Shown: piece by piece, positions 1 to 64,000 of the stretch
Layout of the letters: each line of letters opens with the position of its first letter
Numbering within the stretch: the stretch's first letter is position 1
DNA from: a virus
DNA: 64,000 bases
Reading direction: 5' to 3' (one strand)
IMG/VR virus record: IMGVR_UViG_3300042691_038651
Span: 1-64,000 of that record
The notes under the pieces: generated by a model
Databases searched by the model: none
Told to the model about the DNA's origin: nothing
What the model saw: the letters and a program-made list of their open reading frames with translations, nothing else
Translations under genes and position numbers: made by a program

Positions 1-2
1 GG

Positions 3-1352
3 TTTACATTTGACTTAAAGAAAGATGCACTTGCAGTAGGAACTGACGATCCGTTCTACTACAAATACCAGTATGGTGGTGGTGCCAATTTCCGTAACTT
101 TAATGAATTCCGTCCTTGGTATCCTGGTACAGCCACGGTTGGTCCAAATGCTCTTAATTCAAACTATAGAGACAACCTTGGTGCTCTTGGTTGGAACGTT
201 AGTGATGGCTACCAAAACGTAGGTACTATCACTAGTGGAGATAGCATACAATATCCGGATGCTGGAACCGGCTATGGATATACACAACCAAAAGATGGGT
301 CTCCTTATAGTGTATGGAGCGAGACCAGCGGAATAGTTAACGCAAGTGTAACCAATTATGTTGCCCGTTATTGGAATGGAAGAATGAACGATTGGCATGC
401 CAGCCGTTGGTCGGTTTCAAATAGCGCAGCGGCATGGGGCTGGGGTAGCATTACTTCACAGGCTGTAGCAGGTGCTGGACTAAGAAATCCTGTTCATGAT
501 TATGATGCCAGAACACTTGCTCATACAGTAACACACGATCCTGCATTAGGAGCAAGAGAATGGCAAGACTGGGAACGACTTAGTCCAAACTTTACCGTTT
601 GGCCTACTCAAAATGCTTCTGGATACGGAGGCACTGGAGCATACAATAACATTTGGACACCTTGGGTTAATCAATATGCGTATAAACAATACTGGAAATG
701 GTTCTTACCAGTCATAGCTAAACCAAGTCTAGCTTTACCAGCAATGATGATGAACTTCTATGTAGAGCATCCACAAGTAATGGATGACGTAATCTATCGT
801 TCTTTTGGCGATGACGCATGGATAAGAAACTCTGGAATTCAGTGGAGAATAACACCAGTTGCAAACGGTTCTGGAGATAGAATACCACCAGATCCACTTT
901 CAGTAACTCAAACTGCAATTAACTATGGAGAAAATGTTACTTTTGCTGTGGAAGTTATGTTTGACAAACCTCTGTTTGTTAGTGGAAGAACACTTGCAAG
1001 ATGGAATTCAGGTAAATACAATATAGCAGCGTTCAATGGAAATACTAATATCGGCGGAAGAAACGCAGACGGTACTATCGATACATCAACAGGTTCCCCG
1101 ATCGATTCAACTGCTCACGTCAATACACAGAGCGAATTCTTGGGAGGTATAAACGATTTGCAGTGGGCTGCTCAGGCATCACTATTAGGTGGAACTGAGG
1201 TATATTCACCGCTCTCCGATATTACATTGCGAGGACAGTCGGTAATTAAATATCAAGAAACAAATTCGTATGAGTTGACATCTTACGGTATATCCCCTGA
1301 AGAAGGTGGAGGTGGCGGGCCTGCTGGAGGCGGCGGCGGTGAGCTTGGATAA
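3..1352 (+). CDS. C-terminal part of a large virion/tail-associated protein (5' truncated by window)
   Basis: The frame of ORF 384..1352 is open back to position 3 (FTFDLKKDAL...). It is G/N/T/W/Y-rich and ends in a Gly-rich tail. The function is inferred from composition only. Confidence 0.55.
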   Translation, partial: FTFDLKKDALAVGTDDPFYYKYQYGGGANFRNFNEFRPWYPGTATVGPNALNSNYRDNLGALGWNVSDGYQNVGTITSGDSIQYPDAGTGYGYTQPKDGSPYSVWSETSGIVNASVTNYVARYWNGRMNDWHASRWSVSNSAAAWGWGSITSQAVAGAGLRNPVHDYDARTLAHTVTHDPALGAREWQDWERLSPNFTVWPTQNASGYGGTGAYNNIWTPWVNQYAYKQYWKWFLPVIAKPSLALPAMMMNFYVEHPQVMDDVIYRSFGDDAWIRNSGIQWRITPVANGSGDRIPPDPLSVTQTAINYGENVTFAVEVMFDKPLFVSGRTLARWNSGKYNIAAFNGNTNIGGRNADGTIDTSTGSPIDSTAHVNTQSEFLGGINDLQWAAQASLLGGTEVYSPLSDITLRGQSVIKYQETNSYELTSYGISPEEGGGGGPAGGGGGELG

Positions 1353-1369
1353 CAAACAAAAACAATAGT

Positions 1370-1810
1370 ATGAAAAAAGAAACAAAAATAGTTCTACTCT
1401 CAGATCCACGAAACATCATCATACTGGTGCTACTTCTTGGAGTATTCATCTTTGCAGGAATTGTTTTCTTTGGTGGAGACTCTGCCTACAAAAAAGAGGT
1501 AAAGGCTCTACAGAAAGAGAACAAAATTCTACAGGCACAGCGTGATTCAATTGATCTGGTAATATCCGGGCTGGAAGCAGATTATGAAAAACTGCTTAAA
1601 AAAGAGGCGGCTCTACTTGCGGATATTGCAAAGAGAGACGCGGACATTGCAGCAGCAAAAGCCGCAGCAAGTCGCTCAAAGGCAGAACTGGATCGCTTAA
1701 AGAAAGATCTGGAAAAAACCAGAGAAGAGATCAAAAAGAACGAAGCAAATCCTGCAAATCGAACAGGGGATGATCTTCTAAATTCACTTAAACTCAAAAC
1801 CGGAAAATGA
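1370..1810 (+). CDS. membrane-anchored coiled-coil protein, i-spanin-like
   Basis: N-terminal TM helix (IIILVLLLGVFIFAGIVFF) followed by a long coiled coil; 4-nt overlap with the next gene. Confidence 0.5.
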   Translation: MKKETKIVLLSDPRNIIILVLLLGVFIFAGIVFFGGDSAYKKEVKALQKENKILQAQRDSIDLVISGLEADYEKLLKKEAALLADIAKRDADIAAAKAAASRSKAELDRLKKDLEKTREEIKKNEANPANRTGDDLLNSLKLKTGK

Positions 1811-2304
1811 AAAAACTCATAATACTTCTCATAATGTTTTTTGCGCTTGCCGCAAATGCACAGATTAGTTACCCTCGTTACGACCAAGACTCATTAGGAC
1901 AAAAAGTGGTAGTAATGACCGTGGAACAGGCCCAGGCATTAGACAACAGCACAGACCTACTTGCCTTGTTTAGAAAACTTGATGCTCAGCTTGTTGATTA
2001 TGATAGCGTTTGCATTAAGGTTATTGGTGATAAAGACAAAGTTATTGCTGAGCAGACTGTGCAAATAAATAAACTTAAAGAGACTCTCCAAGTAAAAAGC
2101 GATGAGATCGTAAACCTTCAAAAACGATTGGATGGAAACGAAAAGAAAATAATTAGTCTGGAGACTGAAATTGCAAATAAAAACAAGGAGATTGACCTAC
2201 ACTTAGGAGAGGTTGGAAGACTAAAGAGAAACATGTGGATTGGAGGTAGTCTTGGCGGTTTAAGTATAGTAGGTCTAATTATAGCCGTTATAGCAATCAA
2301 ATAA
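1807..2304 (+). CDS. exported coiled-coil protein with C-terminal TM, possible spanin partner
   Basis: Signal peptide MKKLIILLIMFFALAANA|Q, coiled coil, and hydrophobic C-terminus WIGGSLGGLSIVGLIIAVIAIK. Confidence 0.4.
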   Translation: MKKLIILLIMFFALAANAQISYPRYDQDSLGQKVVVMTVEQAQALDNSTDLLALFRKLDAQLVDYDSVCIKVIGDKDKVIAEQTVQINKLKETLQVKSDEIVNLQKRLDGNEKKIISLETEIANKNKEIDLHLGEVGRLKRNMWIGGSLGGLSIVGLIIAVIAIK

Positions 2305-2414
2305 TACATAGAGTGTTCATCTCGTCAACCTATGCTATTAGATAAGGTAACCATTAACAAAATAGATATAAGTCACTAGAGGTCACCTCTGTACACAAAA
2401 ACAAAAAAGATACA

Positions 2415-4628
2415 ATGCCAGGAACATCTTCATATATCCAGATAAGCAGGTATGCTCTACTTGAATATCAGTACAACAGCGAGGCTATACCAGTCTCGGC
2501 TTCTCCTGGTAGTGCGGGTGCACTTCGATTAGAAAACAAATACACTGGCACTTATCAGTTTCTTAACACAAGCCAGTCTGTCAATTTAACAGGCAACGTA
2601 CTTGACCGTAGCGCTGCAAGAATGAATCCTGTGGGTAACCGCTGGGCATATTTTGATATTGACACAGCGGTGCCAATCTATCAGATCAACTCCAACTTTG
2701 TACTTTCAGATCTTTCAAATACACTGTCTCCTTTAGCTGGAAGATATGACACTGCAAGGCTACACATACTTTCAGGATTTGACTTTCCAGGACTAGACGG
2801 TTTAATCTTACAATTGCAATGGAAACAATGGCAACTTAATGGAGCAATTGGAAATACATTATTTGATGCATGTAACCATGTTTACCTCAAAGGACAAGAA
2901 CAAATACAATTTAATGCAACCCCGCTCTTCCTGGGTGACCGCCTCTATGATCGATACATCGATGTAAAGGTACCATCTCTTTATGATGTTAACCAAGACT
3001 TTTGGAATTCACCTACAGCATCAAATACAATTGGTTACAACTACACATTTGAAAACGTAGGGTTCTTGCAAAATTCACAAATTATTGCAAACCTCTACGA
3101 GATTGACTCTACCGAGGTTGAAAATGGTAATTTGTATCTTATTGCTGGAAATTCATTTAAGACGGCATTCAATGCATCGGATAACTATTCACAGCTTGGT
3201 TTGACTATACAAGAGGATGAAGTAAATGACTACATCGAATACTATCCTACATGGAACGGAGCTTTCCTGGAAACCTATATCAATGACTTAAACTCTGTAG
3301 GCGGAGACTGGGTAGTAATCAACCAATTGGAAGTATATGAACAGGTTGGAACCTCCAGCCGACGCACGGCTAATATGACGATGTTACAGGACAGCAATTT
3401 TGACCAACCAATGGTCTTTCGTCCAGTAATTATGAACTCCGCAGTGGCCTTTTCATATACAATCGACTACACAATGAGATTCTTTAACCGCGTGGATAAC
3501 ACAGAAATTATTCGTAAGTCGGCGTACACTTCTACCAATGTAAAGAAATATGGAAGACAGCTAGAAAAAATCAATGTACTACAAGGATTTGCACCGGTAA
3601 AAGTCTACAATAAGATTGTACAAATGACATCGGATGATACAGAAATACTTAGCGGTGTTAATGTACCAAAAGAGGTCGTAACACAACTTGTAGTAACACC
3701 AGTCTTTTATGACACAAATTTAATTAGCGTTGATAGTGCAACCGACCTTAACCAAAGCTTGGGACAAACCGTTTGGCCGCAAGGAACTAACACAATTTTC
3801 CTGGGTGCTTTTGATAACATGCTCAAGTTCAAAGTCTTTACACTTTCACCGGATAAGAAAGAGAATGTTTCCTTTGATATGTCTTCATTTATTGGAAATG
3901 TTGCATTGGCTTTTGATACAACCGATGGTAACAAACTCTATATTGACTACTACAACGACATCAATTTGGCTGACCCATCTATGGGTGAAGTTGTATTTAG
4001 AGTAGACAGCGCAACTGCTGTCAAAATTTTGGCTAGTGATGACAAGGACTACTACATCATCAATAGAACCAATCCTGAAACTGTGATCTACACGGGTAAA
4101 TGGGAAAACATTACCAAGAAGACCACGACACAGCTCTTATCAGCCAATATGCAATTAGAAAATCTTCAATCAAAGATTTCTACGGCGCAATCAAAATTGG
4201 CATCTATCCAGGAAAGTATCGCTTCGGCAGGTACTATGGTAAATGGAGGAACACAGACCAACAATGTTACTGAAACCGTATCTGGAAATGCTGCTGTTTC
4301 TACAGCGAACGCGGTGTTAACGGCTGAACAGCAAGCACAGCAAATTATATCTCAAGAGGAGCAAGCAAACCTTTCACAGCAGCAAGCAGCAACACAAGCT
4401 GCTATTGAGCAGGCCGCGTCTTCAAATTCTACTAGGCCAAACATCAATTTGATTGACATACCAGGAGTAACACCTAACCTTGGTGCAAACCCGCAAATCA
4501 GTATTAGACCAAACGTGGAAAATCCGGCAGATCCAAACGTTGGCTATAACTCTATCAACAATCCCACAAAATCGGGAAATACCAGGACACCCAGAGTGAA
4601 CAATAACAAGAACTTTGACCAACAATAA
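2415..4628 (+). CDS. large hypothetical structural protein (737 aa)
   Basis: Long ORF with a beta-rich body and a Q/A/N-rich C-terminus, next to a tail-type gene. Confidence 0.5.
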   Translation: MPGTSSYIQISRYALLEYQYNSEAIPVSASPGSAGALRLENKYTGTYQFLNTSQSVNLTGNVLDRSAARMNPVGNRWAYFDIDTAVPIYQINSNFVLSDLSNTLSPLAGRYDTARLHILSGFDFPGLDGLILQLQWKQWQLNGAIGNTLFDACNHVYLKGQEQIQFNATPLFLGDRLYDRYIDVKVPSLYDVNQDFWNSPTASNTIGYNYTFENVGFLQNSQIIANLYEIDSTEVENGNLYLIAGNSFKTAFNASDNYSQLGLTIQEDEVNDYIEYYPTWNGAFLETYINDLNSVGGDWVVINQLEVYEQVGTSSRRTANMTMLQDSNFDQPMVFRPVIMNSAVAFSYTIDYTMRFFNRVDNTEIIRKSAYTSTNVKKYGRQLEKINVLQGFAPVKVYNKIVQMTSDDTEILSGVNVPKEVVTQLVVTPVFYDTNLISVDSATDLNQSLGQTVWPQGTNTIFLGAFDNMLKFKVFTLSPDKKENVSFDMSSFIGNVALAFDTTDGNKLYIDYYNDINLADPSMGEVVFRVDSATAVKILASDDKDYYIINRTNPETVIYTGKWENITKKTTTQLLSANMQLENLQSKISTAQSKLASIQESIASAGTMVNGGTQTNNVTETVSGNAAVSTANAVLTAEQQAQQIISQEEQANLSQQQAATQAAIEQAASSNSTRPNINLIDIPGVTPNLGANPQISIRPNVENPADPNVGYNSINNPTKSGNTRTPRVNNNKNFDQQ

Positions 4629-4632
4629 ATAA

Positions 4633-5178
4633 ATGATACTCAATAGTAAAAACAACAACTTTGTTGTCCGCTTTCCAAAAAACTTCTTCTATCCATCAAT
4701 AGTTCAGAAGTACACCACTTATTTGAAGAGGCTGCCTCTTCCTTATGAAAGCATTGCGGACTACATGAGTGCAAGTATTCAATCAATCACATTCCCATCC
4801 CTATCAGCCGAAACGGTAGAGCAGGTTCTCTATGAAGAACCCGTAACTGCAAAAGGCGGTAAGCGCATTGAACGCTATCTTGACCGACAGTTTACAATGA
4901 CTCTCAAATCTTATGAGGGATGGATCAATTATTGGATCTTTTTTGACCAGATGTTTGCCTATTGGGATTTGGATAACAAAGAAAAATATCTTCCTGATTT
5001 GACTCTTTCATTCCTGGATCACACAGGCTTTGAATTTGTAGCAATCAACTTTCATCAAATTACAATGACCGGCATTTCTGAGTTGGAACTCAATTATGCT
5101 TCTAACACAGCAGAATTCCGCAACTTTACAGTTAACTTTAAGTACAACTATATTGAAATTATGAAGAGACTTCAGTAA
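4633..5178 (+). CDS. tail tube-fold protein (gp3/gp19-like)
   Basis: Pattern SIQSITFPSL...FTMTLKSYEGWINYW..FD...LTLSFLD...ISELELNY...FTVNFKY is typical of T4 tube/terminator folds. Confidence 0.5.
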   Translation: MILNSKNNNFVVRFPKNFFYPSIVQKYTTYLKRLPLPYESIADYMSASIQSITFPSLSAETVEQVLYEEPVTAKGGKRIERYLDRQFTMTLKSYEGWINYWIFFDQMFAYWDLDNKEKYLPDLTLSFLDHTGFEFVAINFHQITMTGISELELNYASNTAEFRNFTVNFKYNYIEIMKRLQ

Positions 5179-5214
5179 GATATATAGTTCAAATAGCAAA
5201 TAATGCATATTGTA

Positions 5215-5541
5215 ATGAAAACATTTGAAGAAGCAAGACGAGTAAAACTCTTACAGGAAAGCGTAGATCTCTCCTACCTGAACGAATCAGAAGTTCTTGA
5301 AGCAGAAAGAATCTACAAAGAACTACAGGAAGCCATCGAAATTCATGGAATTGAAAACATCGATGAAGGCATCTTGGGTACAATCATCGGTGGTGCTGCA
5401 GGTTTCCTACTCGGACCTACCATTGGTAAAATCATTGCAAACGCTCTTGGAATTGAGCGTGGTATTCTCTACGATATGTTCACTTCAAGGCTGGTTTCAA
5501 CCGCTTTAGGTGCATCAATCGCCAAAAACATGGGAAAATGA
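5215..5541 (+). CDS. acidic pro-region plus glycine-zipper hydrophobic peptide (putative processed virion protein)
   Basis: MKTFEE... leader with several [LIV]xE sites, then GILGTIIGGAAGFLLGPTIGKIIANALG; preceded by GATATATAG. Alternative start at 5203. Confidence 0.55.
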   Translation: MKTFEEARRVKLLQESVDLSYLNESEVLEAERIYKELQEAIEIHGIENIDEGILGTIIGGAAGFLLGPTIGKIIANALGIERGILYDMFTSRLVSTALGASIAKNMGK

Positions 5542-6176
5542 TCGTAGGCGTTGACTTTAGTATAAAGTCCACTGCTGTTACTGTCATTACTAATCTGGGC
5601 AACATTTACTTCTATACGTTTGCCCGAAAATCCGTAGCAAAAGAAGACTTCTTTTTAACACTCCAAAGTAGTGGAGTGAATGTAATATCTTTGCCTGATG
5701 AGCCACCTCTTCCCAAAACGGCCAATTTAACAGACAAAGAGAGATCATCCATTCGAGATGGCATAATGCTTACCAATTCTATTGCACAAACACTAGCCGC
5801 TCACAGTTTTGCTGAGGAGGATCACGTTGCAATTGAGGGTTTCTCGTTTGCATCAACTGGTAATAGGCTTGCACAAATCAGTGGGTATCAATGGTTGCTA
5901 AGAGCAAAGCTGATGGAAACTTTGAAGATTAGTACAGATCAACTCTCCTTCTATTCTCCCATGACTATTAAGGCAACTGCTGGAAAGGGAAACTTCAAAA
6001 AGGAAGAGATGATCGAGGCATTCATAAACTCTGGTGTAGACTGCAAATTTGCAAGAAGACTAAGAGAAGCTCCTGCTGAATTTCAAAACAAAAAAGGACA
6101 ATGGCTTAAGCCACTAGATGATTTGGTAGATTCATTTTGGATTGCAAAAACTCTAGAGAAAACTCTTTCAAAATAG
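5538..6176 (+). CDS. RuvC-like Holliday junction resolvase
   Basis: MIVGVDFS, IEGFSF, TAGKGNFKKEEM and DDLVDSFWIA give the RuvC acidic motifs. Confidence 0.8.
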   Translation: MIVGVDFSIKSTAVTVITNLGNIYFYTFARKSVAKEDFFLTLQSSGVNVISLPDEPPLPKTANLTDKERSSIRDGIMLTNSIAQTLAAHSFAEEDHVAIEGFSFASTGNRLAQISGYQWLLRAKLMETLKISTDQLSFYSPMTIKATAGKGNFKKEEMIEAFINSGVDCKFARRLREAPAEFQNKKGQWLKPLDDLVDSFWIAKTLEKTLSK

Positions 6177-6194
6177 TGAATATAAAATAAGGAA

Positions 6195-6359
6195 ATGGAA
6201 TACTACTTCTACATTGCCAAGGATCCGCTAAAGGAAAAAATTGCAAAAGGACGCGCGGATTCTCTAGAAGAAGCCACAAAAATGTTTGCAATACTAAAAG
6301 GACTCGACATCGATGAATTCAGAAAACTCTACACCGTCGCTATCTGGACTCCAGCTTAA
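6195..6359 (+). CDS. small hypothetical protein (54 aa, absent from ORF track)
   Basis: MEYYFYIAKDPLKEKIAKG...VAIWTPA*, directly downstream of a promoter motif. Confidence 0.5.
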   Translation: MEYYFYIAKDPLKEKIAKGRADSLEEATKMFAILKGLDIDEFRKLYTVAIWTPA

Positions 6360-6600
6360 ATCAAATCATTTTGACACCATTAAGCTTTTCGTACAGAAGT
6401 ATGACATACTCTACAAAGATTTAGGAGCACTTGAAAATGACATTCAAAAACTTCTCAAGCGCCAAGAAGTAATTGTTGGTGACTTGGAAAAGACTCGAAT
6501 CGATGAAGAAGCGTTCTTCAAAAATTTATCAGAAGAAACTGGAAAGGACATTCAATATCTTAAAAATTTAGCATCTGCTTGGGTACTCGAAAACAAATAA
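6313..6600 (+). CDS. hypothetical coiled-coil protein
   Basis: ORF track; helical and charged. Confidence 0.55.
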   Translation: MNSENSTPSLSGLQLKSNHFDTIKLFVQKYDILYKDLGALENDIQKLLKRQEVIVGDLEKTRIDEEAFFKNLSEETGKDIQYLKNLASAWVLENK

Positions 6601-6657
6601 CCGAAAACTTTTTTTTCTCACTGAATATAAACTCCGTAAAAACAAAACAAAAACAAA

Positions 6658-6837
6658 ATGAAAAAAACAACAATCCTCGCAGCATTCGCCTTTGTAGCAT
6701 TGGCGTTCACTGCATGTTCCACCGGAACAACCGAAAACACTGAGGCTACCACCGACAGCACTGCTGTAGTAACCGACTCAACTAAATGCGCTACTGATAG
6801 CACATGCGTTGATTCCGCTACTGCACCCGTGAAGTAA
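6658..6837 (+). CDS. small lipoprotein (59 aa, absent from ORF track)
   Basis: MKKTTILAAFAFVALAFTA|CSTGTTENTEATTDSTAVVTDSTKCATDSTCVDSATAPVK: lipobox FTAC, DS(T/A) repeats, own promoter motif. Confidence 0.8.
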   Translation: MKKTTILAAFAFVALAFTACSTGTTENTEATTDSTAVVTDSTKCATDSTCVDSATAPVK

Positions 6838-6896
6838 GGCGGCTTCACACTCAAGTCCCTCAAAGCCTAAAAGCAAACTAAAAATCTCAAAGAAAA

Positions 6897-7829
6897 ATGG
6901 AAAATCTAAATGACATCTTCAACCTCTCAGTCGACGACTTCAAAGTAGAAGAAAAAAGAACAACTAACATCTTCAAACCTGATGCAAATGCAGGTCGCGA
7001 CGGCGTCTACAAAGCTGTAGTACGTTTCCTTCCTTGGCACAAGGATCCCAAAAAATCTATCATGAAAAAGTGGTCTTGCTGGTTAGTAAACCCAGCAAAC
7101 GACGAGGCTAAAATGGTAGACTGCCCTTCAACCGTTGGTAAGAAATCTGTTCTCCAGGATATGTTCTGGAAGTTCAAGAAATCTGACTCTGTTGCCGAGC
7201 AGAAATTAGCCGAAAACTTCTCACGTCGTCAACGTTTTGCATCATTGGTGCAGATCATTAAGGACGACAATGCTCCTGAGAACGTAGGTAAAATCATGGT
7301 ATGGCCTTACGGCGTAAAGATCTTCAATAAGCTACAAGCTGAAATGAAGCCTGAGTTCGGAAAGCCACACATTCCGTTTGACCTGTTCGAAGGAAAACCT
7401 TTCCTTGTACACATTACCAAGGTTGCAGGTTACAACAACTACGACAACTGTCGTTTCCTCGACGAACGCGTTCCGGTAAACATCAATGGTTCCGAAATGC
7501 AAAAGACGCAAGAGGACATGGGGAAAATCAAATCTTTCCTTGAGGAATCACCTGACTTGAGTTCTTACGACTACCAAGATTGGGACAGCGCAACCGAAGA
7601 CTTCGTAAATGAGGTTATTCGTAACACTGTACCTGGTGGCCGTATCGTAGCCAGCGTTGAAAAGACCAACCGTGAAACTGTAGCGCCGGCTGCAAAGCCA
7701 ACTGCTTCAGCTCCAGTAGAAAAATCTGAACCACTTCCAAGTATCAACAAGGGCGGCGGTCTAGATGATTTGAATCTGGATGACTTCGACGGAAAATCTT
7801 TCGACGATGAACTATTTGATAGCCTCTAA
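6897..7829 (+). CDS. single-stranded DNA-binding protein (T4 gp32-like)
   Basis: AVVRFLP, CPST.G, IIKD..APENVGK, VAGYNNYD..F, and acidic tail DDELFDSL. Confidence 0.9.
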   Translation: MENLNDIFNLSVDDFKVEEKRTTNIFKPDANAGRDGVYKAVVRFLPWHKDPKKSIMKKWSCWLVNPANDEAKMVDCPSTVGKKSVLQDMFWKFKKSDSVAEQKLAENFSRRQRFASLVQIIKDDNAPENVGKIMVWPYGVKIFNKLQAEMKPEFGKPHIPFDLFEGKPFLVHITKVAGYNNYDNCRFLDERVPVNINGSEMQKTQEDMGKIKSFLEESPDLSSYDYQDWDSATEDFVNEVIRNTVPGGRIVASVEKTNRETVAPAAKPTASAPVEKSEPLPSINKGGGLDDLNLDDFDGKSFDDELFDSL

Positions 7830-7842
7830 TCAAACCCAACCT

Positions 7843-8925
7843 ATGAAGGAGAATGAGTCTAACTCATTCTCCTTTTCTTTTAATTCGCGCGAGATTAACC
7901 CAGCGGAGCTCAACGCAAAAATCTACAAACTTTTACAAGAGATACTGGACTCTCGTTTTTCCGAATTTGAGAAAAGGAGAATCGCGGAAAAAGCCGGTAG
8001 GCTTAATTTTGCATGTCCATACTGTGGGGATTCCTACAGCGAGCTTCACAAGAAGCGTGGCAACATCTATCTGGAAAACTACGGATATCACTGCTACAAC
8101 TGTGGTAAACACACTACAGTTCGTGGCATATTTCGTGATTTCTCCAAGCAGCTGGACTCTGATGAGATCGTCTACATACAGACTCAACAAACTGACCACG
8201 TCCCTTCCACAAAAACCATCGATCCATTTGTCTTCCTGGACAAAGGCCTAATTGAGAAAGTTTCACTTAGCCGAAAGTCTTTGGATGAATTTTATGAAGC
8301 GGTACCGGTCGACCATGCACGAATCTTTAGTTATCTAAAGAAGCGTTTGCAGCCGGAGTTTACCAAGTTTTCTTGGAATGCGGAAAAGGAAAAGCTTTTC
8401 ATCTATCACATGGTGCCTGGCACTGACCGTGCACTTGGGTTTCAGGTAAGAAACTTTAAGGCTTCTCCAAAGTATATGACATGGAAGCTGACACGGATCT
8501 ATGAAGATTTAGGCATCCAACCCACTGAAGAGGTAATTGAGATTGACAAAATCTCTACAACCTTTGGTATTCTACAACTGGATTTCAAGCAACCAATCAC
8601 GGTATTTGAAGGCCCACTGGATAGTTTTCTCTTCAAAAATTCTGTTGCTACATGTTCTTCCAAGATGGACTTTCCGTTAGAAATGGGAAACATTCGCTAT
8701 ATGTATGATTATGATATTGCAGGCCGAGACGCTGCAATGGAAAAGCTACAAAATGGTTATCCAGTCTTTCTGTGGAAAAAATACCTGGAAGATGCTGGAA
8801 TACCATACAGCAATAAAAAAATTGACTTAACCGACCTACTAGTCTATGCAAAACGAAAAGGAATACAATTGCCAAGATTCGGAGAATACTTCTCAAAAGA
8901 CAGATTCGACGCATACTGGCTCTGA
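7843..8925 (+). CDS. DNA primase (T4 gp61-like)
   Basis: Zn finger CPYCGDS...CYNCG, TOPRIM FEGPLDS and YDYD. Confidence 0.9.
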   Translation: MKENESNSFSFSFNSREINPAELNAKIYKLLQEILDSRFSEFEKRRIAEKAGRLNFACPYCGDSYSELHKKRGNIYLENYGYHCYNCGKHTTVRGIFRDFSKQLDSDEIVYIQTQQTDHVPSTKTIDPFVFLDKGLIEKVSLSRKSLDEFYEAVPVDHARIFSYLKKRLQPEFTKFSWNAEKEKLFIYHMVPGTDRALGFQVRNFKASPKYMTWKLTRIYEDLGIQPTEEVIEIDKISTTFGILQLDFKQPITVFEGPLDSFLFKNSVATCSSKMDFPLEMGNIRYMYDYDIAGRDAAMEKLQNGYPVFLWKKYLEDAGIPYSNKKIDLTDLLVYAKRKGIQLPRFGEYFSKDRFDAYWL

Positions 8926-9094
8926 CCAAATTTGGCTGGAAGCACCGGAAAAGCTGAAAGGCTTGGCCAGTTTTCAAACAGATTTGCAAGAAATAAATAT
9001 ACTAACCGACTTCACGGCGACACCGCCAAAAAAGAAGTCAAATAAAATAGAAGTGCATGTCAGAAGAAAAGACACCAATGGAAGCCTCTTCTAA
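8846..9094 (+). CDS. hypothetical protein
   Basis: Fills the gap between primase and UvsY; start uncertain. Confidence 0.35.
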   Translation: MQNEKEYNCQDSENTSQKTDSTHTGSDQIWLEAPEKLKGLASFQTDLQEINILTDFTATPPKKKSNKIEVHVRRKDTNGSLF

Positions 9095-9515
9095 AAATGA
9101 AGGCCTACACACTCGGTTTCATGCCGAGCGGGACGAATGGACTCTTAAAGTTCAGTCTCTAACAGAGCGCCTAAAGAGTATTTATGATTGTGCTGAGCTG
9201 CTCACTGACCTCTATAGCCAGCGACAAATTGCAGGCGACTACATTCATGAACTGGTGGCTCATTCTTCCAAGCTGAACCGCGTTTACCGGGAACGGAAGC
9301 GAGAACGCTACTTGCACTATACGCAAAATTACGATCTAAGGCTTGACAAAGATCCAAAGATGTTGTTTATTGACGTTGATTTAGCCGACCTGGTTGAACG
9401 CCGAGAAATACTGCAAAATCATTTGGACTTTATGCGTGAAACTCTTCGCAGTATTGATACAATCTGTTATGGAGTTAAACACAGGATAGCCTTGGAGGAA
9501 TACCGAAGAGGATGA
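9057..9515 (+). CDS. uvsY: recombination mediator UvsY-like
   Basis: Helical; C-terminus LDFMRETLRSID...YGVKHRIALEEYRRG resembles UvsY; lies upstream of UvsW. Confidence 0.65.
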   Translation: MSEEKTPMEASSKNEGLHTRFHAERDEWTLKVQSLTERLKSIYDCAELLTDLYSQRQIAGDYIHELVAHSSKLNRVYRERKRERYLHYTQNYDLRLDKDPKMLFIDVDLADLVERREILQNHLDFMRETLRSIDTICYGVKHRIALEEYRRG

Positions 9516-10315
9516 CAAACAAAATAAAAAGAGTAGACACACCACATGGCCGAGTGTACATGGTCAAAGATGGAGAAGAGATAAAGATCTATCCATCTGT
9601 AACAACCGTGCTTTCATCAGAGGCCAACCCCTGGTTAGACAAACTTGCCCAAGATATTGGTGAGGCTGAACTTGCCAAGATTTCTCAAAGAGCTGCTAAT
9701 CGTGGAACGGTAATGCACACCTACCTGGAAAACTACCTCATCTGCATCGGTTACCGTGGTAACGGCGACGAATGTCTTCTCTATTCTCAAAAGAAGAGTA
9801 TAAAAGATTTAGCAGGAAAGTACGACCCTGAGACCATCGAAAAAGGAAGACTCCTATTTTACACAATGTTAGAGTCTGACCTCTTTAGAAAGATGAAAAA
9901 GCCGCTCTTCTCAGAAAAGTTTTTGTGGTCACACCAGTACGGCTTTGCCGGAACTGCTGACTTTGGTTATTCCGAAGTAATTGAAACAGAAGATGGAGAC
10001 ATCTTGGGAGATTTCAAAAGCGCCAATTCACCAAGAGGCGAAGATCAAGTAGGCAAATACAAAAAACAGCTCGGAGCATATTCTATTGCATATGAAGAGA
10101 GAACAGGGCGTAAAGTCAAACGGGCTGAAGTATGGATTGCTCACCCACAAGGCATACAGGAAATTGTTTTACAAGGCGATGATCTAGAAAGTGCCAAAAG
10201 TAACTTTGCAGCACTTTGCGAAAACTATCATCAAAACTGGAATAAAAAACCTATACTCGAATACTTAAAGTCTCTCAAAGATACTAAAATGACTGCTCAT
10301 GGAAGTGAAAGCTGA
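9512..10315 (+). CDS. PD-(D/E)XK exonuclease
   Basis: YPSVTTVLS, RGTVMH, FAGTAD, DFKS, QLGAY. Confidence 0.85.
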   Translation: MTNKIKRVDTPHGRVYMVKDGEEIKIYPSVTTVLSSEANPWLDKLAQDIGEAELAKISQRAANRGTVMHTYLENYLICIGYRGNGDECLLYSQKKSIKDLAGKYDPETIEKGRLLFYTMLESDLFRKMKKPLFSEKFLWSHQYGFAGTADFGYSEVIETEDGDILGDFKSANSPRGEDQVGKYKKQLGAYSIAYEERTGRKVKRAEVWIAHPQGIQEIVLQGDDLESAKSNFAALCENYHQNWNKKPILEYLKSLKDTKMTAHGSES

Positions 10316-11828
10316 AGTAACACCAGATAAGAGGTTCATACAGATTGTAGATGCCTCAGAGCTTGAGATGGATCAAATACGCCACTCATTTAAGAAACGC
10401 ATCAGTAACTGGAGGTTTCATCCACTGGTTAAAAAGCGTGTGTGGGATGGTTATATCTCTTTTATTGACCGATACAATCGTATACCGATTGGTCTTTGGA
10501 ACGAGCTCAATCAGACATGCGCTAAATATCATTTCAAATTAGAGGTTGCCGGGTTTGAAACTGTAGTTGATAACGAGTTTGATGAAGAAGACTTTCGCTC
10601 TTGGGTGGATGAATTCTTTGGTGATCACCCAAAAATTACACCAAGAGATTACCAGGTTGATGCCTGCATTCCAATCCTCAAATATCGCCGAAACATCAGT
10701 GAGATTGCTACATCGGCAGGAAAGACTCTTATCATGTTTATGTTGTTTGCATATATGATAGATCGTAAGAAAGCCAAGCGTCTTATGATTGTGGTACCAA
10801 ACACAAACCTCATCATACAGACTAACGAGGACTTTGAGATCTACAACAACAATAAGATGGACTTCAAAACCCAACTGATTCATGGAGGAACGGATAAAAC
10901 CAAGAAAGAGGTTGACCTTATCATTGGTACTTACCAATCCTTGGTGAAACGAGAACTACATTTCTTTGAAGGAATTGACGCTGTCCTGGTAGATGAGGCG
11001 CATCATACAAACGCAAGTTCAATCAAAAAGATCTTGGTGAACTGTATGGATGCCACCTACGCAGTCGGACTTTCAGGTACCATGTTACAAAATGGTAGCA
11101 CCGAGGCTTTAACTATCCAGGCATATCTGGGTCCGCAGGTAAACAATATCAGCGCATCGTTCCTTACTGAGAACAAATATGCCACTCCTATTCAGGTGAA
11201 AATTGTACAGATGGACTACATCGGTCATGAGATCCGTGAAAAGCTGGAAAGTCTTCGTGAACAAAAGAACAGCGGTGAATTTGATGGAGCAAAACTTCTA
11301 GAAGTTGAAAAGCGCTTGGTGGTCGAAAACCGCCCAAGGTTTCTCTACATTGCAAACTTCATCTGTAAAACTACCAAAAACTCATTGGTTTTGTATCAAA
11401 ATGTGAAAGATTCCTATGGCAGAAGAATCTACGACTACATTCGTGAAAATACCACCGATAAGGAAGTGTTTTATGTAGACGGTTCAACTCCGCCAGATTT
11501 GCGAGAAGACTACATCAATCGAATGGAGGAAGGCAGCAATAAAATCTTGGTAGCATCCTTTGGCACGTTCTCTACAGGTATCTCTATCAACAATATCCAT
11601 AACGTATTCTTTGTGGAATCCTACAAGAGCGAAAAGATTGTACGTCAATCAATCGGTCGAGGTATGCGTTTATGCGAAGGCAAAGAAAAGGTTAACATCA
11701 TTGACTTTGTAGATGACTTTTCTCTCAATTCACGAAACAAGAATTACCTGCTAAAACATGGAGAAGACCGCATGAAGATTTACAAGCAGCAAGGATTCCC
11801 CTATAAGCTATATAAAGTAACATTCTAA
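10299..11828 (+). CDS. uvsW: UvsW-like SF2 helicase
   Basis: PRDYQ, ATSAGKT, DEAHH, GLSGT, FSTGISI, QSIGRGMR. Confidence 0.92.
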   Translation: MEVKAEVTPDKRFIQIVDASELEMDQIRHSFKKRISNWRFHPLVKKRVWDGYISFIDRYNRIPIGLWNELNQTCAKYHFKLEVAGFETVVDNEFDEEDFRSWVDEFFGDHPKITPRDYQVDACIPILKYRRNISEIATSAGKTLIMFMLFAYMIDRKKAKRLMIVVPNTNLIIQTNEDFEIYNNNKMDFKTQLIHGGTDKTKKEVDLIIGTYQSLVKRELHFFEGIDAVLVDEAHHTNASSIKKILVNCMDATYAVGLSGTMLQNGSTEALTIQAYLGPQVNNISASFLTENKYATPIQVKIVQMDYIGHEIREKLESLREQKNSGEFDGAKLLEVEKRLVVENRPRFLYIANFICKTTKNSLVLYQNVKDSYGRRIYDYIRENTTDKEVFYVDGSTPPDLREDYINRMEEGSNKILVASFGTFSTGISINNIHNVFFVESYKSEKIVRQSIGRGMRLCEGKEKVNIIDFVDDFSLNSRNKNYLLKHGEDRMKIYKQQGFPYKLYKVTF

Positions 11829-11831
11829 GTG

Positions 11832-11840
11832 GATATATAG
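11832..11840 (+). promoter_or_regulatory. putative late promoter GATAWATA(G), representative site
   Basis: GATATATAG also at 5179, 28315, 42774, 55482 and 57065; variants at 19325, 23237, 24820, 26622, 60859 and 62925; all shortly upstream of late-type genes. Confidence 0.75.
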
Positions 11841-11857
11841 TAAAAATTGTCCACATA

Positions 11858-12238
11858 GTGAAGTCATTCGTAGAATTCCTTACTGAAGCAAAAGGCGCTG
11901 GAAACATTAAAAACTCCAAGACGCTCGAAATGCCGCTTGGCGACAATCCTCTTACAATAGGAATGAACCATGCGGATCCTACTATTGACGGGCTTCGCAC
12001 ACATTTACTTGACATTTTTTGGCCAAAAGCTAATGGCGACAAAAAATTAGAGACCAAGATCAATCAATGTATTACTACATTTGCTCACGCAATGGACAAA
12101 AAGCTAAGGATTGATGAGGATATCATCATTCTATTAGCAAAATGTGCAAATATGAGCCAGGATGAAGTGACCAAAATACTCAGCGAGGAGCTGGATAAAT
12201 ACTACGGTCAATTTCAAAACATATATGGAATGACATAA
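11858..12238 (+). CDS. CTS-leader protein (putative internal head protein)
   Basis: Starts MKSFVEFLTE|A, directly after late motif GATATATAG. Confidence 0.65.
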   Translation: MKSFVEFLTEAKGAGNIKNSKTLEMPLGDNPLTIGMNHADPTIDGLRTHLLDIFWPKANGDKKLETKINQCITTFAHAMDKKLRIDEDIIILLAKCANMSQDEVTKILSEELDKYYGQFQNIYGMT

Positions 12239-12250
12239 AAATAAAGCAAC

Positions 12251-12592
12251 ATGATGAAAAAGTTTAGCGAATGGATTGGTTCAGTAAGAGAAGCAGAAGA
12301 GAAAGAGCTTTCTCCTCTACAGAAATCTTACCGTGAATACTTTCAAGCAAAATTGTCAAAATTTGGAGTTGAGTCTCCTGCTGACCTCGACGACGAAAAG
12401 AAGAAAGAGTTCTTCAACGAAATCTCTGCTGATTGGGAAGCTGGAAAAGGCGTAAAACCTGCAGCAAAAGAAGAGATTGAGAAAGAGAAAGAAGAGGCTA
12501 AAGAGAAGGAGAAAGAAGAGCCTTCAAAAGATGTAGCAGACCTTGAGGGAAGCCCCGAGGACAAAATGGAAGACCTAACAAAAACCAAATAA
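12251..12592 (+). CDS. highly charged CTS-like protein, paralog A
   Basis: MKKFSEWIGSVRE|A; about 75 aa nearly identical to the next ORF; E/K-rich tail. Confidence 0.7.
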   Translation: MMKKFSEWIGSVREAEEKELSPLQKSYREYFQAKLSKFGVESPADLDDEKKKEFFNEISADWEAGKGVKPAAKEEIEKEKEEAKEKEKEEPSKDVADLEGSPEDKMEDLTKTK

Positions 12593-12595
12593 GAT

Positions 12596-13021
12596 ATGAA
12601 AAAATTTAGCGAATGGATTGGAACAGTCCGCGAAGCAGCCGAAGCAAAAAAATCTGAGCTTCAGAAGTCTTACCAAGACTATTTTCAAGCCAAGTTAGCA
12701 AAATACGGGGTAGAATCTCCTGCTGACCTTGATGAGGAGAAGAAAAAAGAATTCTTTAACGAGATCTCTGCTGACTGGGATGCTGGTAAAGGTGTTAAGC
12801 CTGCTGCCAAAGAAAAGGTGGAAAAAGAAAAGGAAGAAGCTGGAATTAAAGAAGGCGAAGTTCCTGCTGCAAAACCTGCTGAAGAGACTGCCGAGCTTCC
12901 AAAAGCTGATGAAACTCCGGAAAGTACTGAGGTAAAAGCTGCTGAACCTAAGAAAGAGGAAGAGCAGGGAACCGAGGTTAACAAGGAAGGTGACATCGAC
13001 ACAGAAAAAGAAGTAAAGTAA
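12596..13021 (+). CDS. highly charged CTS-like protein, paralog B
   Basis: MKKFSEWIGTVRE|A; tandem paralog of 12251..12592. Confidence 0.7.
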   Translation: MKKFSEWIGTVREAAEAKKSELQKSYQDYFQAKLAKYGVESPADLDEEKKKEFFNEISADWDAGKGVKPAAKEKVEKEKEEAGIKEGEVPAAKPAEETAELPKADETPESTEVKAAEPKKEEEQGTEVNKEGDIDTEKEVK

Positions 13022-13022
13022 G

Positions 13023-13268
13023 ATGAACTTTTCAGAATTTGAAAAAGGCATTAACGAAGCTCCTAACTATTCTCCTGAGAGACTAAAAGCACACTCCGAT
13101 AAAGCTGAAAAGCTTCGTCAGGCTGCTTTAGCCGCTTGTTCCAAAAACCAAAAGTTCTTGGATATGAAGAATCTGGGAGGCCAGCAACTAGACAATGCTG
13201 AAGAGGCATTTGAAGATCTGGAATCTGCAATGGAGGCCTACTTTGACCACTTAAAAACTGCACCTTAA
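13023..13268 (+). CDS. CTS-leader protein
   Basis: MNFSEFEKGINE|A. Confidence 0.6.
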   Translation: MNFSEFEKGINEAPNYSPERLKAHSDKAEKLRQAALAACSKNQKFLDMKNLGGQQLDNAEEAFEDLESAMEAYFDHLKTAP

Positions 13269-13269
13269 T

Positions 13270-13737
13270 ATGAAACACGCAAAAACATTTGAAGCTTTTA
13301 TTGCTGAAAAACTAACTGCAAAAAATCCTAATGAAGTTGTTACCATCGATGCTGATATGGCATATGATAACCCTATGGATGCTAAAGTAGTTTTTAATAA
13401 GTTCAAGCTTAAAGTAAAAGAGGTTAAAGGCGGTCAAGGCACTGAGCACGAGATCACTGGAACCAAGAAAGACATTCTTGCATATCTACAGAGCGAATTC
13501 TATGAAATGGAAGACGAGGATATTAAAGAGTTATATCCCGAGCTGCTTGAAGGAAATGAGCTTGACGAAGCAATGGTACAAATTGCCGGAAAGAGCAAGC
13601 CTTCTGGAGCTAAAGTACTTGCCATAGTTCTTGTTGACTATATGATTGAAAAGGACTATCTTAAACCAGGAATGGATAAGTCGAAGAAAAATCTGGTAGA
13701 TGATCTTCAACAATTCATTATGGATAACACTTTCTAA
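13270..13737 (+). CDS. CTS-leader two-module protein
   Basis: MKHAKTFEAFIAE; internal linker LLEGNELDE|A. Confidence 0.7.
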   Translation: MKHAKTFEAFIAEKLTAKNPNEVVTIDADMAYDNPMDAKVVFNKFKLKVKEVKGGQGTEHEITGTKKDILAYLQSEFYEMEDEDIKELYPELLEGNELDEAMVQIAGKSKPSGAKVLAIVLVDYMIEKDYLKPGMDKSKKNLVDDLQQFIMDNTF

Positions 13738-13739
13738 GT

Positions 13740-14054
13740 ATGAAACATATAAACACCTTTGAGTCATTCATAAACGAGGCATACCGTCAGGTTCCTTACA
13801 ATGCAAAAATCTCTGGCAAATACGAAATTACCATAGACGGAAAGAACCTGGTTACAAATGTAGCTGGATTCGAGAGACAAGACGATGACAACGATTCTCT
13901 CTATTTTATGGATGATGATCCGCTCAAAGCTGAGCATGGAAGTTTTATCGTTAAAAATAGCGATATGATAAAACTATCAAAAGGTGCTACTGTGAATGCT
14001 GTTTGTTCTAAACACGGTAAACCAGCAAAAATCAAAAGAGTAGGAGATCTGTGA
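13740..14054 (+). CDS. CTS-leader protein
   Basis: MKHINTFESFINE|A. Confidence 0.7.
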   Translation: MKHINTFESFINEAYRQVPYNAKISGKYEITIDGKNLVTNVAGFERQDDDNDSLYFMDDDPLKAEHGSFIVKNSDMIKLSKGATVNAVCSKHGKPAKIKRVGDL

Positions 14055-14404
14055 AACACATACACACATTTGAAAGCTTTTTGAACGAGGCAAAACTTAA
14101 TGAGTATGGAGCCAAACCATCAGCAGATAACTGGTTAGGTTGGTTTGTGCTAACAGGCAATTTGCGTGGAGATTTGAATGCGTGGAAAAAAGGAGAGCTG
14201 GTTAAGGCACACACATCAGATGACAAAGACTATGTTTTTGTGGTAACAGGCGATACCAATTACGAGGCTTACGATGATATCGCAAAAGCTGACTTTGATA
14301 AAATTGCTGAGCCGCTAAATAAAGACAAGCACAAAAAGTCTTACAACTACGTACAGAAATTGAAAAAGCTAAACCAACTAAAAGATTGGGAAGCAATTGA
14401 CTAA
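14051..14404 (+). CDS. CTS-leader protein
   Basis: GTG start, MKHIHTFESFLNE|A. Confidence 0.7.
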   Translation: MKHIHTFESFLNEAKLNEYGAKPSADNWLGWFVLTGNLRGDLNAWKKGELVKAHTSDDKDYVFVVTGDTNYEAYDDIAKADFDKIAEPLNKDKHKKSYNYVQKLKKLNQLKDWEAID

Positions 14405-14419
14405 AAAATATAAGTGAAG

Positions 14420-14860
14420 ATGAAACACGTAAACACGTTTGAAAACTTTCTAGGAGAAGCAAAAGTATTAAAGAAAAATGATACTACCTATGGATGGCAT
14501 ATGGCTATTATAGAGTCAGACATTTTTGGAAAAATCAAGCTTGAGACAAAGATTGTTCCAACAGAAAAAGGAAATCACGAACCCGTTGAAGGATCTGTGA
14601 CTGCGGTGGTAAAGATGGGAATAGGAAATTCTCCTTCAGAAACCATCAAAGAGTACACAATAGATTCTGCTGATGCCAAGAAGCTTTCTACATTGTATGT
14701 TAATGCAACGGAAGAAATGGGAAAAACCGGAAAGTACGTAGGCGTTGAAGATCCTCTTAAAGAAAAGCTGGATAAAGAACTTCATGCGTTTGAATTAGAT
14801 CTTTTTGAAAAGGGCCTATCTGCTCTTGAAGACACTTTCATGAAAAAAGAATACAAATAA
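14420..14860 (+). CDS. CTS-leader protein
   Basis: MKHVNTFENFLGE|A. Confidence 0.7.
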   Translation: MKHVNTFENFLGEAKVLKKNDTTYGWHMAIIESDIFGKIKLETKIVPTEKGNHEPVEGSVTAVVKMGIGNSPSETIKEYTIDSADAKKLSTLYVNATEEMGKTGKYVGVEDPLKEKLDKELHAFELDLFEKGLSALEDTFMKKEYK

Positions 14861-14861
14861 T

Positions 14862-15458
14862 ATGAAGCATATAAAGACATTTGAGAGCTATGTTGTTAGC
14901 CTAAGTGAAGGACTAAACCCTTCCAAAATGAAAGAGCTGATTGCAGAGGTAGCTGAATTGTTAGCCGGACAACTAGCCGATGAAGGTATGGAATCTGATG
15001 AAGTGGAAAACTTTTTAGAGGAGTACCCAAATGCTGCAGAATCTACGCTGGAAGGCTTGGAGGATAAGTACGGAACTGACCTTGTCAACCTATGGCCCAA
15101 GATGAAAGCTGAGGTTATTAAAAAGGTACAAGAGATGCTAGATGAAAACGTTAATGAAGGCCGTTCAGACTTCCGCGAAATTGAAGGTAAAGACCTTGAA
15201 GACGTTTTGGATGCTGTTGCCTATTTGAATGGACAAGGACTTCCTGAAGTTGAAAAAGCTGTAAAAGGGAAAGCGCCTTACAAATTGATTGGCAGCAAAT
15301 CCGGATCTCCAAAAGGCGGCGGAATGCACATGTCATCAATTGATTTCCAAGAAAATCCAGGTGGCGTTAAAATGAGCGTTGGTGAATTCATCGATGTACT
15401 AAATACGGTATTGGATGACGCAGGCTACGACAAATTCAAAGTAAAAATCTTAAAGTAA
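14862..15458 (+). CDS. CTS-leader two-module protein
   Basis: MKHIKTFESYVVSLSE|G; internal LDENVNE|G. Confidence 0.7.
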   Translation: MKHIKTFESYVVSLSEGLNPSKMKELIAEVAELLAGQLADEGMESDEVENFLEEYPNAAESTLEGLEDKYGTDLVNLWPKMKAEVIKKVQEMLDENVNEGRSDFREIEGKDLEDVLDAVAYLNGQGLPEVEKAVKGKAPYKLIGSKSGSPKGGGMHMSSIDFQENPGGVKMSVGEFIDVLNTVLDDAGYDKFKVKILK

Positions 15459-16780
15459 TGGGTCTTAAAAACTACACACAATTCCTCAGAGAATCTGCTC
15501 TCATTGAAATGATGAGATTGGACCAGGAAGCTGGCCTATATGAGGAACATCTTTTTGAAGGCGGCGCATACGGTCACATCAGTCACCCGTTTGAAGACTT
15601 TGGTCTTACAATGGCTGACCTTCAAAATATGATCAATACAACTGTCAACGGTGCTTTTGGTCCTGAGAATTTTGTGCAGGAAAAGACCGATGGACAAAAC
15701 ATACTCATTTCTTGGAAGAACGGTAAGCTGATTGCTGCGAGAAACAAATCTCACTTAAAAAATGCGGGAGAAGCCGCATTGGATTCTTCTGGTATTGCCA
15801 ATATGTTTGCAGGTCGAGGAGACATTGAAACTGCATACAATGCGGCAATGGAAGATCTATCAGCTGCAATCGGAAAGCTTTCTGATGCTGACAAGAAAAA
15901 ATACTTTGAGGAAGGCAAGAAATTTGCTTCGGTTGAAGTAATTACCCCTATCACACAAAATACCGTTCCTTACGGAAAGGACATGTTAGTTCTTCACGGA
16001 GTAGTTGAACACGACGATGCCGGTAATGCGGTAGGTGAAGACAAACAGGCTGGCCGTGATTTAGGAAAACTTATTGCTGACGCAAATGCTGCAGCACAGA
16101 AAAAGTTCTATGTACGCGGTCCTCAAGATATTGCATCTGTGCCGTTCCCAAATACTAAAGCCCGCGCAGCTTATTATGACAAAAAGTTAGCCGAAGTTAT
16201 GGCAGAGAGCGGATCAAATCCCAGCAGTACTGTTGGTGATTATGCTTTAGGCATGGGTAAGCGTATTCTTCTTGAAGAGGCTGCCGCTGCAAAGGTAACA
16301 ATACCTGAAATTGCTGTTGATGGTTTAGCACGTCGCATTGCTGACATTGACAAATCATATAGTGTTCCACAGATCAAAAAAGATCTTGGTGCAGATGCTG
16401 ATTGGTTCATTACACTAGAGAAAGACAAAGGCAAAGCATTGAAGAGAAAGATCTATGCTCCGCTTGAGAGTCTGTTCCTGGAAATTGGAACCGAGATGAT
16501 GAAAAACATTAGCGCTTTCCTATCAGCCAATCCTACTGATGCGGCACAGGCAATGCGTAAAGAAATTGATAGTACAATCTCTAAGGTTCGCACCAACGGA
16601 GATGAAAAGGATGTAGAAAAACTTGAACATGAACTTACCCGAGTTGCTGCTGCCGGAGGATTGGAAAGTATTGTTCCAACTGAAGGCATCACATTCGTAT
16701 TCAATGGCAAGCTGTATAAATATACTGGAATCTTTGCTCCATTACACCAAATAAGAAGCATCCTTGCTTACAAAAAGTAA
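15458..16780 (+). CDS. ligase-like nucleotidyltransferase-fold protein with CTS-like leader
   Basis: MGLKNYTQFLRE; LFE|GGAYGHISHPF; ligase motif I EKTDG; EGITF resembles motif IV; YKYTG.FAP. Confidence 0.55.
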   Translation: MGLKNYTQFLRESALIEMMRLDQEAGLYEEHLFEGGAYGHISHPFEDFGLTMADLQNMINTTVNGAFGPENFVQEKTDGQNILISWKNGKLIAARNKSHLKNAGEAALDSSGIANMFAGRGDIETAYNAAMEDLSAAIGKLSDADKKKYFEEGKKFASVEVITPITQNTVPYGKDMLVLHGVVEHDDAGNAVGEDKQAGRDLGKLIADANAAAQKKFYVRGPQDIASVPFPNTKARAAYYDKKLAEVMAESGSNPSSTVGDYALGMGKRILLEEAAAAKVTIPEIAVDGLARRIADIDKSYSVPQIKKDLGADADWFITLEKDKGKALKRKIYAPLESLFLEIGTEMMKNISAFLSANPTDAAQAMRKEIDSTISKVRTNGDEKDVEKLEHELTRVAAAGGLESIVPTEGITFVFNGKLYKYTGIFAPLHQIRSILAYKK

Positions 16781-16787
16781 TATGAAC

Positions 16788-17180
16788 ATGAAAAGCATTA
16801 AAACATTCGAAGCCTTCTTGAGAGAAGCTGAGGAAGAAAAACCAAAAGGAAAAGAAGGAGAAGGCGCAGCTCAAGAACCGGAAGGTCCTACCATTGACAA
16901 AGATCAACCTCGAATGAAAGATTTTGAGATTGACGGAAAGAAATATAAAGGCGTTCTTTCTACATTTGCTGCTATTGCTAAAAAACAAGAGGCAATGGGC
17001 GAGACTGAAATAGGAATCCTCACATTACCTGGAGAGGCTGCTGCTTACGAGCTGTTTACTGATGAAGGAGAGAAAGATGAAGAAGGCGAAGGCGAGGAAA
17101 AGAAAGAAGAACCTAAAGAAGAACCAGCAGCTGAAGAGCCAAAAAAGAAGAAAGAGGACGAGCTGGATCTGAATCTCTAA
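16788..17180 (+). CDS. acidic CTS-leader protein
   Basis: MKSIKTFEAFLRE|A; E/K-rich. Confidence 0.65.
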   Translation: MKSIKTFEAFLREAEEEKPKGKEGEGAAQEPEGPTIDKDQPRMKDFEIDGKKYKGVLSTFAAIAKKQEAMGETEIGILTLPGEAAAYELFTDEGEKDEEGEGEEKKEEPKEEPAAEEPKKKKEDELDLNL

Positions 17181-17196
17181 AATAACTTTTTGATGT

Positions 17197-17805
17197 ATGT
17201 GCTATACACGTGAACAGATTGAAAAGGCCGTGAAGGCAAAAGGTTACAAATGGTTTGAAGATGCCGCTAACAAAACCTATGATGTAAATATCGTAGGAGT
17301 TCGTAACAATACTCCTTCAGTTGCCGATAAGGTTACCAACGTATTTGATGATTGCCTGACAATCTCTTACAAAGACGAAACAGGTGCATGGCAGTTTTAC
17401 TGCTGGATGGGAACCTGCGATCCTGGTAAAAAAGGCGTAGAACAGTTCCACAATAGCAGAGGAGTTGCTCGACTTGTTCCTGGACAATACCGCGGAGTTT
17501 GGATGATTGATAAACACCAAGGAAAGTACGATGCTCTTTGCCAAAGAGGCGGTAATGTTACTGTGTATCGAGATGCTGACCGCAATGCAACATTCAATGA
17601 AAGCGTGACTGACACGGGAATGTTTGGTATAAACATTCACAAAGCTGGCCAAGATTCAACCTGGGTTGAAAATTGGAGCGAGGGCTGTCAAGTTTTCAAA
17701 AGAGTAAAAGATTTTGATGCTTTTATGTCAATCTGTCGCAAAGCTGCAAAGATTCACGGAAACAAATTTTCTTACACTCTAATAGAATCAACTGATATTG
17801 CATGA
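17197..17805 (+). CDS. putative peptidoglycan-acting enzyme/endolysin (YkuD L,D-transpeptidase-like motif)
   Basis: GINIHKAG...WSEGCQVF has the H-x-n-SxGC catalytic arrangement; no CTS leader. Confidence 0.55.
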   Translation: MCYTREQIEKAVKAKGYKWFEDAANKTYDVNIVGVRNNTPSVADKVTNVFDDCLTISYKDETGAWQFYCWMGTCDPGKKGVEQFHNSRGVARLVPGQYRGVWMIDKHQGKYDALCQRGGNVTVYRDADRNATFNESVTDTGMFGINIHKAGQDSTWVENWSEGCQVFKRVKDFDAFMSICRKAAKIHGNKFSYTLIESTDIA

Positions 17806-18380
17806 ACTACATAAAGACATTTGAAAGCTTCATTTTTGAAGCGGATGGAAAAAAAGTTGTTTTCTTTCCAGGTAGGTTTCAGCCGTTTCACAATGGCCAC
17901 CTAGCCGCTTTGAAGAGAACTTCAGAAGAGTTTGGCTTGCCGGTTATTCCACTGCAAATTGTTTCCAAAAATGAAGACTCACCGTTTCCCGATGCTCTTC
18001 TCAATAAAATGGCAAAAGATGTGGTAGCTGCAAATAGCTTTATCGCTGACTTTTTCATCTATCCAAAAGGAGAAAAGACCGTCATTCCTATGATGGTACA
18101 ATTTCTTCGCAAACAGGGATACGAACCAATGGGACTGGGCGCCGGCGCTGACCGCATGAAAGACTATCTTCGTCAGGTTGACTACATCACGGGTCCTAAA
18201 ACCGATACACCGGTTGATCCCAGCTTTACAGTAAAAATGGTAGATGCCCGTGAAGGCGATGGACCAAGTGGAACAAAAGTTCGTCAAGCCTTGAAGGACG
18301 ACGACCAGGCAGCATTCAACGCTTTAATGCCAAAAGAACTACATAAATACTATAAGGAACTCCAAAAATACATACGCTAA
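17802..18380 (+). CDS. HxGH nucleotidyltransferase (cytidylyl/NMN-adenylyltransferase-like) with CTS leader
   Basis: MNYIKTFESFIFE|A; GRFQPFHNGH; GADR; SGTKVR. Confidence 0.8.
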   Translation: MNYIKTFESFIFEADGKKVVFFPGRFQPFHNGHLAALKRTSEEFGLPVIPLQIVSKNEDSPFPDALLNKMAKDVVAANSFIADFFIYPKGEKTVIPMMVQFLRKQGYEPMGLGAGADRMKDYLRQVDYITGPKTDTPVDPSFTVKMVDAREGDGPSGTKVRQALKDDDQAAFNALMPKELHKYYKELQKYIR

Positions 18381-18381
18381 T

Positions 18382-18720
18382 ATGAAACACATACACACAT
18401 TTGAAAGCTACATAAATGAATCTCATTACGCTTTCTTAGGAGGAAATTCCAATTTCACGGATGATGAAATGCGCAAAAATGTAGTCGACAAAGTATTGGG
18501 GAAAAAATATGATGCATACATCATGTTTGACGACGATGCACCAAAAGGAGAATATGACAAGATGAAAGCCAAATACGCTGCAAATACAGATGGGTGGGAA
18601 ACAATTTGGAGATCACAGTCATATCAAGGAGAAGCACGTCTTTCACCTGACAAGAAAGTTATTAAAGCAAGCATTTTTGGAAAAGGCGGAATCATCGGGG
18701 CCATCTATGTAAAGAAATAA
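18382..18720 (+). CDS. CTS-leader protein
   Basis: MKHIHTFESYINE|S. Confidence 0.7.
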   Translation: MKHIHTFESYINESHYAFLGGNSNFTDDEMRKNVVDKVLGKKYDAYIMFDDDAPKGEYDKMKAKYAANTDGWETIWRSQSYQGEARLSPDKKVIKASIFGKGGIIGAIYVKK

Positions 18721-18738
18721 TTCTATAACCGGTATGCA

Positions 18739-19371
18739 ATGATAGTAGATCTATTCGTACACAAAGACAAAAGCTCTCCCACAACTCAGGTTTGGCAGAG
18801 CTTTTTTAGTGAATACCTGCCGCATTGGAAACTGCGGCTCTGTTTTGCTGATGAAATTCTTAGATCTGACGCAAAACATGTACTATTCCCAGGCGGCTCA
18901 GGTTCAGCCTTTTACAAAGCTCTTGGAGAAGAAAACTCAGCAAGAGTCATTGATTGGGTACACCGTGGAGGATCATACATTGGTGTTTGTGCAGGCGCCT
19001 ACTTGGCATCCAGCCACTTAAAGATTACACCACTGTCCATACCGGACAAGGCATGGGAGCGCGGCTTACACGATGCTGACATACTGATGGATGGCAAGAT
19101 ACAAACCGTAAACTACCATAACGGACCAATCTTTGAGTCACATCCTAATGTGGAAGTATGGGCAACTTTTAAGAGTAATTACCTGGCAGAAGGTGGGTAT
19201 TTTGCAATGGAGGAAACTCCTGCAATTACTCATAATGAATACGGCATGGGCTTAGTTACCCTGTTTAGCCCGCATCTAGAAAAGTCGTCGCACGAAATAA
19301 AGAAAGAATTGGCTCTCATCTTTGAATATATAGAAAGTAAAAATCATCCAAGTCTCACATGCAATACGTAA
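18739..19371 (+). CDS. class I glutamine amidotransferase-like protein (BPL_N type)
   Basis: FPGGSG, YIGVCAGAYLA (Cys nucleophile elbow), SPHLE (His-x-Glu). Confidence 0.8.
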   Translation: MIVDLFVHKDKSSPTTQVWQSFFSEYLPHWKLRLCFADEILRSDAKHVLFPGGSGSAFYKALGEENSARVIDWVHRGGSYIGVCAGAYLASSHLKITPLSIPDKAWERGLHDADILMDGKIQTVNYHNGPIFESHPNVEVWATFKSNYLAEGGYFAMEETPAITHNEYGMGLVTLFSPHLEKSSHEIKKELALIFEYIESKNHPSLTCNT

Positions 19372-20450
19372 AACTCTTCGAGGAATTCATCTACGAGGAA
19401 AACTTCAAAAGCAAATATGCCAAAAAAGTGGCATGGATCATGCAGTCACACGACATTCATTCCACATCAGGAAATGTAAATGCTCGTGAAAAGAAATACA
19501 ATGTGGCTGCCAAAGGCAATCTCTTCCTTAATTTTGCAACTAAAGAGGAGTTTGACAAGGATGACATTATAGTTCCTAACAACGTTCCTATCCTCTACTA
19601 TGGTGGATCTAAGGACGAGGAATCAGCAACTTTTATCAAAAACAAAAAGATTGTAGTAGATAACCTCTACAATAAGAGAGACTTGCTAATGATTTCTGGA
19701 GATAAAACCCAGTTTGCTGAAAAAGCCAACAAGTTCAACTGGTTGCCAAAGACCGTATTTTCCAAGAAGGAAGCTGTTGACGGCGCGGTAGGATTCCCGG
19801 TAATTGCCAAGATCAAAAACGGTCACAGTGGAAAAGGAATTCAAAAGTTTGACACAGCAGAAGAATTAGAAAAGAGCAAAGAGACGTTTGACCTCTTTTG
19901 CCAGTTTATTGATTTTGACCGTGAGTACCGTGTAATGTTCTGCCGTGACAAGATCATCGTGATCAACGAAAGAGTCCCGACCATCGAGGACAACCGCTCC
20001 ATCCGCACCAAGAAAGCGGATGAAAAAATTAGCTTCACTTATGTCTACCAAGACCAAAATAAAGTTGACAAAAGCTTTATTGAGCAGGTATTGTCAATAT
20101 GTAAAGACGTCAAAACATTCCTCGATTTGGACCTTTGGGCCCTTGATGTGGTGGTAGACAAAAAAGGAAAACTCTGGGTGATGGAAACATCATCTGCGAC
20201 AGGATTGGGTAGCGTGAAAATGTGCGAAGTCTATAAAGCAATCTATGAAGACTTCTACAAGGAGCCGCTTCCCGATGAATTTTTGCAAGACATCTACTTA
20301 AACTATGTAGTTCCCGGACATCAAAACTACTATCCCAAGTACAAAAAAGAAATACAGTCATCGCAGTGGCCGATGGACTATGAAATACTAACCAACCCTA
20401 AAGCCAAAGATGGCTATAGGTACTTTTTCAATCTAGACGTTAAAAAATGA
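19359..20450 (+). CDS. ATP-grasp (RimK-like) ligase with CTS leader
   Basis: MQYVKLFEEFIYE; FPVIAKIKNGHSGKGI, QFID..REYRV, ALDVVVDKKGKLWVMETSS. Confidence 0.8.
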   Translation: MQYVKLFEEFIYEENFKSKYAKKVAWIMQSHDIHSTSGNVNAREKKYNVAAKGNLFLNFATKEEFDKDDIIVPNNVPILYYGGSKDEESATFIKNKKIVVDNLYNKRDLLMISGDKTQFAEKANKFNWLPKTVFSKKEAVDGAVGFPVIAKIKNGHSGKGIQKFDTAEELEKSKETFDLFCQFIDFDREYRVMFCRDKIIVINERVPTIEDNRSIRTKKADEKISFTYVYQDQNKVDKSFIEQVLSICKDVKTFLDLDLWALDVVVDKKGKLWVMETSSATGLGSVKMCEVYKAIYEDFYKEPLPDEFLQDIYLNYVVPGHQNYYPKYKKEIQSSQWPMDYEILTNPKAKDGYRYFFNLDVKK

Positions 20451-21505
20451 GAACCGGAGTTTTTAAGACATCATACAAGGAAAACGAAAAGCGCATTCCA
20501 ATCTATCCTGAGCACATTCGCAAAATCAAGAGAAGTGTTCGTGAACAATTAGTATTTGAAGAAGGTTATGGTCTTGACTATGGATATTCTGATGAAGATC
20601 TAAGAGATCTAGGATGCAGCCTGGCAACAAGAGAAGAACTATATCAATGCGATACGGTCATTCTTCCTAAACCAGTTGCTGCTGACTTGGAAAAACTTAA
20701 GGACGGCGCAGTACTCTGCGGATGGACACATGCTGTTCAGCAGAGAGATATCGCTGACCTGGCTATTGAAAAAGGTCTGACCCTGTTGGCATGGGAAGAG
20801 ATGAACCTAGTCAATAAGCACGGTAAAATGCACATTTTTTACCGTAACAATGAATTGGCCGGGTACGCGGGAATCTTACATTTCCTAGAACTTAAAGGAC
20901 TGGATGGCCACTATGGACCACGCAAAAATGTAGTAATCTTGGGCTATGGCTCGGTTAGTCGCGGGGCAATTTATGCTCTGCAAGGCCGCGGATTCAATAA
21001 TATCGTGGTTTATACACAAAGGCCTTCGCACCTGGTAGTTGACAAAAATCCGGATGTATGGTACAAGTCGTTTAGTACTGACAATTTGATGGAAGACTTG
21101 ATGGGTGCTGACATCATTTTCAATGGAATCTTACAAGACGTAAATGCTCCACTGACCTACATAAAGAACGAGGCGGAACTCAATGCTCTAAAGAATAACA
21201 CTGCTATTATTGACATTAGCTGTGATAAAGGCATGGGATTCTATTTTGCTGAACCTACATCATTTGAAAGTCCTATCATTGAAATGGGTCGTGGAATTTC
21301 ATACTACTCGGTAGACCATACACCTACCTATCTGTGGAATGCAGCATCCCGTGAAATCTCAAGTGCATTGCTTCCATATTTGGAAACTATCGTGGATTCC
21401 AGCAAATGGATCAATGACGCGGTGATCTATAATTCAATTGATATTCTCAATGGTAAAGTGATCAACCAAAATATAAACAAGTTCCAAGGACGTGAAGCAC
21501 ATTAA
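20447..21505 (+). CDS. ceo: N(5)-(carboxyethyl)ornithine synthase-like oxidoreductase (AlaDH/PNT family)
   Basis: KENEKRIPIYP, FEEGYG, GWTHAVQ, AWEEM, NNELAGYAG, Rossmann GYGSVSRGA, DISCD, VDHTPT. Confidence 0.8.
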   Translation: MRTGVFKTSYKENEKRIPIYPEHIRKIKRSVREQLVFEEGYGLDYGYSDEDLRDLGCSLATREELYQCDTVILPKPVAADLEKLKDGAVLCGWTHAVQQRDIADLAIEKGLTLLAWEEMNLVNKHGKMHIFYRNNELAGYAGILHFLELKGLDGHYGPRKNVVILGYGSVSRGAIYALQGRGFNNIVVYTQRPSHLVVDKNPDVWYKSFSTDNLMEDLMGADIIFNGILQDVNAPLTYIKNEAELNALKNNTAIIDISCDKGMGFYFAEPTSFESPIIEMGRGISYYSVDHTPTYLWNAASREISSALLPYLETIVDSSKWINDAVIYNSIDILNGKVINQNINKFQGREAH

Positions 21506-22163
21506 GACATATGAAAGCTACCTATATGAGCAAGCCATTAATGAAATAGGCGAAGGCGTAACTCCATTTGCTTGGAAGCGAGTGGGCTCAGCTAAAGTGG
21601 ATGGCTGGATGGCTGATATGTCTCAACACGACAGAAGCAGCTCGAGCCAAAACATTAGGCTCCCTGACCTAGAATATGAATTTAAGAGTGACAAGACGGA
21701 GTATCTTGTAAAAATTGCTGGTTGGTTTAGCCCTTATACATACATTAATTTTGGTGCCAAAAATCCAAATTGGAAAAAGCCGCATGATTACGATGTATTG
21801 ATTAGTGTTGCTTTTGTTGATAAACACGGCGGAATCGGAACCGACAAAGAAAAGCTCACAAACTATGGCGAACAATTCAAGGTAATTTCAACAGTTTCTG
21901 CCATATTACAAGAAGTAATGAAAGAGTTGCAGGAGATAGAGTGGATCAAAGTTAAAGAAATCTACATAGCTCCTAAATTGGAAGATGCTGATGAAGGCAA
22001 ACCAATTACTCAAACCAAGCGTGGCAGACTCTATCTGGAATACATAAAGAAACAAGGAAGCAAGCTTAAAGGGGATTGGACTGCTTCTATTGAAAAAGAC
22101 TCTTTTGTGATAAGGAGCGGAAAATGGAGTGGTGGCTCACCAGGACAGTTTATACAACTATGA
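21492..22163 (+). CDS. CTS-leader protein
   Basis: GTG start, MKHIKTYESYLYE..INE. Confidence 0.7.
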   Translation: MKHIKTYESYLYEQAINEIGEGVTPFAWKRVGSAKVDGWMADMSQHDRSSSSQNIRLPDLEYEFKSDKTEYLVKIAGWFSPYTYINFGAKNPNWKKPHDYDVLISVAFVDKHGGIGTDKEKLTNYGEQFKVISTVSAILQEVMKELQEIEWIKVKEIYIAPKLEDADEGKPITQTKRGRLYLEYIKKQGSKLKGDWTASIEKDSFVIRSGKWSGGSPGQFIQL

Positions 22164-22714
22164 AATACGTAAAGACATATGAGAGTTTTGTCCATGAAAT
22201 GGAAATACCTTCAGGCAAATGGGTTGAGTATGACTTATCCAAACTTGGTGAAGAAGAGATGAAACTTATTTGGGATATGTACACTGAAACATACGCCAAA
22301 CAAGGTATGGACTTATCGGCCGATGATTGGAAAGAATTGCAGAGTAAATATAAAGCAACTGCTCTTAAAGATGTTGATCGCGATACTGAACCTGATGCAT
22401 TCATAATCTATAAACCAACCAAATGGGGCAACAAGATTGCACTATTAGGAACCAACAATAAGAAGGAAGCTAAATCTGATGTTGTTAAGAAACTTCTAGA
22501 TCTTGTAAAAACTAAAGGTTGGTTTCTTGAGGCAAGTCTCAAAATGGAAGAAATCTTATCAAGCAACAATGCTCCGGTTATTACTGATGAAAAGATGATA
22601 CGCGATGTTGTTGGTGCGGATAAGAAGCCTGAGTTTGAAGAAGATGGTTACTATACAAGGTTCTTATCTAAAGCAGGAAAAAGAATACGTAAAAGAATGT
22701 ACGGCATATTATGA
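22160..22714 (+). CDS. CTS-leader protein
   Basis: MKYVKTYESFVHE; start moved from 22124 to the leader. Confidence 0.7.
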   Translation: MKYVKTYESFVHEMEIPSGKWVEYDLSKLGEEEMKLIWDMYTETYAKQGMDLSADDWKELQSKYKATALKDVDRDTEPDAFIIYKPTKWGNKIALLGTNNKKEAKSDVVKKLLDLVKTKGWFLEASLKMEEILSSNNAPVITDEKMIRDVVGADKKPEFEEDGYYTRFLSKAGKRIRKRMYGIL

Positions 22715-23238
22715 AATACGTAAAGACATTTGAAGACTTTCAGGTTTCCGAAGGATTCCACTACCACATGGAAAACGGGTTGGACATTACTAACAGTGTC
22801 TACCGAATTGGTAGTGATGCCTATAAGCAACTCTTTGAAGAGACTAAAAAGTACTGGGATGAAGGCAATGTAATCTTGAAAGATAAGGCTGCCTGGATGG
22901 CTGCTAATCTGGAAGTTGGAAAGCCTGCCGTTAACAAAGATGGTCGTAAGGTTGAACTTGATACGCCAAGACGCGGTGGAGACAAGAAGTTTGTAGTTTA
23001 CCACAACAGCGGTAAGAAAGATGATGATGGAAACATCATTGCAAACGAAATTACATGGGGTGACACTAGCGGACTTAGCATTAAGAACGATGACCCGAAG
23101 GCTTCTGCCTCTTTCTGGTCTCGCCAACAGTGTGACCTTAAAAAGAAAATGGACCCAAGCACCGCAGGGTTTTGGGCATGCTATGCGCCTTCTCTGTTTG
23201 GTAAACAACTCGGTTTAAGCTCCGAAGAACCTTGGTAA
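22711..23238 (+). CDS. CTS-leader protein with a conserved phage domain (DUF6321-like, from recall)
   Basis: MKYVKTFEDFQVSE|G; KKFVVY...WGD..GLSIK...SFWSRQQC...AGFWAC. Confidence 0.6.
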   Translation: MKYVKTFEDFQVSEGFHYHMENGLDITNSVYRIGSDAYKQLFEETKKYWDEGNVILKDKAAWMAANLEVGKPAVNKDGRKVELDTPRRGGDKKFVVYHNSGKKDDDGNIIANEITWGDTSGLSIKNDDPKASASFWSRQQCDLKKKMDPSTAGFWACYAPSLFGKQLGLSSEEPW

Positions 23239-23263
23239 TATATAGCAAAAATACAAAACAATC

Positions 23264-23833
23264 ATGACTCAGGTAAAAACTTTTTCAGAAAGTCTAAAAA
23301 AGAGAAGTATAAATGAAGCAATTACAGTAGGCGGACCTATTGCAAAGCCAAATGCATTACCAGGTGAGGTTGAGAAAACTCTCAATGACCGTTTAGGAGA
23401 TGAGTACACTGCGTACTATTTCTATCAAAATGCAGCTAACTGGTGCAAGAATGCCAATTACAAAAAGGCAGCAGCTTTCTTTGAAGCTGAAGCAGCCGGT
23501 GAACTTGGTCACGCTCAAGGAATTCAGGACTATCTAACATCTTGGAATCTTCTTCCTGCAATTCCGTCAGTGCCAACACAGGTACAATTCTCTAGCCTGG
23601 TTGATATCATCAATAAGGCATACGAATTAGAGTACGCTCTATTGCAAAAGTATTCTGACAATCAGTTAGAACTTGATAAAACGCATCCTGCAGCCTTCAA
23701 CTTCATTCAGAAGTACGTGGACATTCAGGTAGGTGAAGTTACTGAATACTCAGACTACCTAAATGCTCTTGAGCTTGTGAACGTAGACAACCGTCTTGAT
23801 GTTCTCTACTTTGAAAACCAATACTTTGGATAA
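23264..23833 (+). CDS. ferritin with CTS-like leader
   Basis: MTQVKTFSE...INE|A; EYTAYYFY, FFEAEAAGELGHA, AYELE, Q..EVTE ferroxidase-like residues. Confidence 0.8.
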   Translation: MTQVKTFSESLKKRSINEAITVGGPIAKPNALPGEVEKTLNDRLGDEYTAYYFYQNAANWCKNANYKKAAAFFEAEAAGELGHAQGIQDYLTSWNLLPAIPSVPTQVQFSSLVDIINKAYELEYALLQKYSDNQLELDKTHPAAFNFIQKYVDIQVGEVTEYSDYLNALELVNVDNRLDVLYFENQYFG

Positions 23834-23834
23834 G

Positions 23835-24548
23835 ATGAAACACATCAAAACATTTGAAAGCTTCGTTAACGAAGCACAAGACCTGGTAACATTTACCATT
23901 GACGATGATAAGCTCGACCAGCTTCTTCATGATTTTCATAAGAGAGAACTGGACTATGTAGATGTTAAAGGCGACCAGTATTACACACTGCCTCGTAGAG
24001 AATTCGATAGATTTATGGATGCTGCGGACAGCAAAGGATTCGATGTAGACTATGAAGGGTCTGAAGACTCCGTTGTCTATGTGATGGAATCTTCTATGAC
24101 AAAACTGAGTGAAGGGTATATGAGCGAACTTGATATCATACGTCAAGAGAGCAAGACTCTTGAAGAGTTCATCAAAAAAGGAAAAGCTGCTTTCCCGAAA
24201 ATTGCAAAGATGCATCATGCTGATGATTTCTTCAAAGAACTTTGGAATATGGCTCAGCAGATAAAAGAAGGTTTAAACGAATCCACCAACAGATGGTACA
24301 ATAAGATGTTGAGTCTTGGTAAATTAGGCGTTCAATTCAAATGGGTTAGTGATTTGGTCTCTCAGTCAGAAGGACTTAAAGATTCAGTAAAGAAGCACTT
24401 TTCCGGTGTAAATGAAAGAGATTTGGCAATAATTTTCAAAAGAGAAGCTGGTGCCAAATGGGATAAAGCATGCGAAATTTTTGGTGGAGTTCTCGGCAAT
24501 GATAAATCATCAGGAGAATTTGCAATTGTAAATGTAAGAACTGCATAA
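23835..24548 (+). CDS. CTS-leader three-module protein
   Basis: MKHIKTFESFVNE|A; internal VMESSMTKLSE|G and IKEGLNE|S. Confidence 0.7.
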   Translation: MKHIKTFESFVNEAQDLVTFTIDDDKLDQLLHDFHKRELDYVDVKGDQYYTLPRREFDRFMDAADSKGFDVDYEGSEDSVVYVMESSMTKLSEGYMSELDIIRQESKTLEEFIKKGKAAFPKIAKMHHADDFFKELWNMAQQIKEGLNESTNRWYNKMLSLGKLGVQFKWVSDLVSQSEGLKDSVKKHFSGVNERDLAIIFKREAGAKWDKACEIFGGVLGNDKSSGEFAIVNVRTA

Positions 24549-24835
24549 TGAAACCTTTCAAAGAGGAGAAACTAGAAGAGACCGTCTACGTAAGGACATT
24601 TTCTTCGGAAACTCCAGAATCCGAGCTAAAGTGGCATTGGGACGAGGAGGATAGAATTGTAGAAGCAATTGAACCAACTGACTGGAAGTTTCAGTTTGAC
24701 AATCAACTGCCGATAGCGTTTGACAAGCCAATACGAGTGGATGCCGGAGATTTTCACAGAGTCATTAAGGGATCTGGAAATCTAGTTGTAAAGGTCACAA
24801 AACTTCCTACAGCGGAGAGGATAAATAGACTGTAA
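24548..24835 (+). CDS. small cupin-like protein
   Basis: ELKWHWDEEDR...WKFQFDNQLP...FHRVIKG. Confidence 0.55.
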   Translation: MKPFKEEKLEETVYVRTFSSETPESELKWHWDEEDRIVEAIEPTDWKFQFDNQLPIAFDKPIRVDAGDFHRVIKGSGNLVVKVTKLPTAERINRL

Positions 24836-24850
24836 AAAATCACATTAGAA

Positions 24851-25384
24851 ATGAAACACGTAAATAACTATGAAGGCTATTTGAAGGAAAGCAATTCCTT
24901 TGACGGCATGTTAAATGAGGGTACTACTCTCTATATTAGCGATCCTAAATTTAAGGATGTTGAAACTCTGAAAGCTGACATTCTTAAAAATGCAGGTCCT
25001 GCACTTAATGATTTGCTAAGTCGCCAAGGTATCAAGTACAATCCGTTGACCGCTGCTGATAGAAGAGGAACCCGCATTACATTTGAAAGTAAGCCACTAA
25101 CTGGCAACGATCTTGGTGTTATGCAATACGGATTCAAAGAGGTTTACATCAATATCTTTAATGGTGGAGATTACCCGCAAATCAACAAGGCTGCTGGTGA
25201 AAACTTTGAGTTCTCTCCTTACATCTGGGCTACTCTAAACTATATGTACCAGCATGTGCTTGGTGGATCTAATGGATGCGGTTTGGTATTTCCAGGAGAA
25301 GACCGTGATTCAATCTACTATGATGTGGTAGGTGGAAAATGGTTAACAGCAACAGAAGCTAGCAAACGCAAAGACTGGAAATAA
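24851..25384 (+). CDS. CTS-leader protein
   Basis: MKHVNNYEGYLKE..MLNE|G; upstream GATAAATAG. Confidence 0.65.
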   Translation: MKHVNNYEGYLKESNSFDGMLNEGTTLYISDPKFKDVETLKADILKNAGPALNDLLSRQGIKYNPLTAADRRGTRITFESKPLTGNDLGVMQYGFKEVYINIFNGGDYPQINKAAGENFEFSPYIWATLNYMYQHVLGGSNGCGLVFPGEDRDSIYYDVVGGKWLTATEASKRKDWK

Positions 25385-25401
25385 TGAACTTCTTTTTCAA
25401 T

Positions 25402-25755
25402 ATGAAACACATCAAACTCTTCGAAGAATATCGATACGAGACTCGTGATATGTCATATTGGACATCCCAAAAGTCAGAGGATGAATACTTAAAAGGCCGC
25501 TTTCCTTGGTTAGCTACTAGCATAACAAAAGAATCTGAGCTTTCTGCGTTCGTAACCAAATGTATTGAAAGATGGAATCGTGAAGGCGAAAAGAACGAAC
25601 AGGTTACCAAGAAAGCCGCTGATACTGTTCAGAAGATTGCGCTAAAATACTTTCAACAATTTAATACCATTGATGGCTTTATCATAAATGCAATGATTAG
25701 AGAATTGCCAAAAACTGGAATAAAACTAAAAGATCTTGCAAATGAAGTACGTTAA
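25402..25755 (+). CDS. CTS-leader protein, homologous to the last module of 43224..44009
   Basis: MKHIKLFEEYRYE; DMSYW...YFQQFNTIDGFIINAMI. Confidence 0.7.
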   Translation: MKHIKLFEEYRYETRDMSYWTSQKSEDEYLKGRFPWLATSITKESELSAFVTKCIERWNREGEKNEQVTKKAADTVQKIALKYFQQFNTIDGFIINAMIRELPKTGIKLKDLANEVR

Positions 25756-26626
25756 GCTATTTGAGCAATTCATATTGGAAAGTGGTAATAGCGTAGACGG
25801 AGCAATTCCGTTTAAGCAAGACCAGGTAATGCCTACCGTTGATTGGGTAGTCAAAAACATTTTTCCGGAGCTTGGTCTTGTAGGACTTGACGATGATTCA
25901 GCAATTCTTGGTAGCGCTGGAAAAAAATTAGCTGACCAGACCAGCGGAGACGTTGATTTGGCAGTATCGGCTGACAAGATTGCAGGACACTTAGGCGTAT
26001 CTCTAGATAAAACATTATTTGCTCTAAACGATAAACTAAAGAGCATGGGATATTCTACCAAAATGGCGGTAGGATTCAACCAGGTGAGTATTGGCGTTCC
26101 TATTGCAGGAGATCCTAAAAATGGAGTTGGCCAATTAGACTTTATGCTATCCACTGACCTGGATTGGAGCAAATTCATTTATCATTCACCCGACTTCCGC
26201 GCTGCGGAGTCAAAATACAAAGGAGCTTACCGTAACCTGTTGCTCATGGCAACAATTGGCAAGTCATTCTTTGAAATCACCAAATCAACAGATAAAGGCG
26301 AGGTTGCTGAATACAAAGCATACGTTGTCCGCCTTAATCAGGGTATTGTGGAAGTTCGTAAGTCTTTCGAAGGAAAAAAAGGACTTGTGAAAACTGCACA
26401 GCTACTTAAACAATACGACAAAGAAATCACACGAGAACCACAAAAAGTGGTAGACCTTCTATTTAATGGAGGGCACAAGCCGTCTGACATCGATACCTAC
26501 GAAAAGCTATTGTCATTACTACAATCCGGAGACTTCAAATATCCGAACGTAATGAATGATATCTTATCCGACTTCAAAGGTAAGCTGGAAGACGCTGGGC
26601 TTCCTCTACCTGAAGGCCTCGGATAA
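25742..26626 (+). CDS. Pol-beta-type nucleotidyltransferase with CTS leader
   Basis: MKYVKLFEQFILE|S; LGSAGKK...SGDVDLAV (GS...DxD); third Asp in QLDFM. Confidence 0.7.
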   Translation: MKYVKLFEQFILESGNSVDGAIPFKQDQVMPTVDWVVKNIFPELGLVGLDDDSAILGSAGKKLADQTSGDVDLAVSADKIAGHLGVSLDKTLFALNDKLKSMGYSTKMAVGFNQVSIGVPIAGDPKNGVGQLDFMLSTDLDWSKFIYHSPDFRAAESKYKGAYRNLLLMATIGKSFFEITKSTDKGEVAEYKAYVVRLNQGIVEVRKSFEGKKGLVKTAQLLKQYDKEITREPQKVVDLLFNGGHKPSDIDTYEKLLSLLQSGDFKYPNVMNDILSDFKGKLEDAGLPLPEGLG

Positions 26627-26636
26627 ATAAGATATC

Positions 26637-28313
26637 ATGGCAGGAATCAACACACTACAAGAGGTTTACAAAAAGCGAGGAGAAGAATGGACAAGAGAAT
26701 TCTTGTCATCTGAACTACGCATCACAGAAAAAGCAGAGGCATACCGCTTCTCTTTTGAGTTGTCAAAAAACGGGAAGCTGCGTTTCTATGGAAAGAACGC
26801 GGAAGATCCGTTAAATAGAATTGACAGAACAGTTAGCGATTTGTATGAGAGCGCCATCGGCAAAATTGAAAAGTTGCCCGACGCAATCATAGGCAACCTG
26901 CCTCGCAGTCATAGATTTGGCTTTAATTGGGCTCCGGATAACGGGCTTACTCTAACCGACATCACAGTACGTCAACATGGCAAAGTCACCAAACAGATTC
27001 ACGAGAAAACTGTATTGGAGAGATGGGCATCGCTGTTACACGTAAAGTACGGTGAAGAGGTCTACAAAGGAAAGCTGGAAGAGACCAAGGTAGAAACCTT
27101 AATGGAAAGCCTTCGTCGAGGGGAATCTCCTCTATTTGAAACTATCAGCAATCAAAAGACTTACATTATTCGTGGTGAAGAAGGTATTGCCAAAATTACG
27201 CCATCACAGCCAAGACAGATTCGTGAACAAAAAAGTCACGGATTTGATCTCTTGCTATTGCAGATCTATGAACACCTAGAAGGAATTGATTTTGAAAAAT
27301 TTGTGTTTAGGTCAGAACGTCCAGACGAGAGATACCTAGAAATTGTATGCGAAGCTTTTAATCACTTTGTTGCTGAACGAGGCGTAGAATTCCTGGAGAT
27401 GGGAATCAAAAAGCCAACGTTCCTGGAAAAATCTGGTAAGTTTAACCCAAAATGGATCCGCAATAATCGTACACTTTCATACATTAGCGAGAGCAAAGAC
27501 TATGAGTATTTGCTTAGCATATTCATCACAAACTTAAGAAAACCCAAGAAGGCAACTGGGTTATTGACAGAATCTTTTGTTGACAACTACAACAAAACAA
27601 TTCACAGCATTGACGAGGCTGTTCGAAATGCAGATGACTATGAATTCCCAGAGTTTAACAGCATCTTGGAAAAGGAAAACGATCTGAGAACAGACAATGG
27701 ATTCTCGGAAGACGATTCCATGAAAGCCGTTGCAATGATGCAAGCAGTTTTTGCTCTTCCATATCGCGGAACACACGAAGAGGAAGAACCCGAAGTAAAA
27801 CATGAATGCAATGTATTGGCAATGAACATGGGACAGTTTACCAATAAGGTTCTTAATGAATGCGAACGTATTCTCAAGCTTACTGGTAAAGGCTTTACAT
27901 TGATACACGATATCAATGCAGGAGAAAACTGTAAATGGGGTATGGCAAAAGAGGATGGTGCCCGAGCTGCAAATCAGCTAGTCAAAGATTATCCTCATAT
28001 TTTTGAATGTTCCGAGTCTCTATCAAATCCTACAATTGCAGCAATACAAAAAGCTGCAGGACCGAGAGATGTAAAGAGAATATACACAGGAAGATCATGT
28101 GATTCATTAGTAAAGGAATGCGACCTACAAAATACCATCAGTGGAAAGAAACTGGACCTTGAGATAACAAAGGTTGCCGGCAACTCTGACCGTGAAATTG
28201 AGGAATGCATGGACCGTGAAGATTACAAAACTTTCAAGGAGATTTTCCCTGACAGCATACAAAAGTTTTGGGAACCTATGAGAACTCAATGGAACTCTAA
28301 GGCATACCTCTAA
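26637..28313 (+). CDS. hypothetical 558-aa protein, possibly a degenerate ligase-like + HxGH-like fusion
   Basis: ITEKAEA sits at the ligase motif I position; the C-terminus resembles the end of 17802..18380; upstream GATAAATAA. Confidence 0.5.
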   Translation: MAGINTLQEVYKKRGEEWTREFLSSELRITEKAEAYRFSFELSKNGKLRFYGKNAEDPLNRIDRTVSDLYESAIGKIEKLPDAIIGNLPRSHRFGFNWAPDNGLTLTDITVRQHGKVTKQIHEKTVLERWASLLHVKYGEEVYKGKLEETKVETLMESLRRGESPLFETISNQKTYIIRGEEGIAKITPSQPRQIREQKSHGFDLLLLQIYEHLEGIDFEKFVFRSERPDERYLEIVCEAFNHFVAERGVEFLEMGIKKPTFLEKSGKFNPKWIRNNRTLSYISESKDYEYLLSIFITNLRKPKKATGLLTESFVDNYNKTIHSIDEAVRNADDYEFPEFNSILEKENDLRTDNGFSEDDSMKAVAMMQAVFALPYRGTHEEEEPEVKHECNVLAMNMGQFTNKVLNECERILKLTGKGFTLIHDINAGENCKWGMAKEDGARAANQLVKDYPHIFECSESLSNPTIAAIQKAAGPRDVKRIYTGRSCDSLVKECDLQNTISGKKLDLEITKVAGNSDREIEECMDREDYKTFKEIFPDSIQKFWEPMRTQWNSKAYL

Positions 28314-28341
28314 AGATATATAGCAAAAATAAACTAGACAA

Positions 28342-28677
28342 ATGAGCCAAGTACTTTCATATGATCAATTTTTGAATGAGGCACTTCTTGTTGTAAAGAG
28401 AAAATACACGGACTTGCATCCGGAAAAGAAAGTTTCTAACTATGCTCCAGTAAGAGAACGCGTTCTCTCATTTATCAAGGAAAAAGGATCTGTCTCTGAA
28501 AAAGAGTTGCAGGAATTTCTCCGAATGATGAATGAAGAAACTGGGCGCAAGACAACAATGGGATGGGTGAAGGCCAATGATAAGTTTTTCACTGTCAAAA
28601 ATAACGAGGGTGAAAAAATGTATTCGCTTTCTAAAGATGGACATCGAGTTCACGATAAACTAACCTCAATTAAGTAA
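28342..28677 (+). CDS. CTS-leader protein, winged-helix-like
   Basis: MSQVLSYDQFLNE|A; RERVLSFIKEKGSVSEKEL...YSLSKDG. Confidence 0.6.
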   Translation: MSQVLSYDQFLNEALLVVKRKYTDLHPEKKVSNYAPVRERVLSFIKEKGSVSEKELQEFLRMMNEETGRKTTMGWVKANDKFFTVKNNEGEKMYSLSKDGHRVHDKLTSIK

Positions 28678-28859
28678 TGAAAAGTTTTGGAGAGTTCAAA
28701 GAAAAAATTGCAATTGAGGAAGCTCTAATTCCTGAGCTTAAAGAAATCCTCAAACATTTTGATGAAGCAGCAAACAAGGCCGAAGAGATGAACATGAAAC
28801 AGACTTTACAGGCTATTGAAAATGCTCGTCAAGAAATCATAACATTAAGCGGTAAATAA
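28677..28859 (+). CDS. small CTS-like protein
   Basis: MKSFGEFKEKIAIEE|A. Confidence 0.55.
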   Translation: MKSFGEFKEKIAIEEALIPELKEILKHFDEAANKAEEMNMKQTLQAIENARQEIITLSGK

Positions 28860-29374
28860 TGCCAGCAGTTTCACAAGCACAGCAAAAGCTCATGGGCATG
28901 GCTTACGCTCTTAAAAAGGGAGAAATGAAGCCGGAAGAAGCCAGCCAAGAGGTAATAGACCTGGCTGACTCTATGACGCTTAAACAGCTGAAAGATTTTG
29001 CAGAAACCAAGCACAAAGGTCTTCCAAAGAAAAAACACGTAGATGAATACGGATTCTTTTGGTGGGACACGCAATCACAACAAGCAGCATACCAAGCTGC
29101 CGCAAGTAAAAGAGACCAAACGGATCCATTAGTTCAAAGCTTTATAGATTTTGTAGCAGGAAAGAATAAAGACAGGGTAAAAGAAGTTGAAGAAAATTTT
29201 GCTGCACCCGCAGCAAGCGTTACAAACACCCCAGGTATGGGTAACGTGGATGCACCAGCCGTAGGCAAGGTGGGAAGCGGTGATACCTTCGGTGCCACAT
29301 CAGGTCGAAAAAAGAAGAAACGTAAAGGATCTACTAACGGCTATGATGAGTGGCTAAAAATCAGAATGTCATGA
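28859..29374 (+). CDS. DUF3008-like protein (from recall)
   Basis: MPAVSQAQQKLMGMAYALKKGE...SMTLKQLKDFAETKHKGLP. Confidence 0.6.
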   Translation: MPAVSQAQQKLMGMAYALKKGEMKPEEASQEVIDLADSMTLKQLKDFAETKHKGLPKKKHVDEYGFFWWDTQSQQAAYQAAASKRDQTDPLVQSFIDFVAGKNKDRVKEVEENFAAPAASVTNTPGMGNVDAPAVGKVGSGDTFGATSGRKKKKRKGSTNGYDEWLKIRMS

Positions 29375-29375
29375 G

Positions 29376-29522
29376 ATGGCAAAGGCTGCAAAAAAATCGG
29401 AAGTAAGATCATTTGTTCGTAAGACAAGAAAAAAATTAGGAAGACACGCAAAAAAGGACACTCCTAATAAGAAAGCAAAAAACTACAAAAAAGGCTATGT
29501 AGGCCAAGGAAAAAGAAGATAA
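29376..29522 (+). CDS. very basic 48-aa protein (absent from ORF track)
   Basis: MAKAAKKSEVRSFVRKTRKKLGRHAKKDTPNKKAKNYKKGYVGQGKRR*; fits the intergenic gap. Confidence 0.6.
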   Translation: MAKAAKKSEVRSFVRKTRKKLGRHAKKDTPNKKAKNYKKGYVGQGKRR

Positions 29523-29526
29523 GGGA

Positions 29527-30129
29527 GTGGATACATCAATCATATCAACCATCATCACGACCTTTGGGTCAATCATTGTAGCTCTAATCACCGTGGTAGT
29601 GAAGACAAAATTAGACGCAAGAAAAGCCAAGACCGAGAAAGAGAAAGAAGAAGTGATCGATGAGGCTGGCGTTGAAGAAATGGTGTTGGTGCAGGACTGG
29701 CTACACGATTTTCGACAAAAGTACGAGTTTGACCGTGTAGGTATCTTCCAATTTCATAATGGAGGAAAATTCTTTCAAGGCAAGAGCATGAAGAAGTTTT
29801 CCATGACTTATGAATCAGTAGCCCCAGGCTACGAAAAAATCAAGAGGACGCAGCAAAATGTGTTGGCCTCTGAATATCCACAATGGATTAGCAATATGTT
29901 AAAGAAGAAGTGTTTTGCTAACATTGTATCTGAATTAGACCCGCAATCACGAGTAGAGCTTGAAGCTCTTGGAATACAGCAATTTGTAACCGTTCCAATC
30001 TATTGTCTGAAAGGCGCTCTCATCGGGTTTATTGTCGGCTACAATATAGGTGAAATAGATGATGCAATCAAAAGCAAATTTGTGCCTTTAGTAGAAGACT
30101 CAAAATTTGTTTCAGGTTACATCGCATGA
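29527..30129 (+). CDS. membrane protein with N-terminal TM and GAF-like domain, putative holin (T4 T-like architecture)
   Basis: TM IISTIITTFGSIIVALITVVV; DRVGIFQFHNGG; VPIYCLKGALIGFIVGY. Confidence 0.5.
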   Translation: MDTSIISTIITTFGSIIVALITVVVKTKLDARKAKTEKEKEEVIDEAGVEEMVLVQDWLHDFRQKYEFDRVGIFQFHNGGKFFQGKSMKKFSMTYESVAPGYEKIKRTQQNVLASEYPQWISNMLKKKCFANIVSELDPQSRVELEALGIQQFVTVPIYCLKGALIGFIVGYNIGEIDDAIKSKFVPLVEDSKFVSGYIA

Positions 30130-30293
30130 AAACACTCCTAAAAAGCAAAAGGCAAAAACTAGTGGATTGGATCAAATCCAAAAGAACTAACAACAAAAAG
30201 ACAGTTGTTAAACAAAAAATAGACGATGAAGGTTTAAGACTCTTGAGAGAGTATTACATCGACAAAGACGACGAAACACATCTGTTCATATGA
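30126..30293 (+). CDS. small hypothetical protein (55 aa, absent from ORF track)
   Basis: MKTLLKSKRQKLVDWIK...THLFI*, with ATGA overlaps on both sides. Confidence 0.5.
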   Translation: MKTLLKSKRQKLVDWIKSKRTNNKKTVVKQKIDDEGLRLLREYYIDKDDETHLFI

Positions 30294-30541
30294 AACACTT
30301 GCATACATTTGAAAGTTACCTGAATGAAGGTACCACAGCATCGAGTTGGAGCAAAGCTCAGCTCGACAAAGAACTAAGAGAACTTTCACAAGGAGCTAAA
30401 GATGCCGGAGACATCGATGATTCAATGGCTTTTGACATTGCAGATGGGTGGATCATGGATAACCCAGGAGTAGAGATGGCAATCAAAAAACATTACGGTG
30501 CATCTGATGCACAAGGTTTTGTTGCAAATAGAATAGCATAA
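30290..30541 (+). CDS. CTS-leader protein
   Basis: MKHLHTFESYLNE|G. Confidence 0.7.
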   Translation: MKHLHTFESYLNEGTTASSWSKAQLDKELRELSQGAKDAGDIDDSMAFDIADGWIMDNPGVEMAIKKHYGASDAQGFVANRIA

Positions 30542-30542
30542 T

Positions 30543-30887
30543 ATGAGCCACGTAAAACTATACGAAGAATTCCTTTGGGACCAAATTTGGGAAGCCGAAG
30601 ATGAAGACAAGCAGTCAACCGACCGTTCTCCTCTTGATAGCGAAGAACTTGAGACTGGTCTTAAAAATAAAGCCAAAGAATCTGGCTGTCCTATCGGAAT
30701 CATTCGCGCGGTAATGCGTCGTGGAATGGCTGCCTGGAAAAGTGGTCACCGTCCAGGTGCTGGCCAAGAACAATGGGGATACGCTCGTGTAAACTCATTT
30801 TTAACTGGTGGTAAAGGTACTTGGGGTAAAGCTGACAAGGATCTTGCAAAAGAGGCAAGAGATGCCGGGTTCAATCCAAAAAAGTAA
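30543..30887 (+). CDS. CTS-leader protein with DUF5824-like domain (from recall)
   Basis: MSHVKLYEEF; RRGMAAWKSGHRPGAGQEQWGYARVNSF. Confidence 0.65.
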   Translation: MSHVKLYEEFLWDQIWEAEDEDKQSTDRSPLDSEELETGLKNKAKESGCPIGIIRAVMRRGMAAWKSGHRPGAGQEQWGYARVNSFLTGGKGTWGKADKDLAKEARDAGFNPKK

Positions 30888-30941
30888 AAGGATAACACAA
30901 TGAAACACATACACACATTTGAAAACTTCTTGAATGAAGGC
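30885..30941 (+). repeat. 57-bp perfect direct repeat, copy 1 (upstream stop + spacer + CTS-coding sequence)
   Basis: taaaaggataacacaatgaaacacatacacacatttgaaaacttcttgaatgaaggc, identical at 31509..31565. Confidence 0.95.
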
Positions 30942-31235
30942 GTTAAGTGGAAACCTTCTAGAAATGAAAACGTTGAAGGATTTGTTGCAAAATCTTTTCC
31001 TCACGGAAAAAAAGGTGATGCACTATTATCCCGTGAAGAGTTCATCAAAAAATGGGAAGCGAGAATCGAATCATGGATTGGGGTAAAACCTAATCTGGCT
31101 GCGGTTAAAGAGTTTTTCACTAACAATGGACTAAACTTTGAATTTGTAGGAGCCGACGGCTATACTTACCGCATATACTCTCCAGGTGAAGGCCCTAGAT
31201 CTAAAGAGTACCACATACAAAAACTTAAAAAGTAA
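30900..31235 (+). CDS. CTS-leader protein
   Basis: MKHIHTFENFLNE|G. Confidence 0.72.
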   Translation: MKHIHTFENFLNEGVKWKPSRNENVEGFVAKSFPHGKKGDALLSREEFIKKWEARIESWIGVKPNLAAVKEFFTNNGLNFEFVGADGYTYRIYSPGEGPRSKEYHIQKLKK

Positions 31236-31238
31236 TAT

Positions 31239-31511
31239 ATGAAACACATACACACATTCGAAAGCTTCTTAAATGAAGGATATTCATCATCAGATATAAA
31301 CAAGTTAAAGGACTTTGCTAAAAAAGTTTCTGATGAAATCATAGCAGACTATGAAGGAGACAGCAAATTTGACAAAGAAGAATTCTCACCAGAGGCTATG
31401 TTTGACTACATATCAGACTGGGGGCAAACAAACAATATGTCAGCAAAAGATGTAATTGATGAATTTGTATGGTCAGAACTAACAGATGAATTAGGTTTGC
31501 CAAGAAATTAA
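31239..31511 (+). CDS. CTS-leader protein
   Basis: MKHIHTFESFLNE|G. Confidence 0.72.
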   Translation: MKHIHTFESFLNEGYSSSDINKLKDFAKKVSDEIIADYEGDSKFDKEEFSPEAMFDYISDWGQTNNMSAKDVIDEFVWSELTDELGLPRN

Positions 31512-31565
31512 AAGGATAACACAATGAAACACATACACACATTTGAAAACTTCTTGAATGAAGGC
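31509..31565 (+). repeat. 57-bp perfect direct repeat, copy 2
   Basis: Identical to 30885..30941. Confidence 0.95.
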
Positions 31566-31835
31566 AAAGCACAAGAATGGATTGTATTTCTTCCCATCGA
31601 AAAAGGAGACATCATCGACATAGAAAGCTCTCTGTTTGGGGTTTACAATGACGAGGAGTATGATAGAATAGCTCCATTTGACAAAGTAGGCAATTACACA
31701 ACTTCTTTATCTTTCCCTGATATGAAAGTTGCTAGAGAATACGCTGATCTTGTTAAAGACGCCAAAGGAGATATGAAATCTCCGGCTTTCAAAAAAGCAG
31801 ATGAGTTTGAAAAGAAAAACAAAATAGTTCGATGA
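31524..31835 (+). CDS. CTS-leader protein
   Basis: MKHIHTFENFLNE|G. Confidence 0.72.
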   Translation: MKHIHTFENFLNEGKAQEWIVFLPIEKGDIIDIESSLFGVYNDEEYDRIAPFDKVGNYTTSLSFPDMKVAREYADLVKDAKGDMKSPAFKKADEFEKKNKIVR

Positions 31836-32119
31836 AACACATACACACATTCGAAAGCTTTGTAAATGAAGGCGCGCCAACCAATACGGTTGAAGACATA
31901 ATAGACACTATTAAAGACGGCTTAGGATGGGCTACTCCTGATTATGTGCTACAAACTCCACTTAACAGGGCAGGTAGAATAGCATTGGCAATTAGGCTAG
32001 CAGAAATAGGTATTCTTTTTAATGATGATGATCTAGGCGATGATATGAATGTCAATCCGTTAAAAGACAAGAAGATTAAACCTATGTCTGTAGCAGACGC
32101 TAAAAAAGCAATACTGTAA
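31832..32119 (+). CDS. CTS-leader protein
   Basis: MKHIHTFESFVNE|G. Confidence 0.72.
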   Translation: MKHIHTFESFVNEGAPTNTVEDIIDTIKDGLGWATPDYVLQTPLNRAGRIALAIRLAEIGILFNDDDLGDDMNVNPLKDKKIKPMSVADAKKAIL

Positions 32120-32120
32120 G

Positions 32121-32393
32121 ATGAAACACATAAGCACATTTGAAAGCTTTTTGAATGAAGGCAATTATAGCCTACAAAGTATCGACGACGCAACTGTTGA
32201 AGAGTTCGAAAAAGACTGGAACAGTGGATCTAAAATCGGCGGGTTATTAAAGCTGATCAAAGCTGCCACTGGAAAAGACATATCAGATATTCCAGAGAAG
32301 GCTGTAGAAGAGTTTGATAAAATTGTTGGCGGAGGAATAAAGGCTTCGCCAGCAGCAATCAAGATTCTTGATGTTCTAAACAAATACGCATAA
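32121..32393 (+). CDS. CTS-leader protein
   Basis: MKHISTFESFLNE|G. Confidence 0.72.
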   Translation: MKHISTFESFLNEGNYSLQSIDDATVEEFEKDWNSGSKIGGLLKLIKAATGKDISDIPEKAVEEFDKIVGGGIKASPAAIKILDVLNKYA

Positions 32394-32394
32394 G

Positions 32395-32628
32395 ATGAAA
32401 CACATTAGCACATTTGAGAATTTCCTCAACGAGGAACATCCATACTACAAGGGCATCAGCAAAAGTACTGAGACCAAGAAGAAGGCTCAAATGGCTGACC
32501 AGGCTGCTGCGGATGATGATGATCCCGATGCTTACAAAGAGCTGCCTGGAGATAAAAAAGGAAAGAAGCTCCTAAAAACTTCTAAGCACACCAAGACATA
32601 TCACGAACTTTACGGAGACAAGAAATAG
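32395..32628 (+). CDS. CTS-leader protein
   Basis: MKHISTFENFLNE; YYKGISKST...DDDDPDAYKELPGD...KTSKHTK. Confidence 0.7.
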   Translation: MKHISTFENFLNEEHPYYKGISKSTETKKKAQMADQAAADDDDPDAYKELPGDKKGKKLLKTSKHTKTYHELYGDKK

Positions 32629-32657
32629 AAAAGCGGCCCGAAAGCCGCTTCTTTTTT
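32628..32657. terminator. intrinsic, probably bidirectional terminator
   Basis: aagcggc-ccgaaa-gccgctt followed by a T-run, between convergent genes. Confidence 0.85.
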
Positions 32658-32672
32658 GTGGTTTGAGAGTTC

Positions 32673-33032
32673 TTACAGAATGCTGATGTTACGAGCATTC
32701 TTCTTTTTCTCGGTCGAGAAATGGATTGAGAGAATGCCAGACTCCAGTTTTGCCTGAACCGTTTCAGCGTCCAGGTATTCAACGTTGTAGCTCTTGCGAA
32801 CTCTCTTATTCAAGAACTTGGGCAGTTCTCTCTCGGTAGATGCTTCCAAAATAAGTTCATCTCCTTCAGTACGAACGGTCACTTCCTCCTTGGTAAAACC
32901 AGGCAGAAGAACATCTAGCGCATAGCCGTTCTCGGTCTGACGGATCTCAGTTTTGGAATAGGTTGACGAGTTGTGGTTTGCAAACTCAAACAAATCGTCC
33001 ATTGCATTGAAGATTGATGTTGTTTTGTACAT
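32673..33032 (-). CDS. small heat-shock protein (Hsp20/alpha-crystallin)
   Basis: LDVLLPGFTKEEVTV, AKLESGILSIHF; only convincing minus-strand gene in the window. Confidence 0.88.
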   Translation of the reverse strand: MYKTTSIFNAMDDLFEFANHNSSTYSKTEIRQTENGYALDVLLPGFTKEEVTVRTEGDELILEASTERELPKFLNKRVRKSYNVEYLDAETVQAKLESGILSIHFSTEKKKNARNISIL

Positions 33033-33331
33033 AGTATTTTTTGTTTTTTGGTTTGTTTACAGTATATTGTAACAAAACTGTGCCAGACCGTTAAACCGGA
33101 AAGATTGTCATATGCAAGTGAACTTGTAGTGACTCTTTGTCATTGCTATAGACTATTTTCCTCCAACCGATCTGATATCTATTTTATACAACCCAGACAA
33201 AAAGTTTCACAGTGATTACTATATTGATCACTACACGGGAAAAAGCCTCACTGTGAACAATATATTGTACATTGAGAAAACCAGTTTCAACCTGTGAATA
33301 TAAGATCAAATTCAAAATAATATAGACATAA

Positions 33332-33823
33332 ATGATTAAGTACAGCAAACTTCGAGACGTAAAGTCGCCGTCTCGAGGTACATCGCAGTCCGCAGGAGTG
33401 GACTTTTTTGTTCCTAACGATTGGAACGGCGGTGAACCTCGACCAGTATTACCTGGCGACCGTGTCTTGATTCCAAGCGGAATCAAGGTAAGCATCCCAA
33501 CAGGGTATGCGCTAATTGCATTCAATAAGAGTGGAGTGGCATCTAAAACAGGATTGATCGTTGGTGCTTGCGTGGTAGATGAAGACTACCAAGGCGAGGT
33601 TCACATCAATATGATCAATACCAACACGGAGAAGGAATACTTCTCGGATGGCCACTATGTAAAAGACAGCGGAATTGTTACCATAACTCCAGGAGAGAAG
33701 CTGGTTCAGTTCTTGTTAGTACCCATCAATTATGCTGGGCTACAGGAATTGCCAATTGAGGAATTATACACTGCGACAACTGAACGCGGTGACGGAGGAT
33801 TTGGATCAACAGGAACGCTATGA
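33332..33823 (+). CDS. dut: dUTPase (trimeric)
   Basis: SAGVDF, NKSGVA, VVDEDYQGE, GEKLVQ, RGDGGFGSTG. Confidence 0.95.
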   Translation: MIKYSKLRDVKSPSRGTSQSAGVDFFVPNDWNGGEPRPVLPGDRVLIPSGIKVSIPTGYALIAFNKSGVASKTGLIVGACVVDEDYQGEVHINMINTNTEKEYFSDGHYVKDSGIVTITPGEKLVQFLLVPINYAGLQELPIEELYTATTERGDGGFGSTGTL

Positions 33824-35193
33824 TAGACATCGAACAAAGAGACTCAACCCTGCAAATTTCATACTTTGACAGGGAAGGCGAAATTGCCATCAAAAAGTTT
33901 CTCATTCCAGCAAATGAAATGTTTGAATGGGAGTACTGTGATGCCCGTGATAAGTATGCAGAACCTGGCATAACTAGCTGGGATGGCAAACCAGTCCGTA
34001 AACGCAAGACAAAGTTCTTGAGTAAGTGGAGGCTGGAAGAATACCTCTATTCTCTTCCCGAAGAGGAAACAAATGACATTTATGAATTCAACATTCCTAA
34101 AAAGTTCTTTGTGGATATTGAGGTAGAGGTGACTGACGAATGGCCAAAACCGGAAACAGCCAAGTTTCCAGTTACAACGGTTGCTTTCTGTAGAGATAAC
34201 CGTGTAATTGTAATGGGAACCAAGCCGCTGTCGGCTGACCAAATTGCATCAATCGGAAAGCGCATCAATGATTACCTGAAAGAGGAAGTTGACTTTAGCT
34301 ATATGTACTTCAAATCTGAGTATGATATGCTATACACATTCTTCCATAAGGCTCTTCAGAAGATGCCAGTAATTACAGGATGGAACTTCGTAGGTTTCGA
34401 CTGGACGTATCTTATCAATCGCTGTAAGCGTTTAGGTATTGATCCTTCCGTCGCTTCTCCATCTCGTAAACTCTCTGGTCAATCCGAACTTCCACAGCAC
34501 AGGTTGGTAGTCGATTACCTGGATGTCTATAAGAAATGGGACCGCCAAATTGATGTCAAGGAAAACAATACTCTTGACTGGGTTGCTAAAGCAGCGCTTG
34601 GAATTCAAAAGGTAAAATATCCCGGAACATTACAAGAACTCTATGAATCTGACTTTGACCAATACGTATTCTACAATGCGGTGGATGCCAAGTTAGTACA
34701 GATGATTGACCGAAAGTTAAACTCACTGCTTACTTTCCTTAAGCTTGGACATATTTCCAAAGTGGAAGCAACCCGAGCGTATTCACCAATCTGGATGGCG
34801 GAAGGTGCAATGGCAAGAGAAAACTGCCGTCGGAACCGGGTATTTCCAAAAGCCGACACTTCCAAAAAACGCAGAGAAGCCTATGAAGGTGCATTTGTTC
34901 ATGAACCAAAAACTGGATTGTATCAGTGGGTTACATCATTCGACTTTGCTTCTCTATATCCAACGGTAATGAGGCAGTGGAACATTTCACCTGAGAGTTA
35001 CATCAAAAATCTGGCACCTGGCGAAGAGATTGATCTGGAAAAATACATCAAAACTGCATCGGGCGCGGTATTCTCAAGAGAGGAATCCGTCTTTACCAGC
35101 ATCTTGGTGGAATACTACGGAAAGCGTAAACAGGCCAAGAAAATCTCTCAGGACATAGAAAGAGAAATTGCTGAGTTGCAAAAATATATATGA
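33820..35193 (+). CDS. family B DNA polymerase, N-terminal subunit (exonuclease + motif A)
   Basis: DIEV (ExoI), GWNFVGFD (ExoII), YNAVD (ExoIII), SFDFASLYP; ends in the fingers after KRKQAKK. Confidence 0.92.
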   Translation: MIDIEQRDSTLQISYFDREGEIAIKKFLIPANEMFEWEYCDARDKYAEPGITSWDGKPVRKRKTKFLSKWRLEEYLYSLPEEETNDIYEFNIPKKFFVDIEVEVTDEWPKPETAKFPVTTVAFCRDNRVIVMGTKPLSADQIASIGKRINDYLKEEVDFSYMYFKSEYDMLYTFFHKALQKMPVITGWNFVGFDWTYLINRCKRLGIDPSVASPSRKLSGQSELPQHRLVVDYLDVYKKWDRQIDVKENNTLDWVAKAALGIQKVKYPGTLQELYESDFDQYVFYNAVDAKLVQMIDRKLNSLLTFLKLGHISKVEATRAYSPIWMAEGAMARENCRRNRVFPKADTSKKRREAYEGAFVHEPKTGLYQWVTSFDFASLYPTVMRQWNISPESYIKNLAPGEEIDLEKYIKTASGAVFSREESVFTSILVEYYGKRKQAKKISQDIEREIAELQKYI

Positions 35194-35226
35194 TACATCA
35201 CATCCCAAAAATAACCAACAAAAAAT

Positions 35227-36222
35227 ATGAGCAATCTTTTCATCGAGAGGGTCCCTTTCAAACCCTTTGAATACCCTGTCTACTATACCGAAGGCTGGTT
35301 AAAACAAGCACAAGCTTTCTGGTTGCATACTGAAATACCAATGCAGGGCGACGTCAAAGACTGGAATGAATTCTTAACCCCCGCTGAGAAGAATCTTGTA
35401 GGAAACATCTTACTTGGTTTTGCTCAGACGGAATGCGCAGTATCTGACTACTGGACTGGCATGGTTACCAAGTGGTTTCCGAAACATGAAATTCGCCAAA
35501 TGGCAATGATGTTTGGCTCACAGGAAACTATCCATGCTACAGCATATTCATATCTTAACGAAACACTTGGCCTTGAAGACTTTGCTGCTTTTCTACACGA
35601 GCCTGCCATCAAAGAAAAATTTGAGTTGCTTACTGCAACATCTAATGATTGGACTAATGAGGACTTGGTAAGAAATCCGGAAGCACGCATTGAAGTTGCA
35701 AAGAGTTTAGCAATCTTCTCAGCATTTGCTGAAGGAGTTTCTCTCTACTCTTCATTCGCAGTGCTCTACTCGTTCCAAATGAGGAACCTCTTAAAAGGTG
35801 TAGGACAGCAAATGAAATGGAGCGTCCGCGACGAATCGCTACACTCACGCATGGGCTGTATGTTATTCAATCATATGTGCGAAGAGTATCCTGAATTACG
35901 AGGAGACGCTCATGATACTGTGGTTGAAGCAGCACGACTTATACAAAAGCTCGAACATCAATTCATCGATAAGATGTTTGAGATGGGAGACCTGGAAAAC
36001 CTAAAAGCCGCTGACCTGAAAGAATTCATCAATCAGCGCATTAACGAAAAACTCAATGAACTTGGATACGATCCTATCATGGAAGTCAACGAAAAGTCAG
36101 CGGCAAACCTGGAATGGTTCTACCACTTGACTGGCGGTGTAACACACACTGACTTCTTTGCTATACGTCCTACTGACTATTCAAAAGCCGGTGAAGGCGA
36201 AGATTGGGGAGATATATTCTAA
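35227..36222 (+). CDS. nrdB: ribonucleotide reductase class Ia beta subunit
   Basis: ETIHATAYS, EGVSLYSSF, RDESLH, HTDFF. Confidence 0.95.
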   Translation: MSNLFIERVPFKPFEYPVYYTEGWLKQAQAFWLHTEIPMQGDVKDWNEFLTPAEKNLVGNILLGFAQTECAVSDYWTGMVTKWFPKHEIRQMAMMFGSQETIHATAYSYLNETLGLEDFAAFLHEPAIKEKFELLTATSNDWTNEDLVRNPEARIEVAKSLAIFSAFAEGVSLYSSFAVLYSFQMRNLLKGVGQQMKWSVRDESLHSRMGCMLFNHMCEEYPELRGDAHDTVVEAARLIQKLEHQFIDKMFEMGDLENLKAADLKEFINQRINEKLNELGYDPIMEVNEKSAANLEWFYHLTGGVTHTDFFAIRPTDYSKAGEGEDWGDIF

Positions 36223-36232
36223 AAGAACAACT

Positions 36233-38014
36233 ATGAAGAATTTTGGAGAAGAACACGGCTGGGAAATCGGCGTAGACTTTCCGGAGTGGGCTAACACCGA
36301 AGTCTATGTAAAGACTATCAGTAAAGGTTACCTACTGCCTGGAGAAAAACCTAAAGATGCCTATTGGCGAGTATGTACAAATGTTGCTCGTCGTCTTGGA
36401 AAACCGCAAATGGCTTCCAAGTTTTTTGACTATATTTGGAAAGGCTGGCTCTGCTTGGCAACACCGGTGCTATCAAACACCGGTTCAGACAGAGGTTTGC
36501 CAATCTCTTGCTTTGGTATTGACGTAGGCGATAGCGTTTATGAAATTGGAAGCAAGAATCTGGAACTAATGCTACTTGCAAAGCATGGTGGTGGCGTGGG
36601 AATTGGAATCAATAAGATTCGTCCTGCTGGCTCCAAGATAACCGACAACGGAACATCTGACGGTGTTGTACCTTTTTGCAAAATCTATGATTCTACTATC
36701 TTGGCAACAAGCCAGGGTTCGGTACGTCGTGGCGCTGCATCGGTAAACATCAATATTGATCACAAAGATTTTGAACAGTGGTTGGAAATCCGTGAACCAA
36801 AAGGCGATGTCAATCGTCAATCCCTCAACCTACACCAATGTGCTGTGGTTGGTGATAAGTTCATGCGTAAGCTACAAGATGGTGATTCAGAAGCTCGTCG
36901 CAAATGGTCAAAGCTTTTACAAAAACGTAAAGCAACTGGCGAACCTTACATCTTGTTCAAAGGAAACGTCAACAAGCAAAATCCTGAAGCATACAAAAAG
37001 AACGGGTTGAAAGTCTTTATGACTAACATCTGTTCAGAGATTGTATTACACACAGATGAATCACATTCATTCGTTTGCTGCCTAAGTTCATTGAACCTTG
37101 CAAAATATGATGAATGGCGAGACACTGACCTGGTATACACAGCAACCTGGTTCCTGGATGGAGTTCTTGAAGAATTCTTACAGAAGGCCAAAAATATGAA
37201 AGGCTTTGAAAACGCCGTAAGATCTGCTGAAAAAGGAAGAGCGCTCGGTCTTGGAGTACTTGGATGGCACACATACCTACAGCAAAAAGGTATTCCTTTT
37301 GAAGGCCTGCCTGCACAGTTTGAGACTCGAAAGATATTCTCCCAAATGAAGATTGAAAGCGAGCGCGCAAGCCGTGATATGGCTTCTGAGTATGGCGAAC
37401 CACTATGGTGCCGTGATACTGGATTCCGTAACACTCACCTGAGAGCAGTTGCTCCTACTGTATCAAACTCAAAACTGAGCGGAAACGTCAGCTCAGGAAT
37501 CGAACCTTGGGCTGCTAACGTATTCACAGAGCAGACTGCTAAAGGCACATTCATTCGTAAGAATCCTGAGTTGGAAAGAGTACTCCGTAAAATAGGTAAG
37601 AACAATAAGGAGGTCTGGGATCAGATCCTCGCCGACGGCGGTTCAGTACAAGGTCTAGATTTCATGGATGACTGGGGATTCCTGGAAGGCAAACTCGTGG
37701 AAAAAGCTACTGTCACAGATCCACTAATGATTGATCGCATCTTTCCAGTTAAAGAAGTCTACAAAACCTTTAAGGAAATCAACCAACTTGATTTGGTAAA
37801 ACAGGCAGGAGTTCGTCAGCAGTACATTGATCAATCATGTTCTTTGAACTTGGCGTTTCCTTCTACTGCCGAGCCAAAATGGATCAACCAGGTTCATATG
37901 GAAGCCTGGAAGCAAGGCGTAAAAACACTTTATTACACTCGCACAGAATCTGTACTTCGTGGTGATATTGCTGCTAAAGCAATGGATCCTGATTGCGTAT
38001 CCTGTGAAGGCTAA
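36233..38014 (+). CDS. nrdA: ribonucleotide reductase class Ia alpha subunit
   Basis: ATPVLSN, SCF, TNICSE, VCCLSSLN, APTVSNS, KTLYY, C-terminal CVSCEG. Confidence 0.95.
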   Translation: MKNFGEEHGWEIGVDFPEWANTEVYVKTISKGYLLPGEKPKDAYWRVCTNVARRLGKPQMASKFFDYIWKGWLCLATPVLSNTGSDRGLPISCFGIDVGDSVYEIGSKNLELMLLAKHGGGVGIGINKIRPAGSKITDNGTSDGVVPFCKIYDSTILATSQGSVRRGAASVNINIDHKDFEQWLEIREPKGDVNRQSLNLHQCAVVGDKFMRKLQDGDSEARRKWSKLLQKRKATGEPYILFKGNVNKQNPEAYKKNGLKVFMTNICSEIVLHTDESHSFVCCLSSLNLAKYDEWRDTDLVYTATWFLDGVLEEFLQKAKNMKGFENAVRSAEKGRALGLGVLGWHTYLQQKGIPFEGLPAQFETRKIFSQMKIESERASRDMASEYGEPLWCRDTGFRNTHLRAVAPTVSNSKLSGNVSSGIEPWAANVFTEQTAKGTFIRKNPELERVLRKIGKNNKEVWDQILADGGSVQGLDFMDDWGFLEGKLVEKATVTDPLMIDRIFPVKEVYKTFKEINQLDLVKQAGVRQQYIDQSCSLNLAFPSTAEPKWINQVHMEAWKQGVKTLYYTRTESVLRGDIAAKAMDPDCVSCEG

Positions 38015-38030
38015 AAATTACACTGAAATC

Positions 38031-38711
38031 ATGGCAATCAAAATTACAACTGACAAAATAGTTAGGCCACTACGACCAGCCAATGGTTCGGTGTTCAATA
38101 TCGACGAACTTAATGATGAAGTCGGTGGTTGGATAGAGCCGTTCAAAGTTGGACCGGTCTGGGTAATGGGCGCTGAAAAATCAAAAGATTTGCCTCTTAA
38201 TGACTTGGCCTCTTTTTTCTTTGAAGTGGCTTTACACGGAGACATCCTGGTAGTTCCGCCTCAACAACTACCAACTGACTGGGACATAATGGAAGACTCT
38301 GATAAGAGGCTGTCTGCTGATATGGTGGATAGCGGATTCCTACTCTCACTGCAAAATGCTCTGATGGTTAAGAGAATACGAGAACAAAACCCGGGAATGG
38401 TTGTTGACCCGACTGAACTATTTCAAAACCAGTTCAACATGCAACCAAAAGAGGAATACACTTACGACCCTCCTGTTGACGAAGAAATTGATGCAAACAC
38501 AGCAGATTTCTTATCCAAAGTTTACGAATACATGACTAAAGCGCCTGCGCAATTCAAAAATGGCATTTTGCTTGATGAGACTCAGGTAACAATCCGTACA
38601 CAAAAAGAAAATCTTAAGAGAATCTTAAGTATGATGAAAGGCATGTATTTGGAGACCGAGGAGTATGAAAAATGCGCAGTCATCCAACAGGTGGAAGAAC
38701 AATGCAAATAA
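38031..38711 (+). CDS. hypothetical protein with C-terminal UvrB/C-like motif
   Basis: LNDEVGGWIE near the N-terminus; EEYEKCAVIQ at the C-terminus. Confidence 0.55.
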   Translation: MAIKITTDKIVRPLRPANGSVFNIDELNDEVGGWIEPFKVGPVWVMGAEKSKDLPLNDLASFFFEVALHGDILVVPPQQLPTDWDIMEDSDKRLSADMVDSGFLLSLQNALMVKRIREQNPGMVVDPTELFQNQFNMQPKEEYTYDPPVDEEIDANTADFLSKVYEYMTKAPAQFKNGILLDETQVTIRTQKENLKRILSMMKGMYLETEEYEKCAVIQQVEEQCK

Positions 38712-38737
38712 ATACAAAAACAAAAAACAAAACAAAC

Positions 38738-38935
38738 ATGGAAAACCTAACAGCTTACGACTTGAAAAGAAAAGAGAAGAACGTACCTTTCACAGAATGT
38801 ACTATCGTTAAAACTTCTCGCGGTGGCTACATGGCCAAAGGTGTAAACGCCTATGGCAACAAAATGAACGCTATGCTTTCAGAAGCAAAAGCTCTTGAAG
38901 CTATCGAAAAAGGAATTGCAACAAAAGGATACTAA
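38738..38935 (+). CDS. small basic putative DNA-binding protein (DUF5679/CC1-like, from recall)
   Basis: TAYDLKRKEK...IVKTSRGGYMAKG...GNKM. Confidence 0.5.
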   Translation: MENLTAYDLKRKEKNVPFTECTIVKTSRGGYMAKGVNAYGNKMNAMLSEAKALEAIEKGIATKGY

Positions 38936-38960
38936 TTGTCCATAAGTTGTTAATAACTTT

Positions 38961-38992
38961 AAGCCCAAAGATTTTTTTCTTTGGGCTTTTTT
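38961..38992 (+). terminator. intrinsic terminator
   Basis: aagcccaaaga...tctttgggctt followed by a T-run. Confidence 0.75.
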
Positions 38993-39023
38993 GGTTAATT
39001 TTATACTATACAATTAAAACTGA

Positions 39024-40853
39024 ATGAGTAACCGATTTGAATTAGAGCAACATTACATAGCTGCAAAAGAGGCGTACTACAGCGGAACACCTCTACTGTC
39101 TGACGACGAGTTTGACCGATTGGAAGCTGATCTGCTTTCTCTTGGATCTGACGTTCCGTATATCGTAGGATCTGACGACCGCAAGGCTAAGTATTCTCAT
39201 CCATCACCAATGCTTTCCCTGGCTAAATACCAGGCAACTATCGACGGAACGCCGCCGACTGAATCTGCCGTGGCGTGGATGAAGAAATTTGGTGCAACCT
39301 CTTTCGAATTTACTCCAAAGTATGATGGTAACGCCGCTAACGCAATCTACGTAGACGGTAAGCTTTCTCAGGTACTCACTCGCGGTAATGGAACTAAAGG
39401 CCGCGACATCACAGACAAGGTAAAACATAATCTGCCTGACACGGTAGGTTTCAATGGAACCGTGGAAGTCCGTGGCGAGGTAGTTATCAAAATTTCTACC
39501 TTCAATGCAAAATATGCCACTTTCAAGAATCCTCGTAACTATGTGGCAGGCGTCCTTAACAGGGACGAAAATCCTGCTGAGGTAATTGCTGACCTGGACT
39601 TCATCCCACTCGAGGTAAGACATCATAATGACGGAGAAATCATTTATATTGCTCCAAGAGTTCCAGGCTTCAAACACACTGCTCATATATTCTATGGTGG
39701 ACCAGAATCTTTCGAGGCTGCTTACCGTGATATGGTGGAATACCGTAAAACATCCGAGTATCAGTTGGATGGTTTTGTAATCAAGGCTCCCGAAGGTCTC
39801 CGACCACAATGGGGAGAAAATTCTCACGACCCTAACTGGGCAGTGGCAATTAAGTTTCCACCAAAGGAAGCAATCACTACTATCAAAAGTATCTCTTGGC
39901 AGTATGGCAAATCCGGGGCGGTAACTCCTGTGGCTGTCATGGAACCAGTAGATCTGGATGGATCTACAGTATCTCGAGCTGCACTATTCAATTACACATA
40001 TCTAAAGAATATCGGCGCGTACCCAGGTGCTCAGGTTATTATTGCAAAATCAGGAGATATCATTCCGCAAATCATATCGGTAATCAAAGCTGGCAACGAA
40101 AAGCATTTTGAACATCCAACACACTGCAAATGCGGATCTGAATTGGTTCAATCAGGCGTCCATCTGATGTGCGAAAATGAAAATTGCGAAATGGGAGAAT
40201 GGCACAAATTCTACCAAGGCGTGGCATGGTTGGATCTGGATGGCGTAGGTGGTTCAATGGTAAAACAGCTCTTTGCGGTAGGTTACCGTAGCGGTTTGGA
40301 ATTGCTCAATCCTACCAAGTTTAACAAGGAAATTCTCTTAAGCAAAGGTTTCAAGGACGGAAAGATCTTGGCAAATATGCTGGAACAGGTTTCCCGCATC
40401 ACCGAAATCACTCCACGCGAAATCTTAATGATTATGGCTTTCCGCAACATGGGTGGAACTACAGCCAAGCAGGTCGGTAACTTCCTATCAGGAATCGAAT
40501 ACAGCTTTCACGGCTTGGAAAAATCCGTAGTATCTGGATTCGGTCCAGGTGAACCAAAAAGAATTGCGTATGAAAATGCAATTGCAGAAATTGGTCAATA
40601 CATCAAAGTAGTTCTTCCTGAAGCAATCTCGGCAGAAAGCATCGGATACGAAATGACGGGTTCTCCAAAGGCTGCGGGGTTCAAAACCAAGCAGGAATTT
40701 GTGGAAGCTGCCAAGGCAAAAGGATATCACCACAGTGGAATAAAAGGCGCAAAAGTCTTATTCACAGATGATCTATCATCAACCAGTAGTAAAATGGCAG
40801 AAGCCCGTAAAAGAGGCATCCAGATATTACCTTATTCAATCATAACCGAGTAA
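39024..40853 (+). CDS. ligA: NAD-dependent DNA ligase
   Basis: HPSPMLSL, PKYDG, TRGNG..G.DIT, EVRGE, NPRN, DGFVIK, AIKFP, SGDIIP, Zn finger, BRCT-like tail. Confidence 0.93.
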   Translation: MSNRFELEQHYIAAKEAYYSGTPLLSDDEFDRLEADLLSLGSDVPYIVGSDDRKAKYSHPSPMLSLAKYQATIDGTPPTESAVAWMKKFGATSFEFTPKYDGNAANAIYVDGKLSQVLTRGNGTKGRDITDKVKHNLPDTVGFNGTVEVRGEVVIKISTFNAKYATFKNPRNYVAGVLNRDENPAEVIADLDFIPLEVRHHNDGEIIYIAPRVPGFKHTAHIFYGGPESFEAAYRDMVEYRKTSEYQLDGFVIKAPEGLRPQWGENSHDPNWAVAIKFPPKEAITTIKSISWQYGKSGAVTPVAVMEPVDLDGSTVSRAALFNYTYLKNIGAYPGAQVIIAKSGDIIPQIISVIKAGNEKHFEHPTHCKCGSELVQSGVHLMCENENCEMGEWHKFYQGVAWLDLDGVGGSMVKQLFAVGYRSGLELLNPTKFNKEILLSKGFKDGKILANMLEQVSRITEITPREILMIMAFRNMGGTTAKQVGNFLSGIEYSFHGLEKSVVSGFGPGEPKRIAYENAIAEIGQYIKVVLPEAISAESIGYEMTGSPKAAGFKTKQEFVEAAKAKGYHHSGIKGAKVLFTDDLSSTSSKMAEARKRGIQILPYSIITE

Positions 40854-40947
40854 CCATCTGGTGTACAGAGGTGACCACTGTGAAACTTTATTCTCCGAGA
40901 TAATATAACTACTGTAAAGAAATCTAAAGTAACTCTAAGATATACTA

Positions 40948-42768
40948 ATGGCAAAGAATAACAATAGCAAAGAAATCGTAGCTCTATCAGATTTTGAGCA
41001 CGTACTACACAGGCCGACCATGTACATTGGTTCGGTAGAACGCTCTGATGAGAAAGTTCAAATCATTGAGGTAGATGAAGGTGGAAAGACCGGAAAAATC
41101 ATAGAAAAACCAAAAGTGATCTCGGTTGGCTTCTACAAAATGCTTAACGAGATCGTGGATAACTCATTCGACGAGGCCAAGCGTATGAAAGGCGCGATGC
41201 CAAAAATCCGTGTAGAAATCAACTCTAAAACCAACCAGGTAAAAGTCACTGATACTGGCGGCGGTTTCATCAATGCAGAAAAGCCAAACAGCAAAACCGG
41301 GACCAGCAATGTGGAAACAGCGCTTTCCATGCTACGAGCAGGCTCAAACTTCTACAATGAAAGCTCGACAGACAGCCTCATTGGTACAAACGGAGTAGGT
41401 GCTGCCTTGGTAAATATGCTTTCTGATGAGTTTGAGGTACACACAGTTAACGGCGAAGTTGACTACAAAATTAGTTGGAAAAGATTTGTCAAAGACAAGG
41501 AGGAATGCAAGCCTGCTGGTAAAGCAACCAAAGGAACAACAATTACATACACTCCGCGAAAAGATACATTCAAAGGATGCACATGGGACATGGAATACCT
41601 ACACACCATGTTTGTATTCAGACAGTTTCTCATCAAGCGCGATCCGCAGTTGCAAAACATGGTATTGGAATTTGTGTTTGATGGCAAATTGCTTAATTTG
41701 AATCTGCCTTTCCTGCCTGAGCAATATCTGGAAGTTCACAATGACCTGGGAACTTTCTTCCTCTGGGAAGGGTATGCAAATGGTACATCCGTATCGTTCA
41801 TCAACGGTGCTAACTGTAGCGGTATTCACCAACGTATCATGTATGACTGGGTCAATGATATGTTTGACTATCCACAGGCACATATGTTTTACGGAACATT
41901 CTTTGTACTCAACCTGCCTCCAAAGCTGGTAAAGTTTGGTGACCAAAATAAGACCAAGTATGCAGGAGGCCGCTGGGAAATTCAACCGCTCTTAGAAAAG
42001 AAGTTTTTTGCTAAGCTAAAGCGACAATTGCTAGGTTCGGAAATCTTTCAAATCATCAAAAAGAAAATTGACGAACGCAATCTCAAACAAGACCTAAACA
42101 CTCTAAAGTCCAAGAAGAAAGCTGCTGCCAAGAAAGTTAGCGACAAGTACTTTCCGCCATCACAGGCCAAAGGTACATTGTTTATTGTGGAAGGTTCTTC
42201 GGCGATGGGATCAATCCTACAAAAGCGAGATCCTCGCACGGATGGCGTCTACTCGTTAAAGGGAAAGATCAAAAATGCTCGTACAGTTCGTGACCTGGGT
42301 ACTAACGCGGAAATCATCGACTTAATGAACATCCTCAATTTGGAACCCGGAAACGGAAAAGGCTGTACATTTGCAAACGTAGCCATTGCAACTGACTGGG
42401 ACCCAGATGGTATCGGTCACATTGCATCCTTGGTAATTAACCTCTTCTACAAATGGTTCCCACAAGTCATCGACTCTGGCAAGCTCAATATCCTCATTAC
42501 GCCACTTGCATCCATTGATGTAAACAGCAAACGTCAATACTTCTATTCGCTAGAAGAATTTGGTGCGTACGAAAAAGCTGGCAACAAGATGAGTAACGTC
42601 CGATACCTTAAAGGTCTGGGTTCACTCAGCATTCAGGACTGGGAAGTGGTAATGTCTGAGCGAGCAATGTTCAAAATCAAGAACGACCGCTCTTCCGGTA
42701 AGTACATCGACATTGCATTTGGTCTTAACTCCAACAAACGTAAGAAGTGGTTGGAAGGACAACTCTAA
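40948..42768 (+). CDS. type II topoisomerase ATPase/TOPRIM subunit (gp39+60/GyrB-like)
   Basis: EHVLHRPTMYIGS, EIVDNS.DE, GTNGVG, IVEGSSA, LKGK, TDWDPDG, RYLKGLGS. Confidence 0.95.
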   Translation: MAKNNNSKEIVALSDFEHVLHRPTMYIGSVERSDEKVQIIEVDEGGKTGKIIEKPKVISVGFYKMLNEIVDNSFDEAKRMKGAMPKIRVEINSKTNQVKVTDTGGGFINAEKPNSKTGTSNVETALSMLRAGSNFYNESSTDSLIGTNGVGAALVNMLSDEFEVHTVNGEVDYKISWKRFVKDKEECKPAGKATKGTTITYTPRKDTFKGCTWDMEYLHTMFVFRQFLIKRDPQLQNMVLEFVFDGKLLNLNLPFLPEQYLEVHNDLGTFFLWEGYANGTSVSFINGANCSGIHQRIMYDWVNDMFDYPQAHMFYGTFFVLNLPPKLVKFGDQNKTKYAGGRWEIQPLLEKKFFAKLKRQLLGSEIFQIIKKKIDERNLKQDLNTLKSKKKAAAKKVSDKYFPPSQAKGTLFIVEGSSAMGSILQKRDPRTDGVYSLKGKIKNARTVRDLGTNAEIIDLMNILNLEPGNGKGCTFANVAIATDWDPDGIGHIASLVINLFYKWFPQVIDSGKLNILITPLASIDVNSKRQYFYSLEEFGAYEKAGNKMSNVRYLKGLGSLSIQDWEVVMSERAMFKIKNDRSSGKYIDIAFGLNSNKRKKWLEGQL

Positions 42769-42805
42769 GCCTTGATATATAGAAGGTAAAAAATAAGAGA
42801 GCGTA

Positions 42806-43222
42806 ATGAAGCACACAAAAACATTTAGTCAATTCATCGACGAAAAGAAAGACGAAAAGTACATTGCACATGTCAACGACGGTAGAGAGCCGGGCGGTTC
42901 TGACAAAGACATCAAAAAAGACTACAATCTCGATGTAGAGAACAGAGACAACGACGGTTTTGATATCGTTGGTTCAAAAGAAGATGTACAGGCTTTTATC
43001 GATGACTACGGCATCATTTTAGATGATGAAATTGCATTGGTCGAAAGCGCAGGATACATTGAGGTTATGGATCTTACACGAGTAGCAAACGCTTTAGGAG
43101 AAGTTCAAAGAGTATGGACTGAGTGGAAATCTGGTCCTGCAACCGAGCCAAGCGATATTAAACCAGCACAGAAAGATCTGAAAGGATGGATCGACCGTTG
43201 GTTCAAAGATAACATTAAGTAA
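42806..43222 (+). CDS. CTS-leader two-module protein
   Basis: MKHTKTFSQFIDE; internal LVE|S. Confidence 0.68.
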   Translation: MKHTKTFSQFIDEKKDEKYIAHVNDGREPGGSDKDIKKDYNLDVENRDNDGFDIVGSKEDVQAFIDDYGIILDDEIALVESAGYIEVMDLTRVANALGEVQRVWTEWKSGPATEPSDIKPAQKDLKGWIDRWFKDNIK

Positions 43223-43223
43223 T

Positions 43224-44009
43224 ATGAAGCACATAAGCACATTTGAAAATTTCCTGAATGAGGGTAATGCCTCAATGTACAAGAGCACGGTTCAAAATGC
43301 TCTTAAACTTTTAGGGTATGACTTAAAGCAGTCTGAACTTAAGGTTGGCGTTAAGAAAGAAAAGTTATATGACTTGATTACGCTTAACGGAGAACTTCTT
43401 TGTTCTTCTTCTGACTATGCTCAAATGGTAACCTGGATTCAAAACGCGGTAAAAGAAGATCCTGCAAAATATGGTCTGGATCCAAGAGTATTAGAATCGG
43501 AAGACGTGAATGAAGGCGACATGACAAAAGACTATGACGGCTTCATTGTAATTGACTACAAAACAAAGAAGAACTACAAGTTTAGATACATCAAGGGGAC
43601 TAACAACGTTAAAGTTGAAGACGAGGCAATTGCAAAACTTATGAAAGACACAAGACAGCCTCGAGCAACCTTTGCAGTAAACGGGTTGGTTAGAAAAGGT
43701 GAGTGGGATAAGTCTGACGCTCAAGTACTTGAATCAGCAAATGAGGCAAAGGACATGTCATACTGGAAACAATACGCTGAAGGCCATCATTCATCACCAA
43801 AGTGGTACAACGAAGAAGTAAAGAACGCGTCAGAAATTGCTGACCTCGTTGACGAGGTTATTAAGAATGACCAGGCTGAAGCGGAAATTCCTTTTGAGAT
43901 TGATGCAAAAGACGAGAAGGCTCTCGTTAAAATGGCAACCGATTATTTCAATCAATTCAAAACTATCAACGGCAACGTCATCAGCGCGATGATATTCCAA
44001 GGAGCATAA
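43224..44009 (+). CDS. CTS-leader three-module protein
   Basis: MKHISTFENFLNE|G; linkers VLESEDVNE|G and VLESANE|A. Confidence 0.72.
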   Translation: MKHISTFENFLNEGNASMYKSTVQNALKLLGYDLKQSELKVGVKKEKLYDLITLNGELLCSSSDYAQMVTWIQNAVKEDPAKYGLDPRVLESEDVNEGDMTKDYDGFIVIDYKTKKNYKFRYIKGTNNVKVEDEAIAKLMKDTRQPRATFAVNGLVRKGEWDKSDAQVLESANEAKDMSYWKQYAEGHHSSPKWYNEEVKNASEIADLVDEVIKNDQAEAEIPFEIDAKDEKALVKMATDYFNQFKTINGNVISAMIFQGA

Positions 44010-44026
44010 AAACAAAACACACATAA

Positions 44027-44386
44027 ATGGAAAAGGAACTACTCAATAACGTCCTACAGATCCAGTCGCAATTAAAGGTGCTTCACTGGCAGACAGAGAG
44101 CTACGCTGAACACAATGCGTTTGGCATGACTTACGATACATTAGATGACCTGTTCGACCAAATCATTGAAGTATACAGCGGTAAATACGGCCGTCCTAAA
44201 TTTGACGGCATGAAGAACATTGCTCTTGCTGATTATGAAAACATCAAGGTAGATGCGTTCATCGACGGTGCATTAAACTTCTTTGAAAATGCTTTCATGG
44301 CAGAGAGCGACAGCGAACTTGGAAACATCTGCGACGAGATCAAAGCTGCTCTTGACAAGCTGAAGTATTTGCTGACTCTAAAATAA
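44027..44386 (+). CDS. Dps/ferritin-like four-helix protein (DUF5856-like)
   Basis: LHWQTESYAEH...YD.LDDLFD.IIE...GKYGRP...KYLLTL. Confidence 0.75.
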   Translation: MEKELLNNVLQIQSQLKVLHWQTESYAEHNAFGMTYDTLDDLFDQIIEVYSGKYGRPKFDGMKNIALADYENIKVDAFIDGALNFFENAFMAESDSELGNICDEIKAALDKLKYLLTLK

Positions 44387-44398
44387 GTCTAGCAAAAA

Positions 44399-44737
44399 TT
44401 GGCAGCGTACATCGGAACCATTAGGCAGATCAATTCTGCCAAGTTTGGGCCTCCATTAAAAGAAGGCTATACACAGATTGATGTAATTGTTGATGTAAAC
44501 AAAGATTATCCTAGAGCAATAGTATCAATCCCTTCGTATAGCGTGTCACAACTACAGGCTGTAGTAGACGGGCTTGATGGTGAGGTTTCAACTTACATTT
44601 CTGATGGGGTTATCAAAGCATCTCGCGGCGAATATCAGTTAGCCAAAGGTGAGGAGCCACCCAAAATTGCTGAGATACTTATGCCATCCGGCTCTGTGCT
44701 CTTTAGAATCATATATCAAATTATGTCAACCAGATAA
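44399..44737 (+). CDS. hypothetical protein
   Basis: TTG-start ORF that fills the gap. Confidence 0.5.
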   Translation: MAAYIGTIRQINSAKFGPPLKEGYTQIDVIVDVNKDYPRAIVSIPSYSVSQLQAVVDGLDGEVSTYISDGVIKASRGEYQLAKGEEPPKIAEILMPSGSVLFRIIYQIMSTR

Positions 44738-44738
44738 C

Positions 44739-44990
44739 ATGAAACACGTTAAAGAATACTACGAATACATCACTGAAGGCAAGAAGCAGATTCAGTTCAC
44801 ACTAAAGACCGATAAGAAGTTCAATCTATTTGATCTCTTAAATGCTCTCAAGCCGCTTGGTGGAGAAGTCTTGGACGGTCAACCAAACGGGGATGCCAAG
44901 GACGAGCTGATTGTCACAGTTGCTGTAGATGATTCCAAGAAAAAGAAGATTGAGGAAGAAATTGCAAAGTATGCAAAGATCCTAAAGTAA
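44739..44990 (+). CDS. CTS-leader protein
   Basis: MKHVKEYYEYITE|G; start moved from 44649 to the leader. Confidence 0.65.
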   Translation: MKHVKEYYEYITEGKKQIQFTLKTDKKFNLFDLLNALKPLGGEVLDGQPNGDAKDELIVTVAVDDSKKKKIEEEIAKYAKILK

Positions 44991-45010
44991 ATTTACTTAC
45001 ACATATTGTT

Positions 45011-45037
45011 AACAAGGGGGCCTCGGTCCCCTTTGTT
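45011..45037 (+). terminator. hairpin terminator closing the late island
   Basis: aagggggc-ctcg-gtcccctt then tgtt. Confidence 0.6.
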
Positions 45038-45091
45038 GATGAAACCTTGTTCACTCATTGAATATAACTATAAATGCTCTAAATATACTGC

Positions 45092-46489
45092 ATGGCAAAG
45101 AAGATCTATAACTTACCTATTTCGAAGCAAATTAACACAAACTTCCGCAACTACGCACTCTATGTACTGGAAAATCGCGGAATACCATCTTTCTATGATG
45201 GTCTTACAAACGTTCAACGCTTCATCTTGGTGAATGCACCAAGCAACTATCACAAAACAATTTCTGTCGTGGGTTCCTGCATTTCTGACGGATATCACCA
45301 CGGCGACAAATCTCTAACTGGCGCGGTTAACAAACTGGCTCGTCCGTTTGGTTGCTCTGAGCAACTATTGCTTGGCGATGGATTCTTTGGAACGCCAGTT
45401 CAGCAGGAACCTTCTGCTGCTCGTTACACCTCTGTAAAGATTGCTCCTGGGATTTCCGATATGATTCGGAAGAACACATTCCTTAACACACGCAATGACG
45501 AAACTGGCTGGGATCCGCTCTGGGTTGATCTGCCAATTGGTCTTTCTACTACAATCATCGGTATTGCGGTTGGTTACAAAACCACGGTTCTGCCTCGTAG
45601 CATGAAAGATGTTCAAAAGTACCTGGATGGAAAACTCAAAGAGGTCAAGCCGTACTTCAAAGACTTTAGCGGAAAAATCACTCGCTTCAAGGGAATGGAC
45701 AAGTCTTGGTTGATTGAAGGGGTTGCCGAGAAAAACGTATCTGAGCGTTGGATTCGAGTAACTGAGCTTCCACCTCTTATGAAGTATGGTTCTTTCCTAA
45801 AGAAACTCGATGCAATCTTAAATTACCACCCAGGCGTAAAGGTAACCAACAACTCTTCTACAAACGTAGATATTCATCTGCGCTATAGCGGTAACGAGGA
45901 AGGCTGGGTTGCTTTTTCTGAAGCAATTGAACGCTCAATCAAAATGTTGGTAACGGAAACTCCGGTCTTTGTAAAAGATGGATTGGTGTTGGAATACGAC
46001 CGCATTGAGGACTATATCGAGGATTTCAAATATCGCCGTGCACAGCTACGCGTTGAACGCGCCAAACACTTCTTACGGGAAGCCAATGATGAATTGGAAT
46101 TTGCACGATGCAAAGAAAAGTACTTAATGTATATGTTGGAAACTCAACGAAAAGAAAATGAAGTTGAGAAGTTCCTTAATGGTGTTACCAAGAATCCAAG
46201 AGTTAAACGTCGACTGGAGTCTATATACCTCAAATCTCTAAATGAACAAGAGTTGGAAAGAACTCGTAAAGAAATCAAGAGGTTAGAAGAATTACAGGCC
46301 CAGCAAACTATAGAACTCGCCGAGGCTACCAAAATTCTAGAATCAATGGTAGATACCGCTACATCGCGCGGTACATCTAGTAAAACATCAAGTGCCGCAA
46401 ATCTGTTTGAAGACGAAGAGGAAATTGATGGAATAGCTGTTTGGGATGGCGATCTCGAACCCGAGGAAGAAACAACAAACCAAGAATAA
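45092..46489 (+). CDS. type II topoisomerase DNA-cleavage subunit (gp52/GyrA-like)
   Basis: RGIPSFYDGLTNVQR, YHHGD, GFFG, AARYT (catalytic Tyr), GIAVGYKT. Confidence 0.95.
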   Translation: MAKKIYNLPISKQINTNFRNYALYVLENRGIPSFYDGLTNVQRFILVNAPSNYHKTISVVGSCISDGYHHGDKSLTGAVNKLARPFGCSEQLLLGDGFFGTPVQQEPSAARYTSVKIAPGISDMIRKNTFLNTRNDETGWDPLWVDLPIGLSTTIIGIAVGYKTTVLPRSMKDVQKYLDGKLKEVKPYFKDFSGKITRFKGMDKSWLIEGVAEKNVSERWIRVTELPPLMKYGSFLKKLDAILNYHPGVKVTNNSSTNVDIHLRYSGNEEGWVAFSEAIERSIKMLVTETPVFVKDGLVLEYDRIEDYIEDFKYRRAQLRVERAKHFLREANDELEFARCKEKYLMYMLETQRKENEVEKFLNGVTKNPRVKRRLESIYLKSLNEQELERTRKEIKRLEELQAQQTIELAEATKILESMVDTATSRGTSSKTSSAANLFEDEEEIDGIAVWDGDLEPEEETTNQE

Positions 46490-46864
46490 ATGAGAATCAT
46501 CAAAGCAACAGAAAACGCTTCAGGCAATCTTACCGACGCACAGCTCAAGTTTATGCGTGAGCTAAACACAAACCCTACATTCAACCGCAAAGAAAAGCCT
46601 TGGACGCTAGTCAAGATTCCAAAGTCAACTACTCGAAACGTTGCATGGCACATTCGCTTAGGCAATGAAAACTTCCACGCGCTGCAAATGTACTCTCACG
46701 GAGAGTTTGTAAAGATTTACAGAGCAGACGAAAAAGGAAAGCCGATGGGTTGGAGTCATTTAGTAAAAGAATATCTAAGCTATGTGGATCTGGAAGCGGC
46801 TGTTGACAGATTCTACGAAGAATACTCAAAAACACAAACAAATGAAGAGACTAAATCAATCTAG
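46490..46864 (+). CDS. hypothetical protein
   Basis: ORF track; abuts neighbouring genes. Confidence 0.55.
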   Translation: MRIIKATENASGNLTDAQLKFMRELNTNPTFNRKEKPWTLVKIPKSTTRNVAWHIRLGNENFHALQMYSHGEFVKIYRADEKGKPMGWSHLVKEYLSYVDLEAAVDRFYEEYSKTQTNEETKSI

Positions 46865-47462
46865 AGAAGACCTGGAAAACAAGAAAGACAACGAAGAGTT
46901 TTCTGACACCAGCCTCATCTCCGTGCATGGAGATCACATCTACTTTTACGCCCCGGTAAACCAGGAATCTGCACTGATTCTTAATCAAAAACTGCATCAG
47001 GTATCGATGCAAAGCCTGGGTGGCATTTTCAATAGCATGTACGAGGTAAACCCACCACCACCAATCTGGCTACACATCAATTCCTATGGCGGAGAGGTGT
47101 TTGCTGCTTTTGCAATTGCTGACACTATCGAACGTATCAAGACAACCGTTCCAATCGTTACAGTCGTGGAAGGCTGTGCTGCTTCTGCTGCAACCATCAT
47201 TTCTACGGCGGGAACAAGACGCCTCATGCGAAAGAATTCATATATGCTCATACACGAGCTTAGTGATATGGCATGGGGAAAACAGTCGGAGTTGGAGGAC
47301 CACATACAGAGCAATAAGGACATCATGAAGACCATGAAAGACTGGTATGCGCAGCGCACCAAGATCAAACCCGAAGATCTTGAAGAAATCTTAAAGCGCG
47401 ACCGTTGGTGGAACTCAAAACTGTGTAAGACCAAATATGGTCTAGTTGATGACATCATCTAA
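46842..47462 (+). CDS. ClpP-like serine protease
   Basis: LHINSYGGEV, GCAASAAT (Ser), MLIHE (His), RDRWW...YGLVD. Confidence 0.88.
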   Translation: MKRLNQSREDLENKKDNEEFSDTSLISVHGDHIYFYAPVNQESALILNQKLHQVSMQSLGGIFNSMYEVNPPPPIWLHINSYGGEVFAAFAIADTIERIKTTVPIVTVVEGCAASAATIISTAGTRRLMRKNSYMLIHELSDMAWGKQSELEDHIQSNKDIMKTMKDWYAQRTKIKPEDLEEILKRDRWWNSKLCKTKYGLVDDII

Positions 47463-47487
47463 AACCAAAATCACCCTGTGAATATAA
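47462..47487 (+). promoter_or_regulatory. putative bipartite early/middle promoter AAAC-N13-TGAATATAA, representative site
   Basis: Same spacing at 6160, 6605, 33278, 45042 and 50960, with a variant at 40883; mostly upstream of replication genes. Confidence 0.8.
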
Positions 47488-47510
47488 CTATCAAATCTTA
47501 AAAATCTAAA

Positions 47511-48260
47511 ATGGAAAAAGTAACACTGAAAGTAAAGTCAGCTTCCGAGTTTACCAACTTCTTGAAGCGATTCTCGCCAATCGAAAGCACGTTATTGCTC
47601 GAAATCGAGAACGGGTATTTGAAAGCCAAAACCCACACACCTGAGCGCAGCGTAGTAAAATCTTCCAAGATCGACATGAGTCAGATCTTCGACATGGAAG
47701 GCGTAATTACAACTGGCCAAAACATCCTGTTTGGAATCTTCAGCGTCGACAAATTGACTGAAGCGTTCAAACACTTCTCTGAGACTGATGTAGAATTTAC
47801 ATTGTCTTATGAAAACACCACTGATGGAATGGTTGGTACTGAGGTAATTCTATCAAGTCCAAGCTTAACAATCAACTTCCAATGCGCAAGCTTGAGATTG
47901 TTTACGCACATCACTGATGAAATGATGGACCGCATCAGCAACACCGAAGCTGCTCCAATCAACTTTGTTCTTACTAAAGAACATCAGAAAAGAATCTCTT
48001 CAATCTCAACTATCGACAGCGACCACAAGCTTTTGACAGTCAATGTTAAAGAAGGAAATGTAAACGTAACTGGAAGAAGTTACGATCTTTCCCTAATGAG
48101 CATCGACGATAAAGCTGCTGATGATGTATCAATTTCAATTTACAAGAACCAATTTAGCTTCTTGGATCGCGAGGATGCTGTGGCTCACTTATCAGGTGAC
48201 CGTATCGTATTTTCTTCAATTGAAACTGAAACAAAGACAATCATCGGCAAAGCAGAGTAA
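47511..48260 (+). CDS. sliding clamp (gp45-like)
   Basis: 249 aa; NFLKRFSPIESTLL, FGIFSVDKL pattern; directly upstream of the polymerase C-subunit. Confidence 0.65.
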   Translation: MEKVTLKVKSASEFTNFLKRFSPIESTLLLEIENGYLKAKTHTPERSVVKSSKIDMSQIFDMEGVITTGQNILFGIFSVDKLTEAFKHFSETDVEFTLSYENTTDGMVGTEVILSSPSLTINFQCASLRLFTHITDEMMDRISNTEAAPINFVLTKEHQKRISSISTIDSDHKLLTVNVKEGNVNVTGRSYDLSLMSIDDKAADDVSISIYKNQFSFLDREDAVAHLSGDRIVFSSIETETKTIIGKAE

Positions 48261-49445
48261 ATGGTGAGTACATACAAACATTGTCAAATTGACCCAAAGA
48301 CCGCATCAAGGGATGAGATCCTGGCTGAAATTGCCAGGCTCAATGCCCTGATGAATGAGAAGGGTAATGAGGAACAGGCAATCAAGATCTTCATTAACTC
48401 TATCTATGGTGCAACGGCTTCACCCTACTTTGTTGGTTACAACGTTCGGGTAGCGGAAGCTATTACGCTTCAGGGACAGGACATCATTAAGTTTGTATCA
48501 AAAACCATCAACCGTTACTTTCATGAATTTTGGCATCGTGATACTGAGCTTCATACCAAGCTGGGTATCACGAAAGTCGAAAAGGTAAAAGATGAAGTAA
48601 CAATCTACGGCGACACCGACTCCGCCTATGTATCGTTCCAGGAGCCTCTCTTTGGTTCAGATTGGAAAGGCGAGGATCCCACTGAATTTGTACTTGGCGT
48701 TTACAACCACCGTCTAAAAGACTACCTCAAAAAGGCTTTTGATAAATATGGCCAAATGTGGGGTACGGAAAACATTCAGGATTTGGAAATGGAAACCATC
48801 TCATATTCCGCAATCTTCCTTCGCAAGAAGAAGTATGTATTGGATTTGCGATGGAAAGATCCTGGCGTATTCTTTGAACCACAGTCCAAGATCAAGGCCA
48901 AAGGCGTGGAAATTGCACAGTCATCCACACCAAGTTTCATTCGTCTCAGAATGAAAAAGCTCTTGGAGTATATTTTCAGGGAAAAAGACAAACTGAACCT
49001 TCGCACTTTTGCAGATCTTCTTAAAGAAGAAAAGCGGGCGTTCACCGTAGAAAACATCGAAAACGTAGCATTCTCATCATCCATCAGCGATTATGAAAAA
49101 GGCATTTCCGATGACCGTAAAAAGTTGGTGATTAATGCACACTGTCCGATACACGTCCGGGCCGCAGGTTACCACAACTACTTGCTCAACAATTCAAAGT
49201 GGAAGAACAAGTATCAACTCATCAAATCAGGAGACAAAGTTCGTTATTACTACGCAAAAGCCGAACGCGGCGAAGAAAATGTATTTGCATTCCTGCCCGG
49301 TAACTTCCCGGTAGAACTGGCACCTGCTGTAGATTATGATACTCAATTTTCAAAAGGATTGATTGAACCTCTAAACCGGTTTATCTCGGCTATTGGTCTT
49401 CCTCCAATCTCTTCTGAAATCATTGTTCGAACACAACTCTTCTAA
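48261..49445 (+). CDS. family B DNA polymerase, C-terminal subunit (motifs B and C, thumb)
   Basis: KIFINSIYG, AEAITLQGQ, YGDTDS, KKKY, KGVE..QSSTP, PIHVRAA. Confidence 0.93.
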   Translation: MVSTYKHCQIDPKTASRDEILAEIARLNALMNEKGNEEQAIKIFINSIYGATASPYFVGYNVRVAEAITLQGQDIIKFVSKTINRYFHEFWHRDTELHTKLGITKVEKVKDEVTIYGDTDSAYVSFQEPLFGSDWKGEDPTEFVLGVYNHRLKDYLKKAFDKYGQMWGTENIQDLEMETISYSAIFLRKKKYVLDLRWKDPGVFFEPQSKIKAKGVEIAQSSTPSFIRLRMKKLLEYIFREKDKLNLRTFADLLKEEKRAFTVENIENVAFSSSISDYEKGISDDRKKLVINAHCPIHVRAAGYHNYLLNNSKWKNKYQLIKSGDKVRYYYAKAERGEENVFAFLPGNFPVELAPAVDYDTQFSKGLIEPLNRFISAIGLPPISSEIIVRTQLF

Positions 49446-49460
49446 AATAAAGTAAAACAA

Positions 49461-50693
49461 ATGGCAAAAGAATTCTCTTTCAATGATCTCGACGAACAGC
49501 TCACCAAGATTAGTCCTAAAGGCTCTGTAATCTCCGCAAACTCTTACTCAAGAATTGACGAATGGATTAGCACGGGTAACTACCTGCTTAATGCACAATT
49601 AAGCGGTTCGCTCTTTGGTGGCATTCCAAACAGTCGTTCAATCTGCTTGGCCGGTGAATCCGGAACAGGCAAAACTTTCTTGGCTCTCAACATCTGTCGC
49701 GAGGCTCAACTCATGGGTTACAATATCATCTATTGCGACTCCGAGGCTGCGGTTGACCAGGACGTAATTCAAAACTTTGGCGTGGATCCGGATTCATTCC
49801 GTTACCAACCAGTAAGTACACCACTTGAAGTAAGACAATTTGTTGCACACCTTTGCGACCAATTGAAAAAGGCAAAAGACGCAGGCAAAGCTCTGCCAAA
49901 GGTTATGCTGGTACTCGACTCACTTGGAAACCTGGCCACTACAAAGGAACGTGCTGATGCAATCAGCGGATCCGATAAACGCGATATGACCAAGCAACAA
50001 GAACTTCGTTCATTGTTCCGCGTAATCACAGCTGACTTGGCCGAGCTAAAGATTCCTTTCGTCTTTACCAACCACACATATGCAACCATCGGTTCATACG
50101 TACCTGGCCAAACAATCTCAGGTGGTGGTGGCGCAATCTATAACGCGTCAGTTATTCTACAGCTTTCTAAGGCTGGATTGAAGGAAGATGGTACCAATAA
50201 GACTGGTATCATTGTAACCTCTAAACCCGCAAAGAATCGTTTTGCTCGTCCGCTTCCTATCAAGTTTCACATCAGTTTCTACAAAGGTATGAATCCCTAT
50301 GTTGGTCTTGAACAATTCCTTAGCTGGAAAAATTGTGGAGTTCAACGTGGTAAGTTGCTTACTGAGAAGGAATTCCAAAAGTACTACAAGGAGGACAATC
50401 CAAAGTACCAAGAGGTTCTTGAGACAGAAATCAGCAGAACTGCCGAGGACGGTACAGTTGAAAAGTTCTACCTCGAGGCAAAAGAAACTGCACGAACTAT
50501 CGCAGTTGCTCACCTGTTCGACGTAATCAAGCCACAAGAACTCTTTTCTTCAAAGGTGTTCACCAAGGATATGCTTAAGAAACTGGATGAAAACTTTATC
50601 CAAACAATGTTTAAGCTTCCAAATGTATCCACACTCGGCGACATTGAAAATGACGAAATCTCTGAAATGATATCCGATGAGTCTGAAGATTGA
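49461..50693 (+). CDS. uvsX: UvsX/RecA recombinase
   Basis: ISTGNYLLN, AGESGTGKT, DSE, LDSLGNL, TNHTY, SGGGG. Confidence 0.93.
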   Translation: MAKEFSFNDLDEQLTKISPKGSVISANSYSRIDEWISTGNYLLNAQLSGSLFGGIPNSRSICLAGESGTGKTFLALNICREAQLMGYNIIYCDSEAAVDQDVIQNFGVDPDSFRYQPVSTPLEVRQFVAHLCDQLKKAKDAGKALPKVMLVLDSLGNLATTKERADAISGSDKRDMTKQQELRSLFRVITADLAELKIPFVFTNHTYATIGSYVPGQTISGGGGAIYNASVILQLSKAGLKEDGTNKTGIIVTSKPAKNRFARPLPIKFHISFYKGMNPYVGLEQFLSWKNCGVQRGKLLTEKEFQKYYKEDNPKYQEVLETEISRTAEDGTVEKFYLEAKETARTIAVAHLFDVIKPQELFSSKVFTKDMLKKLDENFIQTMFKLPNVSTLGDIENDEISEMISDESED

Positions 50694-50979
50694 TAGAAAA
50701 AGGCTTCCTGCCAAGTATGCATTGGAGGTCTACAAAATGGTTGATGGCTATCCGTCAACCATTGATCTTTTATATGAGGTTGTAACTATATTGGAGGAGC
50801 GTAAAGCTCTGGAAGAAAAGTTCACAGCAAAATCTATGATGCGTGAAGTAAGCGTTAGGGTTGATGATAAAGATCTGGAAGATAGCATGGACGAAATGGT
50901 AGTAGAAGGATGGCTCCGAAGAGTCGATGATGGTTACCAATTAGCCAAACATCCGTGGGAAACCAATGACAAACCGTGA
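50677..50979 (+). CDS. hypothetical protein (winged-helix-like)
   Basis: ORF track; C-terminal LEDSMDEMVVEGWL...YQL. Confidence 0.5.
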   Translation: MSLKIDRKRLPAKYALEVYKMVDGYPSTIDLLYEVVTILEERKALEEKFTAKSMMREVSVRVDDKDLEDSMDEMVVEGWLRRVDDGYQLAKHPWETNDKP

Positions 50980-50991
50980 ATATAACTTAAT

Positions 50992-52293
50992 ATGACATCT
51001 ACCCACTTAGAAAAAATCTTCTTTCATTACCTACAGGCAAACCGTGAATTGCAAGGTATTGTAGAACCACGCTTTTTTGAATCTACTCTGATTCGAAAGG
51101 TATACGAACTCTCTCGTGAGTTCTCACAAAAGTACAGCGACGCTCCAACTCGCAACCAAATCTTGGAAATTGCCAAGATGAAAAACATGGAGGAGGACGT
51201 CACAGAAACTGCTCTAGTTCCGCTGTACGACATCAACCTTTCCGAATACGAGGAAGAGTGGTTGAAGGAAACTGCTGAGTCATGGATTGAATACAAGAAT
51301 CTTGATACTTCAATCTTCGATGTCATCAACTACTTAAAAACTACCAAGGTTTCTGCGGAAAACATCAAGGATGTGGTAGAAAAAGTAAAAGGAATTGTCA
51401 ATGACAGGAACTCAATCGAGTTTGGTTTTGATGAAGGCCTTGACTTTTTCAATCCAGATTCACACATACAGCCGACCAACGATACCTTTTCTACCGGCTA
51501 TAACTACATCGACCTGGTTCTAGGTGGCGGTTTCTATTCCAAAGCTCTTTTCTGTTTTATTGGCGAAATGAAGATTGGTAAGTCAATTTGGCTTGCTAAT
51601 TTGGCTGCCAATAGCGTCCGCCAAGGTTTCAATACCGCAGTCATCTCTCTCGAGATGCGAGACAGAAAACTTATCAAACGTCTAGGCGCAAACCTTCTTG
51701 GTATTTCCATGCGAGATTACGGAAATGCTGCAACTGATAAAGTTGCGATGAAGAAAAAGCTTGGCAATATGGGATACGATAGTTTGGTTATGCCAGGTAA
51801 ACTCTTCGTAAAAGAATTCCCAACATCTTCAGCAGGCGTACCTGATATCGAAAAGTATCTCAAGAAAATGGAGGAAACCAAAGGCATAAAGTTCAAGGTA
51901 GTGGTTCTCGACTACATCAATATTTTGAAGAACTGGCGGAATCCAAATACTGAGAATATGTACATGAAGATCAAACAAATTGCCGAAGACCTTCGGGCGA
52001 TGGCAATGCGTAATGATTGGGCGATAGTAACTGCTACACAGGTCAACCGCTCGGGTTTTGGAAGTACCGACTTAAGTATTACAAACATTTCCGAATCTGC
52101 TGCGTTAGGCCACACGGTGGATGCAATGTTTGGTATCATCCAGGATGAAATTATGCACGCCAACCGCGAATATACCCTAAAGTTGCTAGCCAACCGTGAT
52201 GATGGCTATAAAAATAGCAGAAAGAAATTCAACATTGACTATGACTATATGCGCATCACTGAGGATACAACAACTGAAATAATAACCGAATAA
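50992..52293 (+). CDS. replicative DnaB-family helicase (gp41-like)
   Basis: GEMKIGKS, ISLEM, VKEFPT, LDYINI, IAEDLRAMA, TATQVNRSG, SES. Confidence 0.93.
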   Translation: MTSTHLEKIFFHYLQANRELQGIVEPRFFESTLIRKVYELSREFSQKYSDAPTRNQILEIAKMKNMEEDVTETALVPLYDINLSEYEEEWLKETAESWIEYKNLDTSIFDVINYLKTTKVSAENIKDVVEKVKGIVNDRNSIEFGFDEGLDFFNPDSHIQPTNDTFSTGYNYIDLVLGGGFYSKALFCFIGEMKIGKSIWLANLAANSVRQGFNTAVISLEMRDRKLIKRLGANLLGISMRDYGNAATDKVAMKKKLGNMGYDSLVMPGKLFVKEFPTSSAGVPDIEKYLKKMEETKGIKFKVVVLDYINILKNWRNPNTENMYMKIKQIAEDLRAMAMRNDWAIVTATQVNRSGFGSTDLSITNISESAALGHTVDAMFGIIQDEIMHANREYTLKLLANRDDGYKNSRKKFNIDYDYMRITEDTTTEIITE

Positions 52294-52294
52294 C

Positions 52295-52720
52295 ATGGCA
52301 AAAGAAGACAAAATCTTTAACAACCGGTACAACACTGGTGAAATCAGCTACGAGCCGTTTCCCAAAATGCGTATCGATCTGCCTGAGAACTTCGACATAT
52401 TGGAAGAATATCAAGCTCACGAGCTACAAAAAGTATTGCTGGAAATCTTCCAAGCTGCTCCATTTTTTGAAACGCTTACCAATAATCGCAAAGTTCCCAA
52501 AGGCGAATCTTGCAAAATCTTCTATCACTTTGAAGATGAACTAAATAAAAGAGCGGATATGCGACTGATGGATAAGTTCATCATAGTAGCCGACTTTATG
52601 GAAATGAGTTACGAAGTACTCTACAAAGAAATCAGTATCAAACACAAAGAAACTCTTCTCAAAGAAATGGACGACGAATACGGCATATTCAAGAAGAGAA
52701 ACATACACAGATTGTTCTAA
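52295..52720 (+). CDS. hypothetical protein, possibly a gp33-like late co-activator
   Basis: The C-terminal helices weakly resemble gp33 (from recall). Confidence 0.3.
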   Translation: MAKEDKIFNNRYNTGEISYEPFPKMRIDLPENFDILEEYQAHELQKVLLEIFQAAPFFETLTNNRKVPKGESCKIFYHFEDELNKRADMRLMDKFIIVADFMEMSYEVLYKEISIKHKETLLKEMDDEYGIFKKRNIHRLF

Positions 52721-53808
52721 TGAAAATTGACGCAAAAAGAATTTGGCTAGTTAGTGATACCCATCTGGGTGTCAGGTCCAACTCGAGAGAGTGGATGGAT
52801 AACATTGAGTCGTACTTCCGTGAATTCTTTATGCCCACAATTAAGAAGCATTATCAGCCTGGAGATGTGGTGGTACACTGCGGCGATGTATTTGATTCGC
52901 GGCAGTCCATCAACCTCTACATCATGAACAAAGGAATTTCCATTTTCGAAGACTTGGCAGAAATCTTGCCGGTCTATATGATTATTGGAAACCATGACAT
53001 CTTTATGAAGAGTTCAAATGAAATCAATTCGTTGAAAGTCTTCAAGAACAGCAAGAACATTACCATTTTTGAGGAACCGCAAAAGGTAAAGTTTGGTCCA
53101 CGGACTGCTCTAATGATGCCGTGGCGAGAAAATCACCACGCGGAAGCTGAGGTGCTTAACGACCCAGCCAATTTTGCTGACCTGGTATTTTGTCACACTG
53201 ATGTAAAAGGCTTTACTTTTAACAAGATGCAGAGAATTGAAGACGGTAATGATGCTGACACATATGAAAAGTATCAACGCGTCTACTCAGGGCATATTCA
53301 CTGGGCACAGAAGTTTAAGAACATACGAATGCTGGGTTCTCCTTATCAGCTCACGAGAAGCGATAACGGAAATACCAAAAGCATTTGGCTGCTTGACCTG
53401 GAAACTCTAGAAGAAACCCAGTTTGAAAACACGCATTCTCCAAAGTTTGTTCGTTTCAAACTTGATTGGTTGCTGGAACAGCCAATGGAACACATACAGT
53501 CTCTGTTTGAAAACAATTATGTAGATATCATGGTTGATGCAACCTGGTCTACATGGTTCCCGTTCTCAATTTTCACAGAGGCGTTTACAGGCTATCGCAA
53601 AATCAACTACATCATTACTACCACTGATTCAGAATCAGAAGATGGCGATCTACCAGTAGAAAATGAGGAAATCAATCTCCTGAAAATGATTGAGCTTCAT
53701 ATTGAAAGTCTTCCTTACAATGAAGGTTTGAAAGAAAAGCTCACAAAAGTATCAACACAGATCTACAATAAGATCTCACAAAACCTAAGCAGAGGCTCAA
53801 CCGAATGA
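52720..53808 (+). CDS. Mre11/SbcD-like nuclease (gp47)
   Basis: SDTHLG, GDVFD, GNHD, SGHIH, GSPYQ. Confidence 0.93.
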   Translation: MKIDAKRIWLVSDTHLGVRSNSREWMDNIESYFREFFMPTIKKHYQPGDVVVHCGDVFDSRQSINLYIMNKGISIFEDLAEILPVYMIIGNHDIFMKSSNEINSLKVFKNSKNITIFEEPQKVKFGPRTALMMPWRENHHAEAEVLNDPANFADLVFCHTDVKGFTFNKMQRIEDGNDADTYEKYQRVYSGHIHWAQKFKNIRMLGSPYQLTRSDNGNTKSIWLLDLETLEETQFENTHSPKFVRFKLDWLLEQPMEHIQSLFENNYVDIMVDATWSTWFPFSIFTEAFTGYRKINYIITTTDSESEDGDLPVENEEINLLKMIELHIESLPYNEGLKEKLTKVSTQIYNKISQNLSRGSTE

Positions 53809-55481
53809 AGATAAAAAGCATAGAGTGGAAAAACTTTAACTCGTACGGAAACCGTATGCAGAAAATTGCATTTGATGCAAATCAAGGCGCATTTTATGTA
53901 GTGACGGGACATAACGGCGCAGGTAAGTCTACTATCTCAGACGTCATCAAATATGGATTGTACGGAAGACTCGATAACAAGAAAAACCGTGACATTCCAA
54001 ACCGCTTCAACGGAAATATGTTTGTCCGTGTAGTGGTAGAAAAAATGCCAGGTGTTGAGGCAACCATTGAACGTGGATTGGCCCCAAACTTCTTTAGGCT
54101 TTACATCAACGGCAAGGAATATGACCAGGCCGGTAAAAGAAATGTACAAGACTACCTTGAAGAGGAAATCTTGGGAATGCCATACTACATTTTCAACAAC
54201 ATCGTTTCACTCTCAATCAATGACTTTAAGTCATTCCTGGGAATGAGCCCGGCAGACAAGCGCCAAATCATTGATAAGCTATTTGGATTGGAAATGCTTG
54301 CTCACCTACGTTGGTATGTGAAAGAGCACCTCAAAGGAATCCGTGAAGGCATTTCCAATGTGGAAACTGAGATTGCCGTTTTGGAACGCACAATTGAAAA
54401 GTCCAACTCGGAATTAGAACTTCTATATGAAAAACTTAAGTCAGCTGATGAAGAAAAGAAAGTTCAGCTTATTGAAGGTATTCAAAAAGTTCAAGGATAC
54501 ATTGCCGAGGCTGACAAACGCCTGAGTGAAATTGAGGAAAAAGATGGATCCCTACGAGATGCACTACGGGAATGGAATAAAAAACTTACAGACAAGCAGT
54601 ATGAGTTAAGAGCAAAACGCGAAAAGGACTCCCTCTACAAAAATGATTGCTGTCCTACCTGTGGTTCTGACCTGCACACCGACTATCACAAAACCTTAAT
54701 GGAGGAAAACGCCGAAGAAATCAAAATGATTGAAGGTGAACTTGTTTCTATCAAGGAGTCTGTGAAAACTCTGGAAGAAAACGGTAAGAAGATAACCGAG
54801 ATTCGTACCGACCTCAGTGGAAAGAAATCTGCGGCCAAGCAAAAAATAGCAACTCTGCAAAGAGACCTAAGTCTCCTGTCCGATGATGATGTAAAGGATG
54901 AGCAAACCGGTTCTCTGAAAAGCATTATCGATGATTCCGAAACCAAGAAAATTGATGCTTTAAAGAAGAAGGACGAAGAAGAGAAGAAATCAAACTTCTA
55001 CAAAATCATTGAAGAGATATTTGGCGACCGTGGCGTAAAACTGTCTGCTATCAAAAGAATTGTACCAGTGCTCAATCAGGAAATACGCAAAGTTTTGAAA
55101 GAATTGAACGTGGACTACCGTGTATCTTTTGAGGAAGACTTCAGCGTAAAGATTCTACACATGGGATATGATGTATCGGCTGACCAGCTGAGCACTGGCG
55201 AAAGAAAGAAGATCGACTTTGCTGTAATCATTGCTCTGATTCGCATCATGAAGATTAAGTTTCATGGCCTAAACCTCATCTTCCTAGATGAAATCTTCTC
55301 CTCAATTGATAGCGATGGTATTTGGCACATCCTTAAAGTACTATCCAATGCTTCCAAGGAGCTTGGCCTACATACCTTTGTAATTAACCACAGCAATCTA
55401 CCAACCGAAGTATTTGACTACAGAGTAGAAATTGAGAAGAAAAACGGCTTTTCTGAACTAAATGTTGAGGCAGTAAGCTAA
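53805..55481 (+). CDS. Rad50/SbcC-like ATPase (gp46)
   Basis: KNFNSYGN, GHNGAGKST, Zn hook CPTCG, LSTGE, FLDEIF. Confidence 0.95.
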   Translation: MKIKSIEWKNFNSYGNRMQKIAFDANQGAFYVVTGHNGAGKSTISDVIKYGLYGRLDNKKNRDIPNRFNGNMFVRVVVEKMPGVEATIERGLAPNFFRLYINGKEYDQAGKRNVQDYLEEEILGMPYYIFNNIVSLSINDFKSFLGMSPADKRQIIDKLFGLEMLAHLRWYVKEHLKGIREGISNVETEIAVLERTIEKSNSELELLYEKLKSADEEKKVQLIEGIQKVQGYIAEADKRLSEIEEKDGSLRDALREWNKKLTDKQYELRAKREKDSLYKNDCCPTCGSDLHTDYHKTLMEENAEEIKMIEGELVSIKESVKTLEENGKKITEIRTDLSGKKSAAKQKIATLQRDLSLLSDDDVKDEQTGSLKSIIDDSETKKIDALKKKDEEEKKSNFYKIIEEIFGDRGVKLSAIKRIVPVLNQEIRKVLKELNVDYRVSFEEDFSVKILHMGYDVSADQLSTGERKKIDFAVIIALIRIMKIKFHGLNLIFLDEIFSSIDSDGIWHILKVLSNASKELGLHTFVINHSNLPTEVFDYRVEIEKKNGFSELNVEAVS

Positions 55482-55508
55482 GATATATAGTAAAACAAAA
55501 CAACCTTA

Positions 55509-57038
55509 GTGCCTTCAAACTATCTACATAAGTTCAACACTGACAATGTTCACGCAAGAGCAGTGATTGTAGGGCTGGTGAACTTGCTCAATAGCAAGAT
55601 CCAGTTCGAAAACATCTACTCTGATACTGACACTCAGATTGTAGAGGTTCCGTTCTACTACAATTTTGGTGGAGATGAGCGTTTCTTACAGGACTATTTC
55701 CTGCAATGGAATGAGTGTCTTACTCCCAAAATGGTGGATGGAAACGTCGATCCCATACCTCGAGGTATTGTAACACTAGAATCCAGCGCTATCAATACCA
55801 ATATGATGACTAATCGCTTTATACGCGGAAACTATGTCAAGCAGGTTGGGAATGATGTGCTAACATACAATGCCTTTCTCAACCCTATACCTCTGACCAT
55901 GAACTTTACAGTGAAGATTGTTACAGATACTTCACTTGATGCGTTCAAAGTACAGCAGGCTGTGTTAGAGACATTCTACAAAACCCAAGTGTTTTCTGTA
56001 GAGTTCAAAGGATTCCGTGTTCCTTGTCAGGTTGGATTCCCAGAAGACCAGGGAATTGAGAAGACATTTGAGTTTACATACCAGACCGAGACTGAGATCT
56101 CATTCAATTGTCCGCTACAACTCGAGACATACTTCCCGGTTACCGACCCTACAACAGAAAGATTTGGTGGAAACCGCATGAACTATCCAGGAGGACCTAA
56201 CATTGAATGGAGTTCTGATGAGACTTACGCAAAACCAAGATTTAACATCTCAGCGCCCTCTCATCAAGAAACATACTTTTCATCAGGTACGATGCCAATC
56301 GAGTGGACAAATACAGGACCAATTACCAGAGTAAACATTTACTGGAGATTGGTAGGAAATGTTGATTGGACTCCAATTGTAAAGAACTATCAAAACTCCG
56401 GTTCTTATGTCTGGGAAGTGCCTTTCCTCAATGCTTCCGGTACTATTGTACCTAAAGAGACTACAAAAGCCTTTGTACAAACTGCCACTGGAGAATCGGC
56501 TAGGCTACGCGCTATCATAGATGCATTAGGAAGCGTAGACAATATCATTGTACTCGACGGCGGATATGCATATGAAGGCACAGACACCATCATTGTTAAT
56601 GATGAGACGCTCACAGTCACAGCACCTACCATTTCACCTAACGTGGTAGCAGGTACTATCACAGGTTCTACAATATATGCGGTAGGATCTGGGTTTACGC
56701 CATCGCCAGTAAACCTAATTGAGATTAAAGTGGAGAATGCTAACAATGAAAGGGTTTACGAAATAATGAAAAGAGAGATAACATATCAGGCCCAGGTATC
56801 ATCTGGATCAAATCTTCTAACCAACATCGTACCAGACATTTCAGTTTCACAAAACTTAACAGATTTGGCTCTCTATGTAGGGATGCCTGTCGCCGGTGCC
56901 GGCATTCCAGCTGGCGCATACATTACGCAAATACTTTCTGGAACGAACCAGATACAAATATCAACCAACGCTAACGTTTCATCTGCTTTGACCCTAATCA
57001 ATGGCGGAAAACTTGATGGATCTATTACAATCAAGTAA
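55509..57038 (+). CDS. gp15-like tail terminator with long C-terminal extension
   Basis: VPFYY, IPR and PIPLTMNFTVKI...AFKVQQAVL..F in the N-terminal ~230 aa; beta-rich extension; late motif upstream. Confidence 0.6.
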   Translation: MPSNYLHKFNTDNVHARAVIVGLVNLLNSKIQFENIYSDTDTQIVEVPFYYNFGGDERFLQDYFLQWNECLTPKMVDGNVDPIPRGIVTLESSAINTNMMTNRFIRGNYVKQVGNDVLTYNAFLNPIPLTMNFTVKIVTDTSLDAFKVQQAVLETFYKTQVFSVEFKGFRVPCQVGFPEDQGIEKTFEFTYQTETEISFNCPLQLETYFPVTDPTTERFGGNRMNYPGGPNIEWSSDETYAKPRFNISAPSHQETYFSSGTMPIEWTNTGPITRVNIYWRLVGNVDWTPIVKNYQNSGSYVWEVPFLNASGTIVPKETTKAFVQTATGESARLRAIIDALGSVDNIIVLDGGYAYEGTDTIIVNDETLTVTAPTISPNVVAGTITGSTIYAVGSGFTPSPVNLIEIKVENANNERVYEIMKREITYQAQVSSGSNLLTNIVPDISVSQNLTDLALYVGMPVAGAGIPAGAYITQILSGTNQIQISTNANVSSALTLINGGKLDGSITIK

Positions 57039-57099
57039 CTTTCACAGAATCATGGAGAAGAAGAGATATATAGTTAGGAAGAAAATAAACTAAAGTAAC

Positions 57100-58644
57100 A
57101 TGTCTAAACTAAGAAATAGAATTGAAGCTCTACAAGCAAGCGCCACTTCAGCAGCGGTTCTTGAAGCCTGTAACGAAGCAATTCTTCGTATTGAGCCAAA
57201 CAAATCTACGGAAGGCGAGATTTTGGAAAGCCTTTTGGAAAATCTTTCAAAAGTAGATGACGAGGTAGCAAAGCAGTTTGTCTCCATGAATGTGGTAGAA
57301 AAACGAGTTCAGGCTCTCAATGATCTAGGAGTAAAGAAATCTTTCTCTACAATTGCTGAGTCGGAAATTGCAAAGCACCCTGCGTTTTCATACATGTTTG
57401 AAAAACTACAGGCAAGCGCCAATTCACCTGAATGGATGGTAATTGAAAGCGTAATTGCAGCACTCTCTCCTTTTAACTGGGATTCAACTGTTAATGAGTG
57501 TTTGAAAAATCTTACTGCAAATGCAGATAAGTACAGAGAGGAAATCTCTATCTACAAAATTGTTGAAAACCTAAAGAATTCTACTTCTAACTACTTATTG
57601 CCAGGAGTTTCTACATTGTTAGAAAACTACCTTGATACACGCAGCGCAGCTGACCGTGTTAAATTGATGGAGAAGACTTCACAGTATATTTTCGATCCGC
57701 ATATGAAAAATCTTTACAACTTCCTTGGAGAAGCTGAAAGAACTTTCCACATTGCAACAATCGACAACAGCTGTTCTATTAACCGTGTTTACTCTCCTGT
57801 ATTTTTAGGAGAAGGCTTCGAACTATTCGCAGCCGGTGGTAAAATCTATAGAAAAGAAGGTGAGGTTATCACCGTAGCAAATGAAGAAGAAATCAATTCT
57901 CTTCCTGCTAATTTCTTGGCTGTATCATCTGTTCTTGGAAAAGAAAACGTGGTAGTTGCTGAAGGGTCTGTAAAAATCTACTCTGGAGACAAGAAAGTAG
58001 AAATCAGCGAATCAGAAGTAAAGATCAACGGAAAAGTCGTTGATACTGCTGATATTCACAAGGTGTACTTGAACGCAGGCGTTTTCAAAATGACTGAGCG
58101 CGAGAACATCAACCACATCTATACAATCAAAGAAAACTGGGACAGCCTTTGCGAAATGGACTTTGCAAAAGTAATCACATCAAAAGCTGAGCCGCATAAA
58201 ACCATGACCGTATTCTTCATCGGCGAAAACATTTTCTTAAACAAGACAAATCGCTTAATGAATGAAAACGTATTCTACGCTGATTGCAACGCAACTCAGA
58301 CCAAGAACCTGGTTATGGAATACATGAAATTCGACATCTCTTCTACATTCTCTTCGCTTCTTACCGAAGAGACAAAAGTAATCAAAGAATCTAACGCTTT
58401 GAAAGCAGAAATGATGACTGCAATCTCTCACCTAAACGAACAAAAAGCTAAATTGGAAACTCTTCCTAAAGAGATTTCTGAGAATGCTGAAGTTAAAGAT
58501 TTGATTGCTGCTATTGATGAAGAGATTAACTTCCTCAAATCTGAGTATTCAAAAGTCGACAGCGCCGAGCGTTCAACTACCAAGGTAGATGAAGGTATGG
58601 GATTCAACGTTGGAGATGAAGCGGAACTTGGAAAAAAAAAGTGA
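57100..58644 (+). CDS. large late protein, putative head/core component
   Basis: Late motif at 57065; helical with many [LIV]xE sites; ends at an A9 slippery run. Confidence 0.55.
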   Translation: MSKLRNRIEALQASATSAAVLEACNEAILRIEPNKSTEGEILESLLENLSKVDDEVAKQFVSMNVVEKRVQALNDLGVKKSFSTIAESEIAKHPAFSYMFEKLQASANSPEWMVIESVIAALSPFNWDSTVNECLKNLTANADKYREEISIYKIVENLKNSTSNYLLPGVSTLLENYLDTRSAADRVKLMEKTSQYIFDPHMKNLYNFLGEAERTFHIATIDNSCSINRVYSPVFLGEGFELFAAGGKIYRKEGEVITVANEEEINSLPANFLAVSSVLGKENVVVAEGSVKIYSGDKKVEISESEVKINGKVVDTADIHKVYLNAGVFKMTERENINHIYTIKENWDSLCEMDFAKVITSKAEPHKTMTVFFIGENIFLNKTNRLMNENVFYADCNATQTKNLVMEYMKFDISSTFSSLLTEETKVIKESNALKAEMMTAISHLNEQKAKLETLPKEISENAEVKDLIAAIDEEINFLKSEYSKVDSAERSTTKVDEGMGFNVGDEAELGKKK

Positions 58645-58668
58645 GCGTAACTGCGGTTGATTCCGCAG
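58635..58668 (+). other. candidate -1 programmed ribosomal frameshift signal
   Basis: In-frame heptamer A AAA AAG (58635-58641), 9-nt spacer, hairpin CTGCGG-ttgatt-CCGCAG (58651-58668). Confidence 0.65.
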
Positions 58669-59270
58669 GCAAGACAATCACTGTCGTAGACGAGGAAGGT
58701 AACACTTCTAAAGTTTCTCCTACTGAACTTAAGGCAACGGACAAAAAACACCGTGCCAAACCTGGTAACCCTGTTGAGATCAACTCACAGGGTGACGGTG
58801 CTACTGTGGCCATTAAGGAAGAAAAGGAGGAAGGCTACGTCAATGCCCAAATAGAGGTTGAAGTGCAAGGCGTTCCTGCCGGTACTACAGTACAAATCAA
58901 AGCTCTTGACTTTACATCCAAGGCCGACAACGACAATATCGACATCATTCTTCCAAACAAGAAACTTGCTCAAGTAAAGAAGAAAGATGTGAAACTTTTT
59001 GAAGCTGGTGTATACAATTCTGAAACGGATATTAAAAACAATCCAAAAACAAAAGAAAACCAACCAGATGAAGTAACCGGTAAAATTGACACAGTGTTGG
59101 ACGGCGTGGAAAATCTGCTAGCAGAACTTACCGAACTTAAAAACGTTGTAGACAACAACACCAAATTTTCATCAGAGACACTAGAAAAATGCATAGCAGA
59201 ACTAAACACTTACAAGAAGAGTCTATCGGAGGAGAAAACTCTGTCGAACTCGGCGACGGTGGAAGCGTAA
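58641..59270 (+). CDS. -1 frame continuation of 57100..58644, or a separate GTG-start gene
   Basis: GTG overlaps AAG-TGA; the junction reads as one continuous KOW/SH3-like motif. Confidence 0.6.
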   Translation: MSVTAVDSAGKTITVVDEEGNTSKVSPTELKATDKKHRAKPGNPVEINSQGDGATVAIKEEKEEGYVNAQIEVEVQGVPAGTTVQIKALDFTSKADNDNIDIILPNKKLAQVKKKDVKLFEAGVYNSETDIKNNPKTKENQPDEVTGKIDTVLDGVENLLAELTELKNVVDNNTKFSSETLEKCIAELNTYKKSLSEEKTLSNSATVEA

Positions 59271-59632
59271 AGAAAAAGAAGACTCCGGTCAACTACTACG
59301 TAGATCCCAAAGAACTTAGAGAAGAGCTGGTCAAATCCAAAGAATTAAACGAGCTAACTCCACGTGCCATAAAGATATTCCAAACTATGGCAAACGAGGC
59401 TTCTAAAAAATTGCGTTATCGCGATGAGGAAGATCGAAAAGATTGCATAGCTTTTGCAATGATGGATGTTGTCCGTTATTGGCGTAGCTACAATCCTGAA
59501 AAATCCAACAACCCTTTTGCCTATTTTACCCAGATGATTAAGAATGGGTTTGCTAAAGGATGGAGAAAATTGCATCCACTATCTGCAGGCGAAAAGGTCT
59601 CATTGAGTCACGATAACGTCTACACGATCTGA
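59189..59632 (+). CDS. late-transcription sigma factor (gp55-like)
   Basis: YYVDPKEL, YNPEKSNNPFAYFTQMIKNGF. Confidence 0.88.
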   Translation: MHSRTKHLQEESIGGENSVELGDGGSVKKKKTPVNYYVDPKELREELVKSKELNELTPRAIKIFQTMANEASKKLRYRDEEDRKDCIAFAMMDVVRYWRSYNPEKSNNPFAYFTQMIKNGFAKGWRKLHPLSAGEKVSLSHDNVYTI

Positions 59633-60129
59633 TGCAAAAGACCAACAAAACAAATCCACCTCACAAGAGGAGCAGATTTAGGCAAGGCTACTATGTGCCA
59701 TCCAATCCGGAGAAGTACATTGGTGATCCTTCCAAAATCATCTATCGCTCTTCTTGGGAGTTTAGGTTTTGCAAGTATTGCGATACCACTCCGGAAATTC
59801 TTTGTTGGTCCTCTGAGCCAGTTGGTATTCCCTATCTAAGTCCTATTGACCAGAAGCAGCACACATATTTTGTAGACTTCTATATGAAGCTTCAAAAACC
59901 TGATGAGGTACTAGAATACCTGGTAGAAATCAAACCTTCAAAAGCTCTCAAAGCACCGGTAATGAAGGAAGGCCTTACCACTGTTAAGCGTTTGAAAGAA
60001 TACAATCAACAGGCAACAGATTGGTTAGTCAACCGTGCCAAGTTTCAGGCAGCACAAGAATTTGCTCGTATCAATCACAAGCACTTTATCATTGTAACCG
60101 AGGAGTTCTTATTCAAAAGAGTTAGATAG
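59632..60129 (+). CDS. head completion nuclease (gp4-like, TnsA fold)
   Basis: NPEKY.GD...YRSSWE, WSSE, IPY.SP.D, YFVDF, VEIKP, N.AK. Confidence 0.9.
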   Translation: MQKTNKTNPPHKRSRFRQGYYVPSNPEKYIGDPSKIIYRSSWEFRFCKYCDTTPEILCWSSEPVGIPYLSPIDQKQHTYFVDFYMKLQKPDEVLEYLVEIKPSKALKAPVMKEGLTTVKRLKEYNQQATDWLVNRAKFQAAQEFARINHKHFIIVTEEFLFKRVR

Positions 60130-60131
60130 TT

Positions 60132-60863
60132 ATGGAAAGTCCAGCAAAACAATATCAAGAAAATATGAAGTCGCGTCCTCAAATAAAAAAGGAGGCGTAC
60201 CCATACTTTATGGATAAGTACATCAAAGATCCGTACAATACATCCAACGATAGTCTATTTAGCACTTCTGAAAGAATTTCTGCAAAAACTCTTAGGCAGT
60301 TTGTACCTGGAAAAATCTACACATTTAGATATGATCCAATACACAAAGACATATTGGCGTACTATGATAAGCAGCCAATCATTTTGGTGTGTGGTCAGTG
60401 GGTTGCGGAGTCTACTGGAAATCAAATTGTGACTGGGATCAACCTCAACTTCTTACCTGAGGTTGAAAGAGTAAATACTCTGGAATACTACTATCAATCT
60501 GTAAAGTCTGACCTTGATAAAGCATATAATGAAACTGAGAAGAAAAGTCAAGTGTCTTTTATTAAGCGGGCTCTGATAGTTTTACAAGACTTGGTACAAA
60601 TCTTTAATGTATTTGGAAAGGCTGGAAAGATTGGTTACCAGTATGCCATGCGAAATTACATCATTGGAGGAAATATGCAAAAAGTTTCTCTTGTAGAATA
60701 TGATGATTGGCAATACATACCTTTTATCCAAACCAAAGACATTGTGGGAGCAAGCCTTGGAGAAATACACAAAGCATATAACGATAGCAAAAACCAACTT
60801 CTAAGAAAACAGCCACCAATGATGATGTCGGCTGAGAAGAAAAGGAAGTACAACAACAGATAA
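60132..60863 (+). CDS. DNA end-protector protein (gp2-like)
   Basis: PGKIYTFRYDP, YYDKQP, GINLNFLP. Confidence 0.8.
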   Translation: MESPAKQYQENMKSRPQIKKEAYPYFMDKYIKDPYNTSNDSLFSTSERISAKTLRQFVPGKIYTFRYDPIHKDILAYYDKQPIILVCGQWVAESTGNQIVTGINLNFLPEVERVNTLEYYYQSVKSDLDKAYNETEKKSQVSFIKRALIVLQDLVQIFNVFGKAGKIGYQYAMRNYIIGGNMQKVSLVEYDDWQYIPFIQTKDIVGASLGEIHKAYNDSKNQLLRKQPPMMMSAEKKRKYNNR

Positions 60864-60886
60864 ATAATCAAACAAAAGATAAAGAC

Positions 60887-62491
60887 ATGGCAGGTTTTAT
60901 TGATAGAGTAGGAGCAAATCCCATATTCGGCCAGATATCTAAGAGTCTAAAAACTCTGTCTTCGCTTGGAATGAAGTATGAAGACATGGTAGTAAAACAA
61001 TCTCGTGCTGTCGGTGTTACCGAGGCAGAGTTTGGATTGCAAGGATATCTACCCGAGGAGTTTCTCTACTCCTTAGCACTCACCGACGTAGGTCATAAGA
61101 AGTTTATTGCTTATTTTGACAAGGACTACAAATCACGCAGGGACTACCTTCGTAAATTTGCAATGAACCCAGAAATTGAGTTCATTCTTGATACCGTTGC
61201 TGATGAGGCGGTTGTTTATGATGATAACAACTACTTTGCAGAAATTGATACAACTCTTCTTAAAGGCATCCTTGATCCTGAGAATGCAAAAGATGTAGTA
61301 GACGAGATCAATACAACATTCAAAAAAGTATACGCGCACTTCCACTTTAACGAAGGCCATGACGGCTGGGCATATTTCCGACAAATGCTTATTGACGGAT
61401 TTCTTGCCTTTGAAATCATTTATGATCCAGCTGGAAAGAATGTAATCGGTTTCAAAGAACTAGATGCTACATCACTTCGACCTGGCGTTGAAAAGAGCGG
61501 CGACGGTGTCTACAGAAAAATCTGGGTACAGTACGAAGATATACCTGCTATGAAACGCGTACTGCTCGATTCACAAATCATTTACATCTCATACGCTAAA
61601 GGAAACTTTACAGGCCGTATCTCATACGCGGAACGCTTGGTTCGTTCATTCAACCTATTGCGTATTATGGAGAACAGCCGTGTAATTTGGAACATTATGA
61701 ACTCAAGCTTCCGCTTGAAAATGGTGGTTCCAATTGGTACAAAATCTCCGCAAAAAGCCAAGGAAAGTTTAGCAGAAATGATGGCCATCTATAAAGAGGA
61801 CATTAACTTGAACTACGACTCCGGTGAACTTTCTGTAAACGGTAAGCCTGCAATGCAGTTCTACAAAAACTACCTCTTCCCTTCTAAAAACGGTGAACAA
61901 CCTGAAATCGAAACAATCGGAGGAGATGGATATGACCTAAGCGATACCGAGGCGCTAAAATACTTTGAGGATAAGCTGAAAACTGACTCAAAAATTCCAT
62001 TTAGCAGATTTGACCGCACACAGGACGGTGGATCTTTCAGTATCAATGCCGATGGAATGACCCGCGACGAAATACGCTTTAATCGCTTTATTGTTCGTCT
62101 GCGCTCAATCTTCCAGGAAATACTTATTAAGCCTGTTTACATTCAGGTAGGACTTAATCACCCTGACCTTGCCGAGGATGAATTGTTCAAATCCGCTCTT
62201 GCACTCAAGTACAGATCTGACAATTTGTTCGAAGAGATCAAGGAAATGGATGTAATGGAAAAGCGTTCAAACTTCATTACCACAATGATGGGTATTATGG
62301 AAAAGCAACCGGATTCTTCAGGTATGCTACAGGACGTACCTTACTTCGATCCAAAGTTCTTGATAGAAAAGTATCTTGGTTTGACCAACACAGATATTGC
62401 ACGCAACGAGGCATACAAGGAGGAACAGAAGATCAAAAACGACGCCGCAATGAAAGCCGCACAGGCATCAGGTGGAGGCATGGGCTTCTAA
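60887..62491 (+). CDS. portal protein (gp20-like)
   Basis: NPEIEFILDTVADEAVVYD, FRQMLIDG, N.LRIMENS.VI, DLSDT..LKYF..KL...SKIPFSR, TRDEIRF..FI.RLR..F. Confidence 0.9.
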   Translation: MAGFIDRVGANPIFGQISKSLKTLSSLGMKYEDMVVKQSRAVGVTEAEFGLQGYLPEEFLYSLALTDVGHKKFIAYFDKDYKSRRDYLRKFAMNPEIEFILDTVADEAVVYDDNNYFAEIDTTLLKGILDPENAKDVVDEINTTFKKVYAHFHFNEGHDGWAYFRQMLIDGFLAFEIIYDPAGKNVIGFKELDATSLRPGVEKSGDGVYRKIWVQYEDIPAMKRVLLDSQIIYISYAKGNFTGRISYAERLVRSFNLLRIMENSRVIWNIMNSSFRLKMVVPIGTKSPQKAKESLAEMMAIYKEDINLNYDSGELSVNGKPAMQFYKNYLFPSKNGEQPEIETIGGDGYDLSDTEALKYFEDKLKTDSKIPFSRFDRTQDGGSFSINADGMTRDEIRFNRFIVRLRSIFQEILIKPVYIQVGLNHPDLAEDELFKSALALKYRSDNLFEEIKEMDVMEKRSNFITTMMGIMEKQPDSSGMLQDVPYFDPKFLIEKYLGLTNTDIARNEAYKEEQKIKNDAAMKAAQASGGGMGF

Positions 62492-62501
62492 AACTCTCCG
62501 A

Positions 62502-62945
62502 ATGGATCACACAGCTAAAGACGAAAATTTACAACCACTCTTTCCAGGACTGCTCCCCTATGGCCACACCATAGGGGCTCCTGCTTTTAGACCTAATGAA
62601 ATGGGTGTGATACTCGGCAAATCTGTCGAGGCAATGAATGAGCAGGTGGAAATGCAAAAGGCACAGATACTTCAACAGGTAGAGTTGTTGAAAAAGCAAT
62701 ACATGGAATTGGAAGAACGTCGAGCAATATCCTTACTTATCTACCAGGCAGATTTTAAGTTTAAGCCTGTTACTGGTCATACATACCACCTCTATCTAAG
62801 AGATGACCATACTCTTTTCCTATCACTTATAGAACCAGGATCCTGGAACCAAACACACGTTGCAACCGTAAAACACCTAGCAGATATGACCTGGTCAGTG
62901 ATAGAAAAATCCTCGGCTTTTGAGGATATATATGCTAGAAAATAA
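62502..62945 (+). CDS. DUF2452-like protein (from recall)
   Basis: LLPYG..IGAPAF, IYQADFKFKPVTGHTYHLY. Confidence 0.6.
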   Translation: MDHTAKDENLQPLFPGLLPYGHTIGAPAFRPNEMGVILGKSVEAMNEQVEMQKAQILQQVELLKKQYMELEERRAISLLIYQADFKFKPVTGHTYHLYLRDDHTLFLSLIEPGSWNQTHVATVKHLADMTWSVIEKSSAFEDIYARK

Positions 62946-62956
62946 GTTCATGAGGA

Positions 62957-64000
62957 ATGCCACTAATTACGAGAGAATACGGTCCTAACGCCAAAGGTAA
63001 AAAGCTCACCATTAAAGAGATGGATGACAACCTTCTCTACTTGGAATCGATTGCTACATCAGGAACTGCTGGAACCGGCGGAACTGCAGGTACATCAGGA
63101 ACTTCAGGAAGCAGCGGAACATCTGGAGCTACAGGAGCTAGCGGCTCAAGTGGAACTTCAGGAAGCAGCGGAACATCTGGAGCTACAGGAGCTAGCGGCT
63201 CAAGTGGAACTTCAGGAAGCAGCGGAACCTCAGGTTCTTCAGGTACAAGTGGCATTTCTATCGGAGGAGCTCTCGGCTACTATGGAGTTTTCTATGGAGC
63301 ATCAACGCAACCTATTGTTACGGCGTCTACGCCACAAAAAGTCTCCTTCACAAACACTGACCAGGCAACGGGCATCTCAATCAACGGTAGTAATCAGATT
63401 GTAATAGCAAATCCTGGCACATATCATATGTCAGTCACGGTCTTGGTAGCAAATGGTAACAATTCCTTAGAGGATGTTGAATTATGGCTAGCGTTTAATG
63501 GAAGCCCGTATCCTAATTCTAGGCATCACTTAACGGTCCCTTCACAGAAAACTCCAAGTCTTCCTTCTGAGACCGTTGTAAACTTTGAATTTATTGGAAC
63601 ATCTGTAAATCCCGGAGACTATGTAGAAATCTATTGGCAGGCTTCTAATACAAACATTTCACTTATTGCAGAACCCGCAGCGGGTGGTTTGCCTGCATCT
63701 AACGCGGTCAGCGTGGACATTGCACAAGTAATGAATACTCAATCCGGTACCAACGGAACTTCCGGAAGCAGCGGAACCAGTGGCGGCCAATCTACTATCA
63801 AGGCAGGTGGTTGGTCATGGACTACAAACTATGCAAATCTTACAAATGGCGTTGAAAACTACTTACCTTTTGATACAGAGATTTTCAATAATGATAGCGC
63901 TGTTTATGAGCTTATTAACTCTGGTTCTGGTGGTAGCACCGGTGCACGAATACACATTAAGCAATCTGGATATTATGAAATAACCTCTCAAATGCACTTT
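62957..64000 (+). CDS. fibre protein with Gly-X-Y (GTS/GSS) repeats and C1q/BclA-like domains, 3' truncated (absent from ORF track)
   Basis: MPLITREYGPNAKGKKLTIKEMDDNLLYLE..., (GTS/GSS/GAT)n, NPGTYHM, PGDYVEIYW, SGYYEI; open to the window end. Confidence 0.8.
   Translation, partial: MPLITREYGPNAKGKKLTIKEMDDNLLYLESIATSGTAGTGGTAGTSGTSGSSGTSGATGASGSSGTSGSSGTSGATGASGSSGTSGSSGTSGSSGTSGISIGGALGYYGVFYGASTQPIVTASTPQKVSFTNTDQATGISINGSNQIVIANPGTYHMSVTVLVANGNNSLEDVELWLAFNGSPYPNSRHHLTVPSQKTPSLPSETVVNFEFIGTSVNPGDYVEIYWQASNTNISLIAEPAAGGLPASNAVSVDIAQVMNTQSGTNGTSGSSGTSGGQSTIKAGGWSWTTNYANLTNGVENYLPFDTEIFNNDSAVYELINSGSGGSTGARIHIKQSGYYEITSQMHF
63098..63228 (+). repeat. 54-bp tandem repeat (about 2.4 copies) in the collagen-like segment
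   Basis: ggaacttcaggaagcagcggaacatctggagctacaggagctagcggctcaagt twice, plus a partial copy. Confidence 0.9.

Follow-up and report, generated by a model that had tools for sequence, protein, structure and literature searches.

A short N-terminal leader resembling the T4 capsid targeting sequence on 27 or more mostly unrelated proteins of an uncultured jumbo phage

Background

The capsid targeting sequence (CTS) of the phage T4 internal proteins IPII and IPIII is also carried by IPI and Alt, and is removed by the prohead protease gp21. Encapsulins use short conserved cargo-loading peptides that address unrelated cargo, including ferritin-like proteins, into an HK97-fold shell; these peptides are usually C-terminal, remain uncleaved and have the shell protein, not a scaffold, as their binding partner. 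Among T-even phages, the internal proteins are diverse, the CTS alone being conserved, and propeptides of 10-20 residues are cut off after Glu (PMC3012670; PMC5694885). In phiKZ, 201phi2-1 and SPN3US, a gp21-related protease cleaves the propeptides of head and ejection proteins behind Ser/Ala/Gly-x-Glu; dozens of distinct internal proteins undergo processing after Glu in a jumbo phage head, and paralogues among giant-phage head proteins may share identical N-terminal 15-mers (PMC5694885). We found no paper describing the leader system reported here, which lies in a window of 64,000 nucleotides that is part of a 100.8-kb contig (CheckV completeness ~35%) from an uncultured T4-related jumbo phage.

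Results

The leader is a 13-residue N-terminal peptide with the consensus MKHIxTFExFLNE, found on 27 genes between positions 13270 and 44990, all on the + strand (Table 1). A sequence-only reading of the window had listed 35 leader-bearing ORFs. All 35 starts are genuine ORF starts on the + strand, and the leader was upheld for 27 of them (HMM E < 0.02); the other eight (starts 11858, 12251, 12596, 13023, 15458, 23264, 28342 and 28677) have shorter or degenerate leaders that still end in hydrophobic-x-Glu plus Ala/Ser, none of them individually significant with the leader HMM (E 0.4-5 or no match). The 440-aa protein starting at 15458 has no Pfam or PHROG match.

Two profiles were used for detection. 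A position matrix trained on 25 clear leaders scored these at 24.9-42.9 bits and, on the contig, gave 13.3 and 13.7 bits to the variants at the start codons of 30543 and 44739, respectively. All 27 matrix-supported leaders (starts 13270 to 44739) are located at a start codon, 1-32 codons past a stop; 8 further matches (8-13 bits) lie away from start codons, and five shuffles of the contig yielded 1-3 matches at the 8-bit threshold. When an HMM trained on 23 leaders was applied to each of the 2108 candidate start sites on the contig, 27 genes reached E < 0.02, including four (14862, 22711, 30543 and 44739) outside the training set. The claim that replication genes lack the leader also held, as neither profile placed it on any replication gene of the contig. 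About 16-27 genes are tagged per related genome, and the fetched loci of the relatives hold 254 tagged ORFs that fall into 132 body clusters (the homologue of 22711 in relative G006 is 95% identical). Two phages that are less closely related but share the head module, Tenacibaculum phage PTm1 and Prevotella phage Lak-A1, do not have the canonical leader.

Table 1. Coordinates of leader genes (HMM E, leader HMM), promoter-like motifs and the portal gene
Feature	Positions	Strand	Evidence
Late-type promoter-like motif (GATATATAG core), heads leader block 1	11833..11846	+	
Short (10-aa) weak leader resembling T4 tag itself, 126 aa	11858..12238	+	HMM E 5.4
Weak leader, acidic 112-aa protein, paralogue of 12596 (start read earlier as 12251)	12254..12592	+	BLAST
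Weak leader, acidic 141-aa protein	12596..13021	+	Matches phrog_28651 (function unknown)
Weak leader, 81 aa	13023..13268	+	
Leader, 155 aa	13270..13737	+	HMM E 1.8e-8
Leader, 104 aa	13740..14054	+	HMM E 1.6e-10
Leader, 117 aa, GTG start	14051..14404	+	HMM E 7.9e-11
Leader, 146 aa	14420..14860	+	HMM E 2.1e-9
Leader, 198 aa, Glu-Gly boundary shifted to residue 16/17	14862..15458	+	HMM E 3.2e-7, outside training set
Degenerate leader, 440 aa	15458..16780	+	HMM E 0.53
Leader, 130 aa, very acidic	16788..17180	+	HMM E 1.8e-8
Leader, cytidylyltransferase-like (HxGH), 192 aa	17802..18380	+	HMM E 6.2e-9
Leader, 112 aa	18382..18720	+	HMM E 3.2e-10
Leader, ATP-grasp-like, 363 aa	19359..20450	+	HMM E 1.3e-7
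Leader, 223 aa, GTG start	21492..22163	+	HMM E 6.5e-10
Leader, 184 aa	22160..22714	+	HMM E 4.8e-8
Leader, 175 aa, boundary residue 14/15	22711..23238	+	HMM E 1.9e-5, outside training set
Late-type promoter-like motif, heads leader block 2	23238..23251	+	
Longer weak leader, ferritin-like	23264..23833	+	Pfam PF00210 residues 38-171; HMM E 1.2
Leader, 237 aa	23835..24548	+	HMM E 7.2e-11
Leader, 177 aa	24851..25384	+	HMM E 4.7e-8
Leader, 117 aa, body = last module of 43224	25402..25755	+	HMM E 1.9e-8
Leader, Pol-beta-superfamily nucleotidyltransferase-like, 294 aa	25742..26626	+	HMM E 3.6e-8
Late-type promoter-like motif, heads leader block 3	28316..28329	+	
Weak leader, 111 aa, downstream of promoter motif	28342..28677	+	HMM E 0.43
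Short weak leader, 60 aa	28677..28859	+	
Leader, 83 aa	30290..30541	+	HMM E 1.7e-9
Leader variant, 114 aa, DUF5824 (Pfam PF19141)	30543..30887	+	HMM E 8e-4, outside training set
Leader, 111 aa	30900..31235	+	HMM E 9.9e-11
Leader, 90 aa	31239..31511	+	HMM E 7.7e-11
Leader, 103 aa	31524..31835	+	HMM E 1.4e-10
Leader, 95 aa	31832..32119	+	HMM E 8.7e-11
Leader, 90 aa	32121..32393	+	HMM E 1.2e-10
Leader, 77 aa, final gene of main block	32395..32628	+	HMM E 4.3e-9
Late-type promoter-like motif, heads small leader block between topoisomerase genes	42775..42790	+	
Leader, 138 aa	42806..43222	+	HMM E 1.7e-8
Leader, 261 aa, three modules	43224..44009	+	HMM E 2.3e-10
Leader variant, 83 aa	44739..44990	+	HMM E 0.014, outside training set
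T4 gp20-type portal gene	60887..62491	+	Pfam PF07230, E 1.6e-63

The window-only leader HMM, searched against the six-frame translation of the T4 genome, matched in exactly two places, at the N-terminal ends of ipII and ipIII. With the first 20 residues of 23835 as query, a blind tblastn search of 50,697 phage records matched nine records at weak E values of about 8; eight of these are T4-like Salmonella or Proteus phages in which the match falls at a gene N-terminus, and the gene is annotated as internal virion protein or Ip4 in several of them. While the T4 and S16 matches are short and singly weak (E 0.02-0.03 per genome), the resemblance to the T4 tag that had been proposed for the leader is thus borne out by both searches. 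In 13270, five of the final eight leader residues are identical to the T4 tag.

Among 202 distinct leaders of the phage group, Glu occupies position 13 in 184 (18 are without it) and Ala, Ser or Gly position 14 in 131, with another residue in about a third; conservation collapses past position 14. The leader thus ends in hydrophobic-x-Glu followed by Ala/Ser/Gly. As the contig is incomplete and is without prohead protease, scaffold and capsid genes, these were read from relatives; the head is assigned to the T4 type because of the T4 gp20-type portal gene. A Peptidase_S77 match was present in all five large relatives (G001-G005, with G003-G005 being nearly one phage), and gp23-type capsid genes were present in G001-G004 and G006. 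The T4-type prohead protease of the relatives is fused to the scaffold, with the gene order portal, protease-scaffold fusion and capsid gene in G001, G002 and LR756500; in G006 the protease-scaffold gene adjoins the capsid gene. Val/Ile/Leu-Asn-Glu plus Ala/Ser also occurs at a conserved junction behind the protease domain of the relatives, and the scaffold parts show a 3.5- to 5.5-fold enrichment of hydrophobic-x-Glu-(Ala/Gly/Ser) (P 3e-3 to 9e-7). The end of the leader is likely to represent the cleavage motif of the S77 prohead protease.

The bodies behind the leader are mostly unrelated, as had been claimed; BLAST relates only 12254 to 12596, and 25402 to the last module of 43224. Nearly all bodies are without Pfam or PHROG annotation, and those folds that could be assigned (i.e., ferritin, cytidylyltransferase-like, ATP-grasp and Pol-beta-like) differ. 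Pfam domains of tagged proteins start downstream of the leader; in 17802, for example, PF01467 covers residues 21-162 from profile position 1. For 25742, an AlphaFold2 model (pLDDT 95.7; about 70 for residues 1-20 and about 98 for the body) matched Pol lambda/beta in Foldseek. In the family of this protein (722 representatives, 70 aligned members), a short leader ending in Glu directly precedes a conserved Gly-Gly start in 59 of the 70 aligned members, and eight leaderless members begin with Met-Gly-Gly exactly at the leader boundary. The linkers between the modules of 43224 end in Asn-Glu plus Gly/Ala; its third module starts directly behind an internal Asn-Glu plus Ala and is homologous to stand-alone genes whose bodies start directly behind the leader. 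Judged from the Pfam domain starts and the structural model, the leader is an attachment to different folds and not part of them.

The late-type motif GATATATAG has 13 sites on the + strand and none on the - strand. It lies upstream of all four leader blocks, in agreement with the earlier claim that these follow late-type promoter motifs, and is shared with structural genes, i.e., the gp15-like, head-closure and tail-sheath genes; in G006 it precedes the protease-scaffold gene. In the related locus L004, the homologue of 11858 follows the same motif, and the site homologous to 28316..28329 precedes the homologous gene. A second promoter-like motif, found upstream of nucleotide-metabolism and replication genes, has seven sites, all outside the leader blocks. 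From this promoter arrangement we infer late timing of the leader blocks.

Discussion

We consider it likely that the leader is a T4-type capsid targeting sequence, three residues longer, that loads late-made cargo which is cleaved in the prohead. Leader genes would be expressed late, alongside the head proteins; the amphipathic leader would dock each protein on the prohead scaffolding core, and the T4-type (S77) protease would cut behind Glu13 (motif Leu/Ile/Val-x-Glu, then mostly Ala/Ser/Gly), leaving the mature body together with the DNA inside the head. Cargo with several modules, like 43224, would probably be cut at its internal motif copies as well. Docking, cleavage and packaging are inferred from gene sequences. 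Because a T4-like leader occurs on 27 to 35 unrelated proteins, the phage probably packs an unusually large, exchangeable protein cargo in its capsid. The capsid loading put forward in the sequence-only reading is hence partly supported; that the cargo is ejected into the host and acts there early is more speculative, and an anti-defence role of the cargo is speculation.

One alternative is that the leader is a docking or recognition peptide for another late factor (e.g., a chaperone, a modifying enzyme or a different protease) and that the tagged proteins act in the cell, unpackaged. Several cargo proteins do resemble metabolic enzymes; oddly for packaged enzymes, the tagged 19359, whose ATP-grasp Pfam matches are weak, is flanked by untagged GATase-like and AlaDH-like genes, and this placement counts against packaging since the products of untagged neighbours would remain in the cell. 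We nevertheless regard this alternative as unlikely, as the leader matches the experimentally defined capsid tags of T4 and S16 and nothing else in those genomes, its end matches the motif of the protease/scaffold junction, which is over-represented in the scaffold part, and a non-systematic look at the blocks revealed no other conserved partner gene. That the tagged proteins form a single fast-evolving paralogous family, with the conserved N-terminus retained in the mature protein, might be suggested by the many small genes at 30290-32628, which are alike in size, in tandem and without a detectable family. The presence of the leader on ferritin, HxGH nucleotidyltransferase, ATP-grasp and Pol-beta-like folds, the leaderless homologues of one body that start exactly at the boundary and the number of body clusters in the relatives render a single family hardly credible, and the domain evidence largely refutes it.

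It also appears quite improbable that the leader is mainly a nucleic-acid feature with the peptide as a by-product, i.e., either a 5' coding sequence adapted to translation initiation in a host that does not use Shine-Dalgarno pairing or a repeat of roughly 40 bp serving as a recombination site for cassette shuffling. In the leader, Thr, Ile, Ser and His strongly prefer the codons ACA, ATA, AGC and CAC, and therefore some nucleotide- or translation-level constraint coexists; regions upstream of leader genes are A-rich and without Shine-Dalgarno sequences. Leader DNA moreover forms 19-21 dispersed direct repeats, and a 66-nt junction (30876-30941, gene 30900) is 97% identical, non-coding spacer included, to 31500-31565 (gene 31524); most copies show 61-86% identity to the reference copy of their own repeat family. 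However, it is chiefly the amino acids of the leader that are conserved: five Leu codons from both families occur, Ser is encoded by AGY as well as by TCN, and codon choice for Phe, Glu, Lys and Asn matches genome usage. The DNA upstream of the leaders is otherwise unconserved, and the peptide persists in clades that differ in DNA and consensus (the LR756500 variant, a T4-like 10-mer in locus L121, and 88 DNA stretches on about 65 contigs). Nor would a nucleic-acid function account for the boundary of Glu plus Ala/Ser/Gly or for the recurrence of this motif where modules join internally. Recombination at the leader repeat is likely a side benefit rather than the function.

Compared to known systems, the leader differs from phiKZ-type propeptides, which are mostly >100 residues and have no common short tag, in being short and common; P3 is a small residue in the phiKZ-type motif but an aliphatic one in the leader, and portal and capsid sequences of these phages are not T4-type. 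The ferritin-like 23264, which carries a weak leader variant, recalls encapsulin cargo. S16-type internal proteins, the only cultured-phage matches of the blind search, share the final eight-residue pattern of their tag with several leaders here (Ip4/internal head protein; six of eight residues identical to 13740), although Salmonella phage S16 has two adjacent tagged genes, a 10-residue tag and an enterobacterial host. Like the CTS of T4 IPII and IPIII, the leader is N-terminal, starts with Met-Lys, has an amphipathic aromatic-Glu-x-aromatic-aliphatic core, ends in aliphatic-x-Glu followed by Ala and precedes otherwise unrelated bodies; the T4-type portal here and the T4-type capsid protein and S77 protease of relatives extend this likeness to the head, except that the protease of the relatives is fused to the scaffold. 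The T4 CTS has 10 residues, whereas the leader has 13, the three extra following Met-Lys. T-even phages tag a handful of genes, as compared to 27-35 here and 132 body clusters among the relatives sampled, and the putative cargo of this phage comprises entire enzymes as well as a protein of several modules.

Distribution of the leader in the contig

The ORFs packed tightly within the leader blocks (see table) start with variants of one 13-residue peptide, with the consensus MKHIxTFExFLNE, on a contig that carries almost all of its genes on the plus strand. A position matrix was built from 25 clear copies of this leader and applied at a threshold of 8 bits. The source copies scored 24.9-42.9 bits and two start-codon variants, 30543 and 44739 (leader genes are named by start coordinate), scored 13.3 and 13.7 bits; all 27 of these leaders are located on the coding strand, at a start codon directly after a stop. 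Eight further matches (8-13 bits) were located away from start codons, and shuffled contigs yielded 1-3 matches at the same threshold.

An HMM built from 23 copies and compared with each of the 2108 possible start sites on the contig detected the leader in 27 genes (E < 0.02), four of them outside the training set. The sequence-only reading had listed about 35 leader ORFs; 27 of these are thus upheld, while the other 8 have shorter or degenerate leaders, none individually significant, which end in hydrophobic-x-Glu plus Ala or Ser (two of these genes lie directly 3' of a promoter motif). Its statement that replication genes lack the leader was borne out, as the helicase, polymerase, topoisomerase, clamp and reductase genes of the contig do not carry it, and the profile scan that it proposed for the genome and its relatives gave, in addition to the 27 genes on the contig, 6-27 matches per relative record. 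A short leader class (Met-Lys-x-Phe-x-Glu-Phe/Trp), with 10 N-terminal versus 4 internal matches in the sampled loci, is too rare there to count as established. A 112-aa ORF located right after a copy of the late-type promoter-like motif GATATATAG has a leader-like start and Leu-Asn-Glu plus Ser at residues 27-30, and may represent a tagged protein with a longer propeptide.

Features of the leader system and neighbouring genes (window coordinates unless another contig is named; single values for genes are start coordinates)
Feature	Position	Strand	Remarks
Three main leader blocks	11858-32628		block heads at 11858, 23264 and 28342
Small leader block	42806-44990		between topoisomerase genes
Cytidylyltransferase-like HxGH enzyme, tagged	17802		domain from residue 21
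ATP-grasp-like body, tagged	19359
Ferritin-like body, tagged	23264		weak leader variant; domain at residues 38-171
Nucleotidyltransferase-like body, tagged	25742		294 aa; AlphaFold2 pLDDT 95.7; likeness to family-X polymerase nucleotidyltransferases with modest TM-scores (0.35-0.40)
DUF5824 body, tagged	30543
Near-identical junction pair	30876-30941 and 31500-31565		66 nt, 97% identical
ORF with leader-like start	5203-5541
Three overlapping enzyme genes	18739-21505
Untagged gene inside block 1	17197-17805		202 aa
Hsp20/alpha-crystallin gene	32673-33032	minus	Pfam PF00011, E = 1.7e-10
TnsA-like endonuclease domain gene	59632-60129		PF08722, E = 3e-17
Second motif (AAAC, 16 nt, ATATAA)	6160, 6605, 33278, 40883, 45042, 47462, 50960	plus
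Three adjacent genes with a 10-residue tag	9145-10888 of IMGVR_UViG_3300009710_000037		unrelated 29-kb viral contig

Proteins carrying the leader

Comparison by BLAST of the bodies (i.e., the tagged proteins beyond the leader) found just two related pairs, and several distinct folds were recognised, in agreement with the earlier impression that the bodies are mostly unrelated. Pfam and PHROG searches gave no annotated family or function for nearly all of them. The predicted mature bodies range from 5 to 41 kDa and are acidic as well as basic. An AlphaFold2 model of the cytidylyltransferase-like protein was set aside (pLDDT 49, from a 3-sequence alignment).

Other genes in and around the blocks were also inspected. 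Three overlapping genes encode BPL_N/GATase-like, ATP-grasp-like and alanine-dehydrogenase/PNT-like proteins, with a leader on the ATP-grasp-like protein only; this looks like a small pathway of which the middle enzyme alone is tagged. The untagged gene inside block 1 shows a His...Ser-x-Gly-Cys pattern without a Pfam match, a pattern which, by eye, we take to recall YkuD-type L,D-transpeptidases or cell-wall enzymes. The Hsp20 gene, the only minus-strand ORF of the window with a family match, closes the main leader block just 5' of the dUTPase/reductase motif.

Promoter-like motifs ahead of the leader blocks

The motif GATATATAG occurs at 13 sites on the plus strand and at none on the minus strand, each 15-40 nt before a start. 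It heads all four leader blocks as well as the gp15-like, head-closure and sheath genes and the genes at 57100 and 80726, in line with the claim that the blocks follow late-type promoter motifs. The motif is also located directly 5' of the protease-scaffold gene in the closest relative (G006) and, in a syntenic locus of another contig, before the homologues of 11858 and 28342. A second motif occurs at 7 sites (0.5 expected), all before or among genes for nucleotide metabolism and replication and none in the leader blocks, where a scan for the sigma-70 consensus remained at chance level. As far as motifs can indicate, this pattern fits late co-expression of the blocks with the structural genes.

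Head genes and occurrence of the leader in related phages

The window makes up the first 64 kb of a 100.8-kb IMG/VR virus contig. CheckV completeness of this contig was approx. 35%, so that the full genome would be that of a jumbo phage (roughly 290 kb). The contig encodes a T4 gp20-type portal (E = 1.6e-63), a gp15-like tail protein, a sheath and a terminase, and the nearest portals in the databases are those of uncultured huge phages (LR756500, 49% identity), Prevotella Lak phages, Tenacibaculum phage PTm1 and Sphingomonas phage PAU. Flavobacterium phage immuto, the top nucleotide match, shares the ribonucleotide reductase alone and was dismissed as a relative. As no matches to Peptidase_S77 or gp23 were found on this partial contig, the protease was read from relatives. 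All 5 large relatives tested have a match to Peptidase_S77 (T4 gp21), and gp23-type capsid genes are present in G001-G004 and G006. The portal gene is followed by a gene for a 630-770-aa fusion of protease and scaffold and then by the capsid gene in G001, G002 and LR756500; in G006 the protease-scaffold gene, as read from the sequence, adjoins the capsid gene, and the annotation of PTm1 shows the same head-gene arrangement. Two genes 5' of the portal gene, the contig carries the TnsA-like gene, and an ORF of similar size and start sequence is likewise located two genes before the portal in G002, G001 and LR756500.

A degenerate DNA pattern of the leader retrieved 88 stretches, spread over about 65 IMG/VR contigs with lengths of up to 288 kb; a matrix scan of these loci gave 297 matches, 258 of them at start codons right after a stop, and the 254 tagged ORFs in the fetched loci fell into 132 body clusters. 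When the leader profile was run over whole records of relatives, the three closer ones showed 16 (G006; 143 kb, half a genome), 26 (G002; 254 kb) and 27 (G004; 234 kb) tagged genes, and the two distant ones fewer or weaker matches, i.e., 6 in G001 (289 kb, complete) and at least 18 leader genes with their own consensus, MKYIKEYEEFILE, in the published huge phage LR756500.1 (462 kb; loci L115 and L116). Searches of PTm1 and Lak-A1, both with the same head module, did not detect the leader, and no phage in culture that could serve for tests was found to carry the 13-residue tag.

Predicted cleavage at the leader end

Among 202 distinct leaders, position 11 is Leu, Val or Ile in 182, position 13 is Glu in 184 and position 14 is Ala, Ser or Gly in 131, beyond which conservation is gone; the leader end thus fits the pattern of prohead-protease sites, i.e., an aliphatic residue, any residue and Glu, followed by a small residue. 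A second Leu/Ile/Val-Asn-Glu occurs at most 7 residues away in 26 of these leaders. Similar sites are found in the head proteins of the relatives. Arg/Ser-Val/Ile/Leu-Asn-Glu plus Ala/Ser is kept directly after the protease domain, hydrophobic-x-Glu-(Ala/Gly/Ser) occurs at 8-16 sites in the scaffold parts, an enrichment of 3.5-5.5 times over the proteome, and the capsid proteins start with ...Leu-Ile-Asn-Glu plus Ala/Ser. The G006 capsid protein has Ser-Leu-Asn-Glu plus Gly near residue 45.

The same boundary is seen in homologues of 25742, a family of 722 representatives (at 50% identity) that matched nothing in Pfam or PHROG and for which a cluster look-up gave no names; a locus search with a single distant homologue returned one locus. 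Among the aligned members, 59 of 70 have a leader of 7-22 residues with Glu immediately before a conserved Gly-Gly, and 8 members begin with Met-Gly-Gly, leaderless, exactly at the boundary; the Lak homologue has no leader either. The domain also forms the C-terminal module of proteins as long as 1800 residues, where aliphatic-x-Glu precedes it; wherever anything precedes the domain (proteins P0003-P0152), Glu stands just ahead of it. In the window, the third module of 43224 begins after an internal ...Ala-Asn-Glu plus Ala and is homologous both to 25402 and to separate tagged genes on three further contigs, the bodies of which begin directly after the leader. Taken together, the conserved leader end, the junction, scaffold and capsid motifs, the leaderless homologues of 25742 and the module joint of 43224 suggest that the leader end is likely a cleavage site of the prohead protease. 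Internal Leu/Ile/Val-Asn-Glu-(Ala/Gly/Ser) sites of tagged proteins are only mildly over-represented (3/8), and a general polyprotein reading would draw, within the window, on the single gene 43224.

Many members of the 25742 family carry T4-like 10-residue tags of the form MKTFKQFLAE. The same form, almost identical to the T4 tag, opens three adjacent genes among tail-fibre-like genes on an unrelated viral contig (L121). Such a device therefore appears to be widespread in uncultured phages.

Explanations for the leader

We consider it probable that the leader is a T4-type capsid targeting sequence used at a much larger scale. When the window leader profile was compared with the entire T4 genome in six frames, exactly two matches were obtained, the N-termini of ipII and ipIII, which start with MKTYQEFIAE, printed as the T4 capsid targeting sequence (10.1101/2021.01.19.427310); the likeness to the T4 internal-protein tag claimed in the sequence-only reading was hence recovered by a genome-wide search. 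A blind tblastn search with the first 20 residues of 23835 against 50,697 phage records matched 9 records, i.e., one huge uncultured phage and 8 S16-like T-even phages, the latter at a gene which is listed in several of these records as an internal virion protein or as Ip4. The T4 and S16 matches are short and statistically weak, and all fall on proteins annotated as packaged. Against a T4-type targeting sequence stand the head genes missing from the partial contig, the variable P1' residue, the untagged pathway neighbours of tagged enzymes, and PTm1 and Lak, which share the head module and have no tag. The untagged neighbours would also suit a tag for another late factor that does not involve packaging, which we regard as unlikely since the T4 and S16 matches land only on proteins annotated as packaged.

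That the tagged genes are one diverged paralogous family is extremely improbable given their unrelated bodies and different folds. A mainly nucleic-acid element would account for the bias of the leader Thr, Ile, Ser and His codons towards ACA, ATA, AGC and CAC and for the near-identical junction pair, which takes in the end of the upstream gene, the spacer and the complete leader and belongs to two neighbouring genes with different bodies. However, the DNA upstream of the leaders is not conserved, Leu uses 5 codons and Ser changes codon family, so that we consider such an element very unlikely. This codon switching, the usage of Phe, Glu, Lys and Asn codons, which tracks that of the genome, and the identity of most leader DNA copies to the reference copy of their repeat family (61-86%) indicate selection mainly on the peptide, besides which some constraint at the mRNA 5' end is likely. 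The junction pair suggests that sequence was recently exchanged (or duplicated) at the leader, and such events could shuffle cargo cassettes.

More tentatively, a capsid-targeting leader may be a sequence-readable address label for the whole packaged proteome of a widespread group of jumbo and huge phages that are related to T4 and probably infect Bacteroidota, with 16-27 tagged genes per closer relative, 132 body clusters in the present sample, unrestricted exchange at the tag and, in some cases, protease-jointed polyproteins. The cargo, which comprises finished enzymes (nucleotidyltransferases, ATP-grasp and ferritin) as well as many small orphan proteins, would then be injected with the DNA and act before phage gene expression, e.g., against host defences. 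Should the tag function as it does in T4, genome sequence alone would reveal the head contents of many uncultured jumbo phages. The tagged proteins, almost all from orphan families, would then form a ready catalogue of what accompanies the DNA into the cell, the set in which counter-defence and host-takeover functions are to be expected. The T4 packaging tag would also be old and widely used, its range extending from the T-evens of enterobacteria to huge phages that probably infect Bacteroidota, scalable from three proteins to dozens and combinable with protease-cut polyproteins, and its natural variants could serve to load foreign proteins into capsids.

Comparison with known packaging systems

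Textbooks already cover the targeting-tag principle and the fact that T-even internal proteins are diverse; IPI* and Alt are ejected into the host with the DNA and function early in infection. Like the T-even targeting sequence, the leader is a short N-terminal peptide in the 10-20-residue range, common to unrelated proteins and similar in sequence; the S16 tag ends in ...TYE(D/E)FINE plus Ala/Ser, as compared to ...TFESFINE plus Ala in 13740. T-even internal proteins are diverse with the tag alone conserved (Rao and Black, PMC3012670), and propeptides of 10-20 residues serve to dock proteins onto the core of the prohead, gp21 removing them by a cut after Glu (PMC5694885). Our literature searches yielded no publication that contains the leader strings, and those on capsid targeting in jumbo or huge phages led only to work on T4 and SPN3US. 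The head propeptides of phiKZ and SPN3US are long and are cut after Ser/Ala/Gly-x-Glu by an S80-type protease; in contrast, the leader described here has 13 residues with an aliphatic P3, and the protease of the relatives matches S77.

Follow-up and report, generated by a model that had tools for sequence, protein, structure and literature searches.

What do three different nucleotidyl-transfer enzymes have in common that they should carry the same N-terminal leader? This question is raised by the window analysed here, a 64,000-nucleotide stretch of DNA from an uncultured T4-related giant phage. Its + strand encodes a ligase-like covalent nucleotidyltransferase of 440 aa (15458..16780); a HIGH-superfamily, NMNAT-like nucleotidyltransferase of 192 aa (17802..18380); and a Pol-beta-fold nucleotidyltransferase of 294 aa, called PolX-like below as it resembles the minimal family-X polymerases (25742..26626). 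An earlier note, written from the letters alone, had placed these three ORFs here with their motifs and claimed that all of them begin with one shared leader; both claims were borne out, the ligase-like copy of the leader being diverged, and the reading that the note built on them is supported in part. The trio, as we argue here, are parts of a widespread, unstudied module.

In the canonical form found in the window ORFs, the leader is a 13-residue peptide with the consensus MKHI[KH]TFE[SN]F[LIV]NE. The HIGH and PolX-like ORFs start with canonical copies at residues 1-13 (MNYIKTFESFIFE followed by A and MKYVKLFEQFILE followed by S, respectively), and the ligase-like ORF starts with a diverged one at residues 1-12 (MGLKNYTQFLRE followed by S) that still satisfies a strict rule, [FY]xx[FY][LIVM]xE within the first 11 residues. 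The 100.8-kb contig has 137 crude ORFs on its + strand; this rule picks out 22 of them, all between 11858 and 44009, where its frequency in the remainder of these proteins would predict 0.49. Selection on the leader is at the level of the peptide, not of the DNA, because its codons vary synonymously (TTT/TTC, GAA/GAG, six Leu codons) while its residues are fixed or change only conservatively. The four most conserved positions, aromatic 7, aromatic 10, aliphatic 11, and Glu 13, are kept in all three enzymes alike. The leader also has genome-specific dialects (KTFESF in the window; IPTFEDF or KLFEQF in other genomes), and the HIGH enzyme always uses that of its own genome.

A peptide of this kind brings to mind the capsid-targeting signal of T4, MKTYQEFIAE (PMC8442874), in which targeting is set by residues 4 and 7 and processing by residues 8 and 10, with gp21 cleaving after L/I-x-E (PMC9026906). 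The critical positions of the two peptides have identical spacing (i, i+3, i+4, i+6), and what marks a T4-type cargo, namely aromatic positions 4 and 7, an aliphatic position 8, and Glu 10 in T4 numbering, is found in all three ORFs. In both phages, a short N-terminal propeptide ending in an L/I-x-E cut site is carried by otherwise unrelated proteins; the portal is of T4 type as well, and a gp21-type protease is encoded by relatives, Peptidase_S77 scoring above the Pfam cut-off in four of the five near-complete relatives that carry the module. The leader peptides match the T4 “load into the head, then cut” signal, so the trio is probably delivered with the DNA; it is from this resemblance that we infer packaging and injection ahead of gene expression. 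The failure to find a prohead protease in the 100-kb fragment, about 35% of the genome, counts against this reading. The window leader also differs from its T4 counterpart: it runs to 13 residues, begins with an additional MKHI(K), and is present on at least 22 proteins in the fragment of the window phage, compared with a handful in T4. T4 is known to use its short tag for a few small proteins plus a single enzyme (Alt), whereas the putative leader cargo here includes several enzymes, and there are fusion polyproteins that contain internal sites.

Could the leader have another purpose than head loading? The enzymes would then be cytoplasmic proteins that act during infection, and their shared N-terminus would serve some other end, such as a common translation-start context (in a host that does not use Shine-Dalgarno sequences), a tag for localisation or degradation, or a handle by which recombination shuffles genes. 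Indeed, the leader genes have no evident Shine-Dalgarno-like sequence in front of them, and their starts overlap stops; these genes lie in arrays resembling shuffled cassettes, and the canonical leader is missing from a fourth, 558-aa member of the module. We nevertheless consider this explanation unlikely, given that what is conserved is the peptide, while its codons vary synonymously, that the conserved positions are exactly the T4 targeting and processing positions with a gp21 site at the end, that the matching protease family is encoded by relatives, and that L/I-x-E recurs at internal fusion junctions, where a translation start is irrelevant. In numbers, the invariant GGxxGH of the ligase domain has [LIVMF]-x-E ahead of it in 115 of 117 close homologs; for the internal copies within fusion proteins, the figure is 86 of 111. 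L/I-x-E in front of GGxxGH could, however, be a structural feature instead of a cleavage site.

What, then, would the head deliver? In the ligase-like protein, a second L-x-E site (32-34) stands directly ahead of an invariant GGAYGH; QEKTDGQ follows at 74-80, with motif I as K76-T-D-G79, and a helical stretch of some 200 aa (196-400) leads to EGITF (409-413) and GKLYKY (417-422). All of 54 sequences keep K76, D78, and G79, and so does the diverged fusion set, which gives the protein the KxDG motif I with an invariant Lys that is expected in the ATP-dependent RNA ligase superfamily. Its structural model has good matches only to RNA-ligase-type adenylyltransferase domains, the best being the ligase domain of Trl1. 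K76 aligns with the catalytic Lys named in the entry titles of Rnl1 (K99), Ppa Rnl (K92), and NgrRnl (K170); in the VIA alignments, the first aligned pairs likewise put residue 76 on the catalytic Lys of Rnl1, Rnl2, Rnl3, Rnl5, and Trl1. No OB domain is predicted. Searches of Pfam, NCBIfam, and PHROG place the protein in no family at E <= 0.01, the curated ligase models (Pfam RNA_ligase, RNA_lig_T4_1, DNA_ligase_A_M) are unmatched, and the family profile has no match among PDB sequences. In a tentative reading taken up below, this enzyme would represent a new RNA-ligase clade, with a helical domain inserted ahead of motifs IV-V.

The HIGH enzyme is easier to place in a superfamily than to name. 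Behind its leader, it carries FPGRFQPFHNGH at 22-33, with HxGH at 30-33, and SGTKVR at 156-161, i.e., both the HxGH and the SxTxxR of the HIGH superfamily; G24, R25, F26, P28, H30, H33, S156, G157, T158, and R161 are invariant in 41 homologs, in which the leader is likewise kept. The nucleotidyltransferase fold claimed earlier is firm, with PF01467 (E 2.5e-7) and TIGR00125 (32.6 bits for a cut-off of 27.7) both above cut-off. The earlier note had gone further and proposed an NMNAT of the NadM type, and one may indeed suppose a true NMNAT that rebuilds NAD+ against NAD-depleting defences and lies next to the other two enzymes by accident. The family profile finds its best PDB match in the archaeal NMNAT MJ0541 (7.5e-8), with which the window enzyme shares the Rossmann HIGH fold, the GRFQPFHxGH stretch, and SGTxxR, and some depositors annotate relatives in Stenotrophomonas phages as NMNAT. 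However, PPAT and the TmcAL-like MJ0951 match almost equally well, the NMNAT matches cover mostly motif regions, and the scores are far under the equivalog cut-offs (26.5 bits vs. 181.2 for TIGR01527; 30.6 vs. 127 for NF002243). Unlike NadM-type enzymes or the NadV-NatV pair by which phages salvage NAD, the window enzyme has neither a Nudix fusion nor a consistent NAMPT partner: there is no NAPRTase-family gene in the fragment of the window phage, and a NAMPT/NAPRTase partner occurs in only one of four near-complete relatives, about 100 kb from the cassette. Moreover, most diverged relatives carry this domain in fusion with a ligase-like one. A free-standing salvage enzyme would have no need of that, and the fusion speaks for a task within a ligase module, not for stand-alone NAD rebuilding. 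We thus find a true NMNAT very unlikely and the NadM-type label supported only in part; what stands of the claim is a genuine HIGH-superfamily nucleotidyltransferase, firmly assigned by its sequence and closest to archaeal NMNAT.

For the third enzyme, the earlier assignment to the Pol-beta-type fold is firm and can be sharpened to a palm and thumb like those of minimal Pol X. The expected signature, hG[GS], then DxD 9-13 residues on, then a third carboxylate on a later strand, is present as G57-S58, D70-x-D72 (DVD), and D133, all invariant in 46 sequences. Its best structural matches are DNA polymerases of family X, which makes a DNA substrate possible and counts against repair of RNA. The module could then be a DNA repair kit, in which gap filling by the minimal Pol X and nick sealing by the ligase-like enzyme mend the entering genome after packaging nicks or cuts by restriction enzymes or nucleases. 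African swine fever virus offers a parallel, a set centred on its own minimal Pol X; that, however, is a eukaryotic virus whose Pol X acts on DNA, whereas the ligase partner in the window is RNA-ligase-like, and a DNA kit seems to us quite unlikely. RNA repair has a parallel in RlaP, a Pol-beta enzyme that works with RNA ligases, is genetically tied to them, and is the proposed restorer of lost 3' nucleotides before sealing (PMC12776372, PMC7824862). Both RlaP and the CCA-adding enzyme of jumbo phages are, like the PolX-like protein, Pol-beta-fold enzymes genetically linked to an RNA ligase. The window protein differs from RlaP in that it has no Pfam family at E <= 0.01, hence no match to PF10127 (RlaP), and in that its nearest structural neighbours are thumb-bearing minimal family-X polymerases; it may have an RlaP-like function without RlaP membership.

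Do the three enzymes belong together? The earlier note had offered co-occurrence across phages as a check, and we compared 34 distinct related layouts, for which the fetched locus was at most about 21 kb. All three genes are within the fetched locus in 24 of them, in the order ligase, HIGH, PolX-like in 20 of these 24; the 558-aa gene comes immediately after the PolX-like gene in 11 and the trio genes abut directly in 4. In the window, they are interleaved with further + strand leader ORFs at 16788-17180, 18382-18720, 19359-20450 (ATP-grasp), 21492-22163, 22160-22714, 22711-23238, 23835-24548, 24851-25384, and 25402-25755, which look like insertions into the trio cassette since the trio genes abut one another in relatives.

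Domain fusions tell the same story. Among 149 diverged representatives at 50% identity, HIGH and ligase-like domains share one chain in 86, and all three domains do so in 3 (P0470, P0482, and P0485). No close relative in culture was found; the cultured Microcystis phage Mel-JY01 encodes a 639-aa HIGH-ligase fusion. In four proteins (P0394, P0406, P0434, and P0451), the partner of the ligase-like domain is the head domain of a class II CCA-adding/poly(A) polymerase (PF01743, with E values as low as 1.6e-64), accompanied by its RNA-binding domain. P0434 (HIGH, PolyA_pol, ligase) mirrors P0485 (HIGH, PolX-like, ligase). A true CCA-adding-type domain thus replaces the PolX-like part in some relatives of the module, in one of the four at the very position of that part in a three-domain fusion, and its joining to the ligase points to RNA-end repair. 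Some fusions also include a P-loop kinase (AAA_33/Zeta_toxin) or an HD domain. Synteny and fusions together show that the three enzymes act together, which strengthens the toolkit idea of the earlier note; on this comparative evidence, the ligase-like, HIGH, and PolX-like ORFs and the 558-aa ORF appear to be split parts of one conserved phage module. This module spans about 1800 clusters at 50% identity, most members being labelled “cytidyltransferase-like” or “hypothetical”, and we found no description in the literature of a HIGH adenylyltransferase paired with an RNA-ligase-like enzyme.

We propose that the module, made of a HIGH adenylyltransferase-like enzyme, an OB-less RNA-ligase-like enzyme with a catalytic Lys76, and a Pol-beta/Pol-X-like 3'-end adder, mends and rejoins the ends of broken nucleic acid. 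The probable substrate is RNA, for example tRNAs that host defence nucleases have cleaved. Nucleotides missing from 3' ends would be put back by the PolX-like enzyme and the ends joined by the ligase, while the HIGH enzyme would either activate a terminal phosphate or provide a donor of adenylyl groups, for instance NAD+. A T4-type N-terminal propeptide would dock each of the proteins to the assembling head core, and a prohead protease of the T4 gp21 type would then remove it by cleaving behind L/I-x-E. From the head, the mature enzymes would pass into the cell along with the DNA, ahead of all phage gene expression. Taken as a whole, from split module to entry with the DNA, we hold the chances of this explanation to be evenly balanced. 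A more specific version, a head-borne RNA repair kit that mends tRNAs or other RNAs cleaved by abortive-infection nucleases from the first second of infection, with a ligase of a new clade and a HIGH partner that directly adenylylates the terminal phosphate of a polynucleotide or makes NAD+ for a ligase using it in place of ATP, is tentative and less probable; that chemistry, if true, would be new for the HIGH fold. It counts against our reading that we found no precedent in the literature for a HIGH enzyme in RNA repair.

The nearest known systems are T4 Pnkp with Rnl1 and the fungal and plant tRNA ligase Trl1, which unites ligase, kinase, and phosphodiesterase in one chain. Like theirs, the ligase-like domain described here is OB-less, of the ATP type with KxDG, occurs with end-processing enzymes, and is sometimes fused to a P-loop kinase; its best structural match is the ligase domain of Trl1. 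The window ligase is nevertheless outside their sequence families and has a helical region of about 200 aa between motif III/IIIa and motifs IV-V, and the constant partner in its module is a HIGH nucleotidyltransferase, absent from T4 and Trl1. The T4 tRNA repair enzymes are made after infection and are not known to be packaged. A packaged, RNA-repairing module would act as a counter-defence ahead of phage transcription, and timing matters against tRNA-cutting defences. If the leader is a packaging tag, a tag of the T4 kind here marks dozens of genes, a complete enzyme module included, and the injected cargo of many uncultured lake and marine phages could be read from their genomes. The leader is also a candidate portable packaging tag, and the ligase and the end-adding enzyme are candidate new RNA tools.

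The fourth member of the module, a 558-aa paralog (26637..28313, + strand), has no canonical leader, which counts against our main reading. Its C-terminal part of about 170 aa matches the HIGH family (hhalign probability 93.7%, E 1.9e-7) and is a degenerate HIGH-like domain in which HxGH has been replaced. Its N-terminal part of about 385 aa is possibly a second RNA-ligase-like domain, a lead that comes from the language-model atlas, where the protein receives RNA_ligase PF09414 clusters at scores of 0.89-0.90, while hhalign found no match between the 558-aa protein and the ligase family.

As for expression, the block of leader genes that holds the ligase-like and HIGH genes is headed by a late-promoter-like motif, ATATATAG (11833..11840, + strand). 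Another copy (23238..23245, + strand), 26 nt before a ferritin-like ORF, is the nearest one upstream of the PolX-like and 558-aa genes. The contig has 13 copies on the + strand and 0 on the − strand, for about 4 expected, mostly in gaps 25-34 nt upstream of start codons. Copies also precede genes situated among the head, neck, and tail genes, and this strand-specific motif is part of the case for packaging. We regard it as a candidate late-promoter motif, which would imply late expression of the block.

The KTDG-bearing ligase-like protein (15458-16780, 440 aa), the HIGH protein (17802-18380, 192 aa) and the Pol X-like protein (25742-26626, 294 aa) are parts of one module, the chief point that the analysis adds to the first reading of this DNA. 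An earlier note had placed three such enzymes, with the same motifs, where these ORFs are indeed found, and had proposed that they may form an injected repair or anti-defence toolkit; synteny and fusions among relatives strengthen the toolkit idea. In 24 of 34 distinct related layouts, the fetched locus, which spans no more than about 21 kb, contains all three genes; they follow the order ligase, HIGH, Pol X-like in 20 of the 24 and abut directly in 4. The window keeps this order, with nine other genes carrying the common N-terminal leader peptide and a few leaderless ones in between. A homolog of a fourth member, the 558-aa ORF at 26637-28313, sits directly 3' of the Pol X-like gene in 11 layouts. 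A profile search of 1.84 billion representatives matched 1806 clusters, and the HIGH and ligase-like domains share one chain in 86 of the best 149 representatives, all three domains doing so in 3. The cultured Microcystis phage Mel-JY01 encodes a HIGH-ligase fusion of 639 aa, whose sole annotation is “cytidylyltransferase like”; our search for cultured phages with the fused form gave only this phage and two uncultured huge-phage records. A weak BFVD match (E 0.11) was to a “cytidyltransferase-like” protein of S-PM2. As for the 558-aa ORF, its C-terminal end is a HIGH domain in degenerate form (93.7% probability in hhalign), and hhalign found no relation between its family and the ligase-like family; a second ligase in the N-terminal part, as read by a language-model atlas, is no more than a lead.

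The ligase fold previously attributed to the KTDG protein is probably right, on weaker evidence than the other two folds. No sequence family or PDB sequence matched it, even with a 54-sequence profile. Its model (pLDDT 76, weak at residues 73-78) retrieved only RNA ligases at the top of the Foldseek output (E 0.06-1), and the structure matches comprise Trl1 (6.4), T4 Rnl2 (5.8), archaeal Rnl3 and Naegleria Rnl5 (4.5 each), and T4 Rnl1 (4.1). Judged from the first aligned pairs, K76 falls on the catalytic lysine in all the listed ligase alignments, with, for example, model residue 77 on Rnl1 100 (K99), 78 on Palaeococcus 94 (K92), and 76 on Naegleria 170 (K170). K76, D78, G79, E160, E409-G410, and K421 are invariant in the family and retained in the most diverged fusions; between the motif III/IIIa region and the C-terminal EG and lysine motifs lies a helical stretch of ~200 residues, and no OB domain is predicted in the model. 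The protein probably belongs to the covalent nucleotidyltransferase superfamily and, within it, to the side of the RNA ligases; it falls in no curated family. DUF6267 (PF19782), the name proposed by the language-model atlas, was rejected, as a direct search of this genome with that model found nothing; neither DUF6267 nor Mel-JY01 came up in the literature collection that was searched. A stretched form of the ligase-like gene occurs in related loci L031-L035, where tblastn matches the 440 residues over 1.7-1.8 kb, and one fusion protein in an alignment of the family (A5) carries intein and Hint domains, which suggests inteins or insertions within the family.

Membership of the HIGH protein in its superfamily is firm by sequence comparison: it matches Pfam CTP_transf_like (E 2.5e-7) and, above cut-off, NCBIfam TIGR00125, and the HxGH, SGTxxR and D-R pair are invariant across 41 homologs. 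Its designation in the earlier note as a NadM-type NMN adenylyltransferase stands only in part. The HIGH fold is upheld, and the nearest family is NMNAT, the best solved relative of the family profile being the archaeal NMNAT MJ0541 (7.5e-8), which has the GRFQPFHxGH stretch in common, with PPAT and the TmcAL-like MJ0951 close behind; however, the protein falls more than 100 bits short of every NMNAT equivalog model. Two points argue against plain NAD salvage: of four near-complete relatives, only one has a NAMPT-family partner, and the HIGH domain is fused to the ligase-like domain. We may speculate that, within the module, it adenylylates a terminal phosphate or supplies the ligase locally with an adenylyl donor, both of which are chemically sensible.

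The third fold, put forward as a Pol-beta-type nucleotidyltransferase, was confirmed by structure matches to ASFV Pol X (9.6, over 154 aligned residues at an rmsd of 3.0) and to pol beta, pol lambda, TdT, and Thermus PolX (8.9-9.4, with 9.4 for the pol beta palm-thumb), which cover palm and thumb, and by the invariance of G57-S58, D70-x-D72, and D133; RNA uridylyltransferases follow at 7-8 and match the palm only. Going by its model, the protein is a minimal Pol-X-like nucleotidyltransferase, a class in which structure alone does not decide template use or RNA/DNA preference. The TAL-effector repeats returned by a single-sequence PDB search are an artefact of summed sub-threshold repeats, with no significant stretch among them, and the family profile gave nothing.

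This likeness to Pol X makes the filling of DNA gaps a live rival reading of the module. RNA is nevertheless the favoured substrate, because of the company that the ligase-like domain keeps. In four representative proteins of the family (P0394, P0406, P0434, and P0451), it shares a chain with the head domain of a class II CCA-adding/poly(A) polymerase (PF01743, E down to 1.6e-64) and the accompanying RNA-binding domain, one of the four also having an HD domain; the domain order HIGH, PolyA_pol, ligase in P0434 mirrors HIGH, Pol X-like, ligase in P0485, another representative. Other ligase-like fusions have a P-loop kinase of AAA_33/Zeta_toxin type at the N-terminus, and a kinase, an end-adding enzyme and an OB-less ligase make up the typical combination for healing and sealing RNA ends. 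There is also a precedent for RNA in the Pol-beta enzymes cooperating with RNA ligases that have been described as RlaP (PMC12776372; jumbo-phage survey in PMC7824862); the Pfam model of RlaP has no match in the Pol X-like protein.

All three enzymes were said to start with the leader, and they do. Its consensus in the window is MKHI[KH]TFE[SN]F[LIV]NE, then G, A or S; the HIGH protein (MNYIKTFESFIFE, then A) and the Pol X-like protein (MKYVKLFEQFILE, then S) have the canonical form, and the KTDG protein has a diverged one (MGLKNYTQFLRE, then S), its orthologues using a second dialect, MxxLLKFxDFVxxLNES. Two leader classes occur side by side in related loci (L010, L013, L018, and others), a 13-residue MKHIKTFESFLNE type and a longer MxLLKFxxFVxxxLNE type used mainly by ligase-like and Pol X-like proteins. 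When a strict rule ([FY]xx[FY][LIVM]xE beginning within the first 11 residues) was applied to 137 crude ORFs of the contig, 22 carried the leader against 0.49 expected from its frequency elsewhere in the same proteins, all of them between 11858 and 44009 and none in the contig's last 36 kb. As synonymous codons vary while the residues stay, it is the peptide, not the DNA, that is conserved. The leader string turned up in no paper in a full-text search.

The capsid-targeting sequence of T4 is MKTYQEFIAE (PMC8442874), in which mutational work assigns residues 4 and 7 to targeting and 8 and 10 to processing, the gp21 cut site being L/I-x-E (PMC9026906). The four best-conserved positions of the leader (aromatic 7, aromatic 10, aliphatic 11, and Glu 13) have exactly the T4 spacing, and three further observations fit a head-loading signal. 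First, a Peptidase_S77 (gp21-type) domain scores above the Pfam cut-off in four of five near-complete relatives carrying the same enzymes; it was not found on the contig, which represents about 35% of the genome. Second, leader dialects are genome-specific (KTFESF here, IPTFEDF or KLFEQF in other contigs), and the HIGH enzyme always has its own genome's dialect, the one on that genome's unrelated leader genes, as expected if all cargo would have to fit one receptor in each phage. Third, [LIVMF]-x-E stands before the invariant GGxxGH at the opening of the ligase-like domain in 115 of 117 close homologs and also in 86 of 111 copies internal to long fusion proteins, at places unrelated to translation start. 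Loading of the three enzymes into the head through the leader is, by this sequence logic, well motivated and unproven. The Peptidase_S77 match covers ~115 residues inside open frames of 614-643 aa (L083-L086, in relatives G001-G004); T4 gp21 is far shorter, which suggests that the protease of these relatives is joined to some other sequence.

The window covers the opening 64 kb of an IMG/VR viral contig of 100,842 bp, which CheckV rates about 35% complete; this makes the phage one of jumbo size. Every gene is on the + strand, and the content is T4-like: gp32-like SSB, primase, helicases, family-B polymerase, UvsX, gp46/47-like nuclease, topoisomerase II, NAD-dependent ligase, clamp loader, large terminase, and T4 gp20-type portal. 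The polymerase is split into an N-terminal exonuclease part (33820-35193) and a C-terminal polymerase part (48261-49445), 13 kb apart. Megablast of the region against deposited phages gave no match and, thus, no close deposited genome; lake viromes contain a 90%-identical contig. The nearest deposited relatives of the portal are uncultured huge phages and Lak megaphages. In 13000-32700, no Shine-Dalgarno-like sequence stands out ahead of the listed starts, and stop/start overlaps (TAATG, ATGA) are numerous; combined with the affinity of the portal and the Pol X-like protein to Lak phages, this hints at a Bacteroidota host.

A motif, ATATATAG (mostly GATATATAG), occurs 13 times on the + strand of the contig (5180, 11833, 19326, 23238, 28316, 42775, 55483, and 57066, plus five beyond 64 kb) and never on the − strand, with about 4 copies expected. 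It lies mostly 25-34 nt upstream of start codons, including those of head, neck and tail-region genes, and the copy at 11833 heads the leader-gene block, with further copies at 19326, 23238, and 28316. The motif may be a late-promoter-like element; it is kept in the closest relatives and mostly absent from more distant ones. Between the HIGH and Pol X-like genes, a three-gene cluster (18739-21505) encodes a BPL_N/class-I glutamine-amidotransferase-like protein and an alanine-dehydrogenase/PNT-fold protein, both leaderless, and an ATP-grasp enzyme with leader MQYVKLFEEFIYE and weak RimK-like and R2K matches, whose start has the motif 33 nt upstream. Directly behind another copy, a ferritin-like protein (23264-23833; PF00210, E 2e-19) has a leader-like start (MTQVKTFSESLKKRSINE, then A), which makes it a candidate packaged protein for iron handling. 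A leaderless 202-aa ORF (17197-17805) located between the ligase-like gene and the HIGH gene has matches to phrog_3000 (E 3e-32) and to an endolysin PHROG (E 4.8e-11).

What the first reader, a model, noticed from the sequence alone, without database searches (positions are those of the whole stretch)
30885..32440. DNA-level leader repeats suggest cassette-like shuffling of cargo genes
Seen: a perfect 57-bp repeat at 30885..30941 and 31509..31565 covers the upstream stop codon, the spacer and the full leader, and identity ends at the predicted cleavage site (NE|G). Near-identical atgaaacacatacacacatt(t/c)gaaa starts occur at 14051 (GTG), 18382, 31239 and 31832. Six short genes are packed head-to-tail here with 1-12 nt gaps or a 4-nt overlap. 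Inference: recombination between leader-coding repeats could insert, delete or swap cargo bodies. The array would then behave like an integrase-free cassette array in which each new body automatically gains a start site and a packaging tag.
Basis: partly seen in the sequence, partly recalled or inferred. Interest (0 to 1): 0.8.

Follow-up and report, generated by a model that had tools for sequence, protein, structure and literature searches.

The report
Shuffled array of capsid-tagged phage genes
An uncultured freshwater relative of phage T4 carries a tightly packed row of unrelated small genes that all start with the same short, probably capsid-loading, tag; close relatives carry these genes in different numbers, orders and fusions, so the row behaves like a cassette array, though exchange through the tag's own DNA is shown only as one fresh 57-base copy.

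Summary
The 57-bp repeat (30885-30941 = 31509-31565) is perfect, and the near-identical starts and head-to-tail packing are as described.

The window is the first 64 kb of a 100.8-kb fragment of a T4-like jumbo phage. At least 23 genes start MKHIxTFExFLNE(G/A). This resembles the T4 capsid targeting sequence MKTYQEFIAE, which the gp21-type protease cuts after LxE.

Gene content and order are not fixed:
- Between the DUF5824 gene and the last array gene the window has five cassettes. One relative has one unrelated cassette. Another has a fusion.
- Contigs from another lake show order B-C-A instead of A-B-C, with gene 30290 precisely absent and A fused in frame to F by a leader-like linker.
- Leader genes are the variable class: 13 of 32 are unique, against 1 of 19 other small genes.
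- The same bodies occur elsewhere behind different leaders, or fused behind internal leader-like linkers.

The limits are these:
- Excess codon identity in leaders is equal within and between genomes, so there is no general homogenisation.
- Only seven leaders share 20-57 exact bases.
- The 624-bp deletion was not seen.

Modular exchange at the leader boundary is supported. Recombination through leader homology is plausible but unproven. This scan has noted similar leader arrays in other genomes.

The parts
30290..30541 (+). Leader gene (83 aa, MKHLHTFESYLNEG...). A cassette present in the window but absent from G001, G002 and the major strain of run X10.
   Evidence: joint 30287>30541, depth 43, 166-nt side; both boundaries lie in ATATGA at the starts of two leader genes.
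30543..30887 (+). DUF5824 gene (114 aa), the conserved left anchor of the array. Its own leader is degenerate here (MSHVKLYEEFLWD) but canonical in G002 and many metagenome relatives.
   Evidence: PF19141, 1.8e-13.
30885..30941 (+). Copy 1 of the perfect 57-bp repeat: stop codon of the DUF5824 gene, 12-nt spacer with AAGGA, then leader plus Gly codon of gene A.
30900..31235 (+). Cassette A (111 aa). The body has no Pfam match. It lies after C in runs X8 and X10 and is fused to F in X10. Homologues elsewhere carry other leaders or are fused behind DUF3008.
31239..31511 (+). Cassette B (90 aa). It follows the DUF5824 gene directly in X10. Its leader shares 29 exact nt with that of E.
31509..31565 (+). 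Copy 2 of the perfect 57-bp repeat: stop codon of B, the same spacer, then leader plus Gly codon of gene C.
   Evidence: In X8 and X10 the spacer here is 3 nt shorter (table 4).
31524..31835 (+). Cassette C (103 aa). The body is widespread: 48 protein clusters matched at E <= 0.01, the window's own among them. Leader variants differ among them, and one homologue sits behind another module with the linker ..FESEEFLNEG.
31832..32119 (+). Cassette E (95 aa), overlapping C by 4 nt. In the laid runs it was found only in window-like contigs of low depth. It occupies the slot that A holds in X8 and X10.
32121..32393 (+). Cassette F (90 aa). It stands alone here and in X8. In X10 it is fused in frame behind A through 9 codons (LAESELFLG) that replace A's stop and most of F's leader.
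   Evidence: joint 31233>32157 with 26 inserted letters. Reading-frame check done by hand from the coordinates.
32395..32628 (+). Cassette H (77 aa, body EHPYYKGISK...), the conserved right anchor. It stands alone in G002. In G001 it is fused behind a 55-aa module with the junction FIVEEG|EHPYY.
32632..32657 (+). Intrinsic-terminator-like hairpin (AGCGGC / GCCGCT) with a T run that closes the array. No terminator or promoter lies between the cassettes.
   Evidence: Read directly. One search found no PeSL-like sites in 11000-30999.
14051..14092 (+). GTG-started leader of the tight group in the upstream array. It shares 24-27 exact nt with leaders 18382, 30900 and 31524.
18382..18720 (+). Leader gene (112 aa) of the tight group. 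Its orthologue in G002 (87% aa) lies in the other array, directly upstream of the DUF5824 gene.
49461..50693 (+). UvsX-like recombinase, the phage's own homologous-recombination enzyme.
   Evidence: phrog_97, 5e-57.
52720..55481 (+). gp47/gp46-like (SbcD/SbcC-like) recombination nuclease pair.

Best explanation
The region is one operon-like, hypervariable array of T4-type internal-protein genes in an uncultured freshwater T4-like jumbo phage.

The tag (inferred). Each gene is a 13-residue N-terminal leader (MKHIxTFExFLNE) joined to an unrelated body. The leader is most likely a capsid targeting sequence. It would dock the protein in the prohead core and be removed by the gp21-type (Peptidase S77) prohead protease after the LxE motif.

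The modules (shown). Leader and body are separable. Among close relatives, cassettes are present or absent, permuted, moved between arrays, or fused into two-module proteins whose linker is a leader relic that keeps the LxE site. In more distant phages the same body sits behind a different, local leader.

The 57-bp repeat (event shown, route inferred). It is a young DNA-level copy of stop codon, spacer and leader. A crossover or gene-conversion event between two leader regions made it. One possibility is insertion of the A+B segment at the leader of C, which would leave exactly such flanking repeats.

The mechanism (inferred). Exchange through leader homology, carried out by the phage's own UvsX and gp46/47 machinery, probably contributes only among the few leaders that share 20-57 identical bases. 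Microhomology or illegitimate events filtered by selection for intact tagged genes probably account for the rest.
For: Phage type: T4-like gp55, gp4, gp2, gp20, gp46/47, gp17, gp18 and UvsX.

Leader as capsid tag:
- The leader matches the T4 CTS MKTYQEFIAE (PMC8442874) at the residues that PMC9026906 reports as needed for targeting (4, 7) and processing (8, 10).
- The close relative G001 encodes Peptidase_S77 and a gp23-type capsid protein. That capsid protein's N-terminal region contains SLNE|G at residues 42-46.

Modularity:
- Bodies are unrelated to each other.
- Array content differs. The window has five cassettes, G002 has one unrelated cassette, and G001 has a fusion. DNA homology stops at 30939 and resumes at 32434, both leader ends.
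- Run X10, from another study and at depth 36-43, has the order D-B-C-A. Gene 30290 is deleted and A is fused to F through LAESELFLG-EG. Run X8 has C-A-F.
- Leader genes are enriched among genome-specific genes: 13 of 32 against 1 of 19, Fisher p = 0.008.
- The body of 18382 has moved to the other array in G002.
- Stand-alone and fused forms have linkers ESELVEA, NELDEA, ESANEA, IVEEG and FESEEFLNEG.
- Body A occurs behind three other leader types and behind DUF3008.

DNA-level copying:
- The 57-nt perfect repeat includes 12 unconstrained spacer bases.
- Seven leaders are 89% identical at the nucleotide level and 83% at the codon level, against a family background of 65-69% and 61-64%.

No other vehicle: no integrase or resolvase and no promoter/terminator cassettes between the genes.
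Against: - No proteomics or cleavage data exist. The protease and capsid genes lie outside this 100.8-kb fragment and are seen only in relatives.
- Codon identity at identical residues is equal within genomes (0.61-0.63) and between genomes (0.62-0.64). Orthologous leaders keep their own peculiarities across genomes (24851, 25742, 22711). Leaders are therefore not generally homogenised.
- Most leader pairs share only about 9 exact nt, which is little for homologous recombination.
- The 30290 indel has 6-nt microhomology. The D|B junction in X10 lies in the spacer, not in the leader.
- Alignments extend through conserved leaders under any mechanism, so breakpoints at leader ends are not diagnostic.
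- The window is a metagenome assembly. A 57-bp repeat in a mixed-strain sample is a place where assemblies can go wrong. However, the B-C adjacency is confirmed in X8 and X10. An exact-match contig in runs X1 and X2 (30900-31538) reaches only the first 15 nt of C's leader, so it does not add to that confirmation.
Confidence: 0.6

Rival explanations
1. The leader is only a protein tag, perhaps also an mRNA 5' element under selection, and plays no part in DNA exchange. Cassettes come and go by the generic illegitimate or microhomology recombination and horizontal transfer typical of T4-type hyperplastic regions. Selection keeps only events that preserve intact tagged genes, so junctions appear to sit at gene boundaries. 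The 57-bp repeat is a chance by-product of one local event.
For: - Within-genome and between-genome codon identity are equal.
- Orthologous leaders evolve vertically.
- The median exact match between leaders is 9 nt against 7 nt in controls.
- There is 6-nt microhomology at the 30290 indel and a spacer junction in X10.
- The same 29-nt leader DNA occurs in phages with no other DNA similarity. This fits nucleotide-level constraint.
- Some genes without leaders also vary.
Against: - The 57-nt identity includes an unconstrained spacer, so at least one exchange or copy event did occur between leader regions.
- A tight group of seven leaders stands well above the family background.
- Leader genes are far more variable than neighbouring genes of similar size without leaders.
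- Fusion linkers are leader relics in five independent cases.
Confidence: 0.3
2. The 57-bp repeat and the A-B-C order are an assembly artefact, a chimera of co-existing strains joined at a shared leader.
For: - The source is a metagenome.
- Several strains with different cassette orders co-occur. X10 holds a major rearranged strain and a minor window-like strain.
- Unitigs break inside the repeat (table 8).
Against: - An exact-match contig in X1 and X2 covers 30900-31538, that is A, B, the spacer and the start of C's leader.
- The B-C adjacency is also present in the X8 and X10 strains.
- G001 has the same leader directly after the DUF5824 gene, 39 of 40 nt identical.
Confidence: 0.05
3. The array arose by tandem gene duplication followed by divergence. 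The leaders are simply the best-conserved part of paralogues.
For: Leader types alternate N, S, N, S in genes A-E, with similar spacing (339 and 308 nt; 624 and 593 nt).
Against: - All 21 body pairs score at shuffle level (z from -1.5 to 2.6), and blastp finds nothing.
- Bodies that had diverged beyond recognition cannot keep 57 nt, including a spacer, perfectly identical without later DNA exchange.
- Bodies A and C each have their own conserved homologue families.
Confidence: 0.03
4. The conserved N-terminus is not a capsid targeting sequence. It would be another signal, such as a translation-initiation or regulatory RNA element, or a tag for another compartment or partner.
For: - Codon choice in the leader is conserved beyond amino-acid need across genomes.
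- About 35 tagged genes is far more than the three IPs of T4.
- The tagged set includes a nucleotidyltransferase, a ferritin-like protein and a weak ATP-grasp match.
Against: - The residues that matter in the T4 CTS are the conserved ones (PMC9026906).
- The same LNE|G motif lies in the capsid protein's N-terminal region in G001.
- Leader-like sequences occur inside proteins as linkers, where a translation-start role is impossible.
Confidence: 0.12

Closest known systems
Internal protein (IP) loci of T-even phages with the capsid targeting sequence (Mullaney and Black 1996; Repoila et al. 1994, as described in PMC3012670, PMC9026906, PMC12373910, PMC4122927)
   Same: - A short conserved N-terminal leader ends in (L/I)xE on otherwise unrelated small proteins.
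- The phage is T4-type with a gp21-type protease.
- The loci vary in number, order and identity of genes among related phages.
- A shuffling mechanism for the 'IP palette' was proposed for T-evens without a mechanism being detailed (PMC4122927).
   Different: - The leader is 13 residues here, not 10.
- There are about 23-35 tagged genes, not 3 per genome. (More than 30 variants are known across all T-evens, PMC2839356.)
- Cassettes are packed with -4 to +12 nt between them and have no promoter or stem-loop elements of their own.
- Two-module fusions with leader-relic linkers occur.
- A perfect leader-plus-spacer DNA repeat is present.
- Packaging and cleavage are untested here.
PeSL-mediated modular shuffling in T4-type phages (Arbiol et al. 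2010, PMC2839356; Comeau et al. 2014, PMC4122927)
   Same: - Gain, loss and replacement of small ORFs in hyperplastic regions occur without an integrase.
- They occur by recombination between short repeated sequences that flank each ORF.
- The predicted products are deletions and mini-circles.
   Different: PeSLs are intergenic early-promoter-plus-terminator cassettes. None is present in this array. The only shared sequence here is the coding leader, plus a 12-nt spacer in one pair. PeSL mini-circles were shown by inverse PCR. Nothing comparable has been shown here.
Integron gene-cassette arrays
   Same: A one-directional array of promoterless, unrelated small ORFs is expressed from outside. 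Each ORF is bounded by a repeated element, and content varies between relatives.
   Different: There is no integrase. No attC-type structured site was searched for. The repeat is translated and supplies the start codon and a protein tag.
Processed head and ejection proteins of giant phages such as SPN3US and phiKZ-like phages (PMC5694885, PMC7411985, PMC10052503)
   Same: Many head-internal proteins are cleaved by a prohead protease at a short motif ending in Glu. Their propeptides are proposed to act in targeting.
   Different: Those are a different phage lineage with different cleavage contexts. The papers read do not report a shared N-terminal leader encoded as DNA repeats, or a cassette-like variable array.

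Membership tests
T4-type CTS-tagged internal proteins | An N-terminal propeptide of about 10 residues, with aromatic or hydrophobic targeting residues and (L/I)-x-E at its end | tested here: met
   23 genes. F/Y is invariant at position 7, and F or Y stands at position 10 in all but one leader (22711 has Phe at 9 and 10). Positions 11-13 are mostly L/I/V-x-E. These align to residues Y4, F7, I8 and E10 of MKTYQEFIAE (PMC8442874, PMC9026906).
T4-type CTS-tagged internal proteins | The phage encodes a gp21-type (Peptidase S77) prohead protease and a gp23-type capsid | tested here: inconclusive
   Neither is present in the 100.8-kb fragment, which CheckV rates 35% complete. Both are present in the close relative G001 (PF03420 4e-14; PF07068 2.9e-22). 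G002 has a partial gp23 at its contig end.
T4-type CTS-tagged internal proteins | Mature parts unrelated to one another | tested here: met
T4-type CTS-tagged internal proteins | Proteins are encapsidated, cleaved after the leader and injected | not testable with these tools
   This needs virion proteomics or a reporter fusion. Indirect support only: SLNE|G in the G001 capsid protein and LxE-ending internal linkers.
T4-type CTS-tagged internal proteins | Loci polymorphic in number, order and identity among related phages | tested here: met
PeSL modular shuffling | ORFs flanked by conserved sigma-70-like early promoter plus stem-loop terminator cassettes | tested here: not met
   40 promoter-like sites against 40.6 expected. 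No + strand terminator lies between cassettes. Gaps between cassettes are -4 to +12 nt.
PeSL modular shuffling | Recombination products (deletions, mini-circles) detectable between flanking repeats | tested here: inconclusive
   contigs show no 624-bp deletion joint. Contigs drop rare variants and raw reads were not available.
Integron-like cassette array | Site-specific tyrosine recombinase (IntI) next to the array | tested here: not met
   no PF00589 or PF00239 match in G000, G001 or G002 (all partial genomes).
Integron-like cassette array | attC-type imperfect inverted-repeat recombination sites between cassettes | not tested
   Gaps of 1-12 nt between genes leave no room for such sites. 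No formal search was run.

The most novel reading that the evidence does not exclude
The leader-coding DNA itself acts as the attachment site of an integrase-free cassette system. Segments or small circles bounded by leaders are excised and reinserted at any other leader by the phage's UvsX-type recombination. Any captured body then instantly gains a start codon, a capsid-loading tag and a protease site. Imprecise events create cleavable polyproteins. The phage population would thereby keep a shared, rapidly reshuffled pool of injected proteins.
Probability: 0.25. Interest if true: 0.75.

Novelty: new variant of a known kind. Interest (0 to 1): 0.55.

Why it matters
Injected internal proteins are T4's first-minute counter-defence. 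Ip1, Ip2 and Ip3 each block a different GmrSD-type restriction enzyme (PMC12373910).

This phage group appears to run the same strategy on a much larger scale, with about 23-35 tagged genes in 64 kb. The comparison of relatives shows how the repertoire turns over. Whole tagged modules are added, dropped, permuted, moved between arrays and fused, always at the tag or cleavage-site boundary.

Three things follow:
- It gives a sequence-only way to list candidate packaged or injected proteins in uncultured phages.
- It gives a concrete, testable model for how such arsenals diversify without an integrase.
- It yields a natural set of leader and linker variants that could guide the design of cargo loading in T4-type capsids.

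The specific claim that the coding leader is the recombination substrate would extend the PeSL idea from regulatory DNA to translated DNA. That claim still needs read-level or experimental proof.

Tried and rejected
- Public phage genomes. blastn of 29500-34000 against INPHARED gave only 92-nt hits at 75% to Methylophilales phage Melnitz. No cultured close relative was found.
- Search for the 624-bp deletion or circle. Logan contigs of four runs were laid on 29500-33900 and no 30941|31566 joint was listed. All runs are contigs, which drop rare variants, so this says nothing either way.
- Short-sided joints in run X2 (for example 31552>32136 and 31567>32173, sides 24-39) were not used. They may be leader repeats from other organisms.
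- Search for the X10 fusion linker (26 nt) in IMG/VR found no match.
The genomic contexts of P0003 and other homologues could only be reached through the search for related loci.
- Neighbour-conservation test across 91 loci (0.15-0.29 for leader clusters against about 0.45, p = 0.057). This was discarded. Single-linkage clustering chained the DUF5824 gene, gene H and many others into one 156-member cluster through multi-module proteins.
- The T4 late promoter TATAAATA occurs once, against 2.3 expected. The sigma-70 and terminator scan shows no PeSL-like elements in the arrays. The promoter of the array was not identified.
- Tandem duplication with divergence was rejected.
- General concerted evolution of leaders was rejected. 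Codon identity is equal within and between genomes.
- Repoila et al. 1994 (PMC395341) is not held. Its content is cited only through later papers.
- No paper describing large CTS-like leader arrays in uncultured T4-like phages was found in three searches. That is not proof that none exists.
Full report
**1. What the window is.**
The window is bases 1-64000 of a 100,842-bp IMG/VR virus record that CheckV rates about 35% complete. PHROG matches identify several T4-type genes:
- a gp55-type late sigma factor, gp4 head closure, gp2 end protector and gp20 portal;
- gp46/gp47-like nuclease and large terminase;
- tail sheath, UvsX-like recombinase and DnaB-like helicase;
- a DNA polymerase split into two genes.

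It is therefore a fragment of a T4-like phage of roughly 290 kb. Almost all genes lie on the + strand. Sequencing runs that hold the region are labelled freshwater, aquatic, or (oddly) 'fungus metagenome'. No cultured close relative exists in INPHARED.

**2. The observation.**
The repeat 30885-30941 = 31509-31565 is exact over 57 nt, and the exact match extends no further on either side. It consists of a TAA stop, the 12-nt spacer AAGGATAACACA, and 14 codons MKHIHTFENFLNEG. With two mismatches the similarity reaches 66 nt.

The near-identical starts at 14051 (GTG), 18382, 31239 and 31832 are real. So is the packing, with gaps of +12, +3, +12, -4, +1 and +1 nt.

The family is larger than the finding states. 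23 genes in the window fit a strict leader pattern, all on the + strand, and roughly 35 fit with looser variants. None lies in bases 64001-100842.

The bodies behind the leaders are unrelated. blastp finds nothing within the array, and all 21 local alignments of the seven bodies score at shuffle level, with z from -1.5 to 2.6. Pfam recognises only DUF5824 (30543), a cytidylyltransferase-like domain (17802), a ferritin-like domain (23264), DUF3008 (28859) and a weak ATP-grasp match (19359).

**3. What the leader probably is.**
The T4 capsid targeting sequence is MKTYQEFIAE (PMC8442874). Mutational work summarised in PMC9026906 places targeting mainly at residues 4 and 7, and processing at residues 8 and 10.

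Aligned as MK---TYQEFIAE against MKHIHTFENFLNE, those four residues correspond to positions 7, 10, 11 and 13 of the present leader:
- F or Y at position 7 in all 23 leaders;
- F or Y at position 10 in all but one (22711 has Phe at 9 and 10);
- mostly L, I or V at position 11;
- E at position 13 in 21 of 23.

The fragment itself lacks the head module. The closest relative, G001 (DNA polymerase 86% identical), encodes a Peptidase_S77 domain (4e-14) in a 631-aa protein, and a gp23-type capsid protein. The N-terminal region of that capsid protein contains SLNE|G at residues 42-46, the same motif that ends the leaders. It also contains several further (L/I)xE sites.

Leader-like peptides also occur inside proteins as linkers between modules (section 5). 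This fits a protease site and does not fit a translation-start element. I put the capsid-tag reading at about 0.8. No cleavage or packaging has been measured.

**4. Are gene order and content fixed among relatives?**
No. Two IMG/VR contigs, G001 (142.9 kb) and G002 (202.5 kb), are syntenic with the window. Core proteins are typically 70-95% identical.

Content of the slot between the DUF5824 gene (D, 30543) and the last array gene (H, 32395):

| Genome | Content |
|---|---|
| Window | five cassettes: A 30900, B 31239, C 31524, E 31832, F 32121 |
| G002 | one unrelated 86-aa cassette |
| G001 | a single gene: leader, a 55-aa module, the junction FIVEEG, then the H body |

At the DNA level, G001 homology runs from D through the next leader and stops at 30939. 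It resumes at 32434. Both points are leader ends.

Gene 30290 is absent from both relatives. The upstream array (13023-14862) holds five or six genes in the window, one small module in G002 and none in G001.

The body of 18382 has moved. Its G002 orthologue (87% identical) lies in the other array, directly upstream of D.

Among genes of 60-300 aa in the stretch shared by all three genomes:

| Class | No orthologue in either relative | Orthologue in both |
|---|---|---|
| Leader genes (32) | 13 | 12 |
| Other genes (19) | 1 | 16 |

Fisher p is 0.008 for the first column and 0.0015 for the second.

**5. Nearer relatives in sequencing runs.**
Logan contigs of four runs were laid on 29500-33900. 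Runs X1 and X2 hold exact-match contigs. These break inside the 57-bp repeat, as expected for k-mer assemblies. One contig covers 30900-31538 without a difference, and so spans A, B, the spacer and the start of C's leader.

Run X10 is a freshwater metagenome from another study. It holds a major strain at depth 36-43 and about 90-95% identity, on contigs of 1072 and 2073 nt. That strain differs from the window as follows:
- Gene 30290 is precisely missing (joint 30287>30541). Both boundaries lie in ATATGA at the starts of two leader genes.
- B follows D directly (30887, then CATAA, then 31237).
- A follows C (31831>30900). 20 nt at the joint are ambiguous because they are the shared leader start.
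- A's stop codon and the first 12 codons of F's leader are replaced by 26 other letters. In frame these read LAESELFLG, followed by F's own E-G-N-Y-S. A and F therefore form one protein joined by a leader-like linker.

Run X8 has C-A-F with A and F separate. E was seen only in low-depth, window-like contigs.

The cassette order is thus D-A-B-C-E-F-H in the window and D-B-C-A(~)F-H in strains about 5-10% diverged.

**6. Modules behind other leaders, and fusions.**
Homologues of body A (64-84% identical) carry several N-termini:
- MKHINTFESFLNEG;
- MIKTYKEYINEEFINEA;
- MKNLHTFEEFLFESKA;
- MKLSELRQIIREEVKRALNEG;
- MKKLSLRLAIHAIIKEEVNAIMKEA.

Similarity always begins at VKWK/IKWK, just after the (L/M)xE motif.

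In contig L132, neighbouring genes carry the same alternative ..IIKEEV..L..E type of N-terminus. Body A there wears the local leader. In L131 and P0005, body A is fused behind a DUF3008 protein and a complete internal MKNLPTYENFINE leader is retained.

Body C matches 48 protein clusters, the window's own among them, with varied leaders. One homologue lies behind another module with the linker ..LLVFESEEFLNEG.

Within the three genomes, four further modules occur either alone with a leader or as the C-terminal module behind ESELVEA, NELDEA, ESANEA or LLESEGVLNE.

Leader and body are therefore separable evolutionary units. The boundary is the putative cleavage site.

**7. Is leader DNA more alike than amino-acid constraint predicts, and does that show recombination?**
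At positions with identical residues, codons are identical in 61% of comparisons among the 23 leaders. Genome codon usage predicts 47% (simulation sd 1.9%, maximum 52%). In the seven-gene array the figure is 69% against 45%.

The same excess is seen between non-orthologous leaders of different genomes (0.62-0.64) as within genomes (0.61-0.63). Orthologous leaders also keep their own peculiarities across genomes. Most of the excess is therefore a family-wide property, either shared descent or nucleotide-level constraint. It is not ongoing homogenisation.

A 29-nt leader stretch even occurs exactly in viral contigs that share no other DNA similarity with this phage.

What stands out is a tight group of seven leaders in this genome: 14051, 18382, A, B, C, E and F. 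They are 83% identical at the codon level and 89% at the nucleotide level. This group was picked for its similarity, so the contrast is descriptive only.

Longest exact matches between leader regions:

| Pair or set | Exact match (nt) |
|---|---|
| A/C | 57 |
| B/E | 29 |
| 14051/18382 | 27 |
| Rest of the tight group | 14-25 |
| Median of all leader pairs | 9 |
| Median of control gene starts | 7 |

The A/C repeat includes 12 spacer bases under no protein constraint and abuts unrelated bodies. It must therefore be a recent DNA-level copy made by a crossover or by gene conversion. Insertion of a segment carrying the A body and gene B at the leader of C by a single reciprocal exchange would leave exactly such flanking repeats. 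I cannot reconstruct the actual history.

**8. Mechanism and its limits.**
No tyrosine or serine recombinase is found in 446 kb of the three partial genomes. The arrays hold no promoter or terminator cassettes of the PeSL kind. The phage has UvsX and gp46/47.

Exchange through leader homology is thus possible for the tight group, and the A/C repeat documents one such event. Three points weaken it as a general mechanism:
- Alignments run through conserved leaders whatever caused an indel.
- One indel has only 6-nt microhomology.
- One junction lies in the spacer, not in the leader.

The predicted 624-bp deletion was not seen. Only contigs could be examined, and contigs cannot show rare variants.

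I therefore rate 'modular exchange at the leader boundary' as shown. I rate 'homologous recombination in the leader as the main driver' at about 0.3-0.4.

**9. Comparison with what is known.**
The closest known system is the T-even IP loci. These have unrelated proteins with a shared CTS and loci that vary in number, order and identity. A shuffling process was proposed for them without a mechanism being detailed (PMC3012670, PMC9026906, PMC12373910, PMC4122927).

The closest known mechanism is PeSL-mediated shuffling with mini-circles (PMC2839356). It uses intergenic regulatory cassettes, which are absent here.

The new elements are these:
- the scale of the tagged set;
- the operon-like packing, in which the translated leader is the only repeated sequence;
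- the direct strain-level evidence for permutation;
- the recurrent fusion and fission through leader-relic linkers.

This scan has flagged comparable leader arrays in several other uncultured T4-like genomes. Those notes are unchecked. I found no paper describing them.

**10. Verdict.**
- Observation: confirmed.
- Interpretation: partly supported.
- Novelty: new variant of a known kind.
- Interest: about 0.55.

Noticed in passing
window 33820-35193 and 48261-49445: The family-B DNA polymerase is split into two genes 13 kb apart. The N-terminal exonuclease half matches phrog_2062/262. The C-terminal half matches phrog_1918 and phrog_262 positions 498-839. The same split is present in G001 and G002.
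   Followed up: partly
window 62957-64000 (the ORF runs on to 64261 of the record): A 434-aa protein after the portal region carries long 9-nt-periodic repeats encoding Gly-X-Y, collagen-like runs (GTS, GSS, GTA). Its G002 counterpart is far longer (ORF 145395-149795).
   Followed up: no
window 32673-33032, minus strand: An Hsp20-type small heat-shock protein gene (phrog_432, 7e-11) is the only clear minus-strand gene in the region. It lies between the array terminator and the dUTPase-like gene. G002 appears to keep it, while G001 has a different gene before the polymerase.
   Followed up: partly
window 12251-12592 and 12596-13021: Two tandem paralogues (246-nt repeat, 77% identical) begin MKKFSEWIG(S/T)VREA, a looser leader variant. 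G001 and G002 each have one copy.
   Followed up: partly
window 23264-23833: A ferritin/Dps-like protein (PF00210, 2e-19) starts with a loose leader (MTQVKTFSESLKKRSINEA). If the tag works as proposed, a ferritin-like protein would be packaged.
   Followed up: no
window 17802-18380: A cytidylyltransferase-like protein (PF01467, 2.5e-7) with the GRFQPFHxGH motif carries a canonical leader. It is conserved with its leader in G001 and G002.
   Followed up: partly
L125, L129, L130 (IMG/VR contigs of 54-103 kb) and L126/L127: The same 29-nt leader DNA occurs in other viral contigs that share no other nucleotide similarity with this phage. There it heads a small protein with the body ..QDIKVGDTVGNAVQGFN. 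A similar module (QDVQVGDSANV) is the extra N-terminal module of the G001 fusion gene. One of these contigs also carries a DnaK-like gene.
   Followed up: partly
G002 (reverse-complement coordinates 30565-32370): A 601-aa protein with a leader, then at least two internal leader-like linkers (LLESEGVLNE and FQTFEEFVNE). One of its modules is homologous to window gene 21492. It looks like a multi-module cleavable polyprotein.
   Followed up: partly
window 30543-30887 compared with G002 and loci L045-L124: The DUF5824 protein has a degenerate leader here and in G001 (MSHVKLYEEFLWD). In G002 and most metagenome relatives it has a canonical one (for example MKHISAFESF, MKHIHTFESFLNEA). More than 500 metagenome stretches, freshwater and marine, encode relatives.
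   Followed up: partly
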